Shown: piece by piece, positions 1 to 64,000 of the stretch | Layout of the letters: every line of letters begins with the position of its first letter | Position numbering within the stretch: position 1 is the stretch's first letter | Source of the DNA: Eutreptiella sp. 'Long Island Sound 2002' | Taxonomy: Eukaryota > Protista > Euglenida | Assembly: GCA_964036045.1 (NCBI GenBank) | Contig: OZ038379.1 | Coordinates: forward strand, 10,602,001-10,666,000 | Reading direction: 5' to 3' | Length of the DNA stretch: 64,000 nucleotides | Translations under genes and position numbers: made by a program | Notes under the pieces: model-generated | Told to the model about the DNA's origin: nothing | Databases searched by the model: none | Seen by the model: the letters and a program-made list of their open reading frames with translations, nothing else

Positions 1-86
1 AGCTATTTTTGCCCTTGCCGCCACCAAGGGAAACTACGCGCGCATGAGACCACATACACCCGTGCGTGCATATGCCATTTCTATAG

Positions 87-953
87 ATGCGATGCGGTGA
101 AGCAAAAGTCGTTGAAAGTCGTCCACCTACGCAAGCCCCCGATCAAGGACCCACAAGCTGGGTTCCCGCCAAATACAAGCCGATTCACAACGATGCCGTC
201 CGCAAGATACACATTGGAAGATGTCCGCCATTGATAACAGATGATCTCATATATTCACACTTTGCAAGTTTGGGTCCCGATGCTATCACGGAGATTTTTT
301 GGTCAATGCGTGGTGGATTCTTTCAAGGTGGGTTCTTGTGTGCCACGAGATGCGCTTTACGTTGTAGTTTCGGCTGTAGCCGTACATGCAGAGGAAAAGC
401 TTCGATTGCCCGTGTGCTAAGTGTGCTTAGTTGAACGACGATTTCACACGGGAGTTGTCCCAGGGTTGCCATTTAAGAAGGCCAAAAGGCCTAAACGCCG
501 GGCAAACTTCGCTTCCCTTCCGCAACCGTGCTCTTTTAGGCTACGGGTTTATCACGTTCAAAACCGAGGCCTTGGCCATGCAAGCCGCTCACATGGAGGC
601 CCCATGGGTCGGAGATGAGCAAACGCAAGTGTGTTACAAGGGGCATAGTCGCTTCAACAAAGACCGCGCAGCAGTTCTTCTTCGCCAGCTGCAACAGAAG
701 AGAGCGATGTGTCCGCGGTCGTCCGTCGAGCCGAAACTACCGTCGATCGATTGGTCTGCACAGCCGGCGGTATGATTGGACCCACTGTCGCTTGTACTAC
801 CCCGTTCGTCACCGATGTGCGTTTGGGCCTCCGAAAGGGCAGTAGGGCACACGTAACGCAATCGACAACCCAACCCTTTGAACTAGGGCAACGCTCTACC
901 GCTAAGTTGGGCCCACTCAGCCCTCAACAAGGCATTGGGCGGGCTAGGAAGGG

Positions 954-999
<46 letters not shown>

Positions 1000-3900
1000 G
1001 CACGCACACACGGTGCTGCAGATCCGGACGGTACCGAGATCTTTTGTTTATGGGAACTGAATCTGATACACACACGCGCGCGTGCGCACACACACACGTC
1101 AAGAACCCGCACCGGTACCAGGGCGATCACTAGTGCCCAAGAACGTTCACAAGCACCCCGACTGGTCGACACCAAACAGTTTGCTACCGATTCTTCTGCA
1201 GGTTTCCATGAGCTACCGAGCCCTCTGCTGTGTGGATAGTGGGCAACAAAGTTTTTTTCTCGCGGTAGAGTACTTACTTTGAAACACACTTGATGTGGTG
1301 CGGAAAAAATTTGATTTATGAACCGCCAAAATTGGCTGTCAACTCCACCTCCTTGTTGGGTACGAGTGAAGACGCTAAGGTCTGGTCTTTTTTCAGAACG
1401 GTGGCACTGTGTTGGAGCTGAAGATCATGGAATCAACCTGATGATACATTTGAGGGTGAGAGGAGGCCCGTGTTGTGTTTATGTTGTGGTGCAGGCGACT
1501 GTTCACGCGAAATTGCATTTTGGTTTGCCCGGAAACACAAGCCACAGTACGGCTGTAAGAAGAGGGCGCCGGAGGCGCCGGAAAAAGAAGTTGGGGTTTG
1601 GGGCTCAATCCCCCTCCCATTTTTTCACCCCGGCATGTGTGTCTCCAAATGATCAGCGACAAGGCGATCATTTTGAGGTATGATGTGTCGCCCGCCCCGC
1701 CCCTTCCATCCCCCTTCCTTTCCACTCCTGTTTGGAAGTTATTTGCCTTTGAGTGTTCGCAAATCAGCAGCTCTTGGGGGCTGTGTGTAACAGGGTAGGC
1801 TGACAGATTCCACCAACACCTTCGCTTAGCTCACCTTACTCAGCCCCCCCCACCCCCCGCCCGCTGCACGACATTATTACCACGAAGTCTGATGCATTTG
1901 ACCGCTGGCACTCATTGCTCTTGCAGCCCCCCTCCCCTCCCCGAGCCCCTTCCTTTTCGACTGACAGTTGGTGGGTGGGTCGCAGTAGAACAGGTCCGGA
2001 CCCACCCTTTGGAAGAGAAGTGTGTGGCCCGGGAATGTGCTGCTCTCGTTGGTCACAGATTGAATGCACAAAAGTCTTTTCGGACCGCATCGCGTATATC
2101 CCACGGGCGAAGGAGGACCTCAGGGCTTGGTGCAGGCTGTGTGACATGTCGGCCCCCCCCGGCGCCCCGAAGCCTGTCCTCAAGTTCTCGGAGATCGATT
2201 TCGGGGCCGCTATCAACGCGTATGTGCGGGAGCACTTTGATCAGCCGACTCCCATCCAGGCACAGGTCCGCGGGTACCTGCGTAACACAACACGACACAA
2301 TACAACACAACACGGTACAGCACAACACGACACCACACGACACGACACGACACGCCATGCCATGCCATGACACGACACAACACGACACAACACAACAGCA
2401 CGCCACACCGCACCACACCACACCACACAACACAACACAACACAACACAACACAACACAACACAACACAGCACAACACAGCACAACACAACACGACACGA
2501 CACGACACAACGCGGCACAGCACAACACAATACAATGCAACGCAACACAACACGACACAACACAACACCACACCACACCACACCACACCACACCACACCA
2601 CACCACACCACACCACACCACACCACACAACATCCAAGTGCAGGTGGATGCGCCACTGCACGCCCAGCTGTGGGGCGACCACCGGCAGGAGTCCCTGGCC
2701 CAGCTCCAGCGCACTGGGGTCAGGGCGCCCACCGTCGTGTGGACGACAGCCCCCCCGACTGCCGCCTACTGGAACTGGGCCAGCACATCGCAGGCCCCTC
2801 TCGTGACGGTCACCTCGACGCTGCCGCCGTTTCCGTGGATCGCCATAGCCCCGGCGGCGGTGGCGCGCTTCAAATATCCAGCGGAGTGCATGGCGCACAA
2901 AAGCCCGGGGCACCCGCACAAGGGGCCCCTCTATTACTCCCTCGATACGGTGGGGTCAGTGCCAGCGGAGCTACACCAGGCCCTGCGCACCCACCTCAGG
3001 GAGCACCATGGGGACATGGCCCTCCTGGCGCCACACGGCCGGGCGACCAGCCCCCCGCGAGTGTTGGCCCCTGAGACTCGCCCGGGCGTCTGGTTCCATG
3101 ACCTGCCTGCGCTGGCGACCCTCCGAGGCAGTGTCGTGGCGGTGGATGCAGGGGCCACGCAGGCGGGTATGGCCATGGCCGGGGTCGTCCAGAGCGGGCC
3201 TGGGGAGTATCAGGCCCAGGTGGCCTCAGGAGTGGGCACCTCCCAGGAGGGGGAGGCGATGGCCCTCCTCTCGTATGCCCGCCGGCTGGCGACACAGCAG
3301 GGGGTTTACTGGCTGGTGCCGGACTCGGAGGCAGCAGTGGGGGCCCTCCGCACGTACCAGGAAGGAGGGCTCTGCGGAGATGGCATCCACCACCTCTACG
3401 CCACCGTCCTGGGGGGGCAGCGCCTCTCCCCGAGGTCTGCCATCAATGTGGTGACCACACCATCGCACTGGATCACGGACCTCAACGTCCGTGTGGACGC
3501 AGCGACGCGGGAGCCGCCGGAGGTAGACCTCACGTGGCTCCTCAGGCGCCCCTACTCATTTATCCCCCCAGTGCCCTTCCGCGACCAGTGCCAGCTCTCC
3601 CCGACGGCGCTGAGTGACTGGTTGCAGGACCGGGCCTCCATACCGGCGCAAGCCATCTACGAGGCCCGCTGGGGGGTAAACTTCATGCCAGGGGGGGGCC
3701 TCCCCCTGGACTGGTTCGACCACGACCAGCAGCGCCACATCACGGCGCATCGCATGGACAACGTCCCGACCATGGCCGTCCTAGCCCACCGTTCCTCCCA
3801 CCGGGGCACGGTGCTGGATACAACGTGCCTCCTGTGCGGGACACAGCCCGAGACGGCGCCCCACCTGTGGGCCTGCTCGGCTCAATCGCACGAGTGGGGG

Positions 3901-6900
3901 CCAGCCCGCCGGCGCCTCGCAGCGTGGCTCGACCAGAAGGTGGGGCCACGGGCGGCCCCAGTGCGTCACCAGCTGTGGGAACCGACTGTGCTGGAGCAGT
4001 GGGCGGCAGCCCTGCGGACCCCCTCCATGCAGCTGGCCCACCTGGAGTGTACAGGGCCCCACTCGCTGGGCACGGAGTTCCTCCGCCACGTCGTGGAGGA
4101 GTCCATACGGATCTGGTACGCCCACGCCAAGGCGCGTGCCACACTGCTGAAGGCCCGCCTGGGCCCGGGCAGCACGATGGCGTGGGCGTTGCAGGAGCTA
4201 CGCCTGCACCAGCAAGCAGAAAGGGAAGGGGGGCAGCGGGAGCTCTCGGAATAAGCGCGGTCGCCAGAGGCGAACTCACCAGGTCTCCCCGACTCCCCCT
4301 CCCCCTGCCGAGGCCTACACACTTACGCACAGCGCGCACACAACACACACAGCCCAGCCCGCTTACCTGTACCCGAGGGTAGACATCCCGGCCTTTTGCC
4401 TTTTGGTAACAGCGCCTTCGGCACACCACACCACACCACACCACACCACACCACACCACACCACACCACACCACACCACACCACACCACACCACACCACA
4501 CCACACCACACCACACCACACCACACCACACCACACCACACCACACGACACAACATAACACAACACGACACAGCATAACACAATACAATGCAACGCAACA
4601 CAACCCAACACAACGCAACGCAACGCAACACGGCACGACACGACACAACACGACACGACACAACACAGCACCACACCACACCACACCACACCACACCACA
4701 CCACACCACACCACACCACACCACACCACACCACACAACACGACACAGCACAACACAACACAACACAACACAACACAACACAACACAACACAACACGACA
4801 CAACACAACACGACACAACACAACACAACACAACACAACACAACACAACACAACACAACGCGACGCAACGCAACACCACAACACGTGCGCTCTATTGCGG
4901 CGGGTCCTACGTCAGCTTCATGCTTGGTTCATTTGCCATTCATTCGACACTGCACCACGCTAGACCATTAGTAGGATGCCACAACAAATGTGTGTGTGGG
5001 GGGGGATGCACACGAACTGAAAGTCTGATACTGGCTGCTGGTCAAATCCTTGGTCTTATGATGGATGAGGAACCCGCGTGAACTATCAGCCGCTTGGGAC
5101 CGCAGAAGTGTGGCATGTAAGCAAATGGAGGACTGTGATTGGGGCGTGACGTACATCGGACGGTCACAACAACGGAAATGCCCAGCTGCCCGAAATGTTT
5201 TAGACACAAAAGTGAAGATTCATAAGAGAAAACAGGAGGGAGATGCACAAAGTAGTTTGTAGCCGTGGCTTTGACCATACCATCGGACTGTCAAATGATA
5301 TATTTGCTGTCCTCTGATCGTCCTGTATGGAATCTGCGCAAATCCAACGTCACCTGCGGGCCATTCCGGGGGCTTAAAGGGGCCCCAGTCAATGGATACC
5401 CTTTTGGGGGGCGTGGTCGCCCGTGCCAGAAGGCCCACTGGGTGCGCAACTGGCAAGAAAGCCTTTGCATCTGGTGCATTTGGGGTGGGTTGCTGAAGGG
5501 GATTGGGGGGGGCGGATTGTGTTGCCACTGCTACTGCCACTACTGGTGCAGGGACACACCCAGTGAGTCCCATGGGCACACAGCCTCCTGCCATAGGGTG
5601 GCGAAGTCCTGGTTGAGATGCTCGGCTCCGTTTAACAACGTTACCCCCGGTGTAGTGGGTTGCCCGGACATGAGGGTGATTAGCGCCCAGGCGGCTAAGC
5701 TCAACAGCACACCCCCCGGGCTTGGGGGGGTGGGGGGGGTGGCAGGACTGTGCTTGAAAAGGGGAGGGGGTGGGCTATGTCGGCAATTCTGGACCGTTCA
5801 CATTGCGGGTAGGGCCGATGGGGAAAGCGGTTGGGGGGCGGTTGTAAAAGTGGTTGGGGCTGGTGTTGGGGTCTGAGAGTGCCTTTGGGGTGGAATCAGG
5901 GGTTGGGCCTTGGGTGGGAAGGGGGTCTTGAGTGGTTGCAATCCGGTAGCTCTTGGTAGATGGCTGTGTGGAAAAGGGTAGGTCTACCAAAGGTTCCACC
6001 TACAATTTCGCTTAGCTCACCTTAATTAGGTTGTACCCCGCGCGACTGATAGTCTGGGAGCCCCTGCACGTGTGAACGGCTGCCCTGAGGGACATATATC
6101 TCTGTGTCATCCTCAGACGTGGCCCATCGCATTGAGTGGCCGGAACGTGATTGGTCTTGCGAGGCCGGGGAGTGGCAAGACGCTGGCCTTCGTCATGCCG
6201 GCCATCATGCACATGCTGGGCAATCCCCGGCCGCTGCCCGAAGACGGCCCTCGGGTTCTGATGGTGGCCCCCACGCGGGAATTGACGGTGCAGATCAGTG
6301 ACGAGATTGGGATATTCAAGTTGAAGGCAGGTCTGTGCGGGAGTGGGAAGGCCTGGGCGCTGACCGATCTGCGCCTGGGGCTTAGGCCCAGCGAAGGAGG
6401 GGGGTTGCCACGAAGGCTCGACACGTGTGCCGGTCGCAGGCATTGGTTTGGGTTTGCAGGAGGAAACTCTCCACAGCGCTGGTCCACAGACGGCGGGGAA
6501 AGGTATTTTCAACAGGTGGGAAGGCGCTGTGGGGAAGGCGTCGGGGGGCAGTGGGGAGATGGGCCTCCGTGCCAGCCTCTCTTAGGACCAGCAGGGGCTT
6601 GAAACCGGGCTGCAACGCGCGCCGGATGGAAACTTGCAGACCTACTCGACCTTTATGGGTGCTGCGTGACCGTCAGGGGCTGGGCAAGGGGGCCCGACAC
6701 GCAGCAAAGGAGGGGGCTTCGAGAGTCCTTAAGTCTCTGAGTCCCTGAGTCCCCCCCCCCCCCCTTCTCCCCTTGAGGAGCATTCCCGCCGAGGGAAGCA
6801 GAGCCCTCGCAGGGTCAAATGCCCAACAGTGAAACCTTTTAAGACACGCATTGATTGCAGTCCTGGAGATAGAGTGTATCCGAAAACTTGTAATTATTGT

Positions 6901-9900
6901 ATCCGACTGTATCCCAGGCTTTAGAAGTGTGTGTCCAATGTGTATCCCAACTTTCAAGTGTGTGTATCACATGTGTATCCCCCTTTTCTTCATTTATAGT
7001 CCTACGCGCTCAGTTCCCCAGTCCTTCGTTCCCTTGCGGCTCTTCCCCAGACACGATGAAGCAATTATCTTTGAAGCCGCATCTTACAGCTCCCTCTGCA
7101 AAGGATGATGACTCCTCTTCTAGCTCAGGCTCCCCAGCCCCATTTTTCATGGTTTGCATGTATCACATGTGTATCTAGAGTGTGTATCCTGTGTGTATCC
7201 CAAAAACAAAAAGTGTGTATCCCGTGCTAGTGTGGATACACTCTATCTCCAGGTCTGATTGATTGTCCATGTGCAAGCCATTTCGCCCTGAAACATATGA
7301 TGTGCTCTATGGTGCCCCCCCGCGCGTGCGCAAGCCTGACATAAGTATAACAGTCCCCACCATATTCATTTGGGACCCAGGTGTCTCGTGGACAAGGGGA
7401 CGGCGTGCCAAGTTGGTACCGCCTCTGTAATTTTCGCACATGCCGACCGGCAGCGGCTTTGCGCTCGGACGAACCAGGTGCAGGTTTGGGGACGAGCTTC
7501 CCCCCAAAGTAGACATAACACGTAATTCGCGTTACAGGCCACCAGAAGTTTGTGATACTACCGAGCCCTGCAGTGGCGGAGGGTGGCTGATCTACGACAT
7601 CATCGGTTGGGCTTTGAACAGTGTGAGTTATGGCGCGAGCACACGCACGCGCACTTGTGGTTTCTTCCCCTTTGCACACACCACGACGGCACCCGCCGGG
7701 CTTCGCACATTGTGGGACAATCGTAGCACTGGACAGCTCTGATCCTTGATTCCGAGAGATTTCTCAAGTGCCTTCTTCTGAGCGAGCTTCGGCAGCATGG
7801 CCTGAACTCACCCGCCAAAAAAATCTGCTGGCCTGTGAGGCGAAAAGCGCGGGGGCACAGGGGCAGAGCTGGGCTGTACGCCACCCCTGACCCTCACAAC
7901 TGCAGGCATCCGCCTCGCGACGGTATACGGAGGCTTGGAGCGGCGGTCCGACCTGATGGCGCAGGCCGAGGCCCTCATGACGGGCGTGGACATGGTCGTG
8001 GCCACGCCCGGGCGCCTGATCTGCGTCGTCGAAGCGCAGATCCTCACGCTCAAGAGCGTTACGTTCCTCGTCCTGGACGAGGCCGACCGCATGTTGGACT
8101 TGGGGTTCGAGGCGCAGGTGCGGGCCCTGGCCTCGCAGCTCCATCCCGAGCGGCAGACGCTCATGTACGGGGCCACGTGGGGACACGACATTCAGTGCCT
8201 CGCGGAGAGCTTTATGGAGGACCCTGTGAAGGTCGTGGCCGATGCCGCAGATGTGCTGCCTGGGTCTTCAACGGTGTGATTACTCCAAACCCCGAGCCCG
8301 GCCCGCGGCGTTTGCCCGTGTCCTTTGCCCTGCTGCTCTCGCCTGCCCTGTGCTGCCCGTGCCCTTGCCCCTGACCAGCAGGGCATACATTCCAACGGCA
8401 AGGGTGCCTGGGAATCGTGCTGGGAGTTGTTTGTTCTTGGCACGCCCATTCGTGCAGGGTGGCATGGGACCTGTATTTTTTTTTTATCTTGTTAGCGTCG
8501 GAGGCTGCAAGCTTGTGTGGTGTGTGTTGGGATTTGCATTCACTGAGGCATGCTCCTCATCATAATCGGAGTACCGAATGCAACACTCCCGGTTTTGCCA
8601 GTGAGCTATCACGGCGAGAGATTGGTCCAGTGTGCACACAAGGGACATCACTAGATTCACTCGCAGGCAGTCGGTCTCTTCCAATGTGTAAGCATATCCA
8701 GCAGAGGGGATCGTACAGTGTAGGGGATGGAATCAGAAGCACACCGGCGTGTATGCATTTACGGCGCTTCTTGGGCGAGCACCACTGCAAAGTACCTCTC
8801 CTTCATTTCCCCACACGCTCGAAGAGGCATGTACGTTCCACACCGCCCCCTGCCCCTCAGTTTCCTCCTACGGCGATCATCTTTGAGAAGAATTTTGGTC
8901 ACCCCATAGTGCAATGGAGGCATCAATATGGTCAGGACCGCTGCAAGACTACAACCATGTCTGCCTCACGGACCATGTCGGCCTTCATTGCCTTCTCTCC
9001 ATTGCGGTCTGACACCAACATTGTCCACAGTGCACAAACATCCACCTGTTCTTCCCTGTGCTTCCCTTCCTTCAGTTGTTCTTCATCCTCTGTGCTTGTC
9101 GCCTCTCAACAGCACTGTTCTTAGAGCCTCATTTTCTTGTGCGGATGCTACTGGGTCATCCTCCTCTCTGCAAATCGCGAGGGGGGGGGTGGGGGTTCGC
9201 GTGCTTGGACCAGGCCTCCCGCCGCCCCCGCATGGCATCTGTGAGGAGCTACCACACGGTGCCCCCTGCCCCATGGGGGAATTGTTCAAATCCCCGTCCA
9301 TTGCTTTGTAGTAGAAATAGATGCTTCATTCCACTCCATTCGTCTCTCTGGTCTAGTGTGCCCTCACGCTTGTGTGCCCCCTTTCAGGGCGCATGTCCCG
9401 TTGCTTGGAACCCCGGGCATGTGCTTTGAGGGGTGCAAGGGTCCCCCAACCCACCCTTGGAATGACAGATCTTGCCATTCCAACCGCTTCTGCCCACCAC
9501 CACCGGTGTGCCAACACTTTTGTAAGCGCCAGGCCTTGTCCCCCAACCGCTTTTCCGCCTTCCAGTAACCGCATTTGCAACTGTTTGACATCCCCCCTTC
9601 CGTGTCCCACCCCGCGAAGCGCATCCCTGCCTTTCCCGCACGTCCCCAGAGTTCCTGCGTTTGCTCATGCAGGTCGAGCAGCGTGTGCTGATGATGCGTG
9701 GAATGGCGGCGAAGAACGCCAAACTGCTGGCGTTGGTGGTGGAGCACCAGGAGGCGAACCCGGAGTGTAGCAAAATGCTGGTGTTTGTGAACAAGCGCTA
9801 CTCGGTGGAGGCGTTGGCCCGCGTGCTGTCGAACGAGGGCCACATGGCGACGCTGCTGCACGGTGGACTGGACCAGAGCGAACGCGAAGAGGCTATTGCG

Positions 9901-10244
9901 ACGCTGCAAATGCAGGACCATGCAATTGTGGTGGCGACGGACGTGGCTGCCCGAGGGCTAGACGTCAAGGACCTGGTTTGAGCCTGCCCATGATCCCCGT
10001 GCAGTTGTGTGTGGTTGAAAGGGTTGCACTGCGGTACAAGGGGCTGGTCCATGGCAGACGCACATCCGCAAGCAAAGACACACACACACGCACACACACA
10101 CACACACAACCGCGCGGGCACACACGCACGAGCACATACAGACACAGGCACACGCAAAAGCACATATTTTCAGCAACACTCCCTACCCTACAGACCCACA
10201 CGGGCTTCCCTCTACAATAAGGTGCCCCCCCCCCTCCCACACAC

Positions 10245-10290
<46 letters not shown>

Positions 10291-11052
10291 CACACACAGA
10301 CAAAGGCACGCACACACACGCATACACGAGCACACACAGACAGATACTTACGTGAGCCACAGACACGGGCTTCTGCTGGTGCATGTGTGCATTTGAATCG
10401 TGTCCGTTGAATGGCTGCACGCTCTTCACCGGATCCGAACGGGTTTTAACGGTTTTTTTTCTGTTCAAAACCCTGCCGTTCGTTGTCAGATTTTCACTGC
10501 GGTCGGTTGGGCCCATTAACAGCCCGATTAAGAGCCCGCCATGCCATATCTGTGCCAGAGTGATGTAGATTATCGATCCCAGATTTTTTTTCGTTTGTTT
10601 TTGTTCCAATTTACTGCAGCCCATGCTCTGCTGTGCAGGGGCTCGTCATACATTACGACATGGCTACGGACCCAGACATGTACGTGCACCGGACGGGCCG
10701 CACAGGGAGGAGCATCGACAAAGGCTTATCGTACGTATTTTTCGACCCCCGGCATGACTCTGCGCGGGCCAAGTTTCTGATCCGATGCCTGACCAACACC
10801 AAGCAGGAGGTGCCTGATGAGTTGTTACAAATCGCCGAAGATCATCTGTCGAACCTGGCCGACCGGGAGGAGGGCAGAGAGTTATATGAGAAGGAGCAGC
10901 AGAAGGAGGAGGGAGGGGTGTTTGGAAAGGGCAAGGGCAAGGGTAAGGGTAAGGGCAAGGGCAAGGGCAAGGGCAAGGGCAAGGGCAAGGGCAAGGGCAA
11001 GGGTGGAGGGAGAGGGTGGGATCAGGGGGGTGAAGGTGAGAGTGCAGGATAG
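87..11052 (+). CDS. RRM-containing DEAD-box RNA helicase (DBP2/DDX5-like core), 7 exons, ~658 aa if ATG 87 is the start
   Basis: Exons 87-327, 540-769, 2059-2265, 6117-6330, 7906-8273, 9673-9975, 10639-11052; all introns GT..AG, phases match, total 1977 nt. Spliced product: RNP2-like KIHIG and RNP1 QGYGFITF (RRM); LPSIDW and PKPVLKFSEIDF (DBP2-like N-flank); Q motif FDQPTPIQAQ; ARPGSGKT, PTREL, TPGRL, DEAD, YGATW, HGGLDQSER, ATDVAARGLD, HRTGRTGR. An AG directly precedes ATG 87, so upstream exons outside the window are possible. Confidence 0.92.
955..1010. repeat. (CA)n microsatellite in helicase intron 2
   Basis: Direct reading of the CA run; a similar CA-rich tract lies at ~10075-10340. Confidence 0.95.
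2283..2632 (+). repeat. Pentanucleotide microsatellite (CACAA/CACGA/CACCA)n, left flank of the retroelement
   Basis: 5-nt periodicity; ends in 12 perfect CACCA units (2566-2625). Confidence 0.95.
2633..4421 (+). mobile_element. 5'-truncated non-LTR retrotransposon (RNase H + CCHC zinc finger + 3' UTR) in helicase intron 3
   Basis: Uninterrupted ORF 2638-4254 with RNase H catalytic pattern VDAG / SQEGEA / PDSEA / PSH..LNVRVDAA, then CLLCGTQPETAPHLWAC (non-LTR C-terminal CCHC finger). No RT or endonuclease in the retained part; 167-nt 3' UTR runs directly into (CACCA)n. Confidence 0.85.
4422..4882 (+). repeat. Pentanucleotide microsatellite, right flank of the retroelement
   Basis: ~25 perfect CACCA units (4422-4546), mixed CACAA/CACGA/CGCAA units, and a second CACCA block (4669-4733). 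Confidence 0.95.
6858..7257. mobile_element. hAT-type MITE (400 bp) in helicase intron 4
   Basis: TIR CAG(T/A)CCTGGAGATAGAGTGTATCC (24 bp, 1 mismatch); perfect 8-bp TSD ATTGATTG at 6850-6857 and 7258-7265; many internal TGTGTATCC motifs. Confidence 0.9.
10927..11004 (+). repeat. Coding hexamer repeat (AAGGGY)13 encoding (KG)13 in the helicase C-terminus
   Basis: Direct reading, in frame in the last exon. Confidence 0.95.
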
Positions 11053-14000
11053 GCATAGGGATGGAATGCAGGCAAGATCTGTGGCCAGAGGAGGTGAAAG
11101 GGATCCTAACCTCATGAGTGGTGTCTGGTGACGGGAGTGGGGAGGAGGGAGAGTGGTGACCCAATTAACCAAATTGCACAATCAAGTTAGCCCCGGCACT
11201 CAGCATCATTCCTCACCAGTTACTCTCATTTGAATGCCAGCAATGGCACACAATATGTTCGAACAATTTCTTTACCTCTGCCTCAAAACCTGCAACCAAA
11301 CGTCTCATATCATAGACCACACGTGTTCTAGTACACCTCATTAGTACCCCTGTGACCTCCCACGGCGCCGCCTGATCTGCTCGTCTGCACTCTGTTTTCC
11401 TGTTTCCTAATCCCTACCGACATTCGTATACGTTGACTCACCACCTGGACTACATACAGAGCCATCCGTGTGTAGCACACACCGAAACATCATGGGTTTT
11501 CAAGTCTCGCTGGTGCATGTGGGGCACCAGCAAAGTCCTTCAATGGGACTGGCTCTCTTTTAAAGCGCAAAAGCCATTGGCAGACTGTGTGAGACCTCCC
11601 ATGATTTCCAATGCCTGCTAACTGGTTCTGCATCACGTGGAGCGCGATTAATTGCAAAGAGATGGCATTCTCTCGCAGTGGTCGTGTTGTGTTGTTTGAT
11701 GAATGATTGACAAGTGTCACAGTGTGTCGAGAAGTGTCAACACATGTCAACGGGTGTCATTCATGCAACCCAGTTCTTCAAATGCACTTGCACAAGGGCT
11801 GCATGTTATGGACATGCAATCGGGTATCTCCGGTGGAATTTGGATGCAGCAACGTGGTCATGTATGGGCTGCGAAAGGGGCAACGGAAACCACCCGAAAT
11901 GCATGGAATCTACCAGATAAATTGGTGCAACTAGGAGCGGTTCTGAAGATTGCGCCAAAAATGACTACTGCACCTCCCCGCAGTTGTTGAACCCCGAAAC
12001 CATTTTGTTCCCTGGGGCTCCATTGATGATCCACTGCAACAGGCACACAAGGCTTGCAACATGCGCAGCACAGCGCTTTTCGCAATGCTTTGGAACGTCT
12101 ATGCAACAGCAGGAGGGCGGCCAATAGCTTCACCACTGCATCAAATCCCGAAAATTCGAGGGGAAATTTCCAGCACCAGGAAGTGGTAATGAGCTTGAGG
12201 ACAGGGGTGAGCGAACCATAACCCATAGTTGCGGGATATTCGTGTAGTACACCTGAAGGGATTGAAAATTTCTTGATGTAGCGTCGTGAAATTATGAAAC
12301 ATTAGGATGCAAATTTTCCTTTTCTATTCTTCTCTTTTTTTTTTTTTTTGGTTTTCGGAAGTCCACCCCGGGCTGACTGCCCCATTTTCGGTGGCCAATC
12401 TGATAGTGGACCATTACGGCCAGCACAGTAGTGATCACAATGGTTAGCGCTTCTCTTGGACTATGTGCTCCTCAGCAGAAGGGTTTGCCGTGGGGCTGGG
12501 GACCGGTGCCTTGTCCATGACAATGGAATTTCCCTCGAGATGAACGCTGTGCCCGTATTCCAAGCCTCCCTGCGTATGGCTGAACTAATACCAATCATTC
12601 GACAGACGGTTTTGCACATCGTTTGCCTTGCATTTTACGCCCCGTGCTCTCTTGCGCCCTGAAACAGGGCTGGTGACGCTTCCTTTCATGACCCCGTCAG
12701 TGCAGATTGAGGCACGAAGTGGCTGCTGTAATGCAGGTGCAGGTCGGGTACCCTTTTGTTAGCGCAATCTCAGGCTGGAAAAGTACGGAACACTGCCTTT
12801 GTTTTCTGGCGTGTCTGGAGTTTTCGTTGCATGTGCAAGAGTGCCTCAGCATTTATCCTCAGCCAGAGCCCCAGTTCTGTGTCCGGGCCCGCCTCGTGCC
12901 ATCACTTTAAGGTTTGATTTTGGGTTTTTGTGCATTGAATGGGCACCATCATTGGTTTAGCACAGTTGCTGTGGCTCCACTAGGATTGGATACAATGCTC
13001 GGTAAAAGGTTCTTGCGGCACCGAAATGCTACACCAGTTCGCTACATTGTGTGTATAGTATTTCATTCCATTCATTGATCAGAATGCTGACAGCAGCAAC
13101 GGTTCCACAGGTAAGGTACCCAGGGATCCACTGGTTCCAACTGCGTCACATGCAAATAAATCAGCTATCGGTTCCATCTGATCTCTGGGTTGGAACTGAG
13201 TGATTGCCTCAACCTGACTCCCTGAGCCTGTCAGCTGTCATTTTCAGGCAAATGCACTTGCAAAGTATGTTGAAAACATGTATTTTATGTGAGGGGGTGG
13301 GTTCGAACAGAATGAGATTTGGGCATTGGAACAGAAGGTGACAGTGCTTGAACTGCAATCAATTGAAGAGCGGATTTAGACAACAGCCTCAAGGATTTGT
13401 TTTGCAGCTTTTTGGGCCCGTCATGTGAAACAAAGGTTCTCAGCTAACGCTTTTAAATGCACCAATGTGTGCTGCAGATGTGTATGTGTGTGCGTGCGGG
13501 TGTGTGTTTGCAGCAATGTTTTCATTGTTTTTTGCTGTTTTCTGTGGATTTTTGCATGTTCTGCGCTCGCTCCTGTGCTTGTTGGAAGTTTGTCTGTGTC
13601 CAGTCTCAACTGTGGGAAGTAGAGGGTATGCAATCACGATTGAGCAGTGAAAGTGATATCAAGCAGCCAGATTTATCTGAGGCAAAGCCCCCCCCCCCCT
13701 GCACAACAGTACTGGTCATGCAACCAATATTGCAAAGTTCATGCAGCCAGAGGTACCGCTGCATGGTGGACGTTATGTAAACCCTCCTGTGATGTGGCAG
13801 AGGCCGTGCTCATGAGGATGTGGCAAGGTCATGCAGTAATTCTTTCAAGACCCAGGTGGCCTGGTTGTTGATGTCATTCGTTATGCTATCAGTCATGCAG
13901 TGTTAGTCTTGGCTCTTGGGAGCAGAGTAGCATTGTGATCATTGCCCCAGTTTGACGAACACTTGACGAACAGACTAGTGAAAAGGGGCCCATGGGGAGG

Positions 14001-17000
14001 TGCGCAAATACCAGAGCAATAGTGCCAGAAAACGTTAGCTCAATCAACCAGAACATGGCCACATAACCTCTGTTGCAACGGGGAAGAGAGAAAGGCTATG
14101 AGGCCCGCAAAACTTGGATGCAGGGTCCGTGCTGCACCACAGCTGCTGCAAATGCTGGATGTACTGCCCGTGTACATCCTCCCCCCGATGGAAAGTCAGC
14201 GTGCTGCGAATGTGCCAGGCAATCTCTTGGGCCTAAATGCCCTTGACCAGCACTATCCTATTGGCCATGCAAGTTCCCCCCCCCCCCCCCAAGTACAGCA
14301 GGGGTTGATGCAGCACCCCACTTTGGGGACCCCTCATATGGCGGGTCCGGTACTACCCTTGTGGACCATGGAACATGTTATGGAACTTATGGAAACCTCT
14401 TCCCCTTCATGTGTGGACCCCTTCTGCAACTATCAACACAGCTGCCATGAAACCTATGCTGGGGATGAGGTTGATGTTTGCGTTTTATTCTGCCAAAAGC
14501 ATACCACCACACTTTGTGGTGAATGTAAGGAAAGTTAATGTGTTGATTGTAGTGACCCATGCCTTAGTGGCGACAACATTGGATAAAGAATGGCAAAGAC
14601 AGGAGAGTGGGTGGAAGCAGGCAGAGGAAACTCACTTCGTATGGTCACTTGCCAAACCGTGAATGTGAGGTGGAGGCCAATGTCGTGCCACCAAGGGTGG
14701 TCGTCTTGATTATAAGGCACCCAGCAACAGATGCTGGGCAGCCCAGATTGCAGGCAAAGCATATTTGATATGGGCAGTGATACTGCTGCCGCCAGCCCCC
14801 TGTACTTTTAAAAACCCACTTGATCAAAGAGGTAGCAAAACTGGTCAGCATGGATGGGGCCCACAGAGTTAAAATAATGCGACATATTGACACCATGTAG
14901 TGACCCATGGAGGCCACTGCACATGTCAAGCCCACGTCCAACAGCATACTAGAATTGATACCCCCCCCCCCTGTTGCCACGGAGGGCTGTGTACAGGGTG
15001 AAGAGGGTTGCATCTGATTGGAGAAGGTTGAAGAGGCTTGAAGAGTATTAGATTGTAGAGGGCTGGAGACGGCTTCATTGCTGCGCATGGTGCCCGCAAG
15101 TGCTGTGTAGTGGGACAACTGATTTGACTGGGGAAGTGGGAAATTGCTCTGGTGGTTGCAGAGGGCTGTGACAGTGCCCCCTGAGGGGGGGCAAGGGAGG
15201 GGGCTGAAAAAGGGGCTCTGCCGTCAGGGCCTCACGAAGGCCATTTTCTGAGGGAATCTAGGGCAACTCCTAGAAAAATGCTCCCTACTTTTGTAGCCTT
15301 TTTGACCACTCCATGCTCTGGGGACACTGCAGAGGTAGGGATTACAACAAACCGAATCGATGCCACATTTGTAAAGTCTGGCTTCCAACAGAAGAACCCC
15401 ATCCTTTGGGGAGGGCTGAAAAAGGGGGTCTACCAACAACCCACAACCAAGCCAATTTGGACCTGCAACAGGAGAGCCCTTTGGCCTTCAGTAAGGGAGC
15501 CTGAAGGAGCGGGGGGGGGGTTGGGAAAACGGGCTCTGACGACCCCCACCCCCTCTAGAGCAATTGCCCCAGCCCTATTTGTGCGACTGTTGCACCATGT
15601 CCGAGCAGATTTCGTGCTTTTATCCTGTCCATCCACAGCAAAAAGCGTGTCCAATGTCCACCAATGAGGACTTGTATTTCCGGGGAAATGGCTTTTCGCT
15701 CCGCCGCACTATTGCATGCTTTTCTACAACCACCCAAATCATGGAATCAAGCCCCCTTTTCTTCTCATTTGGTACCAGCGTTGTTCTTCTCAGTTGGGAT
15801 TATGTCCTCTTCCGAGCGAAATCGCAGGCACCCACACCGATTGAGGAAAGAGCATTTGCTCGATGGCATCCATTGTGAGTGAGTGGATCAGTGAATGTGT
15901 GAATGAGTGAGTGAGTGAGTGTAAATGCTGTCATGTTGGGCTGTAGGACCCAAAGGGCACGGTGCATACACCAAGAATGATGCAAGCTCCTGCAGCAGTG
16001 AGTCCACTGTCAAGGAATATTGGCTGAAAGTGTGAGGGGGTGGGGGCATACATGACCACTGCTCCGTTCCCGATGCAGCCCCTGAATCCACTAGGCCTGT
16101 AGGCCCAAGGACCAAACAAATGCAGGGGGAGGGCATGGCCGAATGGGGCCAGCAGCAGCAAGTGCCCTCTCGCTGATGACCCCTGACCAGCATGTACGCC
16201 CCTGACCCAGTAGAGGTGCGGCCCAACACGCTGGTCGACCAGGGACAAGGGTGTGAGCCTGGCGAATGTTTGTGCTCCCACAGCCCGACAGGCGACAGCT
16301 GCCCTAGTACAGTGGAGAAGGGAGGAAGGGACCTAGCCCCTAACCCCAGCCATTGACCTTCCGGACAGCGAACACAGAGAACGCGATTTGCCACACTGAA
16401 CTGAGAGCAATGAAGACCGTGGTGGCAGTTGCGGTTGGAGCTGATTGCGGTGAAGCAAACCTGACCCCATTGTGGCCCGATGTAGCAACACGTCCAAAAA
16501 ATTTGTGGTGGGAAGCCCGTCGCCGACAGGGCGACAAAGTCAGAAAACAGCACGGACCCAACACTGAGTCCTGTTGTACCTGGCTCCCATTTCTGTTGAG
16601 AGACACCTACAATGTCTGTAAACCCTCCTCTCCTGTGCGCAAACACGGCCAAAGTCAGGGAAACCAACGGTCAGACAGGGATCCTGTGCTTTGACACGGC
16701 CGTGTGTACATGTGACCCACGGTCAAGTGAAGTGTGGGCCCCATTACGACCACATTCGCTGCCTCCCACTACAAACGTGTCATCTCACATTCTTGACCAC
16801 AAAAAGTGTGGCCAGAAAACAAATGAGAGACGGCATCGCTTTGCTTGGACGAGGCCGGGCTTGCGCAAAGCGGCATGTGAAGGAGGGTCACAGGGCTCAG
16901 CTGTCGCAGTGCTGCGGCCCTTCACACTTGATCGCCAGGCGTCAAGGACCTGTGTCTCACTTTAGTACAGCTTCCCCATTGCTGTTGTGCACAGTGGTCC

Positions 17001-17803
17001 ATGGGCAGGAAGCAGAGTTCATGCATCCCCTCCCTGTTCTCAACCCCCCCCCCCCCTCCCTTGGCTGAGACTTTGCCCGTTACTGCGTTCACTGCGGATC
17101 ATTGCAGTGTTGTGGGTGCTGCAGCGCATAGGAAGCGATTCCTTGCCCCCCCCCCCCCCACCTTTACGCCCCTTCGCTGGCCCTGTGGGCCCAGCCTCAG
17201 TGTCATCCTACATGCATGCCCAACTGCCAGCCTGCAGCTGGACAATGCGTTTGACAGACCCAACATTGTGCTCTGGTTGAGCTCTGTTGGACGTTGAACG
17301 GATCCAATGCTTATTGAGGTTCCCGCCTCACTCCCAGGGGGGAGGGGGTCGAAGCCCCCGCCCAAAAAGTTGGTGTATGGACAGACTCGACGAATGCATA
17401 CAACAGAATGCACGTGATTTGAGTGGCTGCATGTCAGGATGGACAGGGGTACGAATCAAAACTGCTTAAAAACTGCTGGGGGCATAGGATGCGGGGTGTA
17501 AGGAGGAAAGGGGGGCACAAGAAGGGGGGCAAGGGTGCTCAGGATGGTTGGTGTCGGGGGTTGAAAGGGACATAGGATGGGTTGTATAGGGGATAGGGCT
17601 GTAGGGTAGATGGCGCTTTTACACCACTTCATGACCGCCGCCCCTGGGCAGACGGCAAAGCATTGCTGCGCGTTGCGCAAGGGGGAGGACAGGACTGGTG
17701 GTACAGGGTGGGACGGGGGGGGGGCATGGGATGGGTCATTTGGGTGAACCCCGTTCCCAAACCCAAGGAATGCTCCATTCCGACCCCTCTACCCGCTTTG
17801 CAG

Positions 17804-20800
17804 GGAGAAGGACGGTTTCTCGCGTCGTACCCACCGCTTTGACGAGCCTGAGAACGAGCTCCCAGGGCCGGGTTTCTACCACCGTCAGGACAACCTCGTG
17901 AAGGACCCCAAGGGCGATTACACATCCAAACGCGGCACCGGCTCCTTTGCCTCCACAGAAAAGCGCTTCTACGAGGCCCCACGGCCCCTGTTTGTGGTCC
18001 CAGGGCCTGGCAAGTACGAGGGGGAAAAAGGTGTGAAGCCCTGTCCCCCACCCCCCCTCTGACTGCTGTGTGTATGTATGGTCACTCCAAGATCCTGAAC
18101 TCACTCGTAGCGTGCGTACTGCATGCGCATTGGAACCCTCACTGCATATCCATGAAAATCGCCACCTCCCCAGAGCACAAAACACGGCACCAAAACGCAA
18201 CTCATCATTGTTGTCTTCTTCTCCACAGGCATCCTCATCTCCCCACAATCCATGGTGCTGGTGTATTACTAGAGCAGAGCAAGTCTTGAAATACTTTTCT
18301 GGTCCCCCCAGTAGTACAAAAACTTTGCACTGTGTGCGCACTGCTTGCAGAGGCGTGCCCTTTACTTTTCTCTTTTTGTCCAGGCCTTCACAAGTTGGAA
18401 GGCGCACTGACCAGATGGTACTCGGGGTAGCTCTTAGAATCAACGATCAGAGCTGTCCGTTCTAAGATTTTCCCACGGAGCGCCGTGGTAGCAGACATAA
18501 CAACCAGTGAGGGTAGCTGAATCTGAACTGGGAAATGCTGTGGAAATCTGCCACTCCTGCGGGTATCCCAGCGTGCTCTCAAAAAAGGCTGAAGGCTGAG
18601 AGAGAGAGCCAGCGGTGTGCACACAGACATTACATCATGCAGTCCCTCACGTCGCATTTCGTCTCGTCTCGTCTTGTCTCGTCTGATCTCATCATCTGCA
18701 TCTGATGATGTTTCACTGGGTTTCTGCTGCCATTCCATCTGAATCAATTGTCAAGGAAAATGCAAATTGAAACCCGCAATTCAAAATGATTCACATGAAC
18801 ACAACTGATGATTAGGGAACAAACAATTGCCGACAACATCAATGAAAAATTGGGAAGACCAATGATTATTCACCGACATCATTACACGTGTCTCTGCAGT
18901 TGTGTGTCTGTGTTCCTGAAAACCGAGCGAGTAACAATCCAATGCTGTGAGCCAAGGTCACATAACATGCGACTGTTGTTCTTCGTTGTGCTTTACCCTT
19001 CGTCCACAGCCTCTAGCCCTCAAAAATATTGTGTGGTGCCGGAGGCTGACTAAATCAGTCATTACCTTCACAGTCTGATGACGCTTCCCAACAATTGTAC
19101 TACTCCACGAGTTCGTCTGCCTCCCGGGCCTCTGTTGTCAACTCAAACTACAAGAACACGCAAAATTATGAGAATATGCGTGCGTTCGTTTTTTTCGGAG
19201 GGTGTTGCTGTACACACGCTGCGAAAGAAGGCGCTAACCAAGCGTTGTGTGGTTGTCTGCACCGGATATGGAGCCGGATGGATACCTCGCAGTTTCCGTT
19301 CCACCTCGACCCACCAAAAAATACCCTCTCTAAACCCCTGCATCTCCCCGTCCACCAGCCCTCCTCAGCCCCTGTGGCGCTCTTGTGCCAGCATGCCTGA
19401 TCCAGGGCGTGCACCCGGAAGCACCAACCGGCACTTGCTCAGCCTTTATGGCAACCCCCCCGTGACCCGCACCGTCTCGCTCTGCCCTACAGCTCGCGCA
19501 CTTGTGCACATAGACGGCGTCGGCTCTTGTGCAAACCCCTGGGCCTTGCTTTCACTGCAACTCACTCATAAGCCCGCATTGCATTCCCCTCACTGGACTG
19601 CTCACTACCTCCTACTGATGTGCCTTGGTGTGTGCTCAGCCGTTGAGAGCACCAACAACGCCGTGTCTGCGAAGGGCAGTGCCGCCTTCGTCACTCCGGT
19701 GCCGCGCCGGGCTATCCCCAACAAATCCGCCACCATGCCAGGCCCAGGCCACTACGGGGTCCCATTGGACGCGCACAGGGATGACCGTGAATCCGCCATC
19801 TTCCGGTCCAGCACGAAGCGCAGTGACCTCGTCACTCACGTATGGCCCCGTGCTCCTCAAGACCTGTCCCACAACCGCTGGTCAGTGCCAACAGCCGGAG
19901 GGTCTCGATGCGCTGTTCTTTGTGGTGTCGGGACCGCACAACCTTCCAATGGTTGGGCAGACGGGGTGGGCAGCTGACCGACTGCGCTTTGTGTTCCACC
20001 GACAGCGGCCGGGAGTGCGTCCCAGTTCAGTCCACGCTACGCTGACCTTGTCTTGATTCTGTGGCTCATGCGATGGATGACCCCCATCCGAGGACCGTAG
20101 GGCATCGCTCATTCAAAGAGGCCCACAACGGCCGCAGTGCTGCTGCGCAGTGATAACACAACAGCAATGGTATCACTGCGCAGCAGCGCAGTTATGGTGC
20201 AGCAGCACGGGCATTGCAGCGCCCCCGATTCGCTGGTTTCTTTCTTTCGGTTTTGGAGAAGGACCGTGATCCCCTCCTTCCCCTGCACCACCGTCGGTTA
20301 ACCGCCCACCACCATCCGTTACCCACTGACTGTCGTTGGTTGACCGCCAACTGCCGTCCATTGACCGCCAGTCTCAAGACCACAAAAACCGGAGGCAACT
20401 TTTTGTTATTTTCTTTTTTGCTGACAAGGACCGCCCTCGCTATGTCCGGCGCTGCATCTTGCCATGCCACTGCCCGATCCTGGCCCCCCTCCTGTGCAGA
20501 CCAAGCAGAACCCCGGCCCTGGGCAGTACGGGGACATGCTCCTGAAGCACAAGAGCGTCACCGAAGAAGCAGCCAACGCCATCTCACGCCCGGCCTTCGT
20601 CAACAATCCCTTGGACCCTGAGAACCCGCGACCCGCACCCCCAGTGACGGGGGCTGTCTTCCGCTCGGCCACAGACCGCGACGTATGTTGTGTAGCCTGG
20701 CGGCAGGACCGGGTAATGGCATGTGCAGGGCCGTGCCCGCAACCGCGTGCACATCTCCGGTGCATTGCACAAGGGCAGGTGCTTCATATTGCATGAGGGG

Positions 20801-23800
20801 CTGCGCATCCAACTGGGCCGGCCTCAGACAGCGGCCCCCATTGAGAGCACGTGCTTTCTTTTTTGCCTGAAGGATCCTGAGCACACGCACACACCCCCAG
20901 TGCGACCTGTGTGCTAATGTAGGGCTGCTCTGGTCCGCCCTGGAATGGAGCTGTGTCCCTGTTAGCTCGCTTCGGTAGATCCAGTCCGCCCTTGACAAAT
21001 GTCATGGAGCCGTGCCTCTGTCTGAATGCCGTTGTGTCTGGCGCAGCGCACGGACGGGTGACAAAAAAAACCAATCGCTTCGCATTCATGACACTGACTG
21101 AATGTGAGGCGTGCACACGCCGGCAGGGGAGGAATGCCAAGGGGCAGAAGCAGCGTTTCTGAGCAAAAGGGCTACTCCCATCGTTCTCGGTTGAACCCCT
21201 CCAAGATTTGGACACCTTGGGGACCCCATTACGGCAGTGGTTTTGCAGCCACACTTGTGGGCACAAAACGTTTTATGAAGCGCGAGAGATGTTGTGCAAT
21301 TGGAATTGACAGATCTGGTCCTATGTTGTGTGCTCTGCTGGGACGTTTTTCAGGTTGATTTGGTGAGTAGAATGGCAATTTCCGGTCTATTTGGGGGCAT
21401 CTCCAGGGGATGGTGAACCTGGGGCTAAATTCTAGGACACTTGCACAAAAGCAGCGTGCTGGCAAGCACTCCCCCTTTGTCCAAGCATGGTATCCCTGTG
21501 TCCCCATCTGACTTCGGCTATGCCTGCGCAGGGGGGAGGCGTGATACCCCCGCATACAACTGTGCGATGGTGCTTCTTGTGAAGAGACGGTTTGACGTAG
21601 ATAGTCTCCGGGACACTGTGAGGAAAGGGAGGAGACGAAGTTCAGCGTTGTCAGGGGAGTAGGCAAAGCAAGCGACCGCGACAAATTGACGCAAGCCCAC
21701 AGCCATAGCCCCGGAACTCGCCTCGGTCATGATGCGAACTCCGGGGGGGCAGTGCTACCTCACCACAGCTCCCAAAGAGTTACTGGGTCCCACAACCACC
21801 AAGCAAGACGGCGCTGGCACACACCGGGCGAATCCACTGACCAAACAAGCGGAACGGCAACAGCAAACGGGATCAAATCACAGGGACCGAAATGATCGGA
21901 TACTCAAAACAGGCGACTGCTTGGGGTCCCGTTTACACAGCATCGGCGTCATGCAGTTCGGGTGGGAGGGTGTTCCACAAGGGCAAAAGCGGAGCCGGCA
22001 CCTTACCCCAGTACAACTCCAAGCACATGTCTTGAAGTCAGATTGGACATGGATCCGGCTGGCAGAATCACAGTGCGTGACGCTATTTTACAAAGCCGTC
22101 CCTCTGAGCTTTAGGTTTGAGCATGCGTAGCTGTGTGTCAGTGTCTGCCATGACCGTGGACCCTTCAGGGGGTGCAGGCGCATTCCTGATTTCCAGGGGA
22201 AGAAGATGCACAAGATTGACTCTCTGGACCCTCACAATTTGCCTCCGGTGCCCGGAATGCCACACCCATCGCCCCCAAAAGCCCAGAAGCCCCCGGGATC
22301 CCCCGTTGCCGTGGCCGCTGCGCTGACAGCGAACGCTGATCCCGATGATGAGAGGATTGCGAGACCTTCCAGCATGTTTGCGCCCACGACGCTGGTATGT
22401 TTTGCTGTGCATCTGACGGGCATTGGGGATGATGGTCCAATTTAGAGGTGAGGGTGAGGGTGGAGTGAGGGTGACAGTGCCAGTCATGACGGAGGGATTT
22501 TACAGCAGATGGTCAGAGTGCATTAGAGCTGCGTGTCGGGAAGAGGCTGCCCAAGCTCCTCTTGGGCTTATGTAGCCTGCCTAGTAGAAAGACCGAGATG
22601 ACCTATGCTGAGGAATGTCAGTGTCCATCTTCACTGCAGAAGTCCCTCAGGGTGAGTGTTAGAGTGAGGGTGAGGGTGAGGGTGAGGTTGCTTGACAATG
22701 GCAGTGGGCCCGTCCCAGCCCTAAACCCTTACAGAAAGGGGCTGTTCCATAAGGGCTGATTGGTTACTGTGTCGTAACAGCGGTGCTGTGTCATGTCTTT
22801 TGACAAGGCTCAGCGCGACAGAAGTTGTCCACCTCAACCCAGATCGTGCTGAACCCACCGCCCACCCCTCCAAGGACCACTTGGGGGGCACCTGTGAGCA
22901 ATATCTAGCCAACGCTTCCCGCAACTTTTGCGAGGCCTGTCTAGGGCCCGGGATCCCTGCCTCTCTTGTTGGTCAAGGTCATTTATTGGGGAGGGGGGCT
23001 TGCAATTTTGTGTCGAATGCCCTGTACATGGTTGCTGGACTAGGGCCAGAGGGAAATGCAAGGATTCAAAGTGCCAGATTATGCCGTTGGAATGTAGGAA
23101 GACAAGAATGTGGGACAGCCCCCCCCCCCCCCCCCCATTCGGGGGGGGGGGGGGCGATGCGGTTTGTATTTTTCGCGTTTTTTCGCATTTTCGGGGCTGG
23201 TCTCTTAGTGTGATGTTCAAGAGGAAACATTTTAGTACAACCTTGCACTTGAACTAATGTATAGTCTTGTAGTTAGTTACCGTTCGCATATTTGCCCAAC
23301 ACTACCACTTTCATTGCTTACATTCTTCTTCTCGCAATAAACCCGTCGGATTCTATGCCCTCCACTTCTCCTTGTGAGCCCCATTCTGACGATGGAACCA
23401 ACAGCCCCACCCCGGCGCAAAGTACGTGGTGAAGGGAAAGGTGGTGCTGGTGCAAAGTATTGCACCATGAGCCCTTGGAAGCGGAAGGAATAGTTTCCCG
23501 GTCATCCGCTGAGTGTCTACAACAATGAGCTTGGTATCGAAGTTTTATGATGTGATGTGTGTGGATGCCCCGTGTGCCACATGACCAAGAGCACGGTCCA
23601 AGGTCATTTGGACTGCAAAAAACACAAAGTGGCGGTTGAGACTATGACTTAGCCCACGCAAACTGCACCCTGTTTTTCACCTCAAGGCTGGTATTTGCGT
23701 GCAAAAAAAAGACGCGCAGTTTCCGCGTGTTTCCACCTGAAAGCTGAGAATTAAGAAACGGAGGAATCTCAAATATATTTTTTTAGGCTATCAGCGGAAT

Positions 23801-26800
23801 GCAAGTAGTCAGAGGTATGAAAAAAAGTTTTGTTTGGCATAATGAGTGCGCGAGGCCTCGCGCACTCAATTATGCAGAATGTGTATTTCCCAATCGTCCT
23901 GAATAAACAGTATTCCATGCCAAATGAGGCTCTGATGTCTTCATGGGTGCCTCATGGTGTACCGTTCGGGTCATGTCAGCAGCAAGAGTGGTCAATCAAT
24001 GGACGCTTTGTACACGCCATGCACTATGTAAGGTGTAATAGATCTAAAAAGGCGGGTTGCCCTCAGTCCTTGCTAAACACACGATTTTCAGTTAGTTTAC
24101 CTATAAATGAGGTGCCCAGCCTCCCATCTTTTGGGGCTGTACAACAGTTTGTCAGAAGCGCTAGGTCACAGGACGTATGGAGCAACTGCTCTAGAGGAGG
24201 ATAGTCTAATCGCTACTCCTGAGCTCACTGTTTTCACAGGATTCCAAAAGGGAGGAATCTCAAAAAGCCTTTTGGAGGCTATCGACAGAATGCAAGTAGT
24301 CAGGGGTATTCAAAAACCCATGCTTCTAGCATGTTGAGTGCGCGAGCCCTCGCGCACTGAGTGTTCCGCTGTGCAAGTCTCTAACCCATATTGAATCTTG
24401 CAGTTTTGCTTTTGCTCCATCCTTGCTTCATGCCACTTCCGATGTCAAAAAGTGATCTCAAAAAAGCCTGAAAATCTCACTCCAGCTGGCTGAGTGCGCG
24501 AGGCCTCGAGCACTCAGCCTCCCATAATAAGTATTTTTTTATGTGGACATGTACAGGATGTGTGAACAGCGCCCATCGTTAATAGTTTTCCAGACGATCC
24601 AAAAATTGGTATTCTTCAAATTAGCCAACAAAAATGTTTTTTCGCGGAAAATGACCGGTAAACCCTCTGATTTTGGACTAAAGAATGGTTATTTTACCCC
24701 CCCAAAAACAGCAAAAAATGGGCAAAACTGATGAAAAATGCATTTTTTTTGGAGGGTTTGAAAAACAGTATTTTCAAGATGGCAAAAAAAACTATTTTTT
24801 TCGGTGACAAAATCTAGTTGCTTAGGTGCAAAAAAGGGGGTGCAGTTTGCGTGGGCTAAGTATGAAGAAGAGAGATAAGGCTCGGGTTGAGCACCGCCTG
24901 GAAGCAGAGGCAGAGGCTCTACCCCATAAAGCCGCAACGAGGCAATCGAGCCTACTGTCCGTAGTTGCCTCATGTAACAACAAGAACAAGGCCGCTGATG
25001 ATACGGTGTTTGCCTTCACCGGTGCGGGTATTCCATTGGACGAATTGGATCTCCCCCTCATGCGTGCAAAAGTATACCCACATTGCCGGTTGCTTGCCGC
25101 AAGGCAGCTTTGGCTTCCCCAAAGTCAATGGCCAACGTGTTGCTTGATAGGCATTAACAAGCAATTTGCAAGAAGATAGCTGGCTGCAACACCACACTGC
25201 TTTCTGATGAGTGGACCGATGAACGTGGTGCCCGTTCTTGCAATTATTGCCCATGTTGGAGGCTGGTTGAAATTCTATGTCGACATTGCTTTCCTTGAGG
25301 GCAAGGGTCCGTAGCGGGGTGTGGAGCATAAGGAGATTGCGGGTGCCCTTCTGAGCTCCTTGGCCACCGCCCAAATCCATCCCGACCGCATCAGCATTGT
25401 CATTTCTGATGAGGGAAGCACGGTGGTCGCTGCTACAAAGCATGTGTTGCAACATGTATGGAGGAACGCCTGGTGGTTCTTATGTTGGAGTCACAAGCTA
25501 GCTAGCATTGGTGACATCCTCCCGAAGCACAAAGTGTTCTCGATGATCAATCTTCTTTACCGGTCATTGGCTGTGGTTCGAGTACCGATGCAGCCATCTG
25601 CCGCCGACGCCGATGGCGAGAGCGCTCTGCCGTCCCTCCCAGTATTGGTGATACTAGGTGGATGTCATGGCGAGATGGTGCCGATTGATGTTGTGAAAAT
25701 TGGGAGGGCCCGGAAGGATTTTGTGGTGGTTGACGCCGGGAAGACGAAGCGGAACGAGGAGAATCTGTCCCCTTTGCATACTCCCTTTCGCATTTTCTAT
25801 TGCATATTTTGCTGCACTTTCCGCATTTTCCCGCTTTTTTTTTTGTGCAAATTTTGGCGACCGCATCCCCCCCCCCCCCCCCGGCCCATTCCAATTAAGC
25901 CCCAATCCGATAAGAAACAATTCTAGTTTGATGGAATTCAATTTTTGTCGACACCTTGTGCCAGGGTTGTGTATTGTGCCTCCTCCATGCCGTGTCGTTT
26001 GTCCACAAATTCTTTCTAAAGCTTAAGTGATTGCCAAACGCTTTTTCCTTCCAACTGCTCCTTGGGAATGGAAAGCAAGGAATTTGTTTGTCTGCTACCA
26101 TGATATTAAGATGGGACATTGTCTTACAGCTCCAACTCCAGTTCCAGCTCTCATTCTTGCTTGAATCTAGCTCTAGCTCTAGTTCAGACTCCAACGGTGA
26201 GTATCTTGGACACTGATTTGTGCAAGTAGACCAAACATTAGCCGTATCTATACCTTTGCGTGTGTGGCCTACTTTAATTGTGATGTGTGCTCCTTTTGCA
26301 TTTTTGGTCGCTTGATATTTTCCTTTTGCTCTAAGTATTAGCAGCATCTTTCCAAGAACCTCCTATTGGTAGCATCCATGACATTTGGTTTTTTCTTTGG
26401 ATAAAATCTTTCCGTGCCTTTAGTGTGCAAAAATTATGGGAGATGGGCTGCCCATATCAAACAGAGCTGGGCTACTTCAAACCAGGCTGCACCCCTTCAA
26501 ACCAAATGAGGTCATTTCCAACTTGGGTAGGCCACTTCAAACATCAACCCATCAAACCAGGGCACGCCATTTCAAGCCAGGGTAGGCGCTAGACCACTTC
26601 AAACTCAGCCGGGCCATTTCAAACTAGTTGAGGCCTCTTCAAACCATGCCAGGCCACTTCGATCTAGGCTTGGCCCCTTAAATCTAGGCTAGGCCAAAGC
26701 AAATCAGAGTGCTCCCAATTCCTGCCATTTTCCACACTCTGTATATCCATACCCTGCCCATCGAAAAGGACCACCCTGGTGGTCCACTGCTTGGACTGCT

Positions 26801-27669
26801 GATGAATAACCCCCTCTCCCCTCCCTCCCCTTTCAGAACCCCCCCCCCCCCGGCTCAAACAACCCACTTTATGGCAACCCCCCTCAAAAAGACAGCCTGG
26901 ATGGTGCTGCAGACCAAGCCCCCCTTTTGCATTATGTGGGTACTGCCCTGCCCACTTTTCAAGACTGTGTAGAGAATCATATATGTCGGGGTTCATATTG
27001 GATCCGTTTCACGCTGCTATGATTTACCCCTTCCCCAGCCCAGGGCCTCAGGTGTGCGGGCCACTGACGCACCAAGCCTGAGCCTCCATCCGAAAACCAC
27101 CTGCCATATGGCGTCAAGCGCTATGGCCGCGAGGGTTATGCGGGGCACACAGGGGCTGGCGGGCAGCCAACCCCTCAGCCCTGCATTCTCGCAGGGTGGA
27201 GCCAGTCAGACTTAGCGGCCCCATACACTCTCGTTTACAATTTGCTTGCACCTGGGTGCTTCGAGCTGTGCATTGTGTTGTTTTGGCCTGGCATTTGCAT
27301 TGCAGAGTACGTGTTGTGTTTTATGTTGTACTAGGTCAGGCTAGCAGTAAGTGATCCTGCTATGCATTGGCCAGTGACTTGCCTTGTGTTACCCAATGCC
27401 TCTACTGCCGTCAGGATCGCTTTGGTCGCCCAACAGTCAAGTTCTCGCTTGCGGAGGGGGCAACGCCGGGCCCAGGGCACTACGAGGGGCCCTACGAGCC
27501 CAAGAAGCTGCTGATCTCGAGCTCCTGGGCGATGTCCGCCGTGGACCGCTTCAAGCCGGAGAAGAGCAAGCGCTCGTACAAGCCTCCGGGGCCCGCCTTC
27601 TACAGCGCGAAGTCCAGTCTCACTGATAAGAACAACTTCCACAACAATGCCAGAGGCCAGTGGGTCTGA
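17804..27669 (+). CDS. STPG1: STPG1/MAPO2-like SHIPPO (PGPGxY) repeat protein, 5 exons recovered, 5' end missing
   Basis: Exons 17804-18030, 19640-19839, 20500-20682, 22197-22394, 27415-27669, GT-AG with matching phases. Product EKDGFSRRTHRFDEPENELPGPGFY..SKRGTGSFAS..PGPGKY..PGPGHY..PGPGQY..SSMFAPTTLDRFGRP..PGPGHY..PGPAFY..NFHNNARGQWV*. The first repeat and the C-terminal FHxNxxxxWV resemble STPG1. The symbol is an STPG1-like assignment by eye. Confidence 0.82.
20139..20187. repeat. Perfect 17-bp hairpin in STPG1-like intron
   Basis: GCTGCTGCGCAGTGATA (20139-20155) and TATCACTGCGCAGCAGC (20171-20187), 15-nt loop; probably part of a small GCGCAGTG-type MITE. Confidence 0.85.
23140..25883. mobile_element. 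Putative decayed TIR transposon with poly-G/poly-C ends that contains the hAT transposase remnant
   Basis: Left end CG(14)CGATGCGGT, right end ACCGCATC(16)G; TTTCGCATTTTC motifs just inside both ends; CCCATT on both flanks (offset by 1 nt, so the TSD is tentative). Confidence 0.5.
24850..25565 (+). pseudogene. Degenerate hAT-superfamily (DUF659-type) transposase fragment
   Basis: FAFTGAGIPLDELDLPLMR, then LLSDEWTDERG (first catalytic D, codon at 25206), a frameshift near 25225, in-frame TAG at 25312, then ISDEGSTVVAA (second D) and WFLCWSHKL (CxxH). This matches the DGWTD / VTDNA / CAAH pattern of DUF659 hAT transposases. Confidence 0.78.
26455..26700. repeat. Degenerate ~20-bp minisatellite (consensus about TTCAAACCAGGCTGGGCCAC)
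   Basis: Roughly a dozen TTCAAAC..GGCCAC-like units at ~20-nt spacing. Confidence 0.7.
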
Positions 27670-28364
27670 GGAGCTGCATGGGCTGGGCCTACCGGGCACT
27701 CACCATTGGTGCTGCTGCTGGGGGGGCTCGACCTCGAGCCTGTCCACGTGTGCCTTGTCCCATGCCGGTGGGCCATCAGCCACCGTCAGTTGCTCTCCAA
27801 CCGGTGGTCTCCGGCGGCAGTGGGTGGGTCTGTGGCAGCTGTTGGTTGATGGGGGCTCTTGCCACGCGGTGCGCGCGCACTTGGTGCTCGTGGGGAATGG
27901 AAGGTTGCTTTGACACCAACCAAGAGTGCCTTGGGCGAGTGTCTTTCACATCGGAGAGATGCACCGATGTCCAGCTGTGGGGGAGTATCTCGTACCACAT
28001 CTTGTTTTGCATTGACTGGTCAGCGTCCAGCCGTTCTCCCCCCCCCCCCCCTCCCTAGCACCCACATTTTGGCCTATTGCCCCACTCCTCTTTGACAGCT
28101 TAACCATCGCCCCACCCTTTCTTTTAATCAGGACAGGCCAAAGACAGTTTCTCTGTCTTATGGGGTGGCTGTCCTACTTGTTCGGACAGGCTTCAATCCC
28201 AAGCATGTTCCTTAACCCCGCCCCCCCCCCTCTGCCCCCCTGAGCCCTGCTTGCCTTCAGCCGAAGGCATGTGCACTTGTGTTTTGTATATGCTTGACAT
28301 TCTGGTCATTTTGACTTTTATCTGGGGGGGGGGTGTATGGCCTTTTCATCCAGCATCAATTGGC

Positions 28365-28497
28365 TTGTGTTGTGTTGTGTTGTGTTGTGTTGTGTTGTGT
28401 TGTGTTGTGTTGTGTTGTGTTGTGTTGTGTTGTGTTGTGTTGTGTTGTGTGGTGTGGTGTGGTGTTGTGTTGTGTTGTGTTGCGCTGTGTTGTATTA
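28365..28497 (-). repeat. Pentanucleotide microsatellite (CACAA)n on the minus strand, no retroelement inside
   Basis: (TTGTG)n with a short (TGGTG)n block; same repeat class as the arrays at 2283-4882. Confidence 0.95.
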
Positions 28498-30395
28498 TGT
28501 TCTGGGTGCGGTACGGATTGCGGATGGATGCTGCATGTGGTGGCCACCTTCGGACGCGCCCCACATCTACCCACAGGCATCGGTCAGGCTGGTCCTGGTG
28601 CCGTATCCTCGAGCCTCTCTGGCTCTGTAGGCCTCGTTGGACTCCTGCTTGTGACTGCCGTCGCACTAACCCTTCACAACCTTCAGCAAGGCTGTTCATG
28701 CGTGGCTTCAAAACTACCTTCCCCCCTTCTCCCAGTGCAGCGCAGTTCCTGACCGGCACCCCAATGTGATGTCGCATTGGCTTGCCCTGACTCATAGCAG
28801 CCAAATGGGGGCGTTCAGGAAGGGAGCCACCAGCTCATTTCTTTACAACACGTTGTGGCCCAGGGAATGAAGCGATTCATCGACCTGATGCAACCCTTTT
28901 TTTCTTTTTTATGCTCACCGGATGCTTGCCTTTGTTTTCTGACGGAGCTGACCGGGGGGTTGTCTAGAAACTGTGGTATGGGCCAGCCCATCGACCCACC
29001 TGCATCCATCCCCCCCCCCCCCGGCTTCTTCTTCTGCCACCTCTTCTACAACTGATTCGGCCAATGTTGCTCAGGTGCCTTTCGTTGGCACCTTCTCTGC
29101 AGGTCACTCCGGGCGAAAAAATTTCTTTCCTGTCTTCAGCGCCTACCAAATTTGAGACCTGTAAGGGCTGGTGGTGTGAGAAGCAGCTTCGGTGACGGGC
29201 CCACTGCCATGGGGTCACTGGTCAGATTCGGGGCATGTGGTGTCGCTGAGTTGTGGGTCGCTGCACAAAACATGGCAATCATTTTTCGTGACGGCAATCC
29301 GATCACCTGTGAAAGTACCTTCTTGCCTCCTAATCAGAGTTCCTCCTGAACAGTTCGGCAACAATATGGGAAAGAGACCCCGCCCGCCACTGCTCTCAGC
29401 CCCCCCTCCCCCCTGCTCTCAATGTCCAGACCTGATGGCACAGGTGGGGCACTGAACAGGGCAACAAGATGGCGGTGCCCAGTACAGCAGACGTATGGCG
29501 CCGTCTACTACGTGGCAGCTGCTCTTTGCAGCAGTCATCTCTTCCCTTCCTTCTCTATGTCTTCTACCCGCATGCCCTCATTTTTGGTCCGCATGCAGTG
29601 CACGCATGCCTCCGTGTGGTGCACGCATGCCTCATGTAGGTGTACACGCACCGCCCCAGCAATGGCCATTCATTGGCCACAACATTGTCCAGCCCTATTG
29701 GGATAGAACGGGTTTGGGTCTGTAGATTCCCCTCCAGCCTTTGTACTCTCATCAGCTGCTGCACTCAGTTGTGTGTCCCATGCCGTGTTATTGAAGTGCG
29801 TATGCGTGTGGGGCGTGCTTGCTGCTTTCCACATATTGTGCTGCTCCGGCAGGAGTACCAGGCTGTACAAGGGAGAGGGGAGGGGTTTGCGGGGGAAATT
29901 CCGCCTTTAACTAACAAACAAACAAACTACAGTTTCCCCTTCCCAAAGTATGTGGGTGAAGGGACCGCGGGCTCTCCGTTGGTGCATCTGGCATTCCGAA
30001 CCTTGGGAATTCCAGGAGTGGCGAACATTCCCCCCCCCCTAGTCCAGGGCGTCTGGCTACCACCTGAAGAGACCCTGGTCGGTCGAGAGGCCAAAGGGGG
30101 CACACTGTGCGCTGTGCCTGCGCTGTGCCTGCGCTGTGCGAAAAGTCGGCTGTTTTCCACCACCAGTAGCCACGGGTCCCAGGGTCCTTAATTCTGCACC
30201 CCATGCTGTTTTGAATTGATCATGCATGCTTCTGTAGGTGGTTGGTTGTCAGGGGTGTTTCCGGGATAAGCAACATAACAATTGGCGCTGTGCCCATGTT
30301 GTGCGAAAACGCCCCCAAATCACATGGTGCATTCACTGATGGTACCAGGTCCAAATCCCAGATTCGAAAGTTCCACTTGACACGCACCGGGTGTA

Positions 30396-30609
30396 CCCCC
30401 CCCCCCTTTGTCCTAGCTACGCCATGGCCCATGGCCCATTGCCATGGCCCATTGGGGATATTTGTGCACCATATCCCGCTTTCTTGCATCAGCTCACCAT
30501 GCCGGTAGATGTATGTGTTGCACGCAAGCTACGCCCTTGTCCAAGCTACAGTAGGCGTAGGGACCATATTAATTTGGGACTTTTGCGTAGCTAGGACAAG
30601 GGGGGGGGG
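30396..30609. mobile_element. TA-flanked poly-C/poly-G TIR element (AAGCTAC subfamily, 214 bp)
   Basis: TA|C11-TTTGTCCTAGCTACGC ... GCGTAGCTAGGACAA-G10|TA. Internal block 30526-30565 is identical over 40 bp to 54626-54665. Confidence 0.85.
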
Positions 30610-32157
30610 TACAGCTACAGCCTCCGAACACCCCTAAAGACCCCATGGTCGAGACCTCGCACCTGGGGTTTGCCACGAATGGCTGGAAAACACGCCCTGT
30701 GGTGTGCTGCCGTGTCGTTGGCGAATGCGGTCTCCGCCCCCCCCGGGGAGGAGACCGTCGCGCGCTACGGGGGAGATTTCAGGGTAAATATTTGTTGATT
30801 TGTTTTTATCACAATTATAGTCTTCTGTGATATTTGCTGATTGTGACAAATGCAAAGAAACCTTTTTCTCTCTGGAAAAGACTGATAAGTGAAGCTGGGT
30901 TTTAATAGTTTGCAGGGTGATACCTTTTGGATTGGGAGCAACCCTATTGCCAGGCCCAAGATGGGTGCTCCAATGCCAGAACAGGACCATGCTGATGCGG
31001 GGCCCTAAAACTAGGAAGAACACATGCAGCGAACTCGGAGGAAAAAAATACCCACAGGAATGCAAGATAATAAGACAGATGCAAGGGAATATCCCATGTC
31101 CCTTGCCTTAATTGTTCTCTCCATAGGCCTTCACAATTCGATTCAATAGGACGCCACAGGGGTTGCAGAAGGATGCGAATAGTGCAATCCTGCTCTTGGC
31201 ACTACCCCCCGCCCCAGATTTCACCGTTTTGGGAAAGATTTCGTGGGAAGCATGCTGGTGCCGGCACCCCAAGGGGCTGAAGCAGCACCTGGGAGCAGAA
31301 GGACAACCGTCCCACTTCACCTACTGAAAATACCCTTCTCCACCGTCCGTGGACCGACAGCGCGTGCTGCCGGGATTGCCACCCACTGAGCCCCTGCGGC
31401 ACAGCGCCGCTGTTCGTCTGCGCCCGGGGGATCCAGCACCCGTGGGCCACTGCTGGGCCCCTGAGGCGCACTGTGGAAAGGAATGGTGGGCCAGGCAACG
31501 GAAGGAGCCCCCGGCAAAACCGGGGATGGGCAGAACCAAGGACGGCGGCGCGGTCACAGTGCAACGTAAAGCACCTGGGACACCGTGCAGGCGCGCACGC
31601 CACCCGTGTCAACCATGAAGCGTACGCTACCCCTAACCAACAAGGAATGCGCCCTGCGCACGCGCGACTCACGGAGTGGGGGAGCGTATGTGGTGGACGG
31701 CCGGGACGACGCGTGGAGGAGCAGGGCACCTGGGCTTCACGCACACGGAACCACAGCGAGGCAGGTTGTGGACGGCCTGAGGACGGAGGTGTGGGGACAG
31801 CAAAAACAGTCAAAGGACCCCCACAACAACCAGCACAACCCCAATACGCCAACTACTGGGCGCCGCTAACGCACAAATGGCACATCCTGCCACATCCAGC
31901 ACAGCCGCAGCATACCAACCACTGGGCTCCGCGAACGCGGAAACGACACCAGCAAGAGCACTGGCCGACAGAACGCAGCGACCCGACGCAACATGCGAAG
32001 GGAAGAACGGGTGACTGTCCAGGGCCCTGTAAAGGAACAACAACCAGACATAATGTCACACAGGGGGGGCAATTGGAAGCTTGTGCCCCTCTTCTCAGAC
32101 ATGCTTCACTCTGCACTGACCCGTCTCTGCTTGGGCTCGAGCTACGGCTGAGGCCGG

Positions 32158-35100
32158 ATGGGCTCTCCACATTACCCTCAAGACTGGGAACGCCAGGGGT
32201 ACCCTCCTTGGCACCCGGTCGAGCCCGGTCGATGGAGGTTCCTGCTGCACATGGCCCCGATCGTATGTGCTACGGCTGTCATTCCGCGGCTGAGCGATGC
32301 GCAGTCCCCAGGGGTCCTGCTGAACCGGCAGACGCTGTGCAAGCACTTTGCATACTCCGACAAGAACTGGGCCCAGGGGCGCTGGTGGACAGCGCTGCTG
32401 TATATGTTCGTGCACAGCGATGAGCCCCACCTGGTATCCAATATGTTCTCCCTCATCAGCCTGGGCTGGTCGGTGCACAGGTGTGGGGTGTCCCTCTCCG
32501 ATACCTACCAAGTGATGGAAGGGCTTGTAGGCGTGGCGGGTCCGGATCATTTCCTAGGGCACCCCTGCATGCGTATGCACATGCAGTGCGAGTTCTGTTC
32601 TGTTGCGCAATGAGACAGACAAAGCACCCCCCAGTGCATGGCGGCACAAAGTGGTCCCCCCAATCAGAAATTTGTGCAGGCGCATTTCGTGAAACCCTCT
32701 GTGTTGAGGCGATGCCACCAGCCTTTCCGTCACTGCACCTAATTCCTTGCACTCCTTCTACAACAAGCAGAATTGACATCAAGACTGGAGGGAGTCGCCT
32801 GCGTACCCACTGCTCAGATCGTCCACAAACACAAACCCAAACACAGACGGGATCTTGTTGGAAATGGATAACTGCGTGGCATGTGCGTTTGCGTGTGTGC
32901 GTCACACTTCGCTTCCCTTGCTTGCTGTAGAAAGGTTCCCTCGTTGTGTGAGACACGCCGTTCCGCAACGCTTGCTGCCAGTCCTGCTGCTCGTATTTGT
33001 AGCGGTTGTACATTCAGGGAGGCATCTGGAGGCATCTTGTTGCCCTGTACAAGTCGCCCCGCGCCCGTGCGCGTCCGTCCTCCCTCACTTGCTCAGTGGC
33101 TCTGCGGGCATTTTCCTGGCAACGGCTTCTTTAGAGGAGGCATGGGTTTTGAACGGGCATGTGGTGCGCGCGGCTGCATGTGTGCGCACGTTGCCCGTGT
33201 ACGTGTGCCTGTGTGCATGTGTGAGTGCACATGGGCGTGCATTGCCTGTGCGTGTGTGCATTTGCATGCATGCATGCGTGTGTGCATTGCGTCTGCGCGC
33301 GCACGTGTGTGCACGTTATGTTGTCTATGTGCCCCCCCTCCCCCTTGTGCAAACAACCCCCTTGTCCAAACAAAACGTTGGCGTTCTTTCCGTCAATGGT
33401 GGCGCCATGGAGGTTTGCGATTTCGTACCCCCCCCCCCCCTTGCGCAAGCACGGCCTTGTCTAAGCACGAAGACCCCGTGTGACCGTTGTTTTGATGGGT
33501 TTTTCTGACCACGGTTTTTATGGTCAGAAATTCATTGTTTCGTGATTGTGCGCTGATTGTACAGGGAAAGAAGGGCTGGGTCATGTTTGTGATGGTTCCT
33601 CTTGCTCACAACAACATTCTGATTGGTAGTGCAACCCAATGGTAATTGTTTTGCTGTGGTTTTTAGCCATGAAAAATGTTGCTGTCGCTGGCTTGGGTGT
33701 CACATACATCCGATCCACTGGTGAGCATGCACCTGCCACCATCGTTGGTCCTTCTACGCGTGGAGATGACTTCATTCATTTGAAGTACATGAGGAATGGG
33801 CATGAATGGACAAGCTCTACTTCACCAAAGATATTGTTGATGACAGTTTTGTCCCCAAGAATAGGAAGCCTAAACCTATTTCCAAACCTGCAGCCAAGCC
33901 TGCTCCAAAGCCTGCCCCGAAGGGGAAACATGTGCAACTATTTAAGATGAAGCGCAAGGTTGGAAAGGGTTTCTATTCCGTACCCGTTGATGGGCAGTAA
34001 GGACACAAGGACCATGCTGAATTTTGCCTACACGTTGTGTTCTAGTGCCATGTTTGTGAGTGATGTGCTTGGTGTGGGGTACGGGCAGGTTTTCTGTGTG
34101 CAGTGTCTCTTTGTGTTGCGCGTCGCGCGCAAGCACGGACTTGTCTCAGCACGGGGACCCCGTGTGACCGTTGTTTTTCTGACCTTGGCCGTGCTTGCGC
34201 AAGGGGGGGGGGGGGTAATGCAAAGGTTTGCTTTCTGGGCCCTTGTGGTACCCCCCTCCGAAATTCACAGTCTTGGGTGTGAAGCATCACCGGCGCCAGC
34301 ATGAAAGGGATTCCAAGGGGCAGACGCGCACTTGTGAGCAGAGGGACCACTGTCCCACTCTCACCTGGTGAGAATTCTTTGCCCCAATGGCTTGGAACAA
34401 GCGACGAGAACATTTTATTTGTAAAGGCCCAAACCAGTGCGCACACCCGGAATTGCTAACCGGCACACTTACTCTGCCTTTATGGTACCCCTCCCCCATT
34501 GTGAGAACAGCGCCCTCGCCAAAACAGCCTGAGGTGCTGACTCTGCAAGTTTTTGAACCACGGAATTTTGTGGTTGCCCCTGATAAGCAGGTCTCTTCCG
34601 TGATTTGGGGCTGGGGATGGTATTTTGGGGATGCTGATTACTGTGCTGCCACTTGTTGCCCCTCACTTGCATGTCCCTTGCCCTGTTCTGCTCCTTGCTT
34701 CACCTGCTTAGCTTTGCTATCACTGCTTGTGTCTTCTCAGTGCGCGTGTCAGCAACGCCCTTGTCAGAACAGCAGGAGGTGCTGCTCCCCTCCGTTCAAG
34801 TGTTTTTACCGCTGTTCTCAAAGGGGCGGCGGCGGCGGCGGGAGGGGTGGGGGGGCGTACCTCTGGGCTAAGCTGCAAGATGGCCAAAAACCCTCGTGTC
34901 AGGGAACCTGATGTGGGTACGGTGGTGTTCGTATCCGCTACACGTGAGCTGTTGTGTACAAACAACACCCTTGTCCAAACAACGCTCGGCATGATGGCCG
35001 TCAATTACTTGGCCATAGCCGTTGCATGCGCAAAGGAGGGGTCACGCGTGTGCGCACATGTGCACGCGTGCATGCAGCTTTTGTGTGGGTGCATGTGTGC

Positions 35101-37249
35101 GTGCGTGTCGTGTGCGCATGCACCCGTGTGGCAGACCTGGACAGCTGGATTTAGTCCAGACAGCAAGTGCCCTGGACCTCAACCCCTCCAGCCTCTTGCC
35201 TGCCACCACCACACACAGGGGATTCGGTCCGCTGGCGTTGTACAGTCTGTACTTCGGGGGCGGTCTGGCGGCCATTCTGGATAAGAAGGCGCGGGTCCGT
35301 GAACTGGGCAGCCAAATGTACAACTGGGTGGCCTTGGCCGACCGCTGGGGTGCGCTGGGGGACGTTGTGAACAGCATGACCAAGAGCGTCAGCAACTTGG
35401 TGGCCCCTCGCCTTGCTGGCAGCCAGTACGTCGTTGGAGCCAGTGCAGGTGCCATGCGCTGTATCCGAAATGCGTGTTGCCTATGTGTTCTGTAGGTTGT
35501 CAATCGTTGTGCATGCCAGGGACGGATATCGTAGTGACGCATTCATTGAGGTGGGGCTGGGGTTGGGAGGCTCTGCTGAAAGGCGCACAAGATGACGAAT
35601 TGACGGTTATAAAAGTCACAGCCAACCTCTTTCCAGGTAGGAGTCCCCGTCGTACGTGGCGCCGCCGAATGAACTGTTAGAGTCCAGCTCTGACAGCGAT
35701 GAGAGTGAATTTAGTCGAAGGTTGGCTGAATGTGTCATTAAGCCTCGGCAACAGTTTATTTTCCATCCTTTTTGCCTCCAAACTCAAACCCTGTGCAGTT
35801 CTTTGTCTCTCAGCTTATCTTACCATGGGCTGCACCCACCAGACGGAGTTTCGGAATCGTCATTTCGTCATCGACGGGGGGAGGGGGCGGCGGCGGCGGG
35901 GGAGGGTTTATATCCATTCTGGTGTCGTGGTACTGTAGTGTGCAACGTTGCGTATGGATGTGCTTTCTTGTGTATGTATGCTTGTGACAGCCCCGCCGAG
36001 TGTTTTGAAAGCATCATGCTCGCTCCTGGCCTAGTGTGCCCCCTCGCGCTGCGTGCGACCACCTCTTCCGGCACTGCGGAGCTGTCGCCCGCTGCCAGCG
36101 GGCCTCATGAACATCTCAAGACCTGTGCCCAGCATCAGGGCCACTGCTTTTTGGACAGCCTTGGTCGGTTATCCACTCCCCTCTGTCCTCCCCACCATGC
36201 TTGCAATTCTGCATTGATGGCTAAAGCCCGGCCAAGCCAGGCCCCTTTCTCAGTTCTGTCCATTGGGATTTGGCACCTGCGTTTGAAATCCATTTTCAGG
36301 GGAGTCCAAAAAAGTAGCACAAGTTGCACACCCGCATGTGCAGTGCCCGGATTGCCCCCGCTGTGGAATGTCGTGTTTTGAAGGTGGTGTTTGTGTTTCA
36401 AGGTGTTGTCGGATACTCTTGGATGCCGTTGTGCATTCTTTGTCGTTGTCTATGCCAAAAATGGCCCCGAAAGGAGGGGCTATGATGATCATTACAGTTC
36501 TTGGTGGCCCTCTCGTTCCACCGAGCAACTCGCGTTGTTACAACCGCCAAGTCTGCACGGTCGAAGCAAATGGGTCCAAAGGGGCCTTTAGTGTGGATGC
36601 GGCAAAACCATGTCGTCAAAGGTAATCAACTGTCCCTAACTGGGGACCTGTAGCTGCTGAAGCAATTGCGTCTTTGCACTTGGTCTTGGGTACCGGGCTT
36701 GTTTGGGTGATACATAGTCACGATACCCAACTGGCTCATCAAATGGGTATCCCCTCAAGCAATGCACGAAAAACAGTCCCTTAATCAATCATTCGGCTGA
36801 TGATAGCCTGGCGCCTGGGGTGGATGCCTCCTCAACCGTTGCCTTCCTTTGTGGCAGGTGTATGCTCTATTCTGGGGGTGCACATCTGCCTTCTGGCCGA
36901 GACCCTGGCCGAAGGGGTTGCTGGCAAGAGACCCGAGTCCGTCGTCATGATGCTTGGGGAGCTCCTCCTGTGTCTCCAGAATGTGCACTACCAAGTGGAG
37001 AACTACGGCAAGTCCAACGTCAGCCATGCACTGCACCTGAACGGCGTTGCGTTCGGACTCGTGTGGTACGCTGTCGTGCGGGGCCTGCGCTGGGCTTCAC
37101 AGGCTCGCAGGCGGCACGAGCAGTCACGCGGACCCAGGCACTTACGGCAGCCAGGCTCAGGCGTCGGGGTCGGGCTTGCGATAGGGTTGGGGGTCGGGTT
37201 GGGGCTGCTACTGCGGGGTGTGCCTTTGGGGGTCAAGGTCAGGGTCTAG
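32158..37249 (+). CDS. Rhomboid-family intramembrane serine protease, 3 exons, ~314 aa
   Basis: Exons 32158-32480, 35219-35448, 36858-37249, GT-AG, total 945 nt. Motifs: GRWWTALLYMFVHSDEPHLVSNM (WR-loop / HxxxxHxxxN), GASAG (catalytic Ser), SHALHLNG (catalytic His region). The true start and the Gly-rich C-terminal tail are uncertain. Confidence 0.85.
33428..34215. mobile_element. TA-flanked poly-C/poly-G TIR element (AAGCACG subfamily, 788 bp) with internal mini-ORF remnant
   Basis: TA|C13-TTGCGCAAGCACGGCC ... GGCCGTGCTTGCGCAA-G13|TA; 51-bp direct repeats at 33443-33493 and 34127-34177 (47/51 identical). Confidence 0.9.
34488..34857. mobile_element. TA-flanked TIR element (AGAACAG subfamily, 370 bp)
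   Basis: TA|CCCCTCCCCCATTGTGAGAACAGCG ... CGCTGTTCTCAAAGGGG..G|TA; degenerate direct repeat AACGCCCTYGYCARAACAGC..GAGGTGCTG at both ends; interior is homologous to 39480-39705. Confidence 0.75.
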
Positions 37250-38099
37250 CCAGGCCTCGTGACTTTTACGGCCCTCAACGATGGCGTCCCGATGGCCTGG
37301 GGCGCGACCATTCTGTGTTTGGCCGGTGATTGTAGGGGGTGGTGCTATTCAGAGTGAATGAATGAAGAGCAAAGGAACCGGGCCCCGGTTTGCGGGATTA
37401 CAGTTGCCCCCCGTCCATCCATCCGTTCGCTGCCAGACAGGGTCGCCGAGCTCAGAGAAGGCCGTGCTGTAGCGCAAAGGGGGTTAGTTGCCATTACCCG
37501 CCGAGAGCTATTGTTGCTCAGAAACAATTGTGGTGGTGTTCAGAGAAGTTGGCCAATCTGACCAAGCTTGTCTTTTGCTACCCTCTCCCATTGAAAAACC
37601 CATCTTGCACAACTACTTTTTGTCGTCAAGTTCCGACCAAGCCTCCTCGGTCGTATCTCAGAAGTGTAATGACGAGGCACATGTGAAAGCCCACCACGGA
37701 ATCATGCGTATTGGGGTTGGAATTTCGCCGAAGTTGTATTTCATCTTGGATGGCGAAATGTGTCATGTGCCCCGATTTTTTTCCGGATTGGAATTTTTCG
37801 GCCCCTCTCGAGCCCCAGTTGAACAACAACACCGTCCTGAATGGCTGACAAATGCACAATGCTATTCGCTGTGAACACAGTGCGCGCAGCCCACACAGAG
37901 GGTAGGGATGGGAATTCCAGCCCTGCAGACGCTCTTGAAACGACCCAGAAAAGTATCATGAATTATTGCGCTAATTTGTTGCACATTTAATCCGGATCTG
38001 GGTGGGGATTTGAAGTGCGCACGCGTTCAGGAGCCCATTTTGCCTATCCCCATGACTGCTGACGTTTTCCATATTTTGTTGCACCCTGCAACAGAAGTA

Positions 38100-38275
38100 T
38101 TGTTGCTGTTGCCGCTGTCGGTACGGTCGTCGTCGTCGTTGTTGTGGTAGTCTCGTTGCTTCTGTTGTTGTTGTTGTTGTTGTTGTTGTCGTCGTTGTTG
38201 TTTCTGTTGTTGTTGTCGTTTGTGTTGTTGTTGTTGTTCTTGTCGTCGCCGTCATTGTTATGTCGTTGTTTGTGG
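38100..38275. repeat. (GTT/GTC)n trinucleotide microsatellite
   Basis: Direct reading. Confidence 0.9.
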
Positions 38276-38749
38276 TCGCCCAACTGGCAACACGAAGCCA
38301 TCTGTTGGTTTTTGAGAAAAGCCCGATTTTTGGTCCGGAACAGAGCGTTTGTTAATGGGCAGGATGTTTGGGAGTGGGCAGGATGTTTCTTTCCATGGAA
38401 AATAGTCACCGCAGGCCAACCTTCTGTTTGCTGCACCAAGGTCATTGACAAAAGGGGGTCCAACCCAATTTGGGGTTGGGGTGGGGACGGGCGCTGGGAG
38501 CGTGTCGATGGGTGCGTTCCAGGAAAGGACTCTTGACCCACCCAGCCCCCAGGGGCCAAGCAAATGGTTGGGAGGTGGAGAAGTCATGAAGCCCTTCTGG
38601 CCTCGAGGTTGGGGATGGGCAGGCAGATGGGGTAGAGCAGCCAACCCATTTCCATGATCACTGGTGCACTGTTGGAATCATACTGGACACATCCTGGGCT
38701 CGGGCGATGACTAGCCACAGCATCTGGAGACGCCCTTGGCTTCCAAGTT

Positions 38750-39796
38750 CCCTCCCCCCCCTTGGGAGAACAACCTTGTGTCAGATCTACAGTAGGTGTT
38801 GTTTCCACAACTTATGGAGGGGCGGGGGCCAGCAAGCAGCCCCCACGCAAGGCAGCTAAAGCGTTCCCAAGGGATGCCGTTTGGGGGGGCAAGCGGCCAG
38901 TCCCTCAGGGACGCTGGGGGAGGCCTCCCCCACGCAGCAGGGGGGCACCTGAATCCCCACCCGAGGACGAGGAGCACGGGCCACCCGGGGAACTCACTAG
39001 CATGCGGGCAGCCGGCAGCGCTATGCTACCCCCCTCCCCCCCCCCTGCACTGACCTCCGGGAAAGCGGGGGGCTGGGGCAGGGCAGCGGTCAGAACGAAC
39101 GAACGAACGTGCTTCAGGGCAGGATCGCGCCAAAGACGGCGCCCGGCACAGGCCCGCAGGCAGCCTCCGGCACTGCGGTGCTGCTGAAGCACGGGACTGC
39201 AAGGGGCCAGTTTGCACTGGACATCACCAGGGCCGGGATGCCGTCGGAGGGGCCGGGCCAGAGCCAGAAGTCACCGCACCAGGGAGGTCACACGGGCCCC
39301 GGCACGGGCCACGGACGGGCCAGCGAGGAGGAGACCTGAGCCTTTGGCGAGGATGCTTCCCTTGCGACGTGTACACAAGGGGGGAGGCGTAGGGAGGTGG
39401 CACGGCGGCGCGGCCCCGTCCTGCCTCTAAGCTGACACTCGTATGCAGGACCTTAATCGGCTACTTTGTTTCCGCAACTTTTGGAACCCCGGAATTTTGG
39501 CGGTTTCATTTTCTGGTTGTCCAAGAAGACCAGTTTTTCCTGTGATTTGGGGCCTGGGGATGGTATTTTAGGGATGCCGGCTCCTGTCCTGCCACTTGTC
39601 GATCCTCCCTTGCACATATCATGCCTCATTCTGCTCCTTGCTTCACTTTCAGAGGACGGCAAATGAAGGGTACGGTAGTGGTGGTCTTATTGCTTGTGTC
39701 TTCTCGCCCCACACACAGAGTCCTCGTGTCAGAACAACAGTGGGTGTTGTATCGGTCAAATTTTGGAACTTTACCATTGTTCTCGCAAGGGGGGGG
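38750..39796. mobile_element. Poly-C/poly-G TIR element (AGAACAA subfamily) interrupted by a 652-bp insert
   Basis: C-run + TTGGGAGAACAA ... TTGTTCTCGCAA + G8 (11/12 TIR match beyond the runs); interior homologous to the element at 34488; insert 38814-39465 flanked by TTGTTTCC(A/G)CAACTT. Confidence 0.72.
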
Positions 39797-39935
39797 TGGT
39801 GTGGTGTGTGAAATTTGGGTTCAAAGAGGACATTCGCTTTCAGCCATCTGAGGTCAAGCAGGAAGAGATGCCGCTGCGATACCCAACCACATTCCGCACC
39901 GGTTGCGCATCTAACCACCTTTCTTGGTACACGTA

Positions 39936-40038
39936 CGCCCCCCCACCCCTTGCGCAAGCACTGCCTTGTCCAAGCACGGGACCGCGTCTGACCGTCGTTT
40001 TCCTGAGTTTCAGTGTGCTTGCGCAAAGGGGGGGGGGG
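39936..40038. mobile_element. Minimal single-block form of the AAGCACG-subfamily TIR element (~103 bp)
   Basis: TA|CGCCCCCCCACCCCTTGCGCAAGCAC - one copy of the CCTTGTCCAAGCACGGGACC..TGACCGTCGTTTT block - GTGCTTGCGCAAA-G11|TG. Confidence 0.8.
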
Positions 40039-41788
40039 TGACCCCCCCCCCCCCTGCCCAGTCGCTTGGTCCGGAGACCCTGGACCTGGGTTACATCAGT
40101 GGTGGTGAGCAACCTCCAAACTTCACTTTCATGGGGAAGACTTGGTGTGAACCATGCCAGCCTGGGCATGGGAGGGACCCCGAGTGGCTGAAGCAGCACA
40201 TGTGAGCAGAGGGACAACTCACCAACCTAAAATGCGTTTCCCAGCGTCTGTGGACAAACAATGTATCTTGAGAACCTGAACCAGTGTGTCCTCCTGGAAG
40301 TACCGACGGGCGCAGTTACTCAGCCTTACAGCGCAGTTACTCAGCCTTATGGCACCCTCTCTGAAAGTGCCTACCCATTTGCAACCATTTGTCCTCTGTA
40401 TTCACATATGTATTCACTGGAGGCACTACTGGAGGCTGGAGCAGGAGTGGAATGGTTCATAACCCCTCTTCCGTCGTCTGATCCTGCGAAGTTGCCGAAT
40501 GTTTGGGGTCTCAAGGACAGAGTGGCGGCGGATTTCAGTACACGCTATGGCCATGTGGAGTTGCCTTGGGCAATGACACAGCAGTCGCATTTCATTCATA
40601 TGATTTAGTTGGGCTTGCTCCATGCAGTGCCAGACTCTTAACGTAGGATTGACGGGTTTTTGATGCACGTTAATGGTTGCATATGTTCAGAGCCACGTCA
40701 TGCTGGCAAAATCAATCCCTTCAATCCACGTGGCAAGGCAATTTGGGTCATGTTGTGCAGGTTCAGCAACACCATGACCACTATCTCCATTTGCATTGCA
40801 GTCTCGTCTCGGGTTTGTCAGAATCCCCACAAAACCCCGCAATCACCACCTTTTCCTCACGCCTAGCTGCCAACGCAACACACAGGTCAACATTGGGGGC
40901 TCATGCATTTGCATACAGAAAGGAAATAACAAAACAGTCCCTGTCAAAATCGCGCACTGCCTGCGATCATGCACCGAAATATCATTGCAAACATGATCTT
41001 AGCCGGGGAGGGGTCCCGCTGAGCCAACACGTGGTTCCGGTGAATCCCGCCCTCTGCTGCAGGGAGATGGGAAGCATCTAGCAGGGAGCCAAGGAGGGTC
41101 AGTATTGATTCAAGTGGTTTAGAGGCTGGCTGGGTGCATCAGAGGCCAAACAACATTTTGACGCTTGGAATACCATAGCAAAGTTTCCTCCTTCGCTGAG
41201 GGCTCTCCAGGGCTGTAGAGGGCTGTGGAGGGGGGGTTGCTGAGCGGTGCTGAGGATGGTGGAGGGTTGTTGAAGAGTTTTGATGGTTGTTGAAGGTTGC
41301 TGAGGGTTGTCGAGGGTATGGGCGATTGTAGAGGCTCGCTGATTGTGCACTTGATTGAGGTGGATCTTTAGAGGGATCTGCAATCTGTATGAAAGGCTGT
41401 GGAGGGTTGTTCAGAGCTATGGAGGGCTGTGCAGAGTTTGTACCTGCAAACACGCAAAAAAAAAACCAGCGCGAAAAAACAAACAGAACAGACCCAAGGG
41501 AAGTCAGGTTTTCAACTTGGGGGAAGGGGGGTCGATAGAGCTCCCCAAAACTAGGGGGGGGTTTTGGGCAAAGGGCGCAATTGACAGGACCATTAATCAG
41601 TTGTTATGAACTCTGGCCACGAAGCTGCTGAAGTTTTCTAAAGTATTGAAAATGGTTAATTTTTTTTTTCACCAAATACATGGCAAATGATGACTTTTCT
41701 GAACCCCCGTGATGCGCTGATTCCAAAAATCCCATTTTCCTTTTTCGCCGAATTTTGGATCCAGGTCACCTCCGGGGCCCGGGTGTCA

Positions 41789-42022
41789 GGGGGAGTATCG
41801 GACGCGGTGCGTGCGCGGTGCGCGCGCGGTGCATGCGCGGTGCGGGTACTGGGGTCGTTCCGTAGACCCTTTCATCCAGAGCCAATCGGGGGGAATGGTA
41901 ACGCCTCAGAGCCCAGCAGGTACCATCTACAACTCCTCTCCCCGTAGACCATCTCCTGGAGAAGTTGTTCAAATACCTGACGCGGTGCGCGCGCGGTGCA
42001 TGCGCAGTGCGGATACTCCCCC
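41789..42022. mobile_element. PIF/Harbinger (Tourist-like) MITE, 234 bp
   Basis: 11-bp perfect TIR GGGGGAGTATC; 3-bp TSD TCA (41786-41788, 42023-42025); removing it restores the flanking repeat. Confidence 0.9.
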
Positions 42023-42135
42023 TCAGTCTCCGTAGGATTTTGGGGGGGGCGTCGATTTAGGCCCCTTTTTTGGGGGGGGGGGGGCTAGCCAGAGGGCTGT
42101 ATTGAACCCCCCACCCACCCCAATCATTTTGGGCT

Positions 42136-43080
42136 GGGGACAAACAGGATCACTTGCGAACAAATGCATCATTTGTGGTTGTGGACGATTGGTTGGTTGT
42201 GAACAAATGAGATCCCTTGTGGACAAATGGGATCCTTTGTGGTTGTTGTGGATAAATGGGATCAGGCAGAGCAAATGGGAAAACACAACAACTCGTAGCC
42301 GTGGACAAACAGGATCACCTGTGGACAAATGGTATCACCTGTTTGTTGTGGACAAACGGGATCACTAACTTGTTGGCAAACGGGATCACCAGTGGACAAA
42401 CCGGATCACCCGTGGTCAAACGTGGACAAATGGGATCATCCATAGACAAATGGGATAACCCTTGGGACATTTGTGAGTACCTGCTGGGGTGTAGTGTGTG
42501 GGCTGAATTGCTGTGTTTGTGTCCATGTATGGGGTCTGTGTGTCTCCACTGCGTGTGGGTCTGTGTGTGTCTATGACCAACCTGCCTGATACCTGCCAAC
42601 ACCTGCCGGAACATTTCATAACACCAGCCGACACCTGCCAAAAATTTTCGTGACACCTGCTGACACCTGCCTTAGCAAGTATGAAACGGGATCACCCGTG
42701 AACAAATGGGACCACCCATGCCCAATCCATGGACCAACGGGACCACCCTTGGACAAACAGGACGTCCCGCGCACAAGCTGTGGACAAATGGGATCACCTG
42801 TAGAAGAACGGGATCACCCATGGACAGACAGGATTGATCACCTGTGGGCGGATGGGATCGGTCACCTGTGGACAAACGCGATCACCTGTGGACAAATCAT
42901 AAACAGGATCACCTTTGGACACACCATTTGTCCACAGTTGATCCCGTTTGTCCACAGGTCGATCCTGTTTGTTCAAAGGTGATTGTCCACAATGGACAAA
43001 TGTGAGAAAAGGGATCACCTGTATCATGTGTGGACAAAGCAGTTGGAGACAAAATGGGATAATGTGGACAAACTGGGATC
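42136..43080. repeat. Degenerate ~20-bp tandem array GTGGACAAA(C/T)GGGATCACC, with ACACCTGCC (42590-42670) and AGATGACATG (43130-43240) sub-arrays nearby
   Basis: Many copies in both orientations; the inverted partner array is at 51010-51308. Confidence 0.85.
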
Positions 43081-43640
43081 ATGCAGCTGCGGATGAACCA
43101 GGTTCCCCTGGCACCACACTCACTTTCCAGATGACTAGATGACATGGCACACCTTTTTCGTGACCTGAAGTGTGTTTAGATGACATGAAACCCACCCTCT
43201 AGATAACATGACACTCATTTTCGAGATGACATGACACTTCCAACCACAAATGATCCTGCTTTGTTAGTACTTCCGCAATCTTCTGCCCCCCCCCCCCCCC
43301 ATTTGTGACAATCCAAGCATTATAGACTCGACAGGCCTCACTCACTGTTAGTCACTCAACGACTCCTGCCAACCCTCGTGAGGCCTCATTGAGCCTTGAC
43401 GAAAAAGCTAGGCCTTCCAAATCACAGTGTTGAGTGATCCCGATCCAACACAAGTTGCCCAAGTGTTACTCTTTTGGATGGGTTTTTCGCTCCGAACCCC
43501 CTCCAAAACCCTTGGCCACCCTCCGTAGCCATCCACAACAATTAATTCTATGGAATCAAACACAACCACATTTTGAATGACTGTTCTATGCCACTCCTGG
43601 TTTGCCAACAATTGCAGAAGATCTCAGAATGGTGATGTAA

Positions 43641-43945
43641 GGGGGCGCCTCAAGCGCAGTGCGCGCGCAGTGCGTGCGCAGTGCAACTATTTGGGCGTCT
43701 GGCCGTACTAGAGACCCATACTTTGAGATACTAGGGGCCCCTAGGGGCATCATGGTGACCCGTAGCGGAGGTTTTGAGTTCTGATTTTGTCCCCCTTTGT
43801 TGGGGACCCCCGAGAATGCAGGGGTGATGTAGCATTTCATGTTCATGGTTTCTATGGCGTTTCCAAGGGGTGTGCTTGGGGGCTCTTCGGGGGGAACATA
43901 GTCTAAAAGTAGCGCGCAGTGCGCGCGCAGTGCAAAGACTCCCCC
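43641..43945. mobile_element. PIF/Harbinger (Tourist-like) MITE, 305 bp
   Basis: TAA|GGGGGCGCCT ... AGACTCCCCC|TAA; GCGCAGTGCGCGCGCAGTGC inside both ends in the same orientation. Confidence 0.8.
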
Positions 43946-44542
43946 TAAGGACAATGTATAATCTTATGAGGTTGATGGACAAGCGTGGTCCAAAGCCGGG
44001 AAGTAGTTCATTTCACCAGCGCAATTATTCAGGCAACCGTGGCAGGAGTGCACACAGCAGAGTGGAACCTGTGACATAGTGCAAAATATCAACAGGCAAT
44101 AATCCGGCTGTTCCTGGAACAGCCACCTCAAAACATGCATGGACCAAGTACTTCTGTGCGGAACCCATGGACGTCTCTCCGCACGTCATTTACTGGTTTT
44201 CCTGATACGCCTGAGTTGCACGTTGGGGGAACCGAATTACAGGGGATGCACATATTGGAATTGACGTTCCACAAGGGAGTTAGGGCGCATACCTTGGCTG
44301 GGTCTATGTCTCGGTACACAGGGCTTCAGGCCGCGTGAGGGAATACTCCGTGCATGTGCGCTAAAGAATGGAGGACCTCCATTGTCTTGGGCCTCAATAT
44401 CCATAATTGTCCTCCAGGTGTAGCTCCGGTTACAACATCCATCAGAGGTCTCAGCCGGGTATTACTTGGGGTCTTCTGTGATCCATGAACACCCAGTCAA
44501 TCTTTTCTTCAGAGGCTGTCTTCGAGCATCCTTTCTTGAGCC

Positions 44543-46303
44543 ATGCTTGCCGCACACCCCTGTACCGAGCCAACGGATCTCGAGCTGTGCCAAATCCCCA
44601 GCGAGAGCTCTCGGCTGTCAGCCACGGAACAGACCCCAAGGGTCAGGGCCTGGCGCACCAAGTACGACAAGCTCTTCAGTGAAGCGCACGTCCCGACCGC
44701 CGCATGGGAACAGCTGGACAACGGCCAGTGGGCGTGTCATGTCAGCCGGATGGTGTTCGCCACCGCGGTGCAGTGCATCAACCACCAGCGGAAGTGGCAG
44801 TACCAATGCGACCTGGAGGCCTCGCACTTACGAGAGGACACGGCGGTTGTGAAGGCGTTGGAGCGGAAGGCCCAAGAGGAGAAGGAGCAGCTGCGGACCG
44901 CCGCGGCGAAGCAGCGGAAGAAGACGAAGCGCGATCTGACGAACGAGGTCGACCGCCTGGGGGACCTCCAGCGTCGCTTGGAGCGCGAGTTGGCCCTGGC
45001 CGAGCAGCAGTTGGAGATGATGCCGGAGCTGCACCGGCGTGAGCTGCGGAACGTCAAGTCGACTTACCATAGCAAAGTCAAGGAGTTTGCGCGGCGGCTG
45101 GAGGCCCCGCTGGAGGAGTGCCTGGGCCTCGACCAGATCCATACGGACCACGGCACGCCCACGAGTGGGTCTCAAGGGGCTCCGCGTCAGCGAGAGACCG
45201 ACCCCTCACTGCCAACGCAAGCCGGTCGCGTCCAGAGCGGCCCCGGGGGACTTGCGCCGAGCGTGTCGGTTAGTCCGACCGGCACACCCGAGGGCACACC
45301 GACGCCGTCGCGGACAACCCCGGCCCCCGGCCGCGCGAACCCGGGGGTCGGTCGGACTGACGACGGCGCGTGCCCGGGGAGGTGGCCTCTGTGGGCTCCA
45401 AAAGGCAGCCCCGTCCCGGGACCTGAGGCGGATCGCGCTCCCAGAGGCGTACACCAATGCCTGGGACTCGGTCAGATCGAGACACCCCACGACACAAGCC
45501 CAACGGGCCCCCCGCCCCGCGACTGCGCACTGCCTTTCCGGGCGGATCGCCCCACGGGCAGTGCGGGACCGGGACCCCTGGAGCAGTACCTCCGACGGGA
45601 CGCAGGCGAAGGTGCGCCCGCGGGTGGCCCACAACGGGCGCCGTGTCAGCCACAGAGCGACCCTCCACCGCCGACACAGGCGGGTCGCGTGCGCCCGGAG
45701 CCGGGCTTGGCGGTCAGCCAGAGCCCCCTCCAGCACGTCGACCACTGGGGCCTCAATGCGACCAGCACCGTCAGGCCGGTCGGGCAATCGGGGGGTCCCG
45801 ATGCGAGAAAGACGAAGTTTCCCACCATCGCATGCTCCCTGACCCCGCCCGGACGTGCCCGGCAGGCGCACATAGCGGCGGCCGTCTTCGTGCCCCCGCC
45901 CGTCCCCGCCACCACGATGGCCTCCCAGTCTGCGGACGGGGGAGCCCACGCAGGCGAAGACCCTCCCGCGAAGACCCCCTCAGAGGGCGCCCTGCGGAAG
46001 CCCCAAAGTGACCGTCCCGCAGCCGCTTTCCGCGACCCAGTGCAATACCTGGGCGTCGGGCAGATTGAGACACAGGAGCGCCCGGGCCCGGGCGGCGCTG
46101 ATCCGGAAATGCCGCGCGGGGGTCCCCTGCAGAGTTGGTTGTGCCCTTGGGGCCCCGCCAAGTTCGACGCCCTCGCGGGCCTGCAGAGCCTGGGCATCGC
46201 AAAGTTCTGGCAGAGCTCGGGATCTACGGTCCCTGAGGACGTGAGGCAGGCTTTCCAAGACTCTGATGTGTGCATGCAGCCATGGCCGACCCGCAGGTAC
46301 TGA
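44543..46303 (+). CDS. Orphan 586-aa ORF: N-terminal coiled coil plus Pro/Gly/Thr-rich region with internal repeats
   Basis: 1761-nt GC-rich open frame, GC3-rich codons in the coiled-coil part (ERKAQEEKEQLRTAAAKQRKK..LERELALAEQQLE); pyrimidine-rich AG acceptor at 44511-44512 upstream; CAG|GTACTG near the stop could be a donor. No recognisable domain. Confidence 0.6.
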   Translation: MLAAHPCTEPTDLELCQIPSESSRLSATEQTPRVRAWRTKYDKLFSEAHVPTAAWEQLDNGQWACHVSRMVFATAVQCINHQRKWQYQCDLEASHLREDTAVVKALERKAQEEKEQLRTAAAKQRKKTKRDLTNEVDRLGDLQRRLERELALAEQQLEMMPELHRRELRNVKSTYHSKVKEFARRLEAPLEECLGLDQIHTDHGTPTSGSQGAPRQRETDPSLPTQAGRVQSGPGGLAPSVSVSPTGTPEGTPTPSRTTPAPGRANPGVGRTDDGACPGRWPLWAPKGSPVPGPEADRAPRGVHQCLGLGQIETPHDTSPTGPPPRDCALPFRADRPTGSAGPGPLEQYLRRDAGEGAPAGGPQRAPCQPQSDPPPPTQAGRVRPEPGLAVSQSPLQHVDHWGLNATSTVRPVGQSGGPDARKTKFPTIACSLTPPGRARQAHIAAAVFVPPPVPATTMASQSADGGAHAGEDPPAKTPSEGALRKPQSDRPAAAFRDPVQYLGVGQIETQERPGPGGADPEMPRGGPLQSWLCPWGPAKFDALAGLQSLGIAKFWQSSGSTVPEDVRQAFQDSDVCMQPWPTRRY

Positions 46304-49300
46304 GTGGACCCCGGGGGGGACCGGCTGAAGTGGGCGGGTGCTGTACTGCAACCTCTTCGTATGCCCACTTCAGTGCAAGGCCACTGTGCCATGCCACCGA
46401 TGATCTTTCATTGCTGACGTTTGCTTCGTGCCCCCACTTTGTGCTGTCGTGGTATGCGAGTTGTCTTGAGCATCTGCTTCCCACAGTGGGGGAGGGGGGG
46501 TCGGAGGGGGGCATCTCTCTGCTTGCCACCACCATTGCCTCCTCCGGTCCCTCCCGTGGCACCTGCGCCTTTTTTTCCCCTGTTAAGGCCCCTGCAGCAT
46601 GTCACTGATGATGTATCATTGCTGACATTTGCTTTCAGCTCCCACTTTGTGCCCCAGCGGTACACGGGCTGTCTCAAGCATCTGATCCCACAGCGGGGGC
46701 AGCGAGGCCCGGTTTGAGGTGCAACTGGACCCTGCTGAGACACAGAGCCTACGCAATGGTCCAGCAGGCCACGATAGTCATGGCATGTGGTGCAGTGGGG
46801 AATCACCGGTCTGCATAGGCTCACATCCGCGCATGTCTTTCTGGCTCCTGTGGCCCTTACACAAAGGGAGGCACTGCAATTTGCGTTGTTCGGCATTTCT
46901 CCGCATTTCCTTGTAGTTCGTGGTTCCTGGATTCTGTGGTGCATGTCGTTTGTACTGTCACTATGCGGTTGCGAGCCTCCGTGATCAACTGCGGAGCGTA
47001 GCGCAGTTCGTTTGGATAGTGTCCTGCAAAAATATATACGTATGCCCGATGTGCCGCCTGTGCTTGTGGTCATCGCCCTGTGGCTTTTGCTGTTCCTGGG
47101 CCTCCAAATTATTGGGTGTTGCAGTCGGAATCATGTCGGCAAACTCAGGTCAGCTGGAGTTGTACCTGCTCGTCTTTTGCCATTCTGTGTCCACACCCGG
47201 GCGGCGTGGTAGTCGGTGCATGCGATATGCAGCAGATTGCATGATGGCTTTTTGAGGCATCAGTTGCCTGCACAGTCCTCACGGCCCAACCTCGAGAACT
47301 GCCGCGTGCTGCTGCCTGCATGTCCTACGAATCCGTAGCAATAGGGGGCCACAAATATGCACGAGGCTCGCAATCTGCAGGCAGCAGCCTCGACGCAGTT
47401 TGTAGCAGGCCTCAGCGGCTGTTCGTTGTTGTTAAGTGGGGCGTTTCCAAAGCACGATGGTGTCATGCAGGATGGCCACAGCAAAAATTCTGGGAGCCGC
47501 CAGTGGAGGCCATGACTAAAGCTGCGCTCTTTAGGCCCTTTGTGCCTTTCCAGATTGTCGAAAAAGGCTGGCGACTCCTCTGGGGAACGCGCGGAAAAAG
47601 TTCCAAACAATACGATCAGTTGGAACAACAAGGGCTACACTACAGCGTACCATTTTGCCGCACTTTTTTCGAACTTTTTTTTTTATAATGCTGTTGGATC
47701 GCATTCCGCCCACGTCTGACGTCCGTCTACCCGCGAGCCCCTGAGTTGATAGTCAAGTCTCCTACGTCTCACAGTGCGTCGGCGCAGCTCTCACGTAACT
47801 GGCTGCTTCAAGGGTCCTGCTTGTATCTTCGTTTTGTAAGATACTTCCAGTGCCACAGTTCGTGTTCGCTGTACTTTTGGCAAGACGCTGAAATCTTCTC
47901 ACCTGCGAGCCATTGACTCCGACGCATCCATCCAAGCCCAAGCCCAAGCACAGCGAGCTTGTTCTTGCCTACGCAGTGGGGCCGACAACACCATAATAGC
48001 TCGTTGGGGGCTGGGGGCTCATTTGTGCGTCTGACAGAGTTTCTTGAGTCTCTTTCAGTTACGGTGGGTTGTCAACAGTTTTTTTTTACCCGAGATTTAG
48101 GCCTTGCACACCTGAGGCCACAACCCGCCTCACAGCTGCGCTGCTGCGCCAACCCTCAAGGACACAGGTCTATGCCCCGTCTCTTGTCTCTCTCCCCTCT
48201 TGTCTCCATTGCTGTCACAGTGGTCCATTGGCAGTCCCCAGTCCCTGGTCCACAGCCGAGGCCCCTTCTGAGGCCAAGGCCCTCCACAGCTGAGGGCAGT
48301 GTTCTCTGTTCCTTGCCCAGCAGACAGCAACAGGGCTGCTGTCCATGCTGCCAGCCCTGCCTGTACTCCTACTCTTGCCCGCGCACACGTCCCCGCCCCT
48401 TGATCTGCTGATCCATGCCGTGGTATCACATGTCGTGAATGGCATAACATATATAGCAACGCTACCTCCGATCCTTCCAGGAAGCATCAGGGGGCTCCTG
48501 AGGACGTTCAGGCAGAGAGTGTCTGAGGTAGCAGTGATGGGTAGAGGAGAACGCTGGATATCAGGCTGCCTGGACAGGTACACTACCGGTCAGCTTGCGT
48601 GCAGCTCATCCCATCCAATCTCTGCGGAAACCCTGAACCTCCAAGTTTTTTCCCCTAAGGTCAGAGCAAGCCTGAACCCCCAGGTTTCGCCCCTGTACTG
48701 AATTGGATTGTTTGAGCAGCGTACAACAAGAACTACAAACTACAAACTACAAACTACAAGAACCCCAAGGATCGCGCTTCTGACACCAGTTCTAGGTACC
48801 AGTAAGACTGAATATGACACGGCATGTGAGCATTATGTATCAGATGATAGGCATACGAACAAGGCGTTGCGGAAGGTGGTACGAGAGAGTGGTCTGGAGG
48901 GGGTCTCAACAGTGCACGGAGTCGTCATTCATTGCCACAGGCATCCAACCGGGGGCTGTGGCAATGGCCGCACAGTGCAGCACTACTAGGTCCTGGGGTA
49001 GGAGTCGTTGGTGGAGGAGAAGGCACGATTTACGAGGAGACAGCGCATTGATGGCTCTTGTATGTGCTCCCCCCCAAAATTAGGCCTCCGCAGTAACCCC
49101 ATGGCCTAGTGTTCTGCGCTGGGGTCTTGTCTGCACACAGGACTTCAGGCATCACAGGATGATTTGCAATGTTGCATAATTCTCATTTAGCGTTGTTTCG
49201 GACTCTGTTTCGAGGGGGTCCCAAGCACGCCACCCAAATTTTCGCCAGATGCTGTCGGTGTACGTCACAGGCAGCACCGTCCTCCTAGGGCCCCCGTGTT

Positions 49301-52300
49301 TCAGACAGTGGTCTCCCACATGACCCCCTGGTAGCTCTTGTGCATTATAAGAGTTGCTTGGCAGATTGAGCAGTGCTGCAGTGTAGTGGTGCCTAATGCA
49401 TCCATTCGCTACAAGATATTGGGTTGACTGGAACGGAGAAAGCCACCCAAGAATGTCCTGCACAGCCGAGATGGGCAGGATGTTTTGGAATCAGTGAGTG
49501 CATGAATGGCGGTTGTTCTTCTTCGAGTGTGAGGGGCAAAAAAGATGACTGTTGCTCATCACAACAGATTGCACGAGAGGTGTAGCCAAACGGATTACAC
49601 ACGTATGAACGTACCGTCATTCGCAGTTGAATGAGTGAATGCTGATGTGACAGCATCGAAAAGCCACAAGGGATTGTAGTAGGTACATGTCACAGCCGTG
49701 CGTTAGGGGGGAATGTTAGCGCGCCGCGCACCTTTTGTGACAAACAGCAAATCACTCTTATGCAAATGCAGGCAACAATCTATTGAATTGGTGGAGAAAG
49801 ATGCAGTTGCCTGTTGGTTTCTGCAACGTGTTCGTTCTGCAGGACAGGCATCATCCGTCAACTCACAGAGTATATATAGCTATGAGCTGTGTAGTTGCCC
49901 AGCAGGGGCTGTGCAATGGTCCGCACGGGCAGCATTGCAGAGTCTGGGAGGCTCGAATGTTGCCTTTATGACCTTGCCTCCGAACCAGGTCTCCACAAGT
50001 TTTTTGTGCATTTGCTCGCTACACACTTTAATCCCCCCCCCCCCCCTCAGCTGGCTGACAAATCCCCCCCTTTTAATTTGCCCCTTGTCTTCAGTAGACC
50101 ACCATAGCCCAGGAAAATAGCATATTGTGGGAAGGTAGGGGACTGGGAGGGGTTGGTAAGTGGCAGATCTGCAGTTACCAAGGGCAGTTGGTGGTCAACC
50201 CACAGCAGTTGGTGGCTGGCTGCCACTTTCTTTGGCTGACTTGCAATGGGGGTCTGCCATTTCTGTCGTCTTTCAACGGTTAGGACAGTCTAGGATTGCA
50301 ATGCGGATTTTCTTTGGCGAATGGTGCGCTGTGCGTGCGCTGCGCAGTTTTCACACTATCCCATACCAGAGAGGCATACTTTGTGGTACTGTGGGCTTCA
50401 TTGTTGTTTGATAATCGTAACTAGGACTGAATACCACACTGTGCCCTCGTCCGTGGCCTTATCTCCGTCCTTGTTTGTGCCCATGTTTGTATCCCCACAG
50501 AGTAACGTAGAGGTGGTTGCAATATATTGGTGGCAAAGGTTTTTATATCCCAGGGCACGTTGCTGTGCTGTATTGACGGTATAGAACCACAATTTGCTGC
50601 TTTTTCTGTCACAGTTCGTGTCCCTAGGAACCCGCAAGAAACCTAATGGTGTTCTAGCTAGAATGCGTTTTCTAATTGGCTAGAATACCATTAGAACACC
50701 TCATAATTTCCCCTTATCTGTTCCAACACGTTATGCGGTGTGCGTGCGGTGCAGGTACTACCTCCCAAGCCAACTTCTACATCCACGTAGGACCCCAAAG
50801 GTCCAGCCAGATGAGCTTGAGCTCCTGGGTCTTGCACACACCTTGCACGAACCCTGCAAGGTTCCTAGTCTCTCCAGGTCCTCACATACAGCAAGCAGTG
50901 TACGGCCAGGCCATTCGAGGACAAGCCTTCGTGTTACTGCCATCAGCTTTACTGCCATGATCCTTGCTGCCATGAGCCTCTCGCCCTGACGGTGAATTGG
51001 GGGCCTCATTCACCCGTTTGTCCACAACAAACAAGTGATACCGTTTGTCCATTTGCCCCCCCCCCCCCCAAGGTTTCTACACAAGTGATCCTAGTGATCC
51101 TATTTGTCCACAGGTGATCCCAGTGATCCCGTTTGTCCACAGGTCGTCCCCCCATTTAAACTGTCCACAGGTGATCCTGTTTGTCCACAGCTACGAGTTG
51201 TTGTGTTTTCCCATTTGCTCTGCCTGATCCCATTTATCCACAACAACCACAAAGGATCCCATTTGTCCACAAGAGATCTCATTTGTTCACAACCAACCAA
51301 TCGTCCACAGCCCAAAATGATTGGGGCGGGCGGGTTTTCAACACTGGCAAGGTTGGGGGGGGTGTCAATACAGCCCTCTGGCTAGAACCCCCCCCCCCCA
51401 AAAGGGGCCCTAAATCGACGCCCCCCCCCAAATCCTATAGAGACTGACACCCAGGCCCCGGTGGTGACAGCTCTGGCAATATGGCAACCGGGCCCCCGAA
51501 CACCTGGCCAATACGGTAAGCTCATTAACATGGTTTCCTACCCCGTCCAGTTCGTCACAAACATATCCCAATACAAGAACATGGAATGTGAAGTGCTTCA
51601 CTCAGTATGCGCACCTGGACTTGGGCCTGAAGTCATGGCAGTATCTCCTGAAAGATGGTGTCACTCGACGTTAGCCATACGTTGGCATTGACACCAAAAA
51701 AAACGAACCAGCTGAAGCATGTGATACCTCAAAGGCATGGTGCTCCCAAAGAATGTGTATATGTATTTCTAGATTTCAGGTGCTGTGGATTATGCAGTTC
51801 ATGCGCTGCTGCTGGCACCACACATCGCAGGAGCTGTGGTGTTCACATAGCCGGCCTTGAGGCGTGGCACTCTTGAGAGTGCATCTGCAGGCGCCGGCCT
51901 CTGTCACACACGTCAGATGGTGCACGATGGCCGAGATGGCCTGCGAGGGAGCCCCTTCCTCTGTCGGCAAGATGGAGTTCCTTAGTCCAATTGCGATCCA
52001 ACTGGAGAGCACGGAGGGGGTTTGACCACCATCACGCCCAGGCTCCTTCAAATGCATTCCCACAAAAAAACGTCGCAGAACAGGTCCCAGAAAAGGACAC
52101 CCCGTTCCTGGCAGAGATACACCCAACTGCGGCACAGCCGATGTGTTGGTCCGCACTGCAATCTGACCAGAGGACTTTTCGGGTACCCAGTTCACACGCC
52201 AAGTTTCTTGAGGCAAATGTGCCTTCTCGTGCCAATCAGGTGCTTTATGTATCCCCTGCCGCAGTCTGCTTCGTGCAGTGCAAGCAGAGCGCGCCCCACG

Positions 52301-54608
52301 TCCACCACACGGCAGTACAGGAGACGCATTGCTCCGAACGGTGTCTTCCATCCATTCACATGCGCAATGCATGCAGACCATTCTGTGGTGTATCATGATG
52401 GCCGTGTCCTTCTGACTTTCCGATGAGGGTCAGCCGGATGCTGGCTCGACAGACAACCCCCTGAACTCACTACATCACGTTGGCACCAGCAGGGAGCTTA
52501 GGTGGTGGAATGACTCACGCGCCTTGGCTGTGTGACTGAACCTACGAGGCCCCGTTGCCAAGTTTCTCCCAAGCGCACGCTTTGACACAGGTGCACACTA
52601 TTTTTTTTTGTGGGCAATGCCGCAAACCCCCCAACAGCGCTGCACAAGAAGCTTCATGAACAGGGGAGGCTGAGGTTGGCTCGCTTGTTGCTCCTCTACA
52701 TTGAAGGTGTGTTGGTGCTGCTACCGCTACCACTGCCTGCAGTTTGGCGCCTGCACATGCACTTGCACGGTTCAAAACACAGAGCTATGGAAAAGTCTCC
52801 GATGGATGCTGCTGCATTTGCTGTTCCACCTGTTGGCAGAAGTAGCGTGATATTGTGTGGTAAGGTGGTCGGCTTCCCACAGAGCTTCTCACAGTGGGAA
52901 GGCTCATTCCAGCCCCTCAAGGGTTTAGCATGAGGTTGATCGTGAAAGGTATTGTATGGGCGTGGAACCAGACATGTTAGCAGAAGGTGCCCCCTCAAAA
53001 GGCCTTTGAGGAGCCGCTGTGATCGCACTGCGATCATGTTATCACTGAGGAAAGCATGGCTGATTCAGGACTATCAAGCATCCCTCGCCCACAGCCAGTC
53101 ATGGGATGCTGTATGCCGTGAACACATGAACTTGGAGGCGCTGATGCCTTTGTTTGCCTGAGCCAGCTGGCGATCTAGGTGTTGGAATAAAAAAGTAAAA
53201 ACAAAGAATATCAATTGTGATTGTGTGGAGTTGCCTTTGGCAATGCCACAGCAACTTCTTCTGCGGAGAAGTCTGTGTATGTTGAGACTGCGGCAGTGTG
53301 CTCCGTCCCATGGACTGAAGTTTTCCCCACCAGTGTACAAAGTTTCAATTTTGTTCCCCTGATGGAAAACTCGTTAAGACGGGGCCCAAGGGTGCGGTTG
53401 CCTGCCCCAAATTTGCATTGTGCCGAGTTGGACCTGCCTGTGCGTGCGCGCCACATGAATAGTCAACTTGCATGGTTTCAGAGTTCATTTCATGTTGTTG
53501 CGCTTTTTTCTGTAACCCCCCTAGACTTGGCAGTGGCTTCACTCCACCTCCGGCCCTGTTGCTTGCTGTTGCTGCTTGCTGGCGCTGCTAGATGCTGTTG
53601 CCAGTTGTTGACCGACACACCATGGGCGTCCCCAAGGGTCGTGAGCTATTTGGTGACTGGCAATACCACTAGCTCCATGTGTCGGCTACCCACTGTAGGT
53701 ATGGCCTTGCTCGATTGCCCAGCTCTACTCCCCTCCAATAATGGGCACAACTAACAAGGCAACTGTGGGAAACCCGGCAGGGGTTGAAAGAGCATAGTGG
53801 GAAGTATGACACCCCCGCAAGCACAGATGGTTGAGGTTGACTACATGATGCCCGCCGACACTCCCCCAAGTACCGGCGGGTTTGAGTTGAGACACTTTTT
53901 ACCATGGGTCCCACATAGTCTCAGGTCTGGTATGAGCCCCCTCAACGTCCTTGACCACCTTCTAATAGGTGAAAAATGGCCATGCTGACCCATGCAATCC
54001 CCATGACCTTCTTCTTTTCTGGCTATCTTTGCCCCGCTTTCTCCTTCACCCGTTTCTACAGGGCATCTTAATGGTCCTGGGCTGTGTCGCAGAGTTGACG
54101 CTGTTCGTGGACCCAACAGCCGAAAAATCAACACTGGCAATATTCCAAATGAAATGAAACGGAGATCCACACAAGCCGGCGTCTCACAGCCGTGAACGCA
54201 CCCTGCTGCGGAGAAAAAAGTAGTGTCGGAATCAGTGCCGTTTGACTGGTGGATGGTCATTGCACAAAGTGGCCATGTGCAACGGGACGGGGGGGGACCC
54301 AAAATCAGATGAGAGGTCCTAATCATCCTCCTCCTGTGGAGGCCAGTGCAGTGGGATGAAACTCAGGCATGCAGGACGAATTTCGAGGCATTCAACATGA
54401 AAATTGAGGCAGGCATGCACGATTTTTTCTGAAGATGTCATTTTGCATCGCATTTTGCATCGCATTTTGCATCACCGCACCTAATGAACATGGATTTTGC
54501 ATCTCATGCAGCCTGTCCTTGGGATAAATCAGAATTTTGCAGGCCAGTTTGCTGAAATACTGTAGGTTTGTATTGCTGTGTCCCCTGGGTTTGTCAGCGG
54601 GAACGGTA

Positions 54609-55185
54609 CCCCCCCCCCCTTGTATAAGCTACGCCCTTGTCCAAGCTACAGTAGGCGTAGGGACCGTAATAATTGTGTACGTAATTTTAATTACGTACGA
54701 AATGTAGTGCGGCCACATAAGACATGGGTTTGTCATCACATTTGCCAATTACATGGAGCCATGGACACATGCAACATGCCACATGCAAGGCAAGCTCATT
54801 CCCAAGAATTTGAAGTTGTCCGAGCCCAAACCAGCCCCTAAGCCTCAGCCAAAGGCATCTTCAAGTGGTGAGCATGTGCAATTGTTCCGCATGGTGTATG
54901 GTCGCAAGAAGGGTTTCCAAGCCGAACATTTGTAGGCTTCGCATTCTTCATTGCTTGTGCCAACATGGGTGTGAACCTGAAAATTTCATGTTCCCAAGGC
55001 TGTCTTGTGTTTGCATACACTTGGAAATGTGGGCAGAGGTCAAGGTGCACCCATACCATGCGCGCGCGCACGTTTGTGTTGGTAGTTGTATGTGTTTCGC
55101 GCAAGCTACGCCCTTGTCCAAGCTACAGTGGGCGTAGGGACCGTAATAATTCCGTACATTGGCGTAGCTTATACAAGGGGGGGGG
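54609..55185. mobile_element. TA-flanked poly-C/poly-G TIR element (AAGCTAC subfamily, 577 bp) with internal ORF remnant
   Basis: TA|C11-TTGTATAAGCTACGCC ... GGCGTAGCTTATACAA-G9|TA; 49-bp direct repeats at 54626-54674 and 55103-55151 (48/49 identical). Confidence 0.92.
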
Positions 55186-55796
55186 TACTTGGTCACATAC
55201 CTCTGGCACAATGCGCTGGACAATTTTTTTTTCCAGGGTCAGCCCCTGTTGAAACGGCACTTTTGCCTACCCCCCCCTCCCCCCCACCGTCAAGCTGTAA
55301 ATATGGAGAGAGTCGCAAGAACTGCTTACAGCTGTACGAACTGCCGAACATTGCTGCATATGGATACCAGGGCGTACAAGTGTGGAGCGCCTTTTGACCT
55401 GCAAGTGCCCCCCCCCCCCCGATATAACCCCCCTCATTGAACGAATGAATCGCACACACACTCACCCAGAGGATCCTGTGAGACAGCTTTTTCCGGACGA
55501 ACCAGGGACAGATTCAGAGGGTCTGGTGTCGTCTGATCAGGGCAGCCAGTCGGAATGCTCCACTATTGAATCACCTAGGCACGGCATTGTTGACGACTAC
55601 CTCTCTGATGGTAGTCCGAGCGACCGCTCCCTCTCCTCTGATAACGAGTTCAGCACGGATGTCAGCTCCACCAGGAAACGACGGAAGTAGAATCGGACTT
55701 GAGAACTCTCCCCCCCCTGAGAGAGTCACGCCATCGAGAAATGAATGATACAAGCGCCATTTTTCGGCGAATTCCGCTTTGCGGCGTACAGTATCA

Positions 55797-56352
55797 TCCA
55801 TATAGTACAATGGTATCATCAGCGGCCCTGGCGCCGGACGGCGGGGGTTCGATACCCGGAGCGTGGCCTGTGGTGGCTCGCAATGGGTAGCTCTACTGTG
55901 GTGACAATAAATACTTGGGTTCCAACCAGGAGGACTTTATACAGTATTGCACTGAAGCATCAATGATCTAGCGCCCCTTTGGACAAGAGACATGGACGGT
56001 CTAGTGGTATGCGCCATGGCTGGCGCTCGTCATGGTCGGGGGTTCGAACCCCGGTTCGTCTGTCCGTCCAGGGGTCCGTTGGCGAGGCCCCCGCCACCGC
56101 CCCCTCCAGCAACCCGCTCCGCCACCGGTACCGCCGGCGCGTCGGGTGGCGTGTCTCCTCATCGTTTTGTCTAGTGATGGGCTTAGCACAGGGACTCAGC
56201 AAAAGCAAAGCCCCAGCCACAACACACCTGCAGCAGCGCGCTCCGCCAGAACCGCCGGAACCGCATCTCCTCCTCATACTCCTCTTCAGCGAGGAATCGA
56301 ACCTTCATCTTCAGGGCAGCGACCGGCTGCATTGCCGCTGCGGTACGCGACC
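55797..56352. other. Three tRNA-derived Pol III-type heads (SINE-like): 55797-55866 (+), 55993-56070 (+), 56291-56352 (-)
   Basis: A-box-like TAGTACAATGG / TCTAGTGG / TACCGCAGCGG paired with B boxes GGTTCGATAC, GGTTCGAACC, GGTTCGATTC; stems are too broken for functional tRNAs. Confidence 0.55.
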
Positions 56353-57721
56353 AAAAGCCTGCATTATGCACACCTGCCCACAGGAATGCTCTGTCTGAAT
56401 GGATGATATGAACCAGAGGCTGGGCCTGCGGCCCCCTCACAGCCACGTTATCGCCACAGTGTCTGAAGTCATATGAATGAGATAGAGCCTAACACACACA
56501 CACACCACTGACCCCTCTCTATGAGTGCTGACGGACGACATGACAGGTTGGCCGATTGAGAGCCAGCGTATCGCAAGCCTGTCCAGCCGCCTGTGGACCT
56601 CAACCCCCAGTACGTTAACATGCAGGCTAGAGGTTTTGGCCGACAAAACACGGCCAGAAAAGGGTAACTAGGCAAACATCAGTGCAACCTGTACATACGC
56701 AAAAGTGCTCGTGGAACCAGCGTATCAATGGAACTGCCGAACATTGCTGCATATGCATACCAGGACGTGCATGTGTGGAGCGCTTTGTTGACCTGCTTGC
56801 GGCCCCCTTTTGCAGGGGGGTCGCTTGCCTCAAAAATTCACCGTGCCAAAGGCGTCGGAGAAAAATCTTCCCCTGGTTGCAATGGAGCTGTAGGGGGCAC
56901 TCTTAGCACGGTGCGCACACGGTGCAAAGTTTGGGTATGTCTAGAAACCATACATGCCAGTTGCACCCACCTGGAAAGCATCTCGGAATAAATAACAGGC
57001 ATTGGACGGAAGCATTCAGGAATTAACAGCAACGATGCAGGAAATTGCAAGCAAGCACCCAGGATTGTAATAGCAACCATCAACCTGGAGGGTCCTGCGC
57101 GGGATGGTTTACCGGCGTTTGGCCCCTGATACGTAGCACGGTGTGCGCAAGATGCAAAAACCCCCTACTGTGGGAAAGGTGCGGTTTGGGTTCCTGCGCA
57201 TGGTCCCTATGGGGGTGGGGGGCAGGGCGTCATTTGGTGACCGTTCCTCCCGGGGGTGGGGACTGTCGCGCGTTCTGGTGCGACTGTCCATGGGGGCAGG
57301 GGGCTTGCGACGGGTCCAGACCACAACCCCAGCCTGTCAGCAGCCTTCAAACCACTTTGTGAACGGACATGCACTTGGCAGAACGATTGCATCCCATTAA
57401 AAAGGTTGTTCTGCACAAAATTTTACCGCGTAGAAGAGCTTGAGACTGTGTTCTCATCATTGAAAAAATCGACCGTCATCAGGACACACCAGTGCAATTA
57501 GCTCAACACCATTGCCTCTGCTGGAACATCACTTCCACTCTTTCACGAGTTGCCGCGGACCCTCCAAACCTATGAAAGAAATTTTTTGAAGTGGCTGCCC
57601 CAGGCGTGCAGACCACCTCTTCAGCTATCCTTGTGGTGGTGTGTGCCGTGCTTCCCGCGCCTTAAACAGATTGGTCGGTGCTCAAGCTCAAATTGATGGA
57701 TGCCACATGAGACCCTCAAAA

Positions 57722-57736
57722 CGTTCCTTTCTACAG
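57722..57736 (+). promoter_or_regulatory. Putative spliced-leader trans-splice acceptor of HSP70
   Basis: Pyrimidine tract plus AG (CGTTCCTTTCTACAG) 9 nt before the ATG; SL trans-splicing is general in Euglenozoa (inference). Confidence 0.5.
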
Positions 57737-57745
57737 CTAAGAATC

Positions 57746-60700
57746 ATGAGTGAGTTTTTCAACGGAGCTATCGGAATTGACTTGGGAACCACCTACTCAT
57801 GTGTGGCCGTTTGGCGGAATGAAAGGTGTGCATAGATGTGGGGGGTAGGAGTGCTTGGACCGCAGCGGATTGTTCGTCCTCCTGGGGACTGAATAGGCGT
57901 CTGTTCCTATGCACATTGTCGTGTTGTGTAGAGTGGAGATCATCGCCAATGATCAGGGGAACCGAACAACCCCATCATATGTGGCTTTCACGGACACCGA
58001 ACGTCTGATTGGAGACGCTGCCAAGAATCAAGTTGCCATGAACCCGAAAAACACAGTGTTTGATGCCAAGCGCTTGATCGGCCGTCGCTACAGTGAGTCA
58101 ACAGTTCAGGCGGATAAGAAGCACTGGTCCTTTGAGGTGGTCAATAAAGGCGATGACAAGCCTGCGGTGAAGGTGTCGTACAAAGGCGAGACCAAGCAGT
58201 TCTTGCCTGAGGAGATCTCCTCGATGGTGTTGATCAAAATGAAGGAGACGGCGGAGAGCTACCTTGGGACCTCCGTGAAGAAAGCTGTGATCACGGTGCC
58301 TGCTTATTTCAATGATTCTCAGCGTCAGGGCACCAAGGACGCGGGGGCAATAGCAGGTATAACGACCTGTGCTCACAAGACACCCTGGAACGCAAAATTT
58401 GCAGCCCCCCCTGAGGCATTAAGGCAAACTGTGAGGCAATGAAGGGTAATGGGGGCAGTTTGTGGAGTCGCCAAGTATGACTCGGTCGATTGTGCATCTG
58501 AACACAATTCCTAGGACTGGAGCAGACCTGCGTTTGCAATGCAAACGGAGTCAATGTTGTCGAACGGATCACATATGGCATGAGGTCCACATCATGCGGT
58601 CATTTGAAACCTGGCGTCACGCCCCCCCCCCCCCCCATTCTTGTGCTGTGACCGGTCGCGTGTGACACGGGGGCGTTCGGTAGCTAAGTATCCGTTGCTT
58701 CATGGCCCATTCTTGTGCGGCGAAGCTTAGGGATAATTCCAATGCAACGTTCTCGATGGGCACGAGGGATTCCGTTCATCCACCCCACCCCCCCTCTCAC
58801 CCCCGTAGTATTCTTCGGCTTTTGTGTTGTGTTGGACAAGCCCCTAAACCCTTGTGGCAGGCTTCCAACCCTGCAAGTTGAACCACTTTTTTTCCGCATT
58901 GAGCCCCCAAGCCCTGGCCGCAAAGAAGCGAATCTGTGGTGTTTTCTTGTTTGGGCCTTGCGCTACAGCAACTGTTCTCCGAGGGGTTCCAACCAACGGC
59001 GGGGCAGACGTGCCGGCTGCAGTACATCCCTTCTTTCCCGCGGATGCATGGCAACGCACGTCCAACCACATCGCCCAATGGCCCACCCCACCAAACGCAA
59101 CCCTGCAGTTCACAAGGAGGAGGTCCAGCCTCCCTCCCCTCCCTCCCCTCCTTGTACAGTAATATGCAGCGTACACTTGGTGGAACTTCGGCCACGAAAA
59201 TATGCAGGCGAGAGGTTTTGGCCGACAAAACCCGGCTAAGTGAAGGTGAAACTGAGGACAGATTGTATGTACATCTATTCTCATTGTGTTGGATAAGCGT
59301 GTATGCACAACGAACTGCCGGACCTTGGTGCATATGCATACCAGGACGTGCATGTGTAGAGCGCCTTGTTGACCTGTCCCCAAAGGTGCACGGCCGCCGG
59401 AAGCGCATTGCACTGCACTGTCAAACTCTCGGAACTGACGGTCGAGGGGAAGAGGCGCGGCTGGAGTCAAGGGTGTGGTGGCATCCCTGACCCTTTGAAC
59501 CCCCCGCTCTCGAGTGTGCCTGACACCATCCCCTCCCTCTGCTGCAGGATTGGAGGTGCTGCGTATCATCAACGAGCCCACCGCCGCCGCGATCGCCTAC
59601 GGCCTGGACAAGGTGCGCGACACCAAAGAGCGCAACGTGCTGATCTTCGACTTGGGCGGGGGCACGTTCGACGTGTCGTTGTTGACCATCGACGGAGGCA
59701 TTTTCGAGGTGAAGGCCACCGCTGGGGACACGCACTTGGGCGGCGAAGACTTCGACAGCCGCCTGGTCAACTTCTTCGTGGAGGAGTTCAAGCGAAAGTA
59801 CAAGAAGGATCTCACCAGCAGCCCCCGCGCGCTGCGACGCCTGCGGACTGCCTGCGAGCGCGCCAAGCGCACGCTGTCCAGCGCTGTGCAGGCCACCGTC
59901 GAGATCGACTCGCTGTACGAGGGCATCGATTTCTACACTGGCCTGGGCCGGGCACGTTTTGAGGAGCTCTGCTCCGACCTGTTCCGCTCCTGCCTGTCCC
60001 CCTGCGAGAAGGTGCTGCAGGACTCGAAGCTCGACAAGGCCTCGGTGCACGAGGTCGTGTTGGTTGGGGGTTCGACGCGGATCCCGAAGGTGCAGCACCT
60101 GGTCTCCGATTTCTTCGGGGGCAAGGAGCTGAACAAGTCCATCAACCCCGATGAGGCGGTGGCCTATGGGGCCGCCGTGCAGGCCTCCATTCTGACAGGG
60201 CAGAAGAGCAAGCAGACGGAGGGGCTGTTGTTGTTGGATGTGACCCCATTGACGCTCGGCATTGAGACCGCTGGCGGAATAATGACGCCCCTGATCAAGA
60301 GGAACACCACGATCCCGGCCAAGAAATCGCAGGTGTTTTCCACGTACAGTGACAACCAGCCGGGGGTGCACATCCAAGTGTTTGAAGGGGAGCGGTCCAT
60401 GACCCGGGACAATCATATTTTGGGGACCTTCGACTTGCACGGCATCCCTCTCGCCCCTCGCGGTGTGCCTCAGATCGACGTCACTTTCGACATTGATGCG
60501 AACGGGTTGTTGAATGTATCTGCGGAGGACAAGACCACTGGAAAGAGGAACCAGATTACCATCACCAACGACAAGGGTCGGCTGTCAAAAGACGAAATTG
60601 AGCGCATGGTGAACGACGCAAAAAAGTACGAGGAGGAGGATAAGGTCCAGCGCGAGAGGATTGATGCCAAGAATGGTCTGGAGAACTATGCATACTCCAT

Positions 60701-61001
60701 GAAGAATACCATGAATGATGAGAAGGTGGCAGGGAAGCTGGATGCTGGTGACAAGCAGAAGGTATTGGATGCTGTCAGCGAAACTGTTCAGTGGTTGGAA
60801 AGGAACCAGGAGGCCAGCAAGGAAGAGTATGAGAGCCGGCAAAAGGATTTGGAGGGCGTTTGCAGCCCCATAATGACCAGGATGTATCAGGCTGGTGCAG
60901 CTGCAGGAGGAGGGGAATTTGGAAACATGCCTGGCATGGGCGATGGTGCTGGACCGGGTGCTGGTGCTGAAGCTGGTCCCAAGGTGGAGGAGGTGGATTA
61001 A
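57746..61001 (+). CDS. HSP70: Cytosolic heat shock protein 70, 3 exons, 652 aa
   Basis: Exons 57746-57825, 57932-58356, 59548-61001 (1959 nt), GT-AG introns of 106 and 1191 nt. Motifs [54 protein letters not shown] and C-terminal GPKVEEVD. Confidence 0.98.
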
Positions 61002-61838
61002 GAACGGATGTATCTTTTTTCAGAACCCGAAGTATGGGACAACATCCCTGTCACGGTGTCTCCCCTTTGGGGAATACTAGATGGGACATCGCATTGCATT
61101 CCTGCCTTCAAATACGCAGCAGCAATGTCCAACCGGAATTTTTGGGCGCGACATCTCTCAAATGGCCTACCAATGCCAGCATTGGGCACCGCACGGCAAA
61201 TCTGTGGCGCCTGAAAATTATGCTGTGCATGGGGCTGTACCCGCTTTGCTCCCAAGCTACGCACCCAAGCTGGTGTTGCCTGTCAAGCCGAGTTGTTTGT
61301 TTTGAAACAGGGTCATTTCCCTAGGAAGAGGTCCCAGACTTTTTTGCAACACACACGTGCACCCCACGGTCGCATTGCACCAAGAAAACTGCTGCTCTTG
61401 GGCAGAGGTCATACCATTCTTATCTATCCTCTGCTCTCTGAACAACATTTCGCCTCCTTGCATTTGCACCTTGCACACATCCAGGATGAACGTCTGCTCA
61501 TGGAGTTGGTGCATGGCTGCCTGCTGGCCTGACCCCAGCCCAGCCGCTGTATATTTGTCATCTTCCCCGGTGCTATTTCTCATTACATCCTCCTTAAGTT
61601 TGCTCACCCTCAGACATTGTTCTGGACGTGATACCAGGATTGTTTGGTGCGTTTAAGGGGTCTTCTCATTATCAGAGTATTCTGTCAGTCTTATTGTTTA
61701 GCAGAATTCATTGTGCATTCGATTGACATTTTTTTTTGAAGTGGTTGCGAAATATTTGGATGGAAGAAGATTTGTTTCAAATGTATTCAAATTCTGTGTT
61801 TGTGTTTGGGTCGTTTTTTGTCCCTTCTTCTTCCTCAG

Positions 61839-61993
61839 CTTAGAGCTGAGGCTGAGGTAGAAGATAATGCAAAGAGACAAAGACAACAGAAAAGTACAGA
61901 TGCCCTGAGCAACCAGGTAACCAAACTGAAGGCCAAAATGACGAAGAACTCCAATGTGGTGATCGGATGCTCCGAATATGAACGAAGATGCAG
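61839..61993 (+). other. Isolated exon-like segment encoding a short coiled-coil peptide
   Basis: Pyrimidine tract + CAG acceptor and CAG|GTAAGA donor around an open frame LRAEAEVEDNAKRQRQQKSTDALSNQVTKLKAKMTKNSNVVIGCSEYERRC; no partner exons found. Confidence 0.35.
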
Positions 61994-63157
61994 GTAAGAG
62001 CGCCCTTTATTTTATCAACCAAATATTTTCAAACAAGTTGATAGCCATGGCACCCCAAAATTTGTGAATGGGCTGGGGCATTTCACTATGTTGACAACTC
62101 CATCATACTTTGGTACGCCTAGATGGCCCCCCGAAGCAAACCGCAAAGGTGTGCCATTGAAACTTTTCCTCAATTTCTGTTGCCTCCGGCAAGGCACCTC
62201 AAAGAGAGTGCTAGAACACTCAGTCAATTAGGCTGACAGTCAGCCAATCAGTTAGGCAGGCAGGCAGGCAGGCATGCAGGCAGAAACGCGCAGTTTGGTT
62301 TTTTTGATGGCAGCCTACATCTACAAGCGATGGTGAAACTCATCTGTGCAGGCAAAAACAGTGGTGGGGTGGACAAACAGTTGGCGGACGGGCGACCGAA
62401 AGTAGGTTCGATTCCCATATCGGATAGCCAACCACGCCCCGGTTTGTCCCTCAGCCGTTCTGCAGACCAGGGTCGGAATCCCACTGAGCACAAACTGTTG
62501 ACCCCCCCCCCCCCCCCAGCCCCCCCCCAAAAAAAGCGGTAGGGGGGGGGGTAGACAGCTCAAAATCGAAAAGCTCATTGGGGGGATCATTTTTTCCTTG
62601 TAAACAGAGATTTTACGAGAGGTTAGACATCCAACATCATGCCTTGGGGTATGCTACACGAGCGACCCCCAAAAAGGGGGCCGTATGGCGTCCGCGCTTG
62701 TGCTTGATCTAACAACCTCTCTTCAGGGATATTTCTGCAAGGAGCCAGGCCCTCCCATGTGAGAAAAGATTTTCCAATCAAACTGGGGAAGGAATGGCAA
62801 CCACCTGCCCCCAATCAAAATGTGGTGAAATTTTGCCCTCTGGATTAAAGCCAAGAAGCCAAATGCACGCCGTGACGACCAGACTTATATTGGTTTTTGC
62901 AAGGCGGTGTTACAGTCCCGTGTATGTTCAGGCAAAGGCAATTGAACACATTGGGCATCAGTTGTGGGGTGTATATTGTAGTCCCGAACGGTAAGCTGTA
63001 GATTGTATATTGTGGAGTAGATCCGTAGGTGCATTTTTGCTTCTGCCGTTACCTAGCACTGACAAGCTGTTGTATGAGCAATGTTTGGTCGGGGAATTTG
63101 AAGCGGAGGTCCCAAATGCAACATGATATTTTGGCGGAATTTGCACATGAAACCATT

Positions 63158-63680
63158 GGGAATGCTTTCCCTGCGGCGCTTGTGGCGCCTGCGGTGCGCC
63201 CTGCGGCGTGCCCTGCGGCGCGCAGTTTGGGTAATAATACCAGAATACAGGCGGAATAGTGCTGCATACATACACACATTTGTTACATACCCCCCCCCCC
63301 ACACCACTTTTTTTCTCCTTTGAGTGTACATTCCCCTTTTTGGGCCTCTATCTTTCACAAATGGTGCATTTGATTCCGTATGATGTTGATCTGTGATGGG
63401 CACTCTTTCATTCGAGGCCGTGGAGAGCATCCGTCTGCCCAATTGTACAATTGTGCTGTGTGCCGCGAGCCGTGCACCAAGTTGGTGATGAACTGGGAGG
63501 AGCGCATCCTACGACTCCATTGGATGGTCCATGCTGTGAATCGCATTTCATCAACAAGTGCAACGTCAAGTACAAGCCGTATGGTCCATGGGGTCATTTT
63601 CTTGGACAATATACACTAAAGCTAATTACCCTTTCCCTGTGGCGCTTGCGGCGCGGCTGCGGCGCTCAGGAAGCATTCCC
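63158..63680. mobile_element. 3-bp-TSD MITE-like element, 523 bp (Harbinger-like)
   Basis: 10-bp perfect TIR GGGAATGCTT; ATT on both flanks; TTCCCTGYGGCGCTTGYGGCGC as a direct repeat near both ends (~63166 and ~63633). Confidence 0.7.
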
Positions 63681-64000
63681 ATTGTTGCATCACAAAGGTC
63701 CATATTCCAGTGAAGTGGTCTGGGGCCCAAAAGTTCTATATTGAGCCTTTGAACCACCGAACCATTTTCAGCTTGACCCCCTAGTAAGAAGCCATCTTGA
63801 CTACGCAACAAATGCTTTTGCCTGAAGGACTTTTGCCTTGGGTAGAGAAGTGAAACTTGGCCAAACATTTCAAGCAGAGGGGTGAGGGGTCAGAGGGGGG
63901 CGGAGGGCGTGCACAGTGGCACCTTTGCACTGCACATGCAATGTGCCCTGCTTTTGGAACATACTTGCCCAAACCAGCCCCTAGTGCCCCGCCAAACTCT

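Follow-up and report, generated by a model that had tools for sequence, protein, structure and literature searches.

Asymmetric ends and a putative transposase-binding block in a pogo-like transposon family and its MITEs

In the window, by which we mean the whole stretch of 64,000 nucleotides analysed here, several short elements flanked by TA begin with poly-C, end with poly-G and carry next to their terminal inverted repeats (TIRs) a block, X, repeated in the same orientation at both ends. The sequence-only reading that drew attention to them considered this end architecture unusual, and suggested that X could be either an asymmetric transposase-binding block or a recombination site letting interior segments be gained and lost. 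This raises the question of what kind of transposon these elements belong to, and what a directly repeated block would do at the ends of an element whose termini are inverted.

All four copies described in that reading were found where it had placed them (4/4), TA-flanked, with a poly-C start and a poly-G end. Their inverted ends were perfect over 22-30 bp, and in the two full copies the 46-67 bp block X was present in direct orientation at both ends. The members of the family in the window and their parts were as follows.

33426..34217, + strand: subfamily B MITE with its TA duplications (33426-27 and 34216-17); the element, 33428-34215, is 788 bp
33428-33456 and 34187-34215, + strand: left and right TIR of the B MITE, 29/29 identical (perfect, about 29-31 bp)
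33443-33493 and 34127-34177, + strand: left and right X of the B MITE, a 47/51 direct repeat
~33671-33808: remnant of the N-terminal part of the transposase in the B MITE, upstream of the C-terminal remnant
33806..34000, + strand: remnant of the transposase C-terminus in the B MITE, 64 codons plus stop, its C-terminal motif being that of the full-length transposase
54607..55187, + strand: subfamily A MITE with its TA duplications; the element, 54609-55185, is 577 bp
54609-54635 and 55159-55185, + strand: left and right TIR of the A MITE, a 9-nt spacer being given between right X and TIR
54626-54680 and 55103-55157, + strand: left and right X of the A MITE, 52/55 identical by alignment
54708-54935, + strand: transposase C-terminal remnant in the A MITE
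39936..40038, + strand: short solo-X form of 103 bp, B-like and diverged (TIR, single X, spacer, TIR)
30396..30609, + strand: deletion derivative of an A-related sublineage, 214 bp, TA-flanked, TIR word TTTGTCCTAGCTACGC
38754..39796, + strand: subfamily C member, 1043 bp, word GAGAACAAC, X at both ends (36/46)
34488..34857, + strand: further member of about 370 bp, word GAGAACAGC, TA-flanked, X at both ends
~33332..35041, + strand: older degraded relative, word AACAAC, with the same end layout (read by eye, boundaries approximate)

The X identity claimed for the B MITE (47/51) was reproduced exactly, and in the A MITE, for which 48/49 had been claimed, the direct repeat was confirmed over a longer span. 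The element at 39936-40038 did consist of TIRs around a single X, and that at 30396-30609 had, as described, only the right X (30526-30580); the left X is deleted, and the region around the transposase start codon is retained. The B MITE has C13 at its left tip, G13 at its right tip, a short spacer between right X and TIR, and a palindrome with a 10-bp stem directly after left X. The subfamily C member is without clean TA flanks. The poly-G of the member at 34488-34857 is interrupted, and both this member and the B copy at 33428 are nested inside the degraded element at ~33332-35041. This degraded host, the subfamily C member and the member at 34488-34857 were absent from the sequence-only reading. 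An Rfam scan of the 64-kb window gave no match.

The tips were homopolymers of about 11 nucleotides, C on the left and G on the right, followed by a specific TIR part of 15-17 bp; poly-C length ranged from 6 to 29, and tip lengths were uncorrelated between the ends. In an alignment of six lineages, X opened with a second copy of the TIR inner half, located 17 bp downstream in the same direction, followed in most lineages by an inverted copy of the TIR word and then an A/T-rich tail; a one-column gap in this alignment shifts the register of the word and its inverted copy between lineages. On the left, X directly adjoins the TIR and is co-oriented with it. At the right end X runs in the same direction as left X and is thus reversed relative to the right TIR, from which it is separated by a spacer of 3-9 nt. 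The TIR word varied by lineage (GCTAC, GCACG, CGAAC, AACAAC) and was identical in the TIR and both X copies within each lineage; across lineages only the TGTC core and a few other columns were invariant. Lineage D, with only 55% identity in its transposase, also had the direct-X layout. Deeper transposase lineages with 39-54% identity are present as well, and the layout was followed as far as the 55% lineage.

Genome-wide, the end of subfamily B occurred 3,149 times and that of subfamily A 5,432 times, and reversed-pattern controls for both ends gave 0 matches. Sorted by type, 3,092 ends were left-type and 3,393 right-type. All end pairs on one contig (C1; 45/45) joined a left to a right end, with 0 left-left and 0 right-right pairs. 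The full direct X repeat was detected in 34/36 long copies, with 88-98% identity between the X copies, and perfect TIRs of 22-30 bp were likewise present in 34 of these 36. The second X is therefore neither mostly absent nor mostly inverted, and we confirmed that the ends of the family are truly asymmetric throughout the genome. Among 17 copies of subfamily A, collected with a search pattern that did not include X, the TIR and X core was 94-98% conserved in comparison to 65-88% further inside. Copies of subfamily B were 93-100% conserved at the consensus level, and its MITEs are very young.

The TA target-site duplication that had been claimed was proven by a nested insertion. At locus L058 a B-type copy lies inside an A copy and reads ACC-TA-element-TA-ATTTT, where intact copies, the paralogous empty site, read ACC-TA-ATTTT. 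The flanking TA was seen on both sides in 23/41 copies and on one side only in 11/41, and insertion took place at TA with a preference for G-TA-C.

The longest members, whose ORFs it had been proposed to compare with DDE profiles, are 2.5-kb copies with one long gene and a match to a DDE family. The parent is an element of about 2.5 kb with a single intronless gene for a transposase of 680 residues. Loci L055 (2,460 bp) and L068 (2,541 bp) carry the MITE ends with X at both (53/56 and 54/55), and in L068, which is TA-flanked, a frame of 682 codons is uninterrupted; an autonomous copy is apparently intact. The MITEs are 100-900 bp long and non-coding, amount to thousands of ends, and have their ends and TA duplication in common with the autonomous element. 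Because the parent carries the same ends, the small copies are internal-deletion MITEs. Each size class consists of a left and a right part of the 2.5-kb parent joined across a single internal deletion (in the A MITE at 54609-55185, parent positions 3-164 are joined to 2053-2459), and all interiors were remnants of the transposase gene, none of them foreign. For subfamilies B and C no autonomous partner turned up among the loci examined.

The direct Pfam scores of the transposase lay just below the curated cut-offs. Three proteins of two lineages matched DDE_1 (PF03184) at 21.5, 18.2 and 15.1 bits against a cut-off of 22, with matches spanning profile positions 16/17-175 of 177, and HTH_Tnp_Tc5 scored 19.8-21.9 bits against 22.2, at the right position, in lineage D and protein P0003. 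Therefore, the pogo assignment needs a bridge via P0127, which the family profile finds at E 1.7e-15 and which itself matches DDE_1 at 84.1 bits and HTH_Tnp_Tc5 at 46 bits; only in this bridging relative does the latter domain exceed its cut-off. Moreover, hhalign of the family against the clear DDE_1 transposases of this genome gave E 5.5e-5 and brought all three catalytic motifs into register: ANGDET, TADGAPAH and IQACD correspond to the pogo motifs (order N.DE[ST] ... D(G/N)...H ... P.D), with a predicted catalytic triad D307/D439/D475 and a D2-D3 spacing of 36 (DDD). The protein comprises an N-terminal module, a putative Tc5/CENP-B-type DNA-binding region and the DDD catalytic domain. A WW domain occurs in the N-terminal part in one lineage, and an ESM Atlas look-up of the N-terminal module returned sub-threshold Tudor-like leads only. 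A PDB sequence search with the protein and the family profile gave no meaningful match, and a word-indexed protein search found 3 relatives only. From these profile and motif alignments the parent transposase is predicted to be a divergent pogo/Tc5-type DDD enzyme.

Other partners were considered and rejected. An IS630/Tc1-type DDE_3 (PF13358) partner yielded only 4 matches, on small contigs and without poly-C ends, and the conventional pogo family of this genome (at least 789 DDE_1 candidates, 650-aa ORFs) had no poly-C TIR within 1.5 kb at 30 loci. Mariner Transposase_1 (PF01359) gave no match in the genome, which is weak evidence, as the same search was silent in control genomes too. The suggested resemblance to Stowaway is thus a partial one. 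TA duplication, small size and high copy number are shared with Stowaway MITEs and Osmar mariner-like elements, and membership of the Tc1/mariner superfamily and the MITE character stand; however, the partner is pogo-type, unlike the mariner-like partner of Stowaway.

A close likeness was found in Lemi1/Emigrant, a pogo-like transposon of Arabidopsis and its MITE (Loot et al. 2006, PMC1636448). Its subterminal motifs are further copies of the inner (3') TIR half: at one end they adjoin the TIR in the same orientation, under a continuous footprint of 56 bp, and at the other they are reversed and lie 22 bp away from the TIR (PMC1636448). The Lemi1 transposase footprints on the subterminal motifs and binds cooperatively (PMC1636448). 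Because one set of motifs faces the same way as its TIR and the other set the opposite way, the motifs are direct between the ends. The family described here is similar in being pogo-type, in having a MITE derived from an autonomous partner, in motifs that repeat the TIR inner half, and in an arrangement contiguous and co-oriented at one end but reversed and spaced at the other (3,092/3,393 ends, 45/45 pairs). It differs in having one block of 46-67 bp, 88-98% identical between ends, instead of two short motifs, in a spacer that measures 3-9 nt up to the block, or about 30 nt up to the reversed words, instead of 22 bp, and in poly-C/poly-G termini of variable length. Its transposase has also diverged much further and bears additional N-terminal modules, and the comparison sets footprinting for Lemi1 beside predicted binding for our family.

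In the 1999 work of Wang, Hartswood and Finnegan on Drosophila pogo (NAR 27:455), the transposase is reported to bind a 12-bp site of which each end carries two copies, inverted in the outer position and direct in the inner one. Those 12-bp sites differ from the long block observed here. The 1999 pogo paper is cited for transposase-binding subterminal repeats by the Lemi1 study (PMC1636448). In the fungal pogo/Fot1-like elements Aft1, Tan1 and Trem the TIR consists of two 17-bp direct repeats (PMC2836289). The left end of our family likewise repeats the TIR word with a 17-bp period, but the fungal repeat pair lies within each TIR and is mirrored at the other end, whereas here the block stays direct. 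Sleeping Beauty and other IR/DR Tc1 elements target TA and have two transposase sites per end, the inner resembling part of the outer (PMC5224488). Their inner sites are mirror-symmetric and their enzyme is DD34E Tc1-type, whereas here the sites are direct (34/36 copies, 45/45 pairs) and the enzyme pogo DDD. In Sleeping Beauty a half-site enhancer is present in the left end only, which indicates that end asymmetry can matter. Because the layout matches that of Lemi1/Emigrant, it is not new to the superfamily: the unusual architecture claimed for these ends holds as regards their true asymmetry but not as regards novelty. The end layout is no new principle, and we are dealing with a new family of a known kind.

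Of the functions proposed for X, that of an asymmetric transposase-binding block reads best, and we consider it probable that this is a pogo-type family with MITEs in which X makes the ends non-equivalent. This role we infer from the analogy with Lemi1/Emigrant and from covariation: the X word changes together with the TIR word, and this implicates the DNA-binding protein of the element itself. The transposase would bind the TIR word and the X words, and since X is differently placed relative to each TIR, the two ends would load different protein arrays. Left and right ends would then be non-equivalent in the synaptic complex, as footprinting showed for Lemi1/Emigrant. MITEs arise by internal deletion of the parent, keeping both blocks, and a deletion between the X copies produces the solo-X form of about 100 bp with both TIRs retained.

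The whole block of 46-67 bp, including the A/T-rich tail, is near-identical between the ends of a lineage, and this near-identity, which exceeds what a binding word of 12-13 bp needs, could stem instead from one end having been copied over the other. In addition, a poly-C length anywhere from 6 to 29 sits uneasily with a constant distance from binding site to cut. One might see in the direct block and the homopolymer tips a regulatory design undescribed for Tc1/mariner elements, in which a left-like array in the right end could force synapsis to be ordered and strictly left-right, the poly-C/poly-G tips, being prone to slippage, could serve as a length switch toggling single ends, and the extra N-terminal modules (WW, possibly a Tudor-like barrel) could steer insertion to chromatin or the transcription machinery. 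Taken jointly, we consider these propositions unlikely.

If X were chiefly a recombination module, its direct copies would loop out the interior, by homologous or site-specific recombination or as circles, and cargo would be shed or swapped. The short form does behave like the product of X-X recombination that it had been suggested to be: mapped to the parent, its left and right parts overlap exactly on X, and in locus L059 an X with a base diagnostic of the left copy leads into the right-end spacer. Solo-X forms were found at no fewer than 10 loci (>=10) among 40 scored candidates; they keep both TIRs and result from deletion from one X copy to the other, an event that took place on at least three occasions and in separate sublineages. 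However, they are a minority (3 independent loci and one tandem array among the 45 end pairs of C1), and such deletions are an expected by-product of any 55-bp direct repeat. In all other size classes the deletion breakpoints lie outside X, and the absence of foreign interiors gives no sign of gain, so that the notion of X letting interiors be gained and lost survives only for the loss between X copies. Full-length copies also encode a DDE-type enzyme only. We regard a chiefly recombinational role as improbable.

The right X might instead be a historical accident without present function, left over from a short element that had inserted into the ancestor's right end or become joined to it. The right 100 bp indeed resemble a complete short form minus its poly-C, and in all lineages the letters before right X (GCGCGCAA-word) resemble a B-type TIR (TTGCGCAA-word). 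Yet a neutral remnant would drift from the left copy, whereas the blocks are 88-98% identical within a lineage and strongly diverged between lineages whose transposases are only 55% identical. The right X is moreover kept in 45/45 pairs and better conserved than the adjoining DNA. A nested or composite origin is thus unlikely, and we give little credence to a right X without function.

It is similarly doubtful that X acts on expression, as promoter or 5'-leader on the left and 3'-end or terminator on the right, possibly through an RNA or DNA hairpin. Its position, about 250 bp upstream of the transposase start codon and about 170 bp past the stop codon, would suit such a role, as would the covariation of the word with its inverted copy in lineages A, B, C and D and the palindrome conserved after left X in all lineages. 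However, the X word covaries with the TIR word, non-coding MITEs keep both blocks and reach thousands of copies, and in sublineage B2 X is without the inverted word. A tyrosine-recombinase element with split direct repeats finds no support, since Crypton and DIRS/Ngaro elements encode a tyrosine recombinase and lack TIRs plus a target-site duplication, whereas here TIRs and a TA duplication are present and a Pfam scan of the single long ORF in full-length copies gave DDE-type matches only.

The family provides a well-defined pogo-type group for Euglena, whose genome measures 2.3 Gb and whose DNA transposons have received little description in the searchable literature. With its apparently intact autonomous copy and very young MITEs, it lends itself as a natural system to the question of why the ends of pogo-type elements stay non-equivalent, and the end words that covary from lineage to lineage can serve directly as specificity variants in tests of binding and cross-mobilisation. 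In annotation, the family explains several thousand repeats as well as numerous short spurious ORFs that are remnants of the transposase gene. In the window, C8TTG with one mismatch allowed occurred 27 times against 3.9 expected.

The terminal motif of the poly-C/poly-G family is enriched in the window (27 matches vs 3.9 expected). The four copies named by the sequence-only reading, built around the subterminal block X, were all found as it had described them, and searching with the terminal motif added three further members:

33428-34215: TA-flanked copy starting with 13 C and ending with 13 G, with a perfect 29-31 bp inverted repeat
33443-33493 and 34127-34177: X of this copy, same orientation, 51 bp, 47/51 identical
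54609-55185: second copy, identically laid out; X at 54626-54680 and 55103-55157 (52/55)
39936-40038: one-X form, 103 bp
30396-30609: copy keeping the right X only
38754-39796: added member
34488-34857: added member
~33332-35041: added member, a degraded element hosting two nested copies (the 33428 and 34488 copies)

In the assembly holding the window (2.28 Gb), 5,432 ends of subfamily A and 3,149 of subfamily B were counted, with none for the controls; as a check on the host being Euglena, the Euglena gracilis spliced-leader sequence was searched for and occurred 5,458 times, its reversed control 0 times. Among randomly fetched complete copies, 34 of the 36 long ones combined a full direct repeat of X (46-67 bp, 88-98% identical within a copy) with perfect terminal inverted repeats (TIRs) of 22-30 bp, the exceptions to the full repeat being one copy interrupted by a LINE and one with a truncated left block. 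Left-type ends, in which X follows the TIR at once, numbered 3,092 genome-wide, and right-type ends, in which a spacer separates the TIR from the reversed block, 3,393. On contig C1, all 45 pairs formed by the listed ends combined one end of each type, 28 of them left-right and 17 right-left; neither left-left nor right-right pairs occurred. Most copies therefore neither lack the second X nor carry it inverted, and the direct X at both ends, first proposed from the window, holds across the genome.

The autonomous form was represented by two long TIR pairs in the fetched sample. One (L055) is 2,460 bp long with a 409-codon ORF, the C-terminus of which is the short ORF of all MITE interiors, and the other (L068), 2,541 bp long and flanked by TA, contains a single uninterrupted frame of 682 codons, or 680 residues counted from the first Met. 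Both carry X at each end, just as the MITEs do. When placed on the parent map, each MITE size class consisted of a left part and a right part separated by one internal deletion; the copy at 54609-55185, for example, maps to parent positions 3-164 and 2053-2459. The ~100-bp form matched both parent ends with an overlap falling exactly on X, which indicates that it arose by deletion between the two X copies, as the sequence-only reading had supposed. Since solo-X forms were found in three sublineages, and the L059 copy combines a base diagnostic of the left X with the right-end spacer, such deletions happened repeatedly; the direct repeat yields the solo-X form as a by-product. Nothing points to X mediating cargo gain, the other role envisaged for it. 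In addition, a tandem array (L060, G000:C1:168.42 Mb; 887-bp period, at least nine units) carries one solo-X form per unit, so there this form was amplified by tandem duplication, not transposition.

The target site was evident at L058, where a B-type copy is nested in an A copy and the host sequence is ...ACC-TA-[element]-TA-ATTTT... against ...ACC-TA-ATTTT... at the equivalent site of intact A copies. The element's limits are therefore exactly the poly-C start and the poly-G end, and TA is duplicated on insertion. Flank position -3 was G in 52% of flanks, implying a G-TA-C preference.

Single-sequence Pfam searches with three proteins of two lineages gave DDE_1 matches just under threshold across nearly the whole profile, and an HTH_Tnp_Tc5 match, also just under threshold, lay upstream of DDE_1. 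Alignment of a family profile to one built from the clear DDE_1 transposases of this genome covered 294 columns (E 5.5e-5) and placed the three catalytic motifs in register, and an exhaustive search with the family profile reached P0127 (E 1.7e-15), a clear pogo/Tc5 transposase (DDE_1 84 bits, HTH_Tnp_Tc5 46 bits). The predicted catalytic triad is D307, D439 and D475. Near relatives are all but missing from public protein sets (three unnamed matches). A bona fide WW domain (44.5 bits) is present in the lineage D transposase (P0002; L085:3169-4161, minus strand), where it separates an N-terminal module of ~70 residues from the DNA-binding region; the ESM Atlas yielded weak Tudor-like leads for this module.

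When blocks from both ends of six lineages were aligned, X was seen to start with a second, co-oriented copy of the TIR inner half, 17 bp downstream. The word in this half varies by lineage (GCTAC, GCACG, CGAAC, AACAAC) and is identical in the TIR and both X copies within one lineage; in most of the six it is followed by its inverted copy. Across the six, invariant positions are limited to a TGTC core and a few further columns. The layout is retained in lineage D, with a transposase 55% identical, and conservation among 17 A copies is 94-98% over the TIR and X core vs 65-88% further inside. With this pattern of sequence change, X bears the signature of a cis-acting site co-evolving with the element's DNA-binding protein, and the element's protein probably binds it. 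Two smaller features flank the blocks. In lineages A, A2, B and D, the right X is immediately preceded by GCGCGC(AA), and the TIRs differ at the matching position; a palindrome with a ~10-bp stem, of different sequence per lineage, comes after the left X in all of the lineages. The nested copy at L058 sits at a TA midway in this palindrome.

34118-34128, 55095-55102 and the right ends of L068 and L079: GCGCGC(AA) before the right X
33495-33528, 54669-54698 and the left ends of L068 and L079: palindrome after the left X

Inner binding sites of Drosophila pogo are reportedly in direct orientation. In the pogo-like Lemi1/Emigrant of Arabidopsis, DNase footprints cover the TIR and two contiguous, co-oriented half-TIR motifs at one end, and the TIR, a 22-bp spacer and two reversed motifs at the other (PMC1636448); in fungal pogo/Fot1-like elements, two 17-bp direct repeats make up each TIR (PMC2836289). 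By geometry, the Lemi1/Emigrant motifs run in the same direction at both ends, as X does here, so the unusual architecture claimed from the window is real, yet precedented within the same group. Unlike in these systems, X is long and near-identical, the tips are poly-C/poly-G, and the transposase is divergent with extra modules. Thus, the original observation is confirmed and its interpretation partly supported. The elements make up a new family of pogo-type transposons, MITEs included, whose asymmetric ends resemble those of Lemi1/Emigrant; no prior description of the family was found in the literature searched. It is of value for annotation and as a model for end asymmetry, possibly still active, and does not introduce a new principle.

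In the 41 complete copies tabulated, tips ranged from 6 to 15 nt with a median of 11-12, and L072 reached 29; poly-C and poly-G lengths were uncorrelated between ends. Four segmental duplicates carrying one truncated element (L069-L072; G000:C18, 11.57-11.69 Mb) have poly-C tracts of 7, 16, 18 and 29, and homopolymer length therefore shifts fast after insertion. In one sublineage the tip is interrupted (TA-CCCC-G-C8), at both ends and mirrored in L066, and at one end only in L073 and L075.

The window also holds a 9.4-kb element (42023-51447), the 586-codon ORF of which (44543-46303) had no Pfam match. Its inverted arms of ~300 bp (160 nt at 97%) are packed with 20-24 bp subterminal repeats resembling GATCACCTGTGGACAAATGG. 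Three independent LINE insertions with RT and RNase H ORFs were met in left ends, none of them in a right X, though it has the same letters. Their insertion points are 1-5 nt apart, just past ...AAGCTACGCC at the left-end TIR/X junction:

L015:145-230: LINE insertion
L056 near 5695, minus strand: LINE insertion
L057 near 6812, minus strand: LINE insertion
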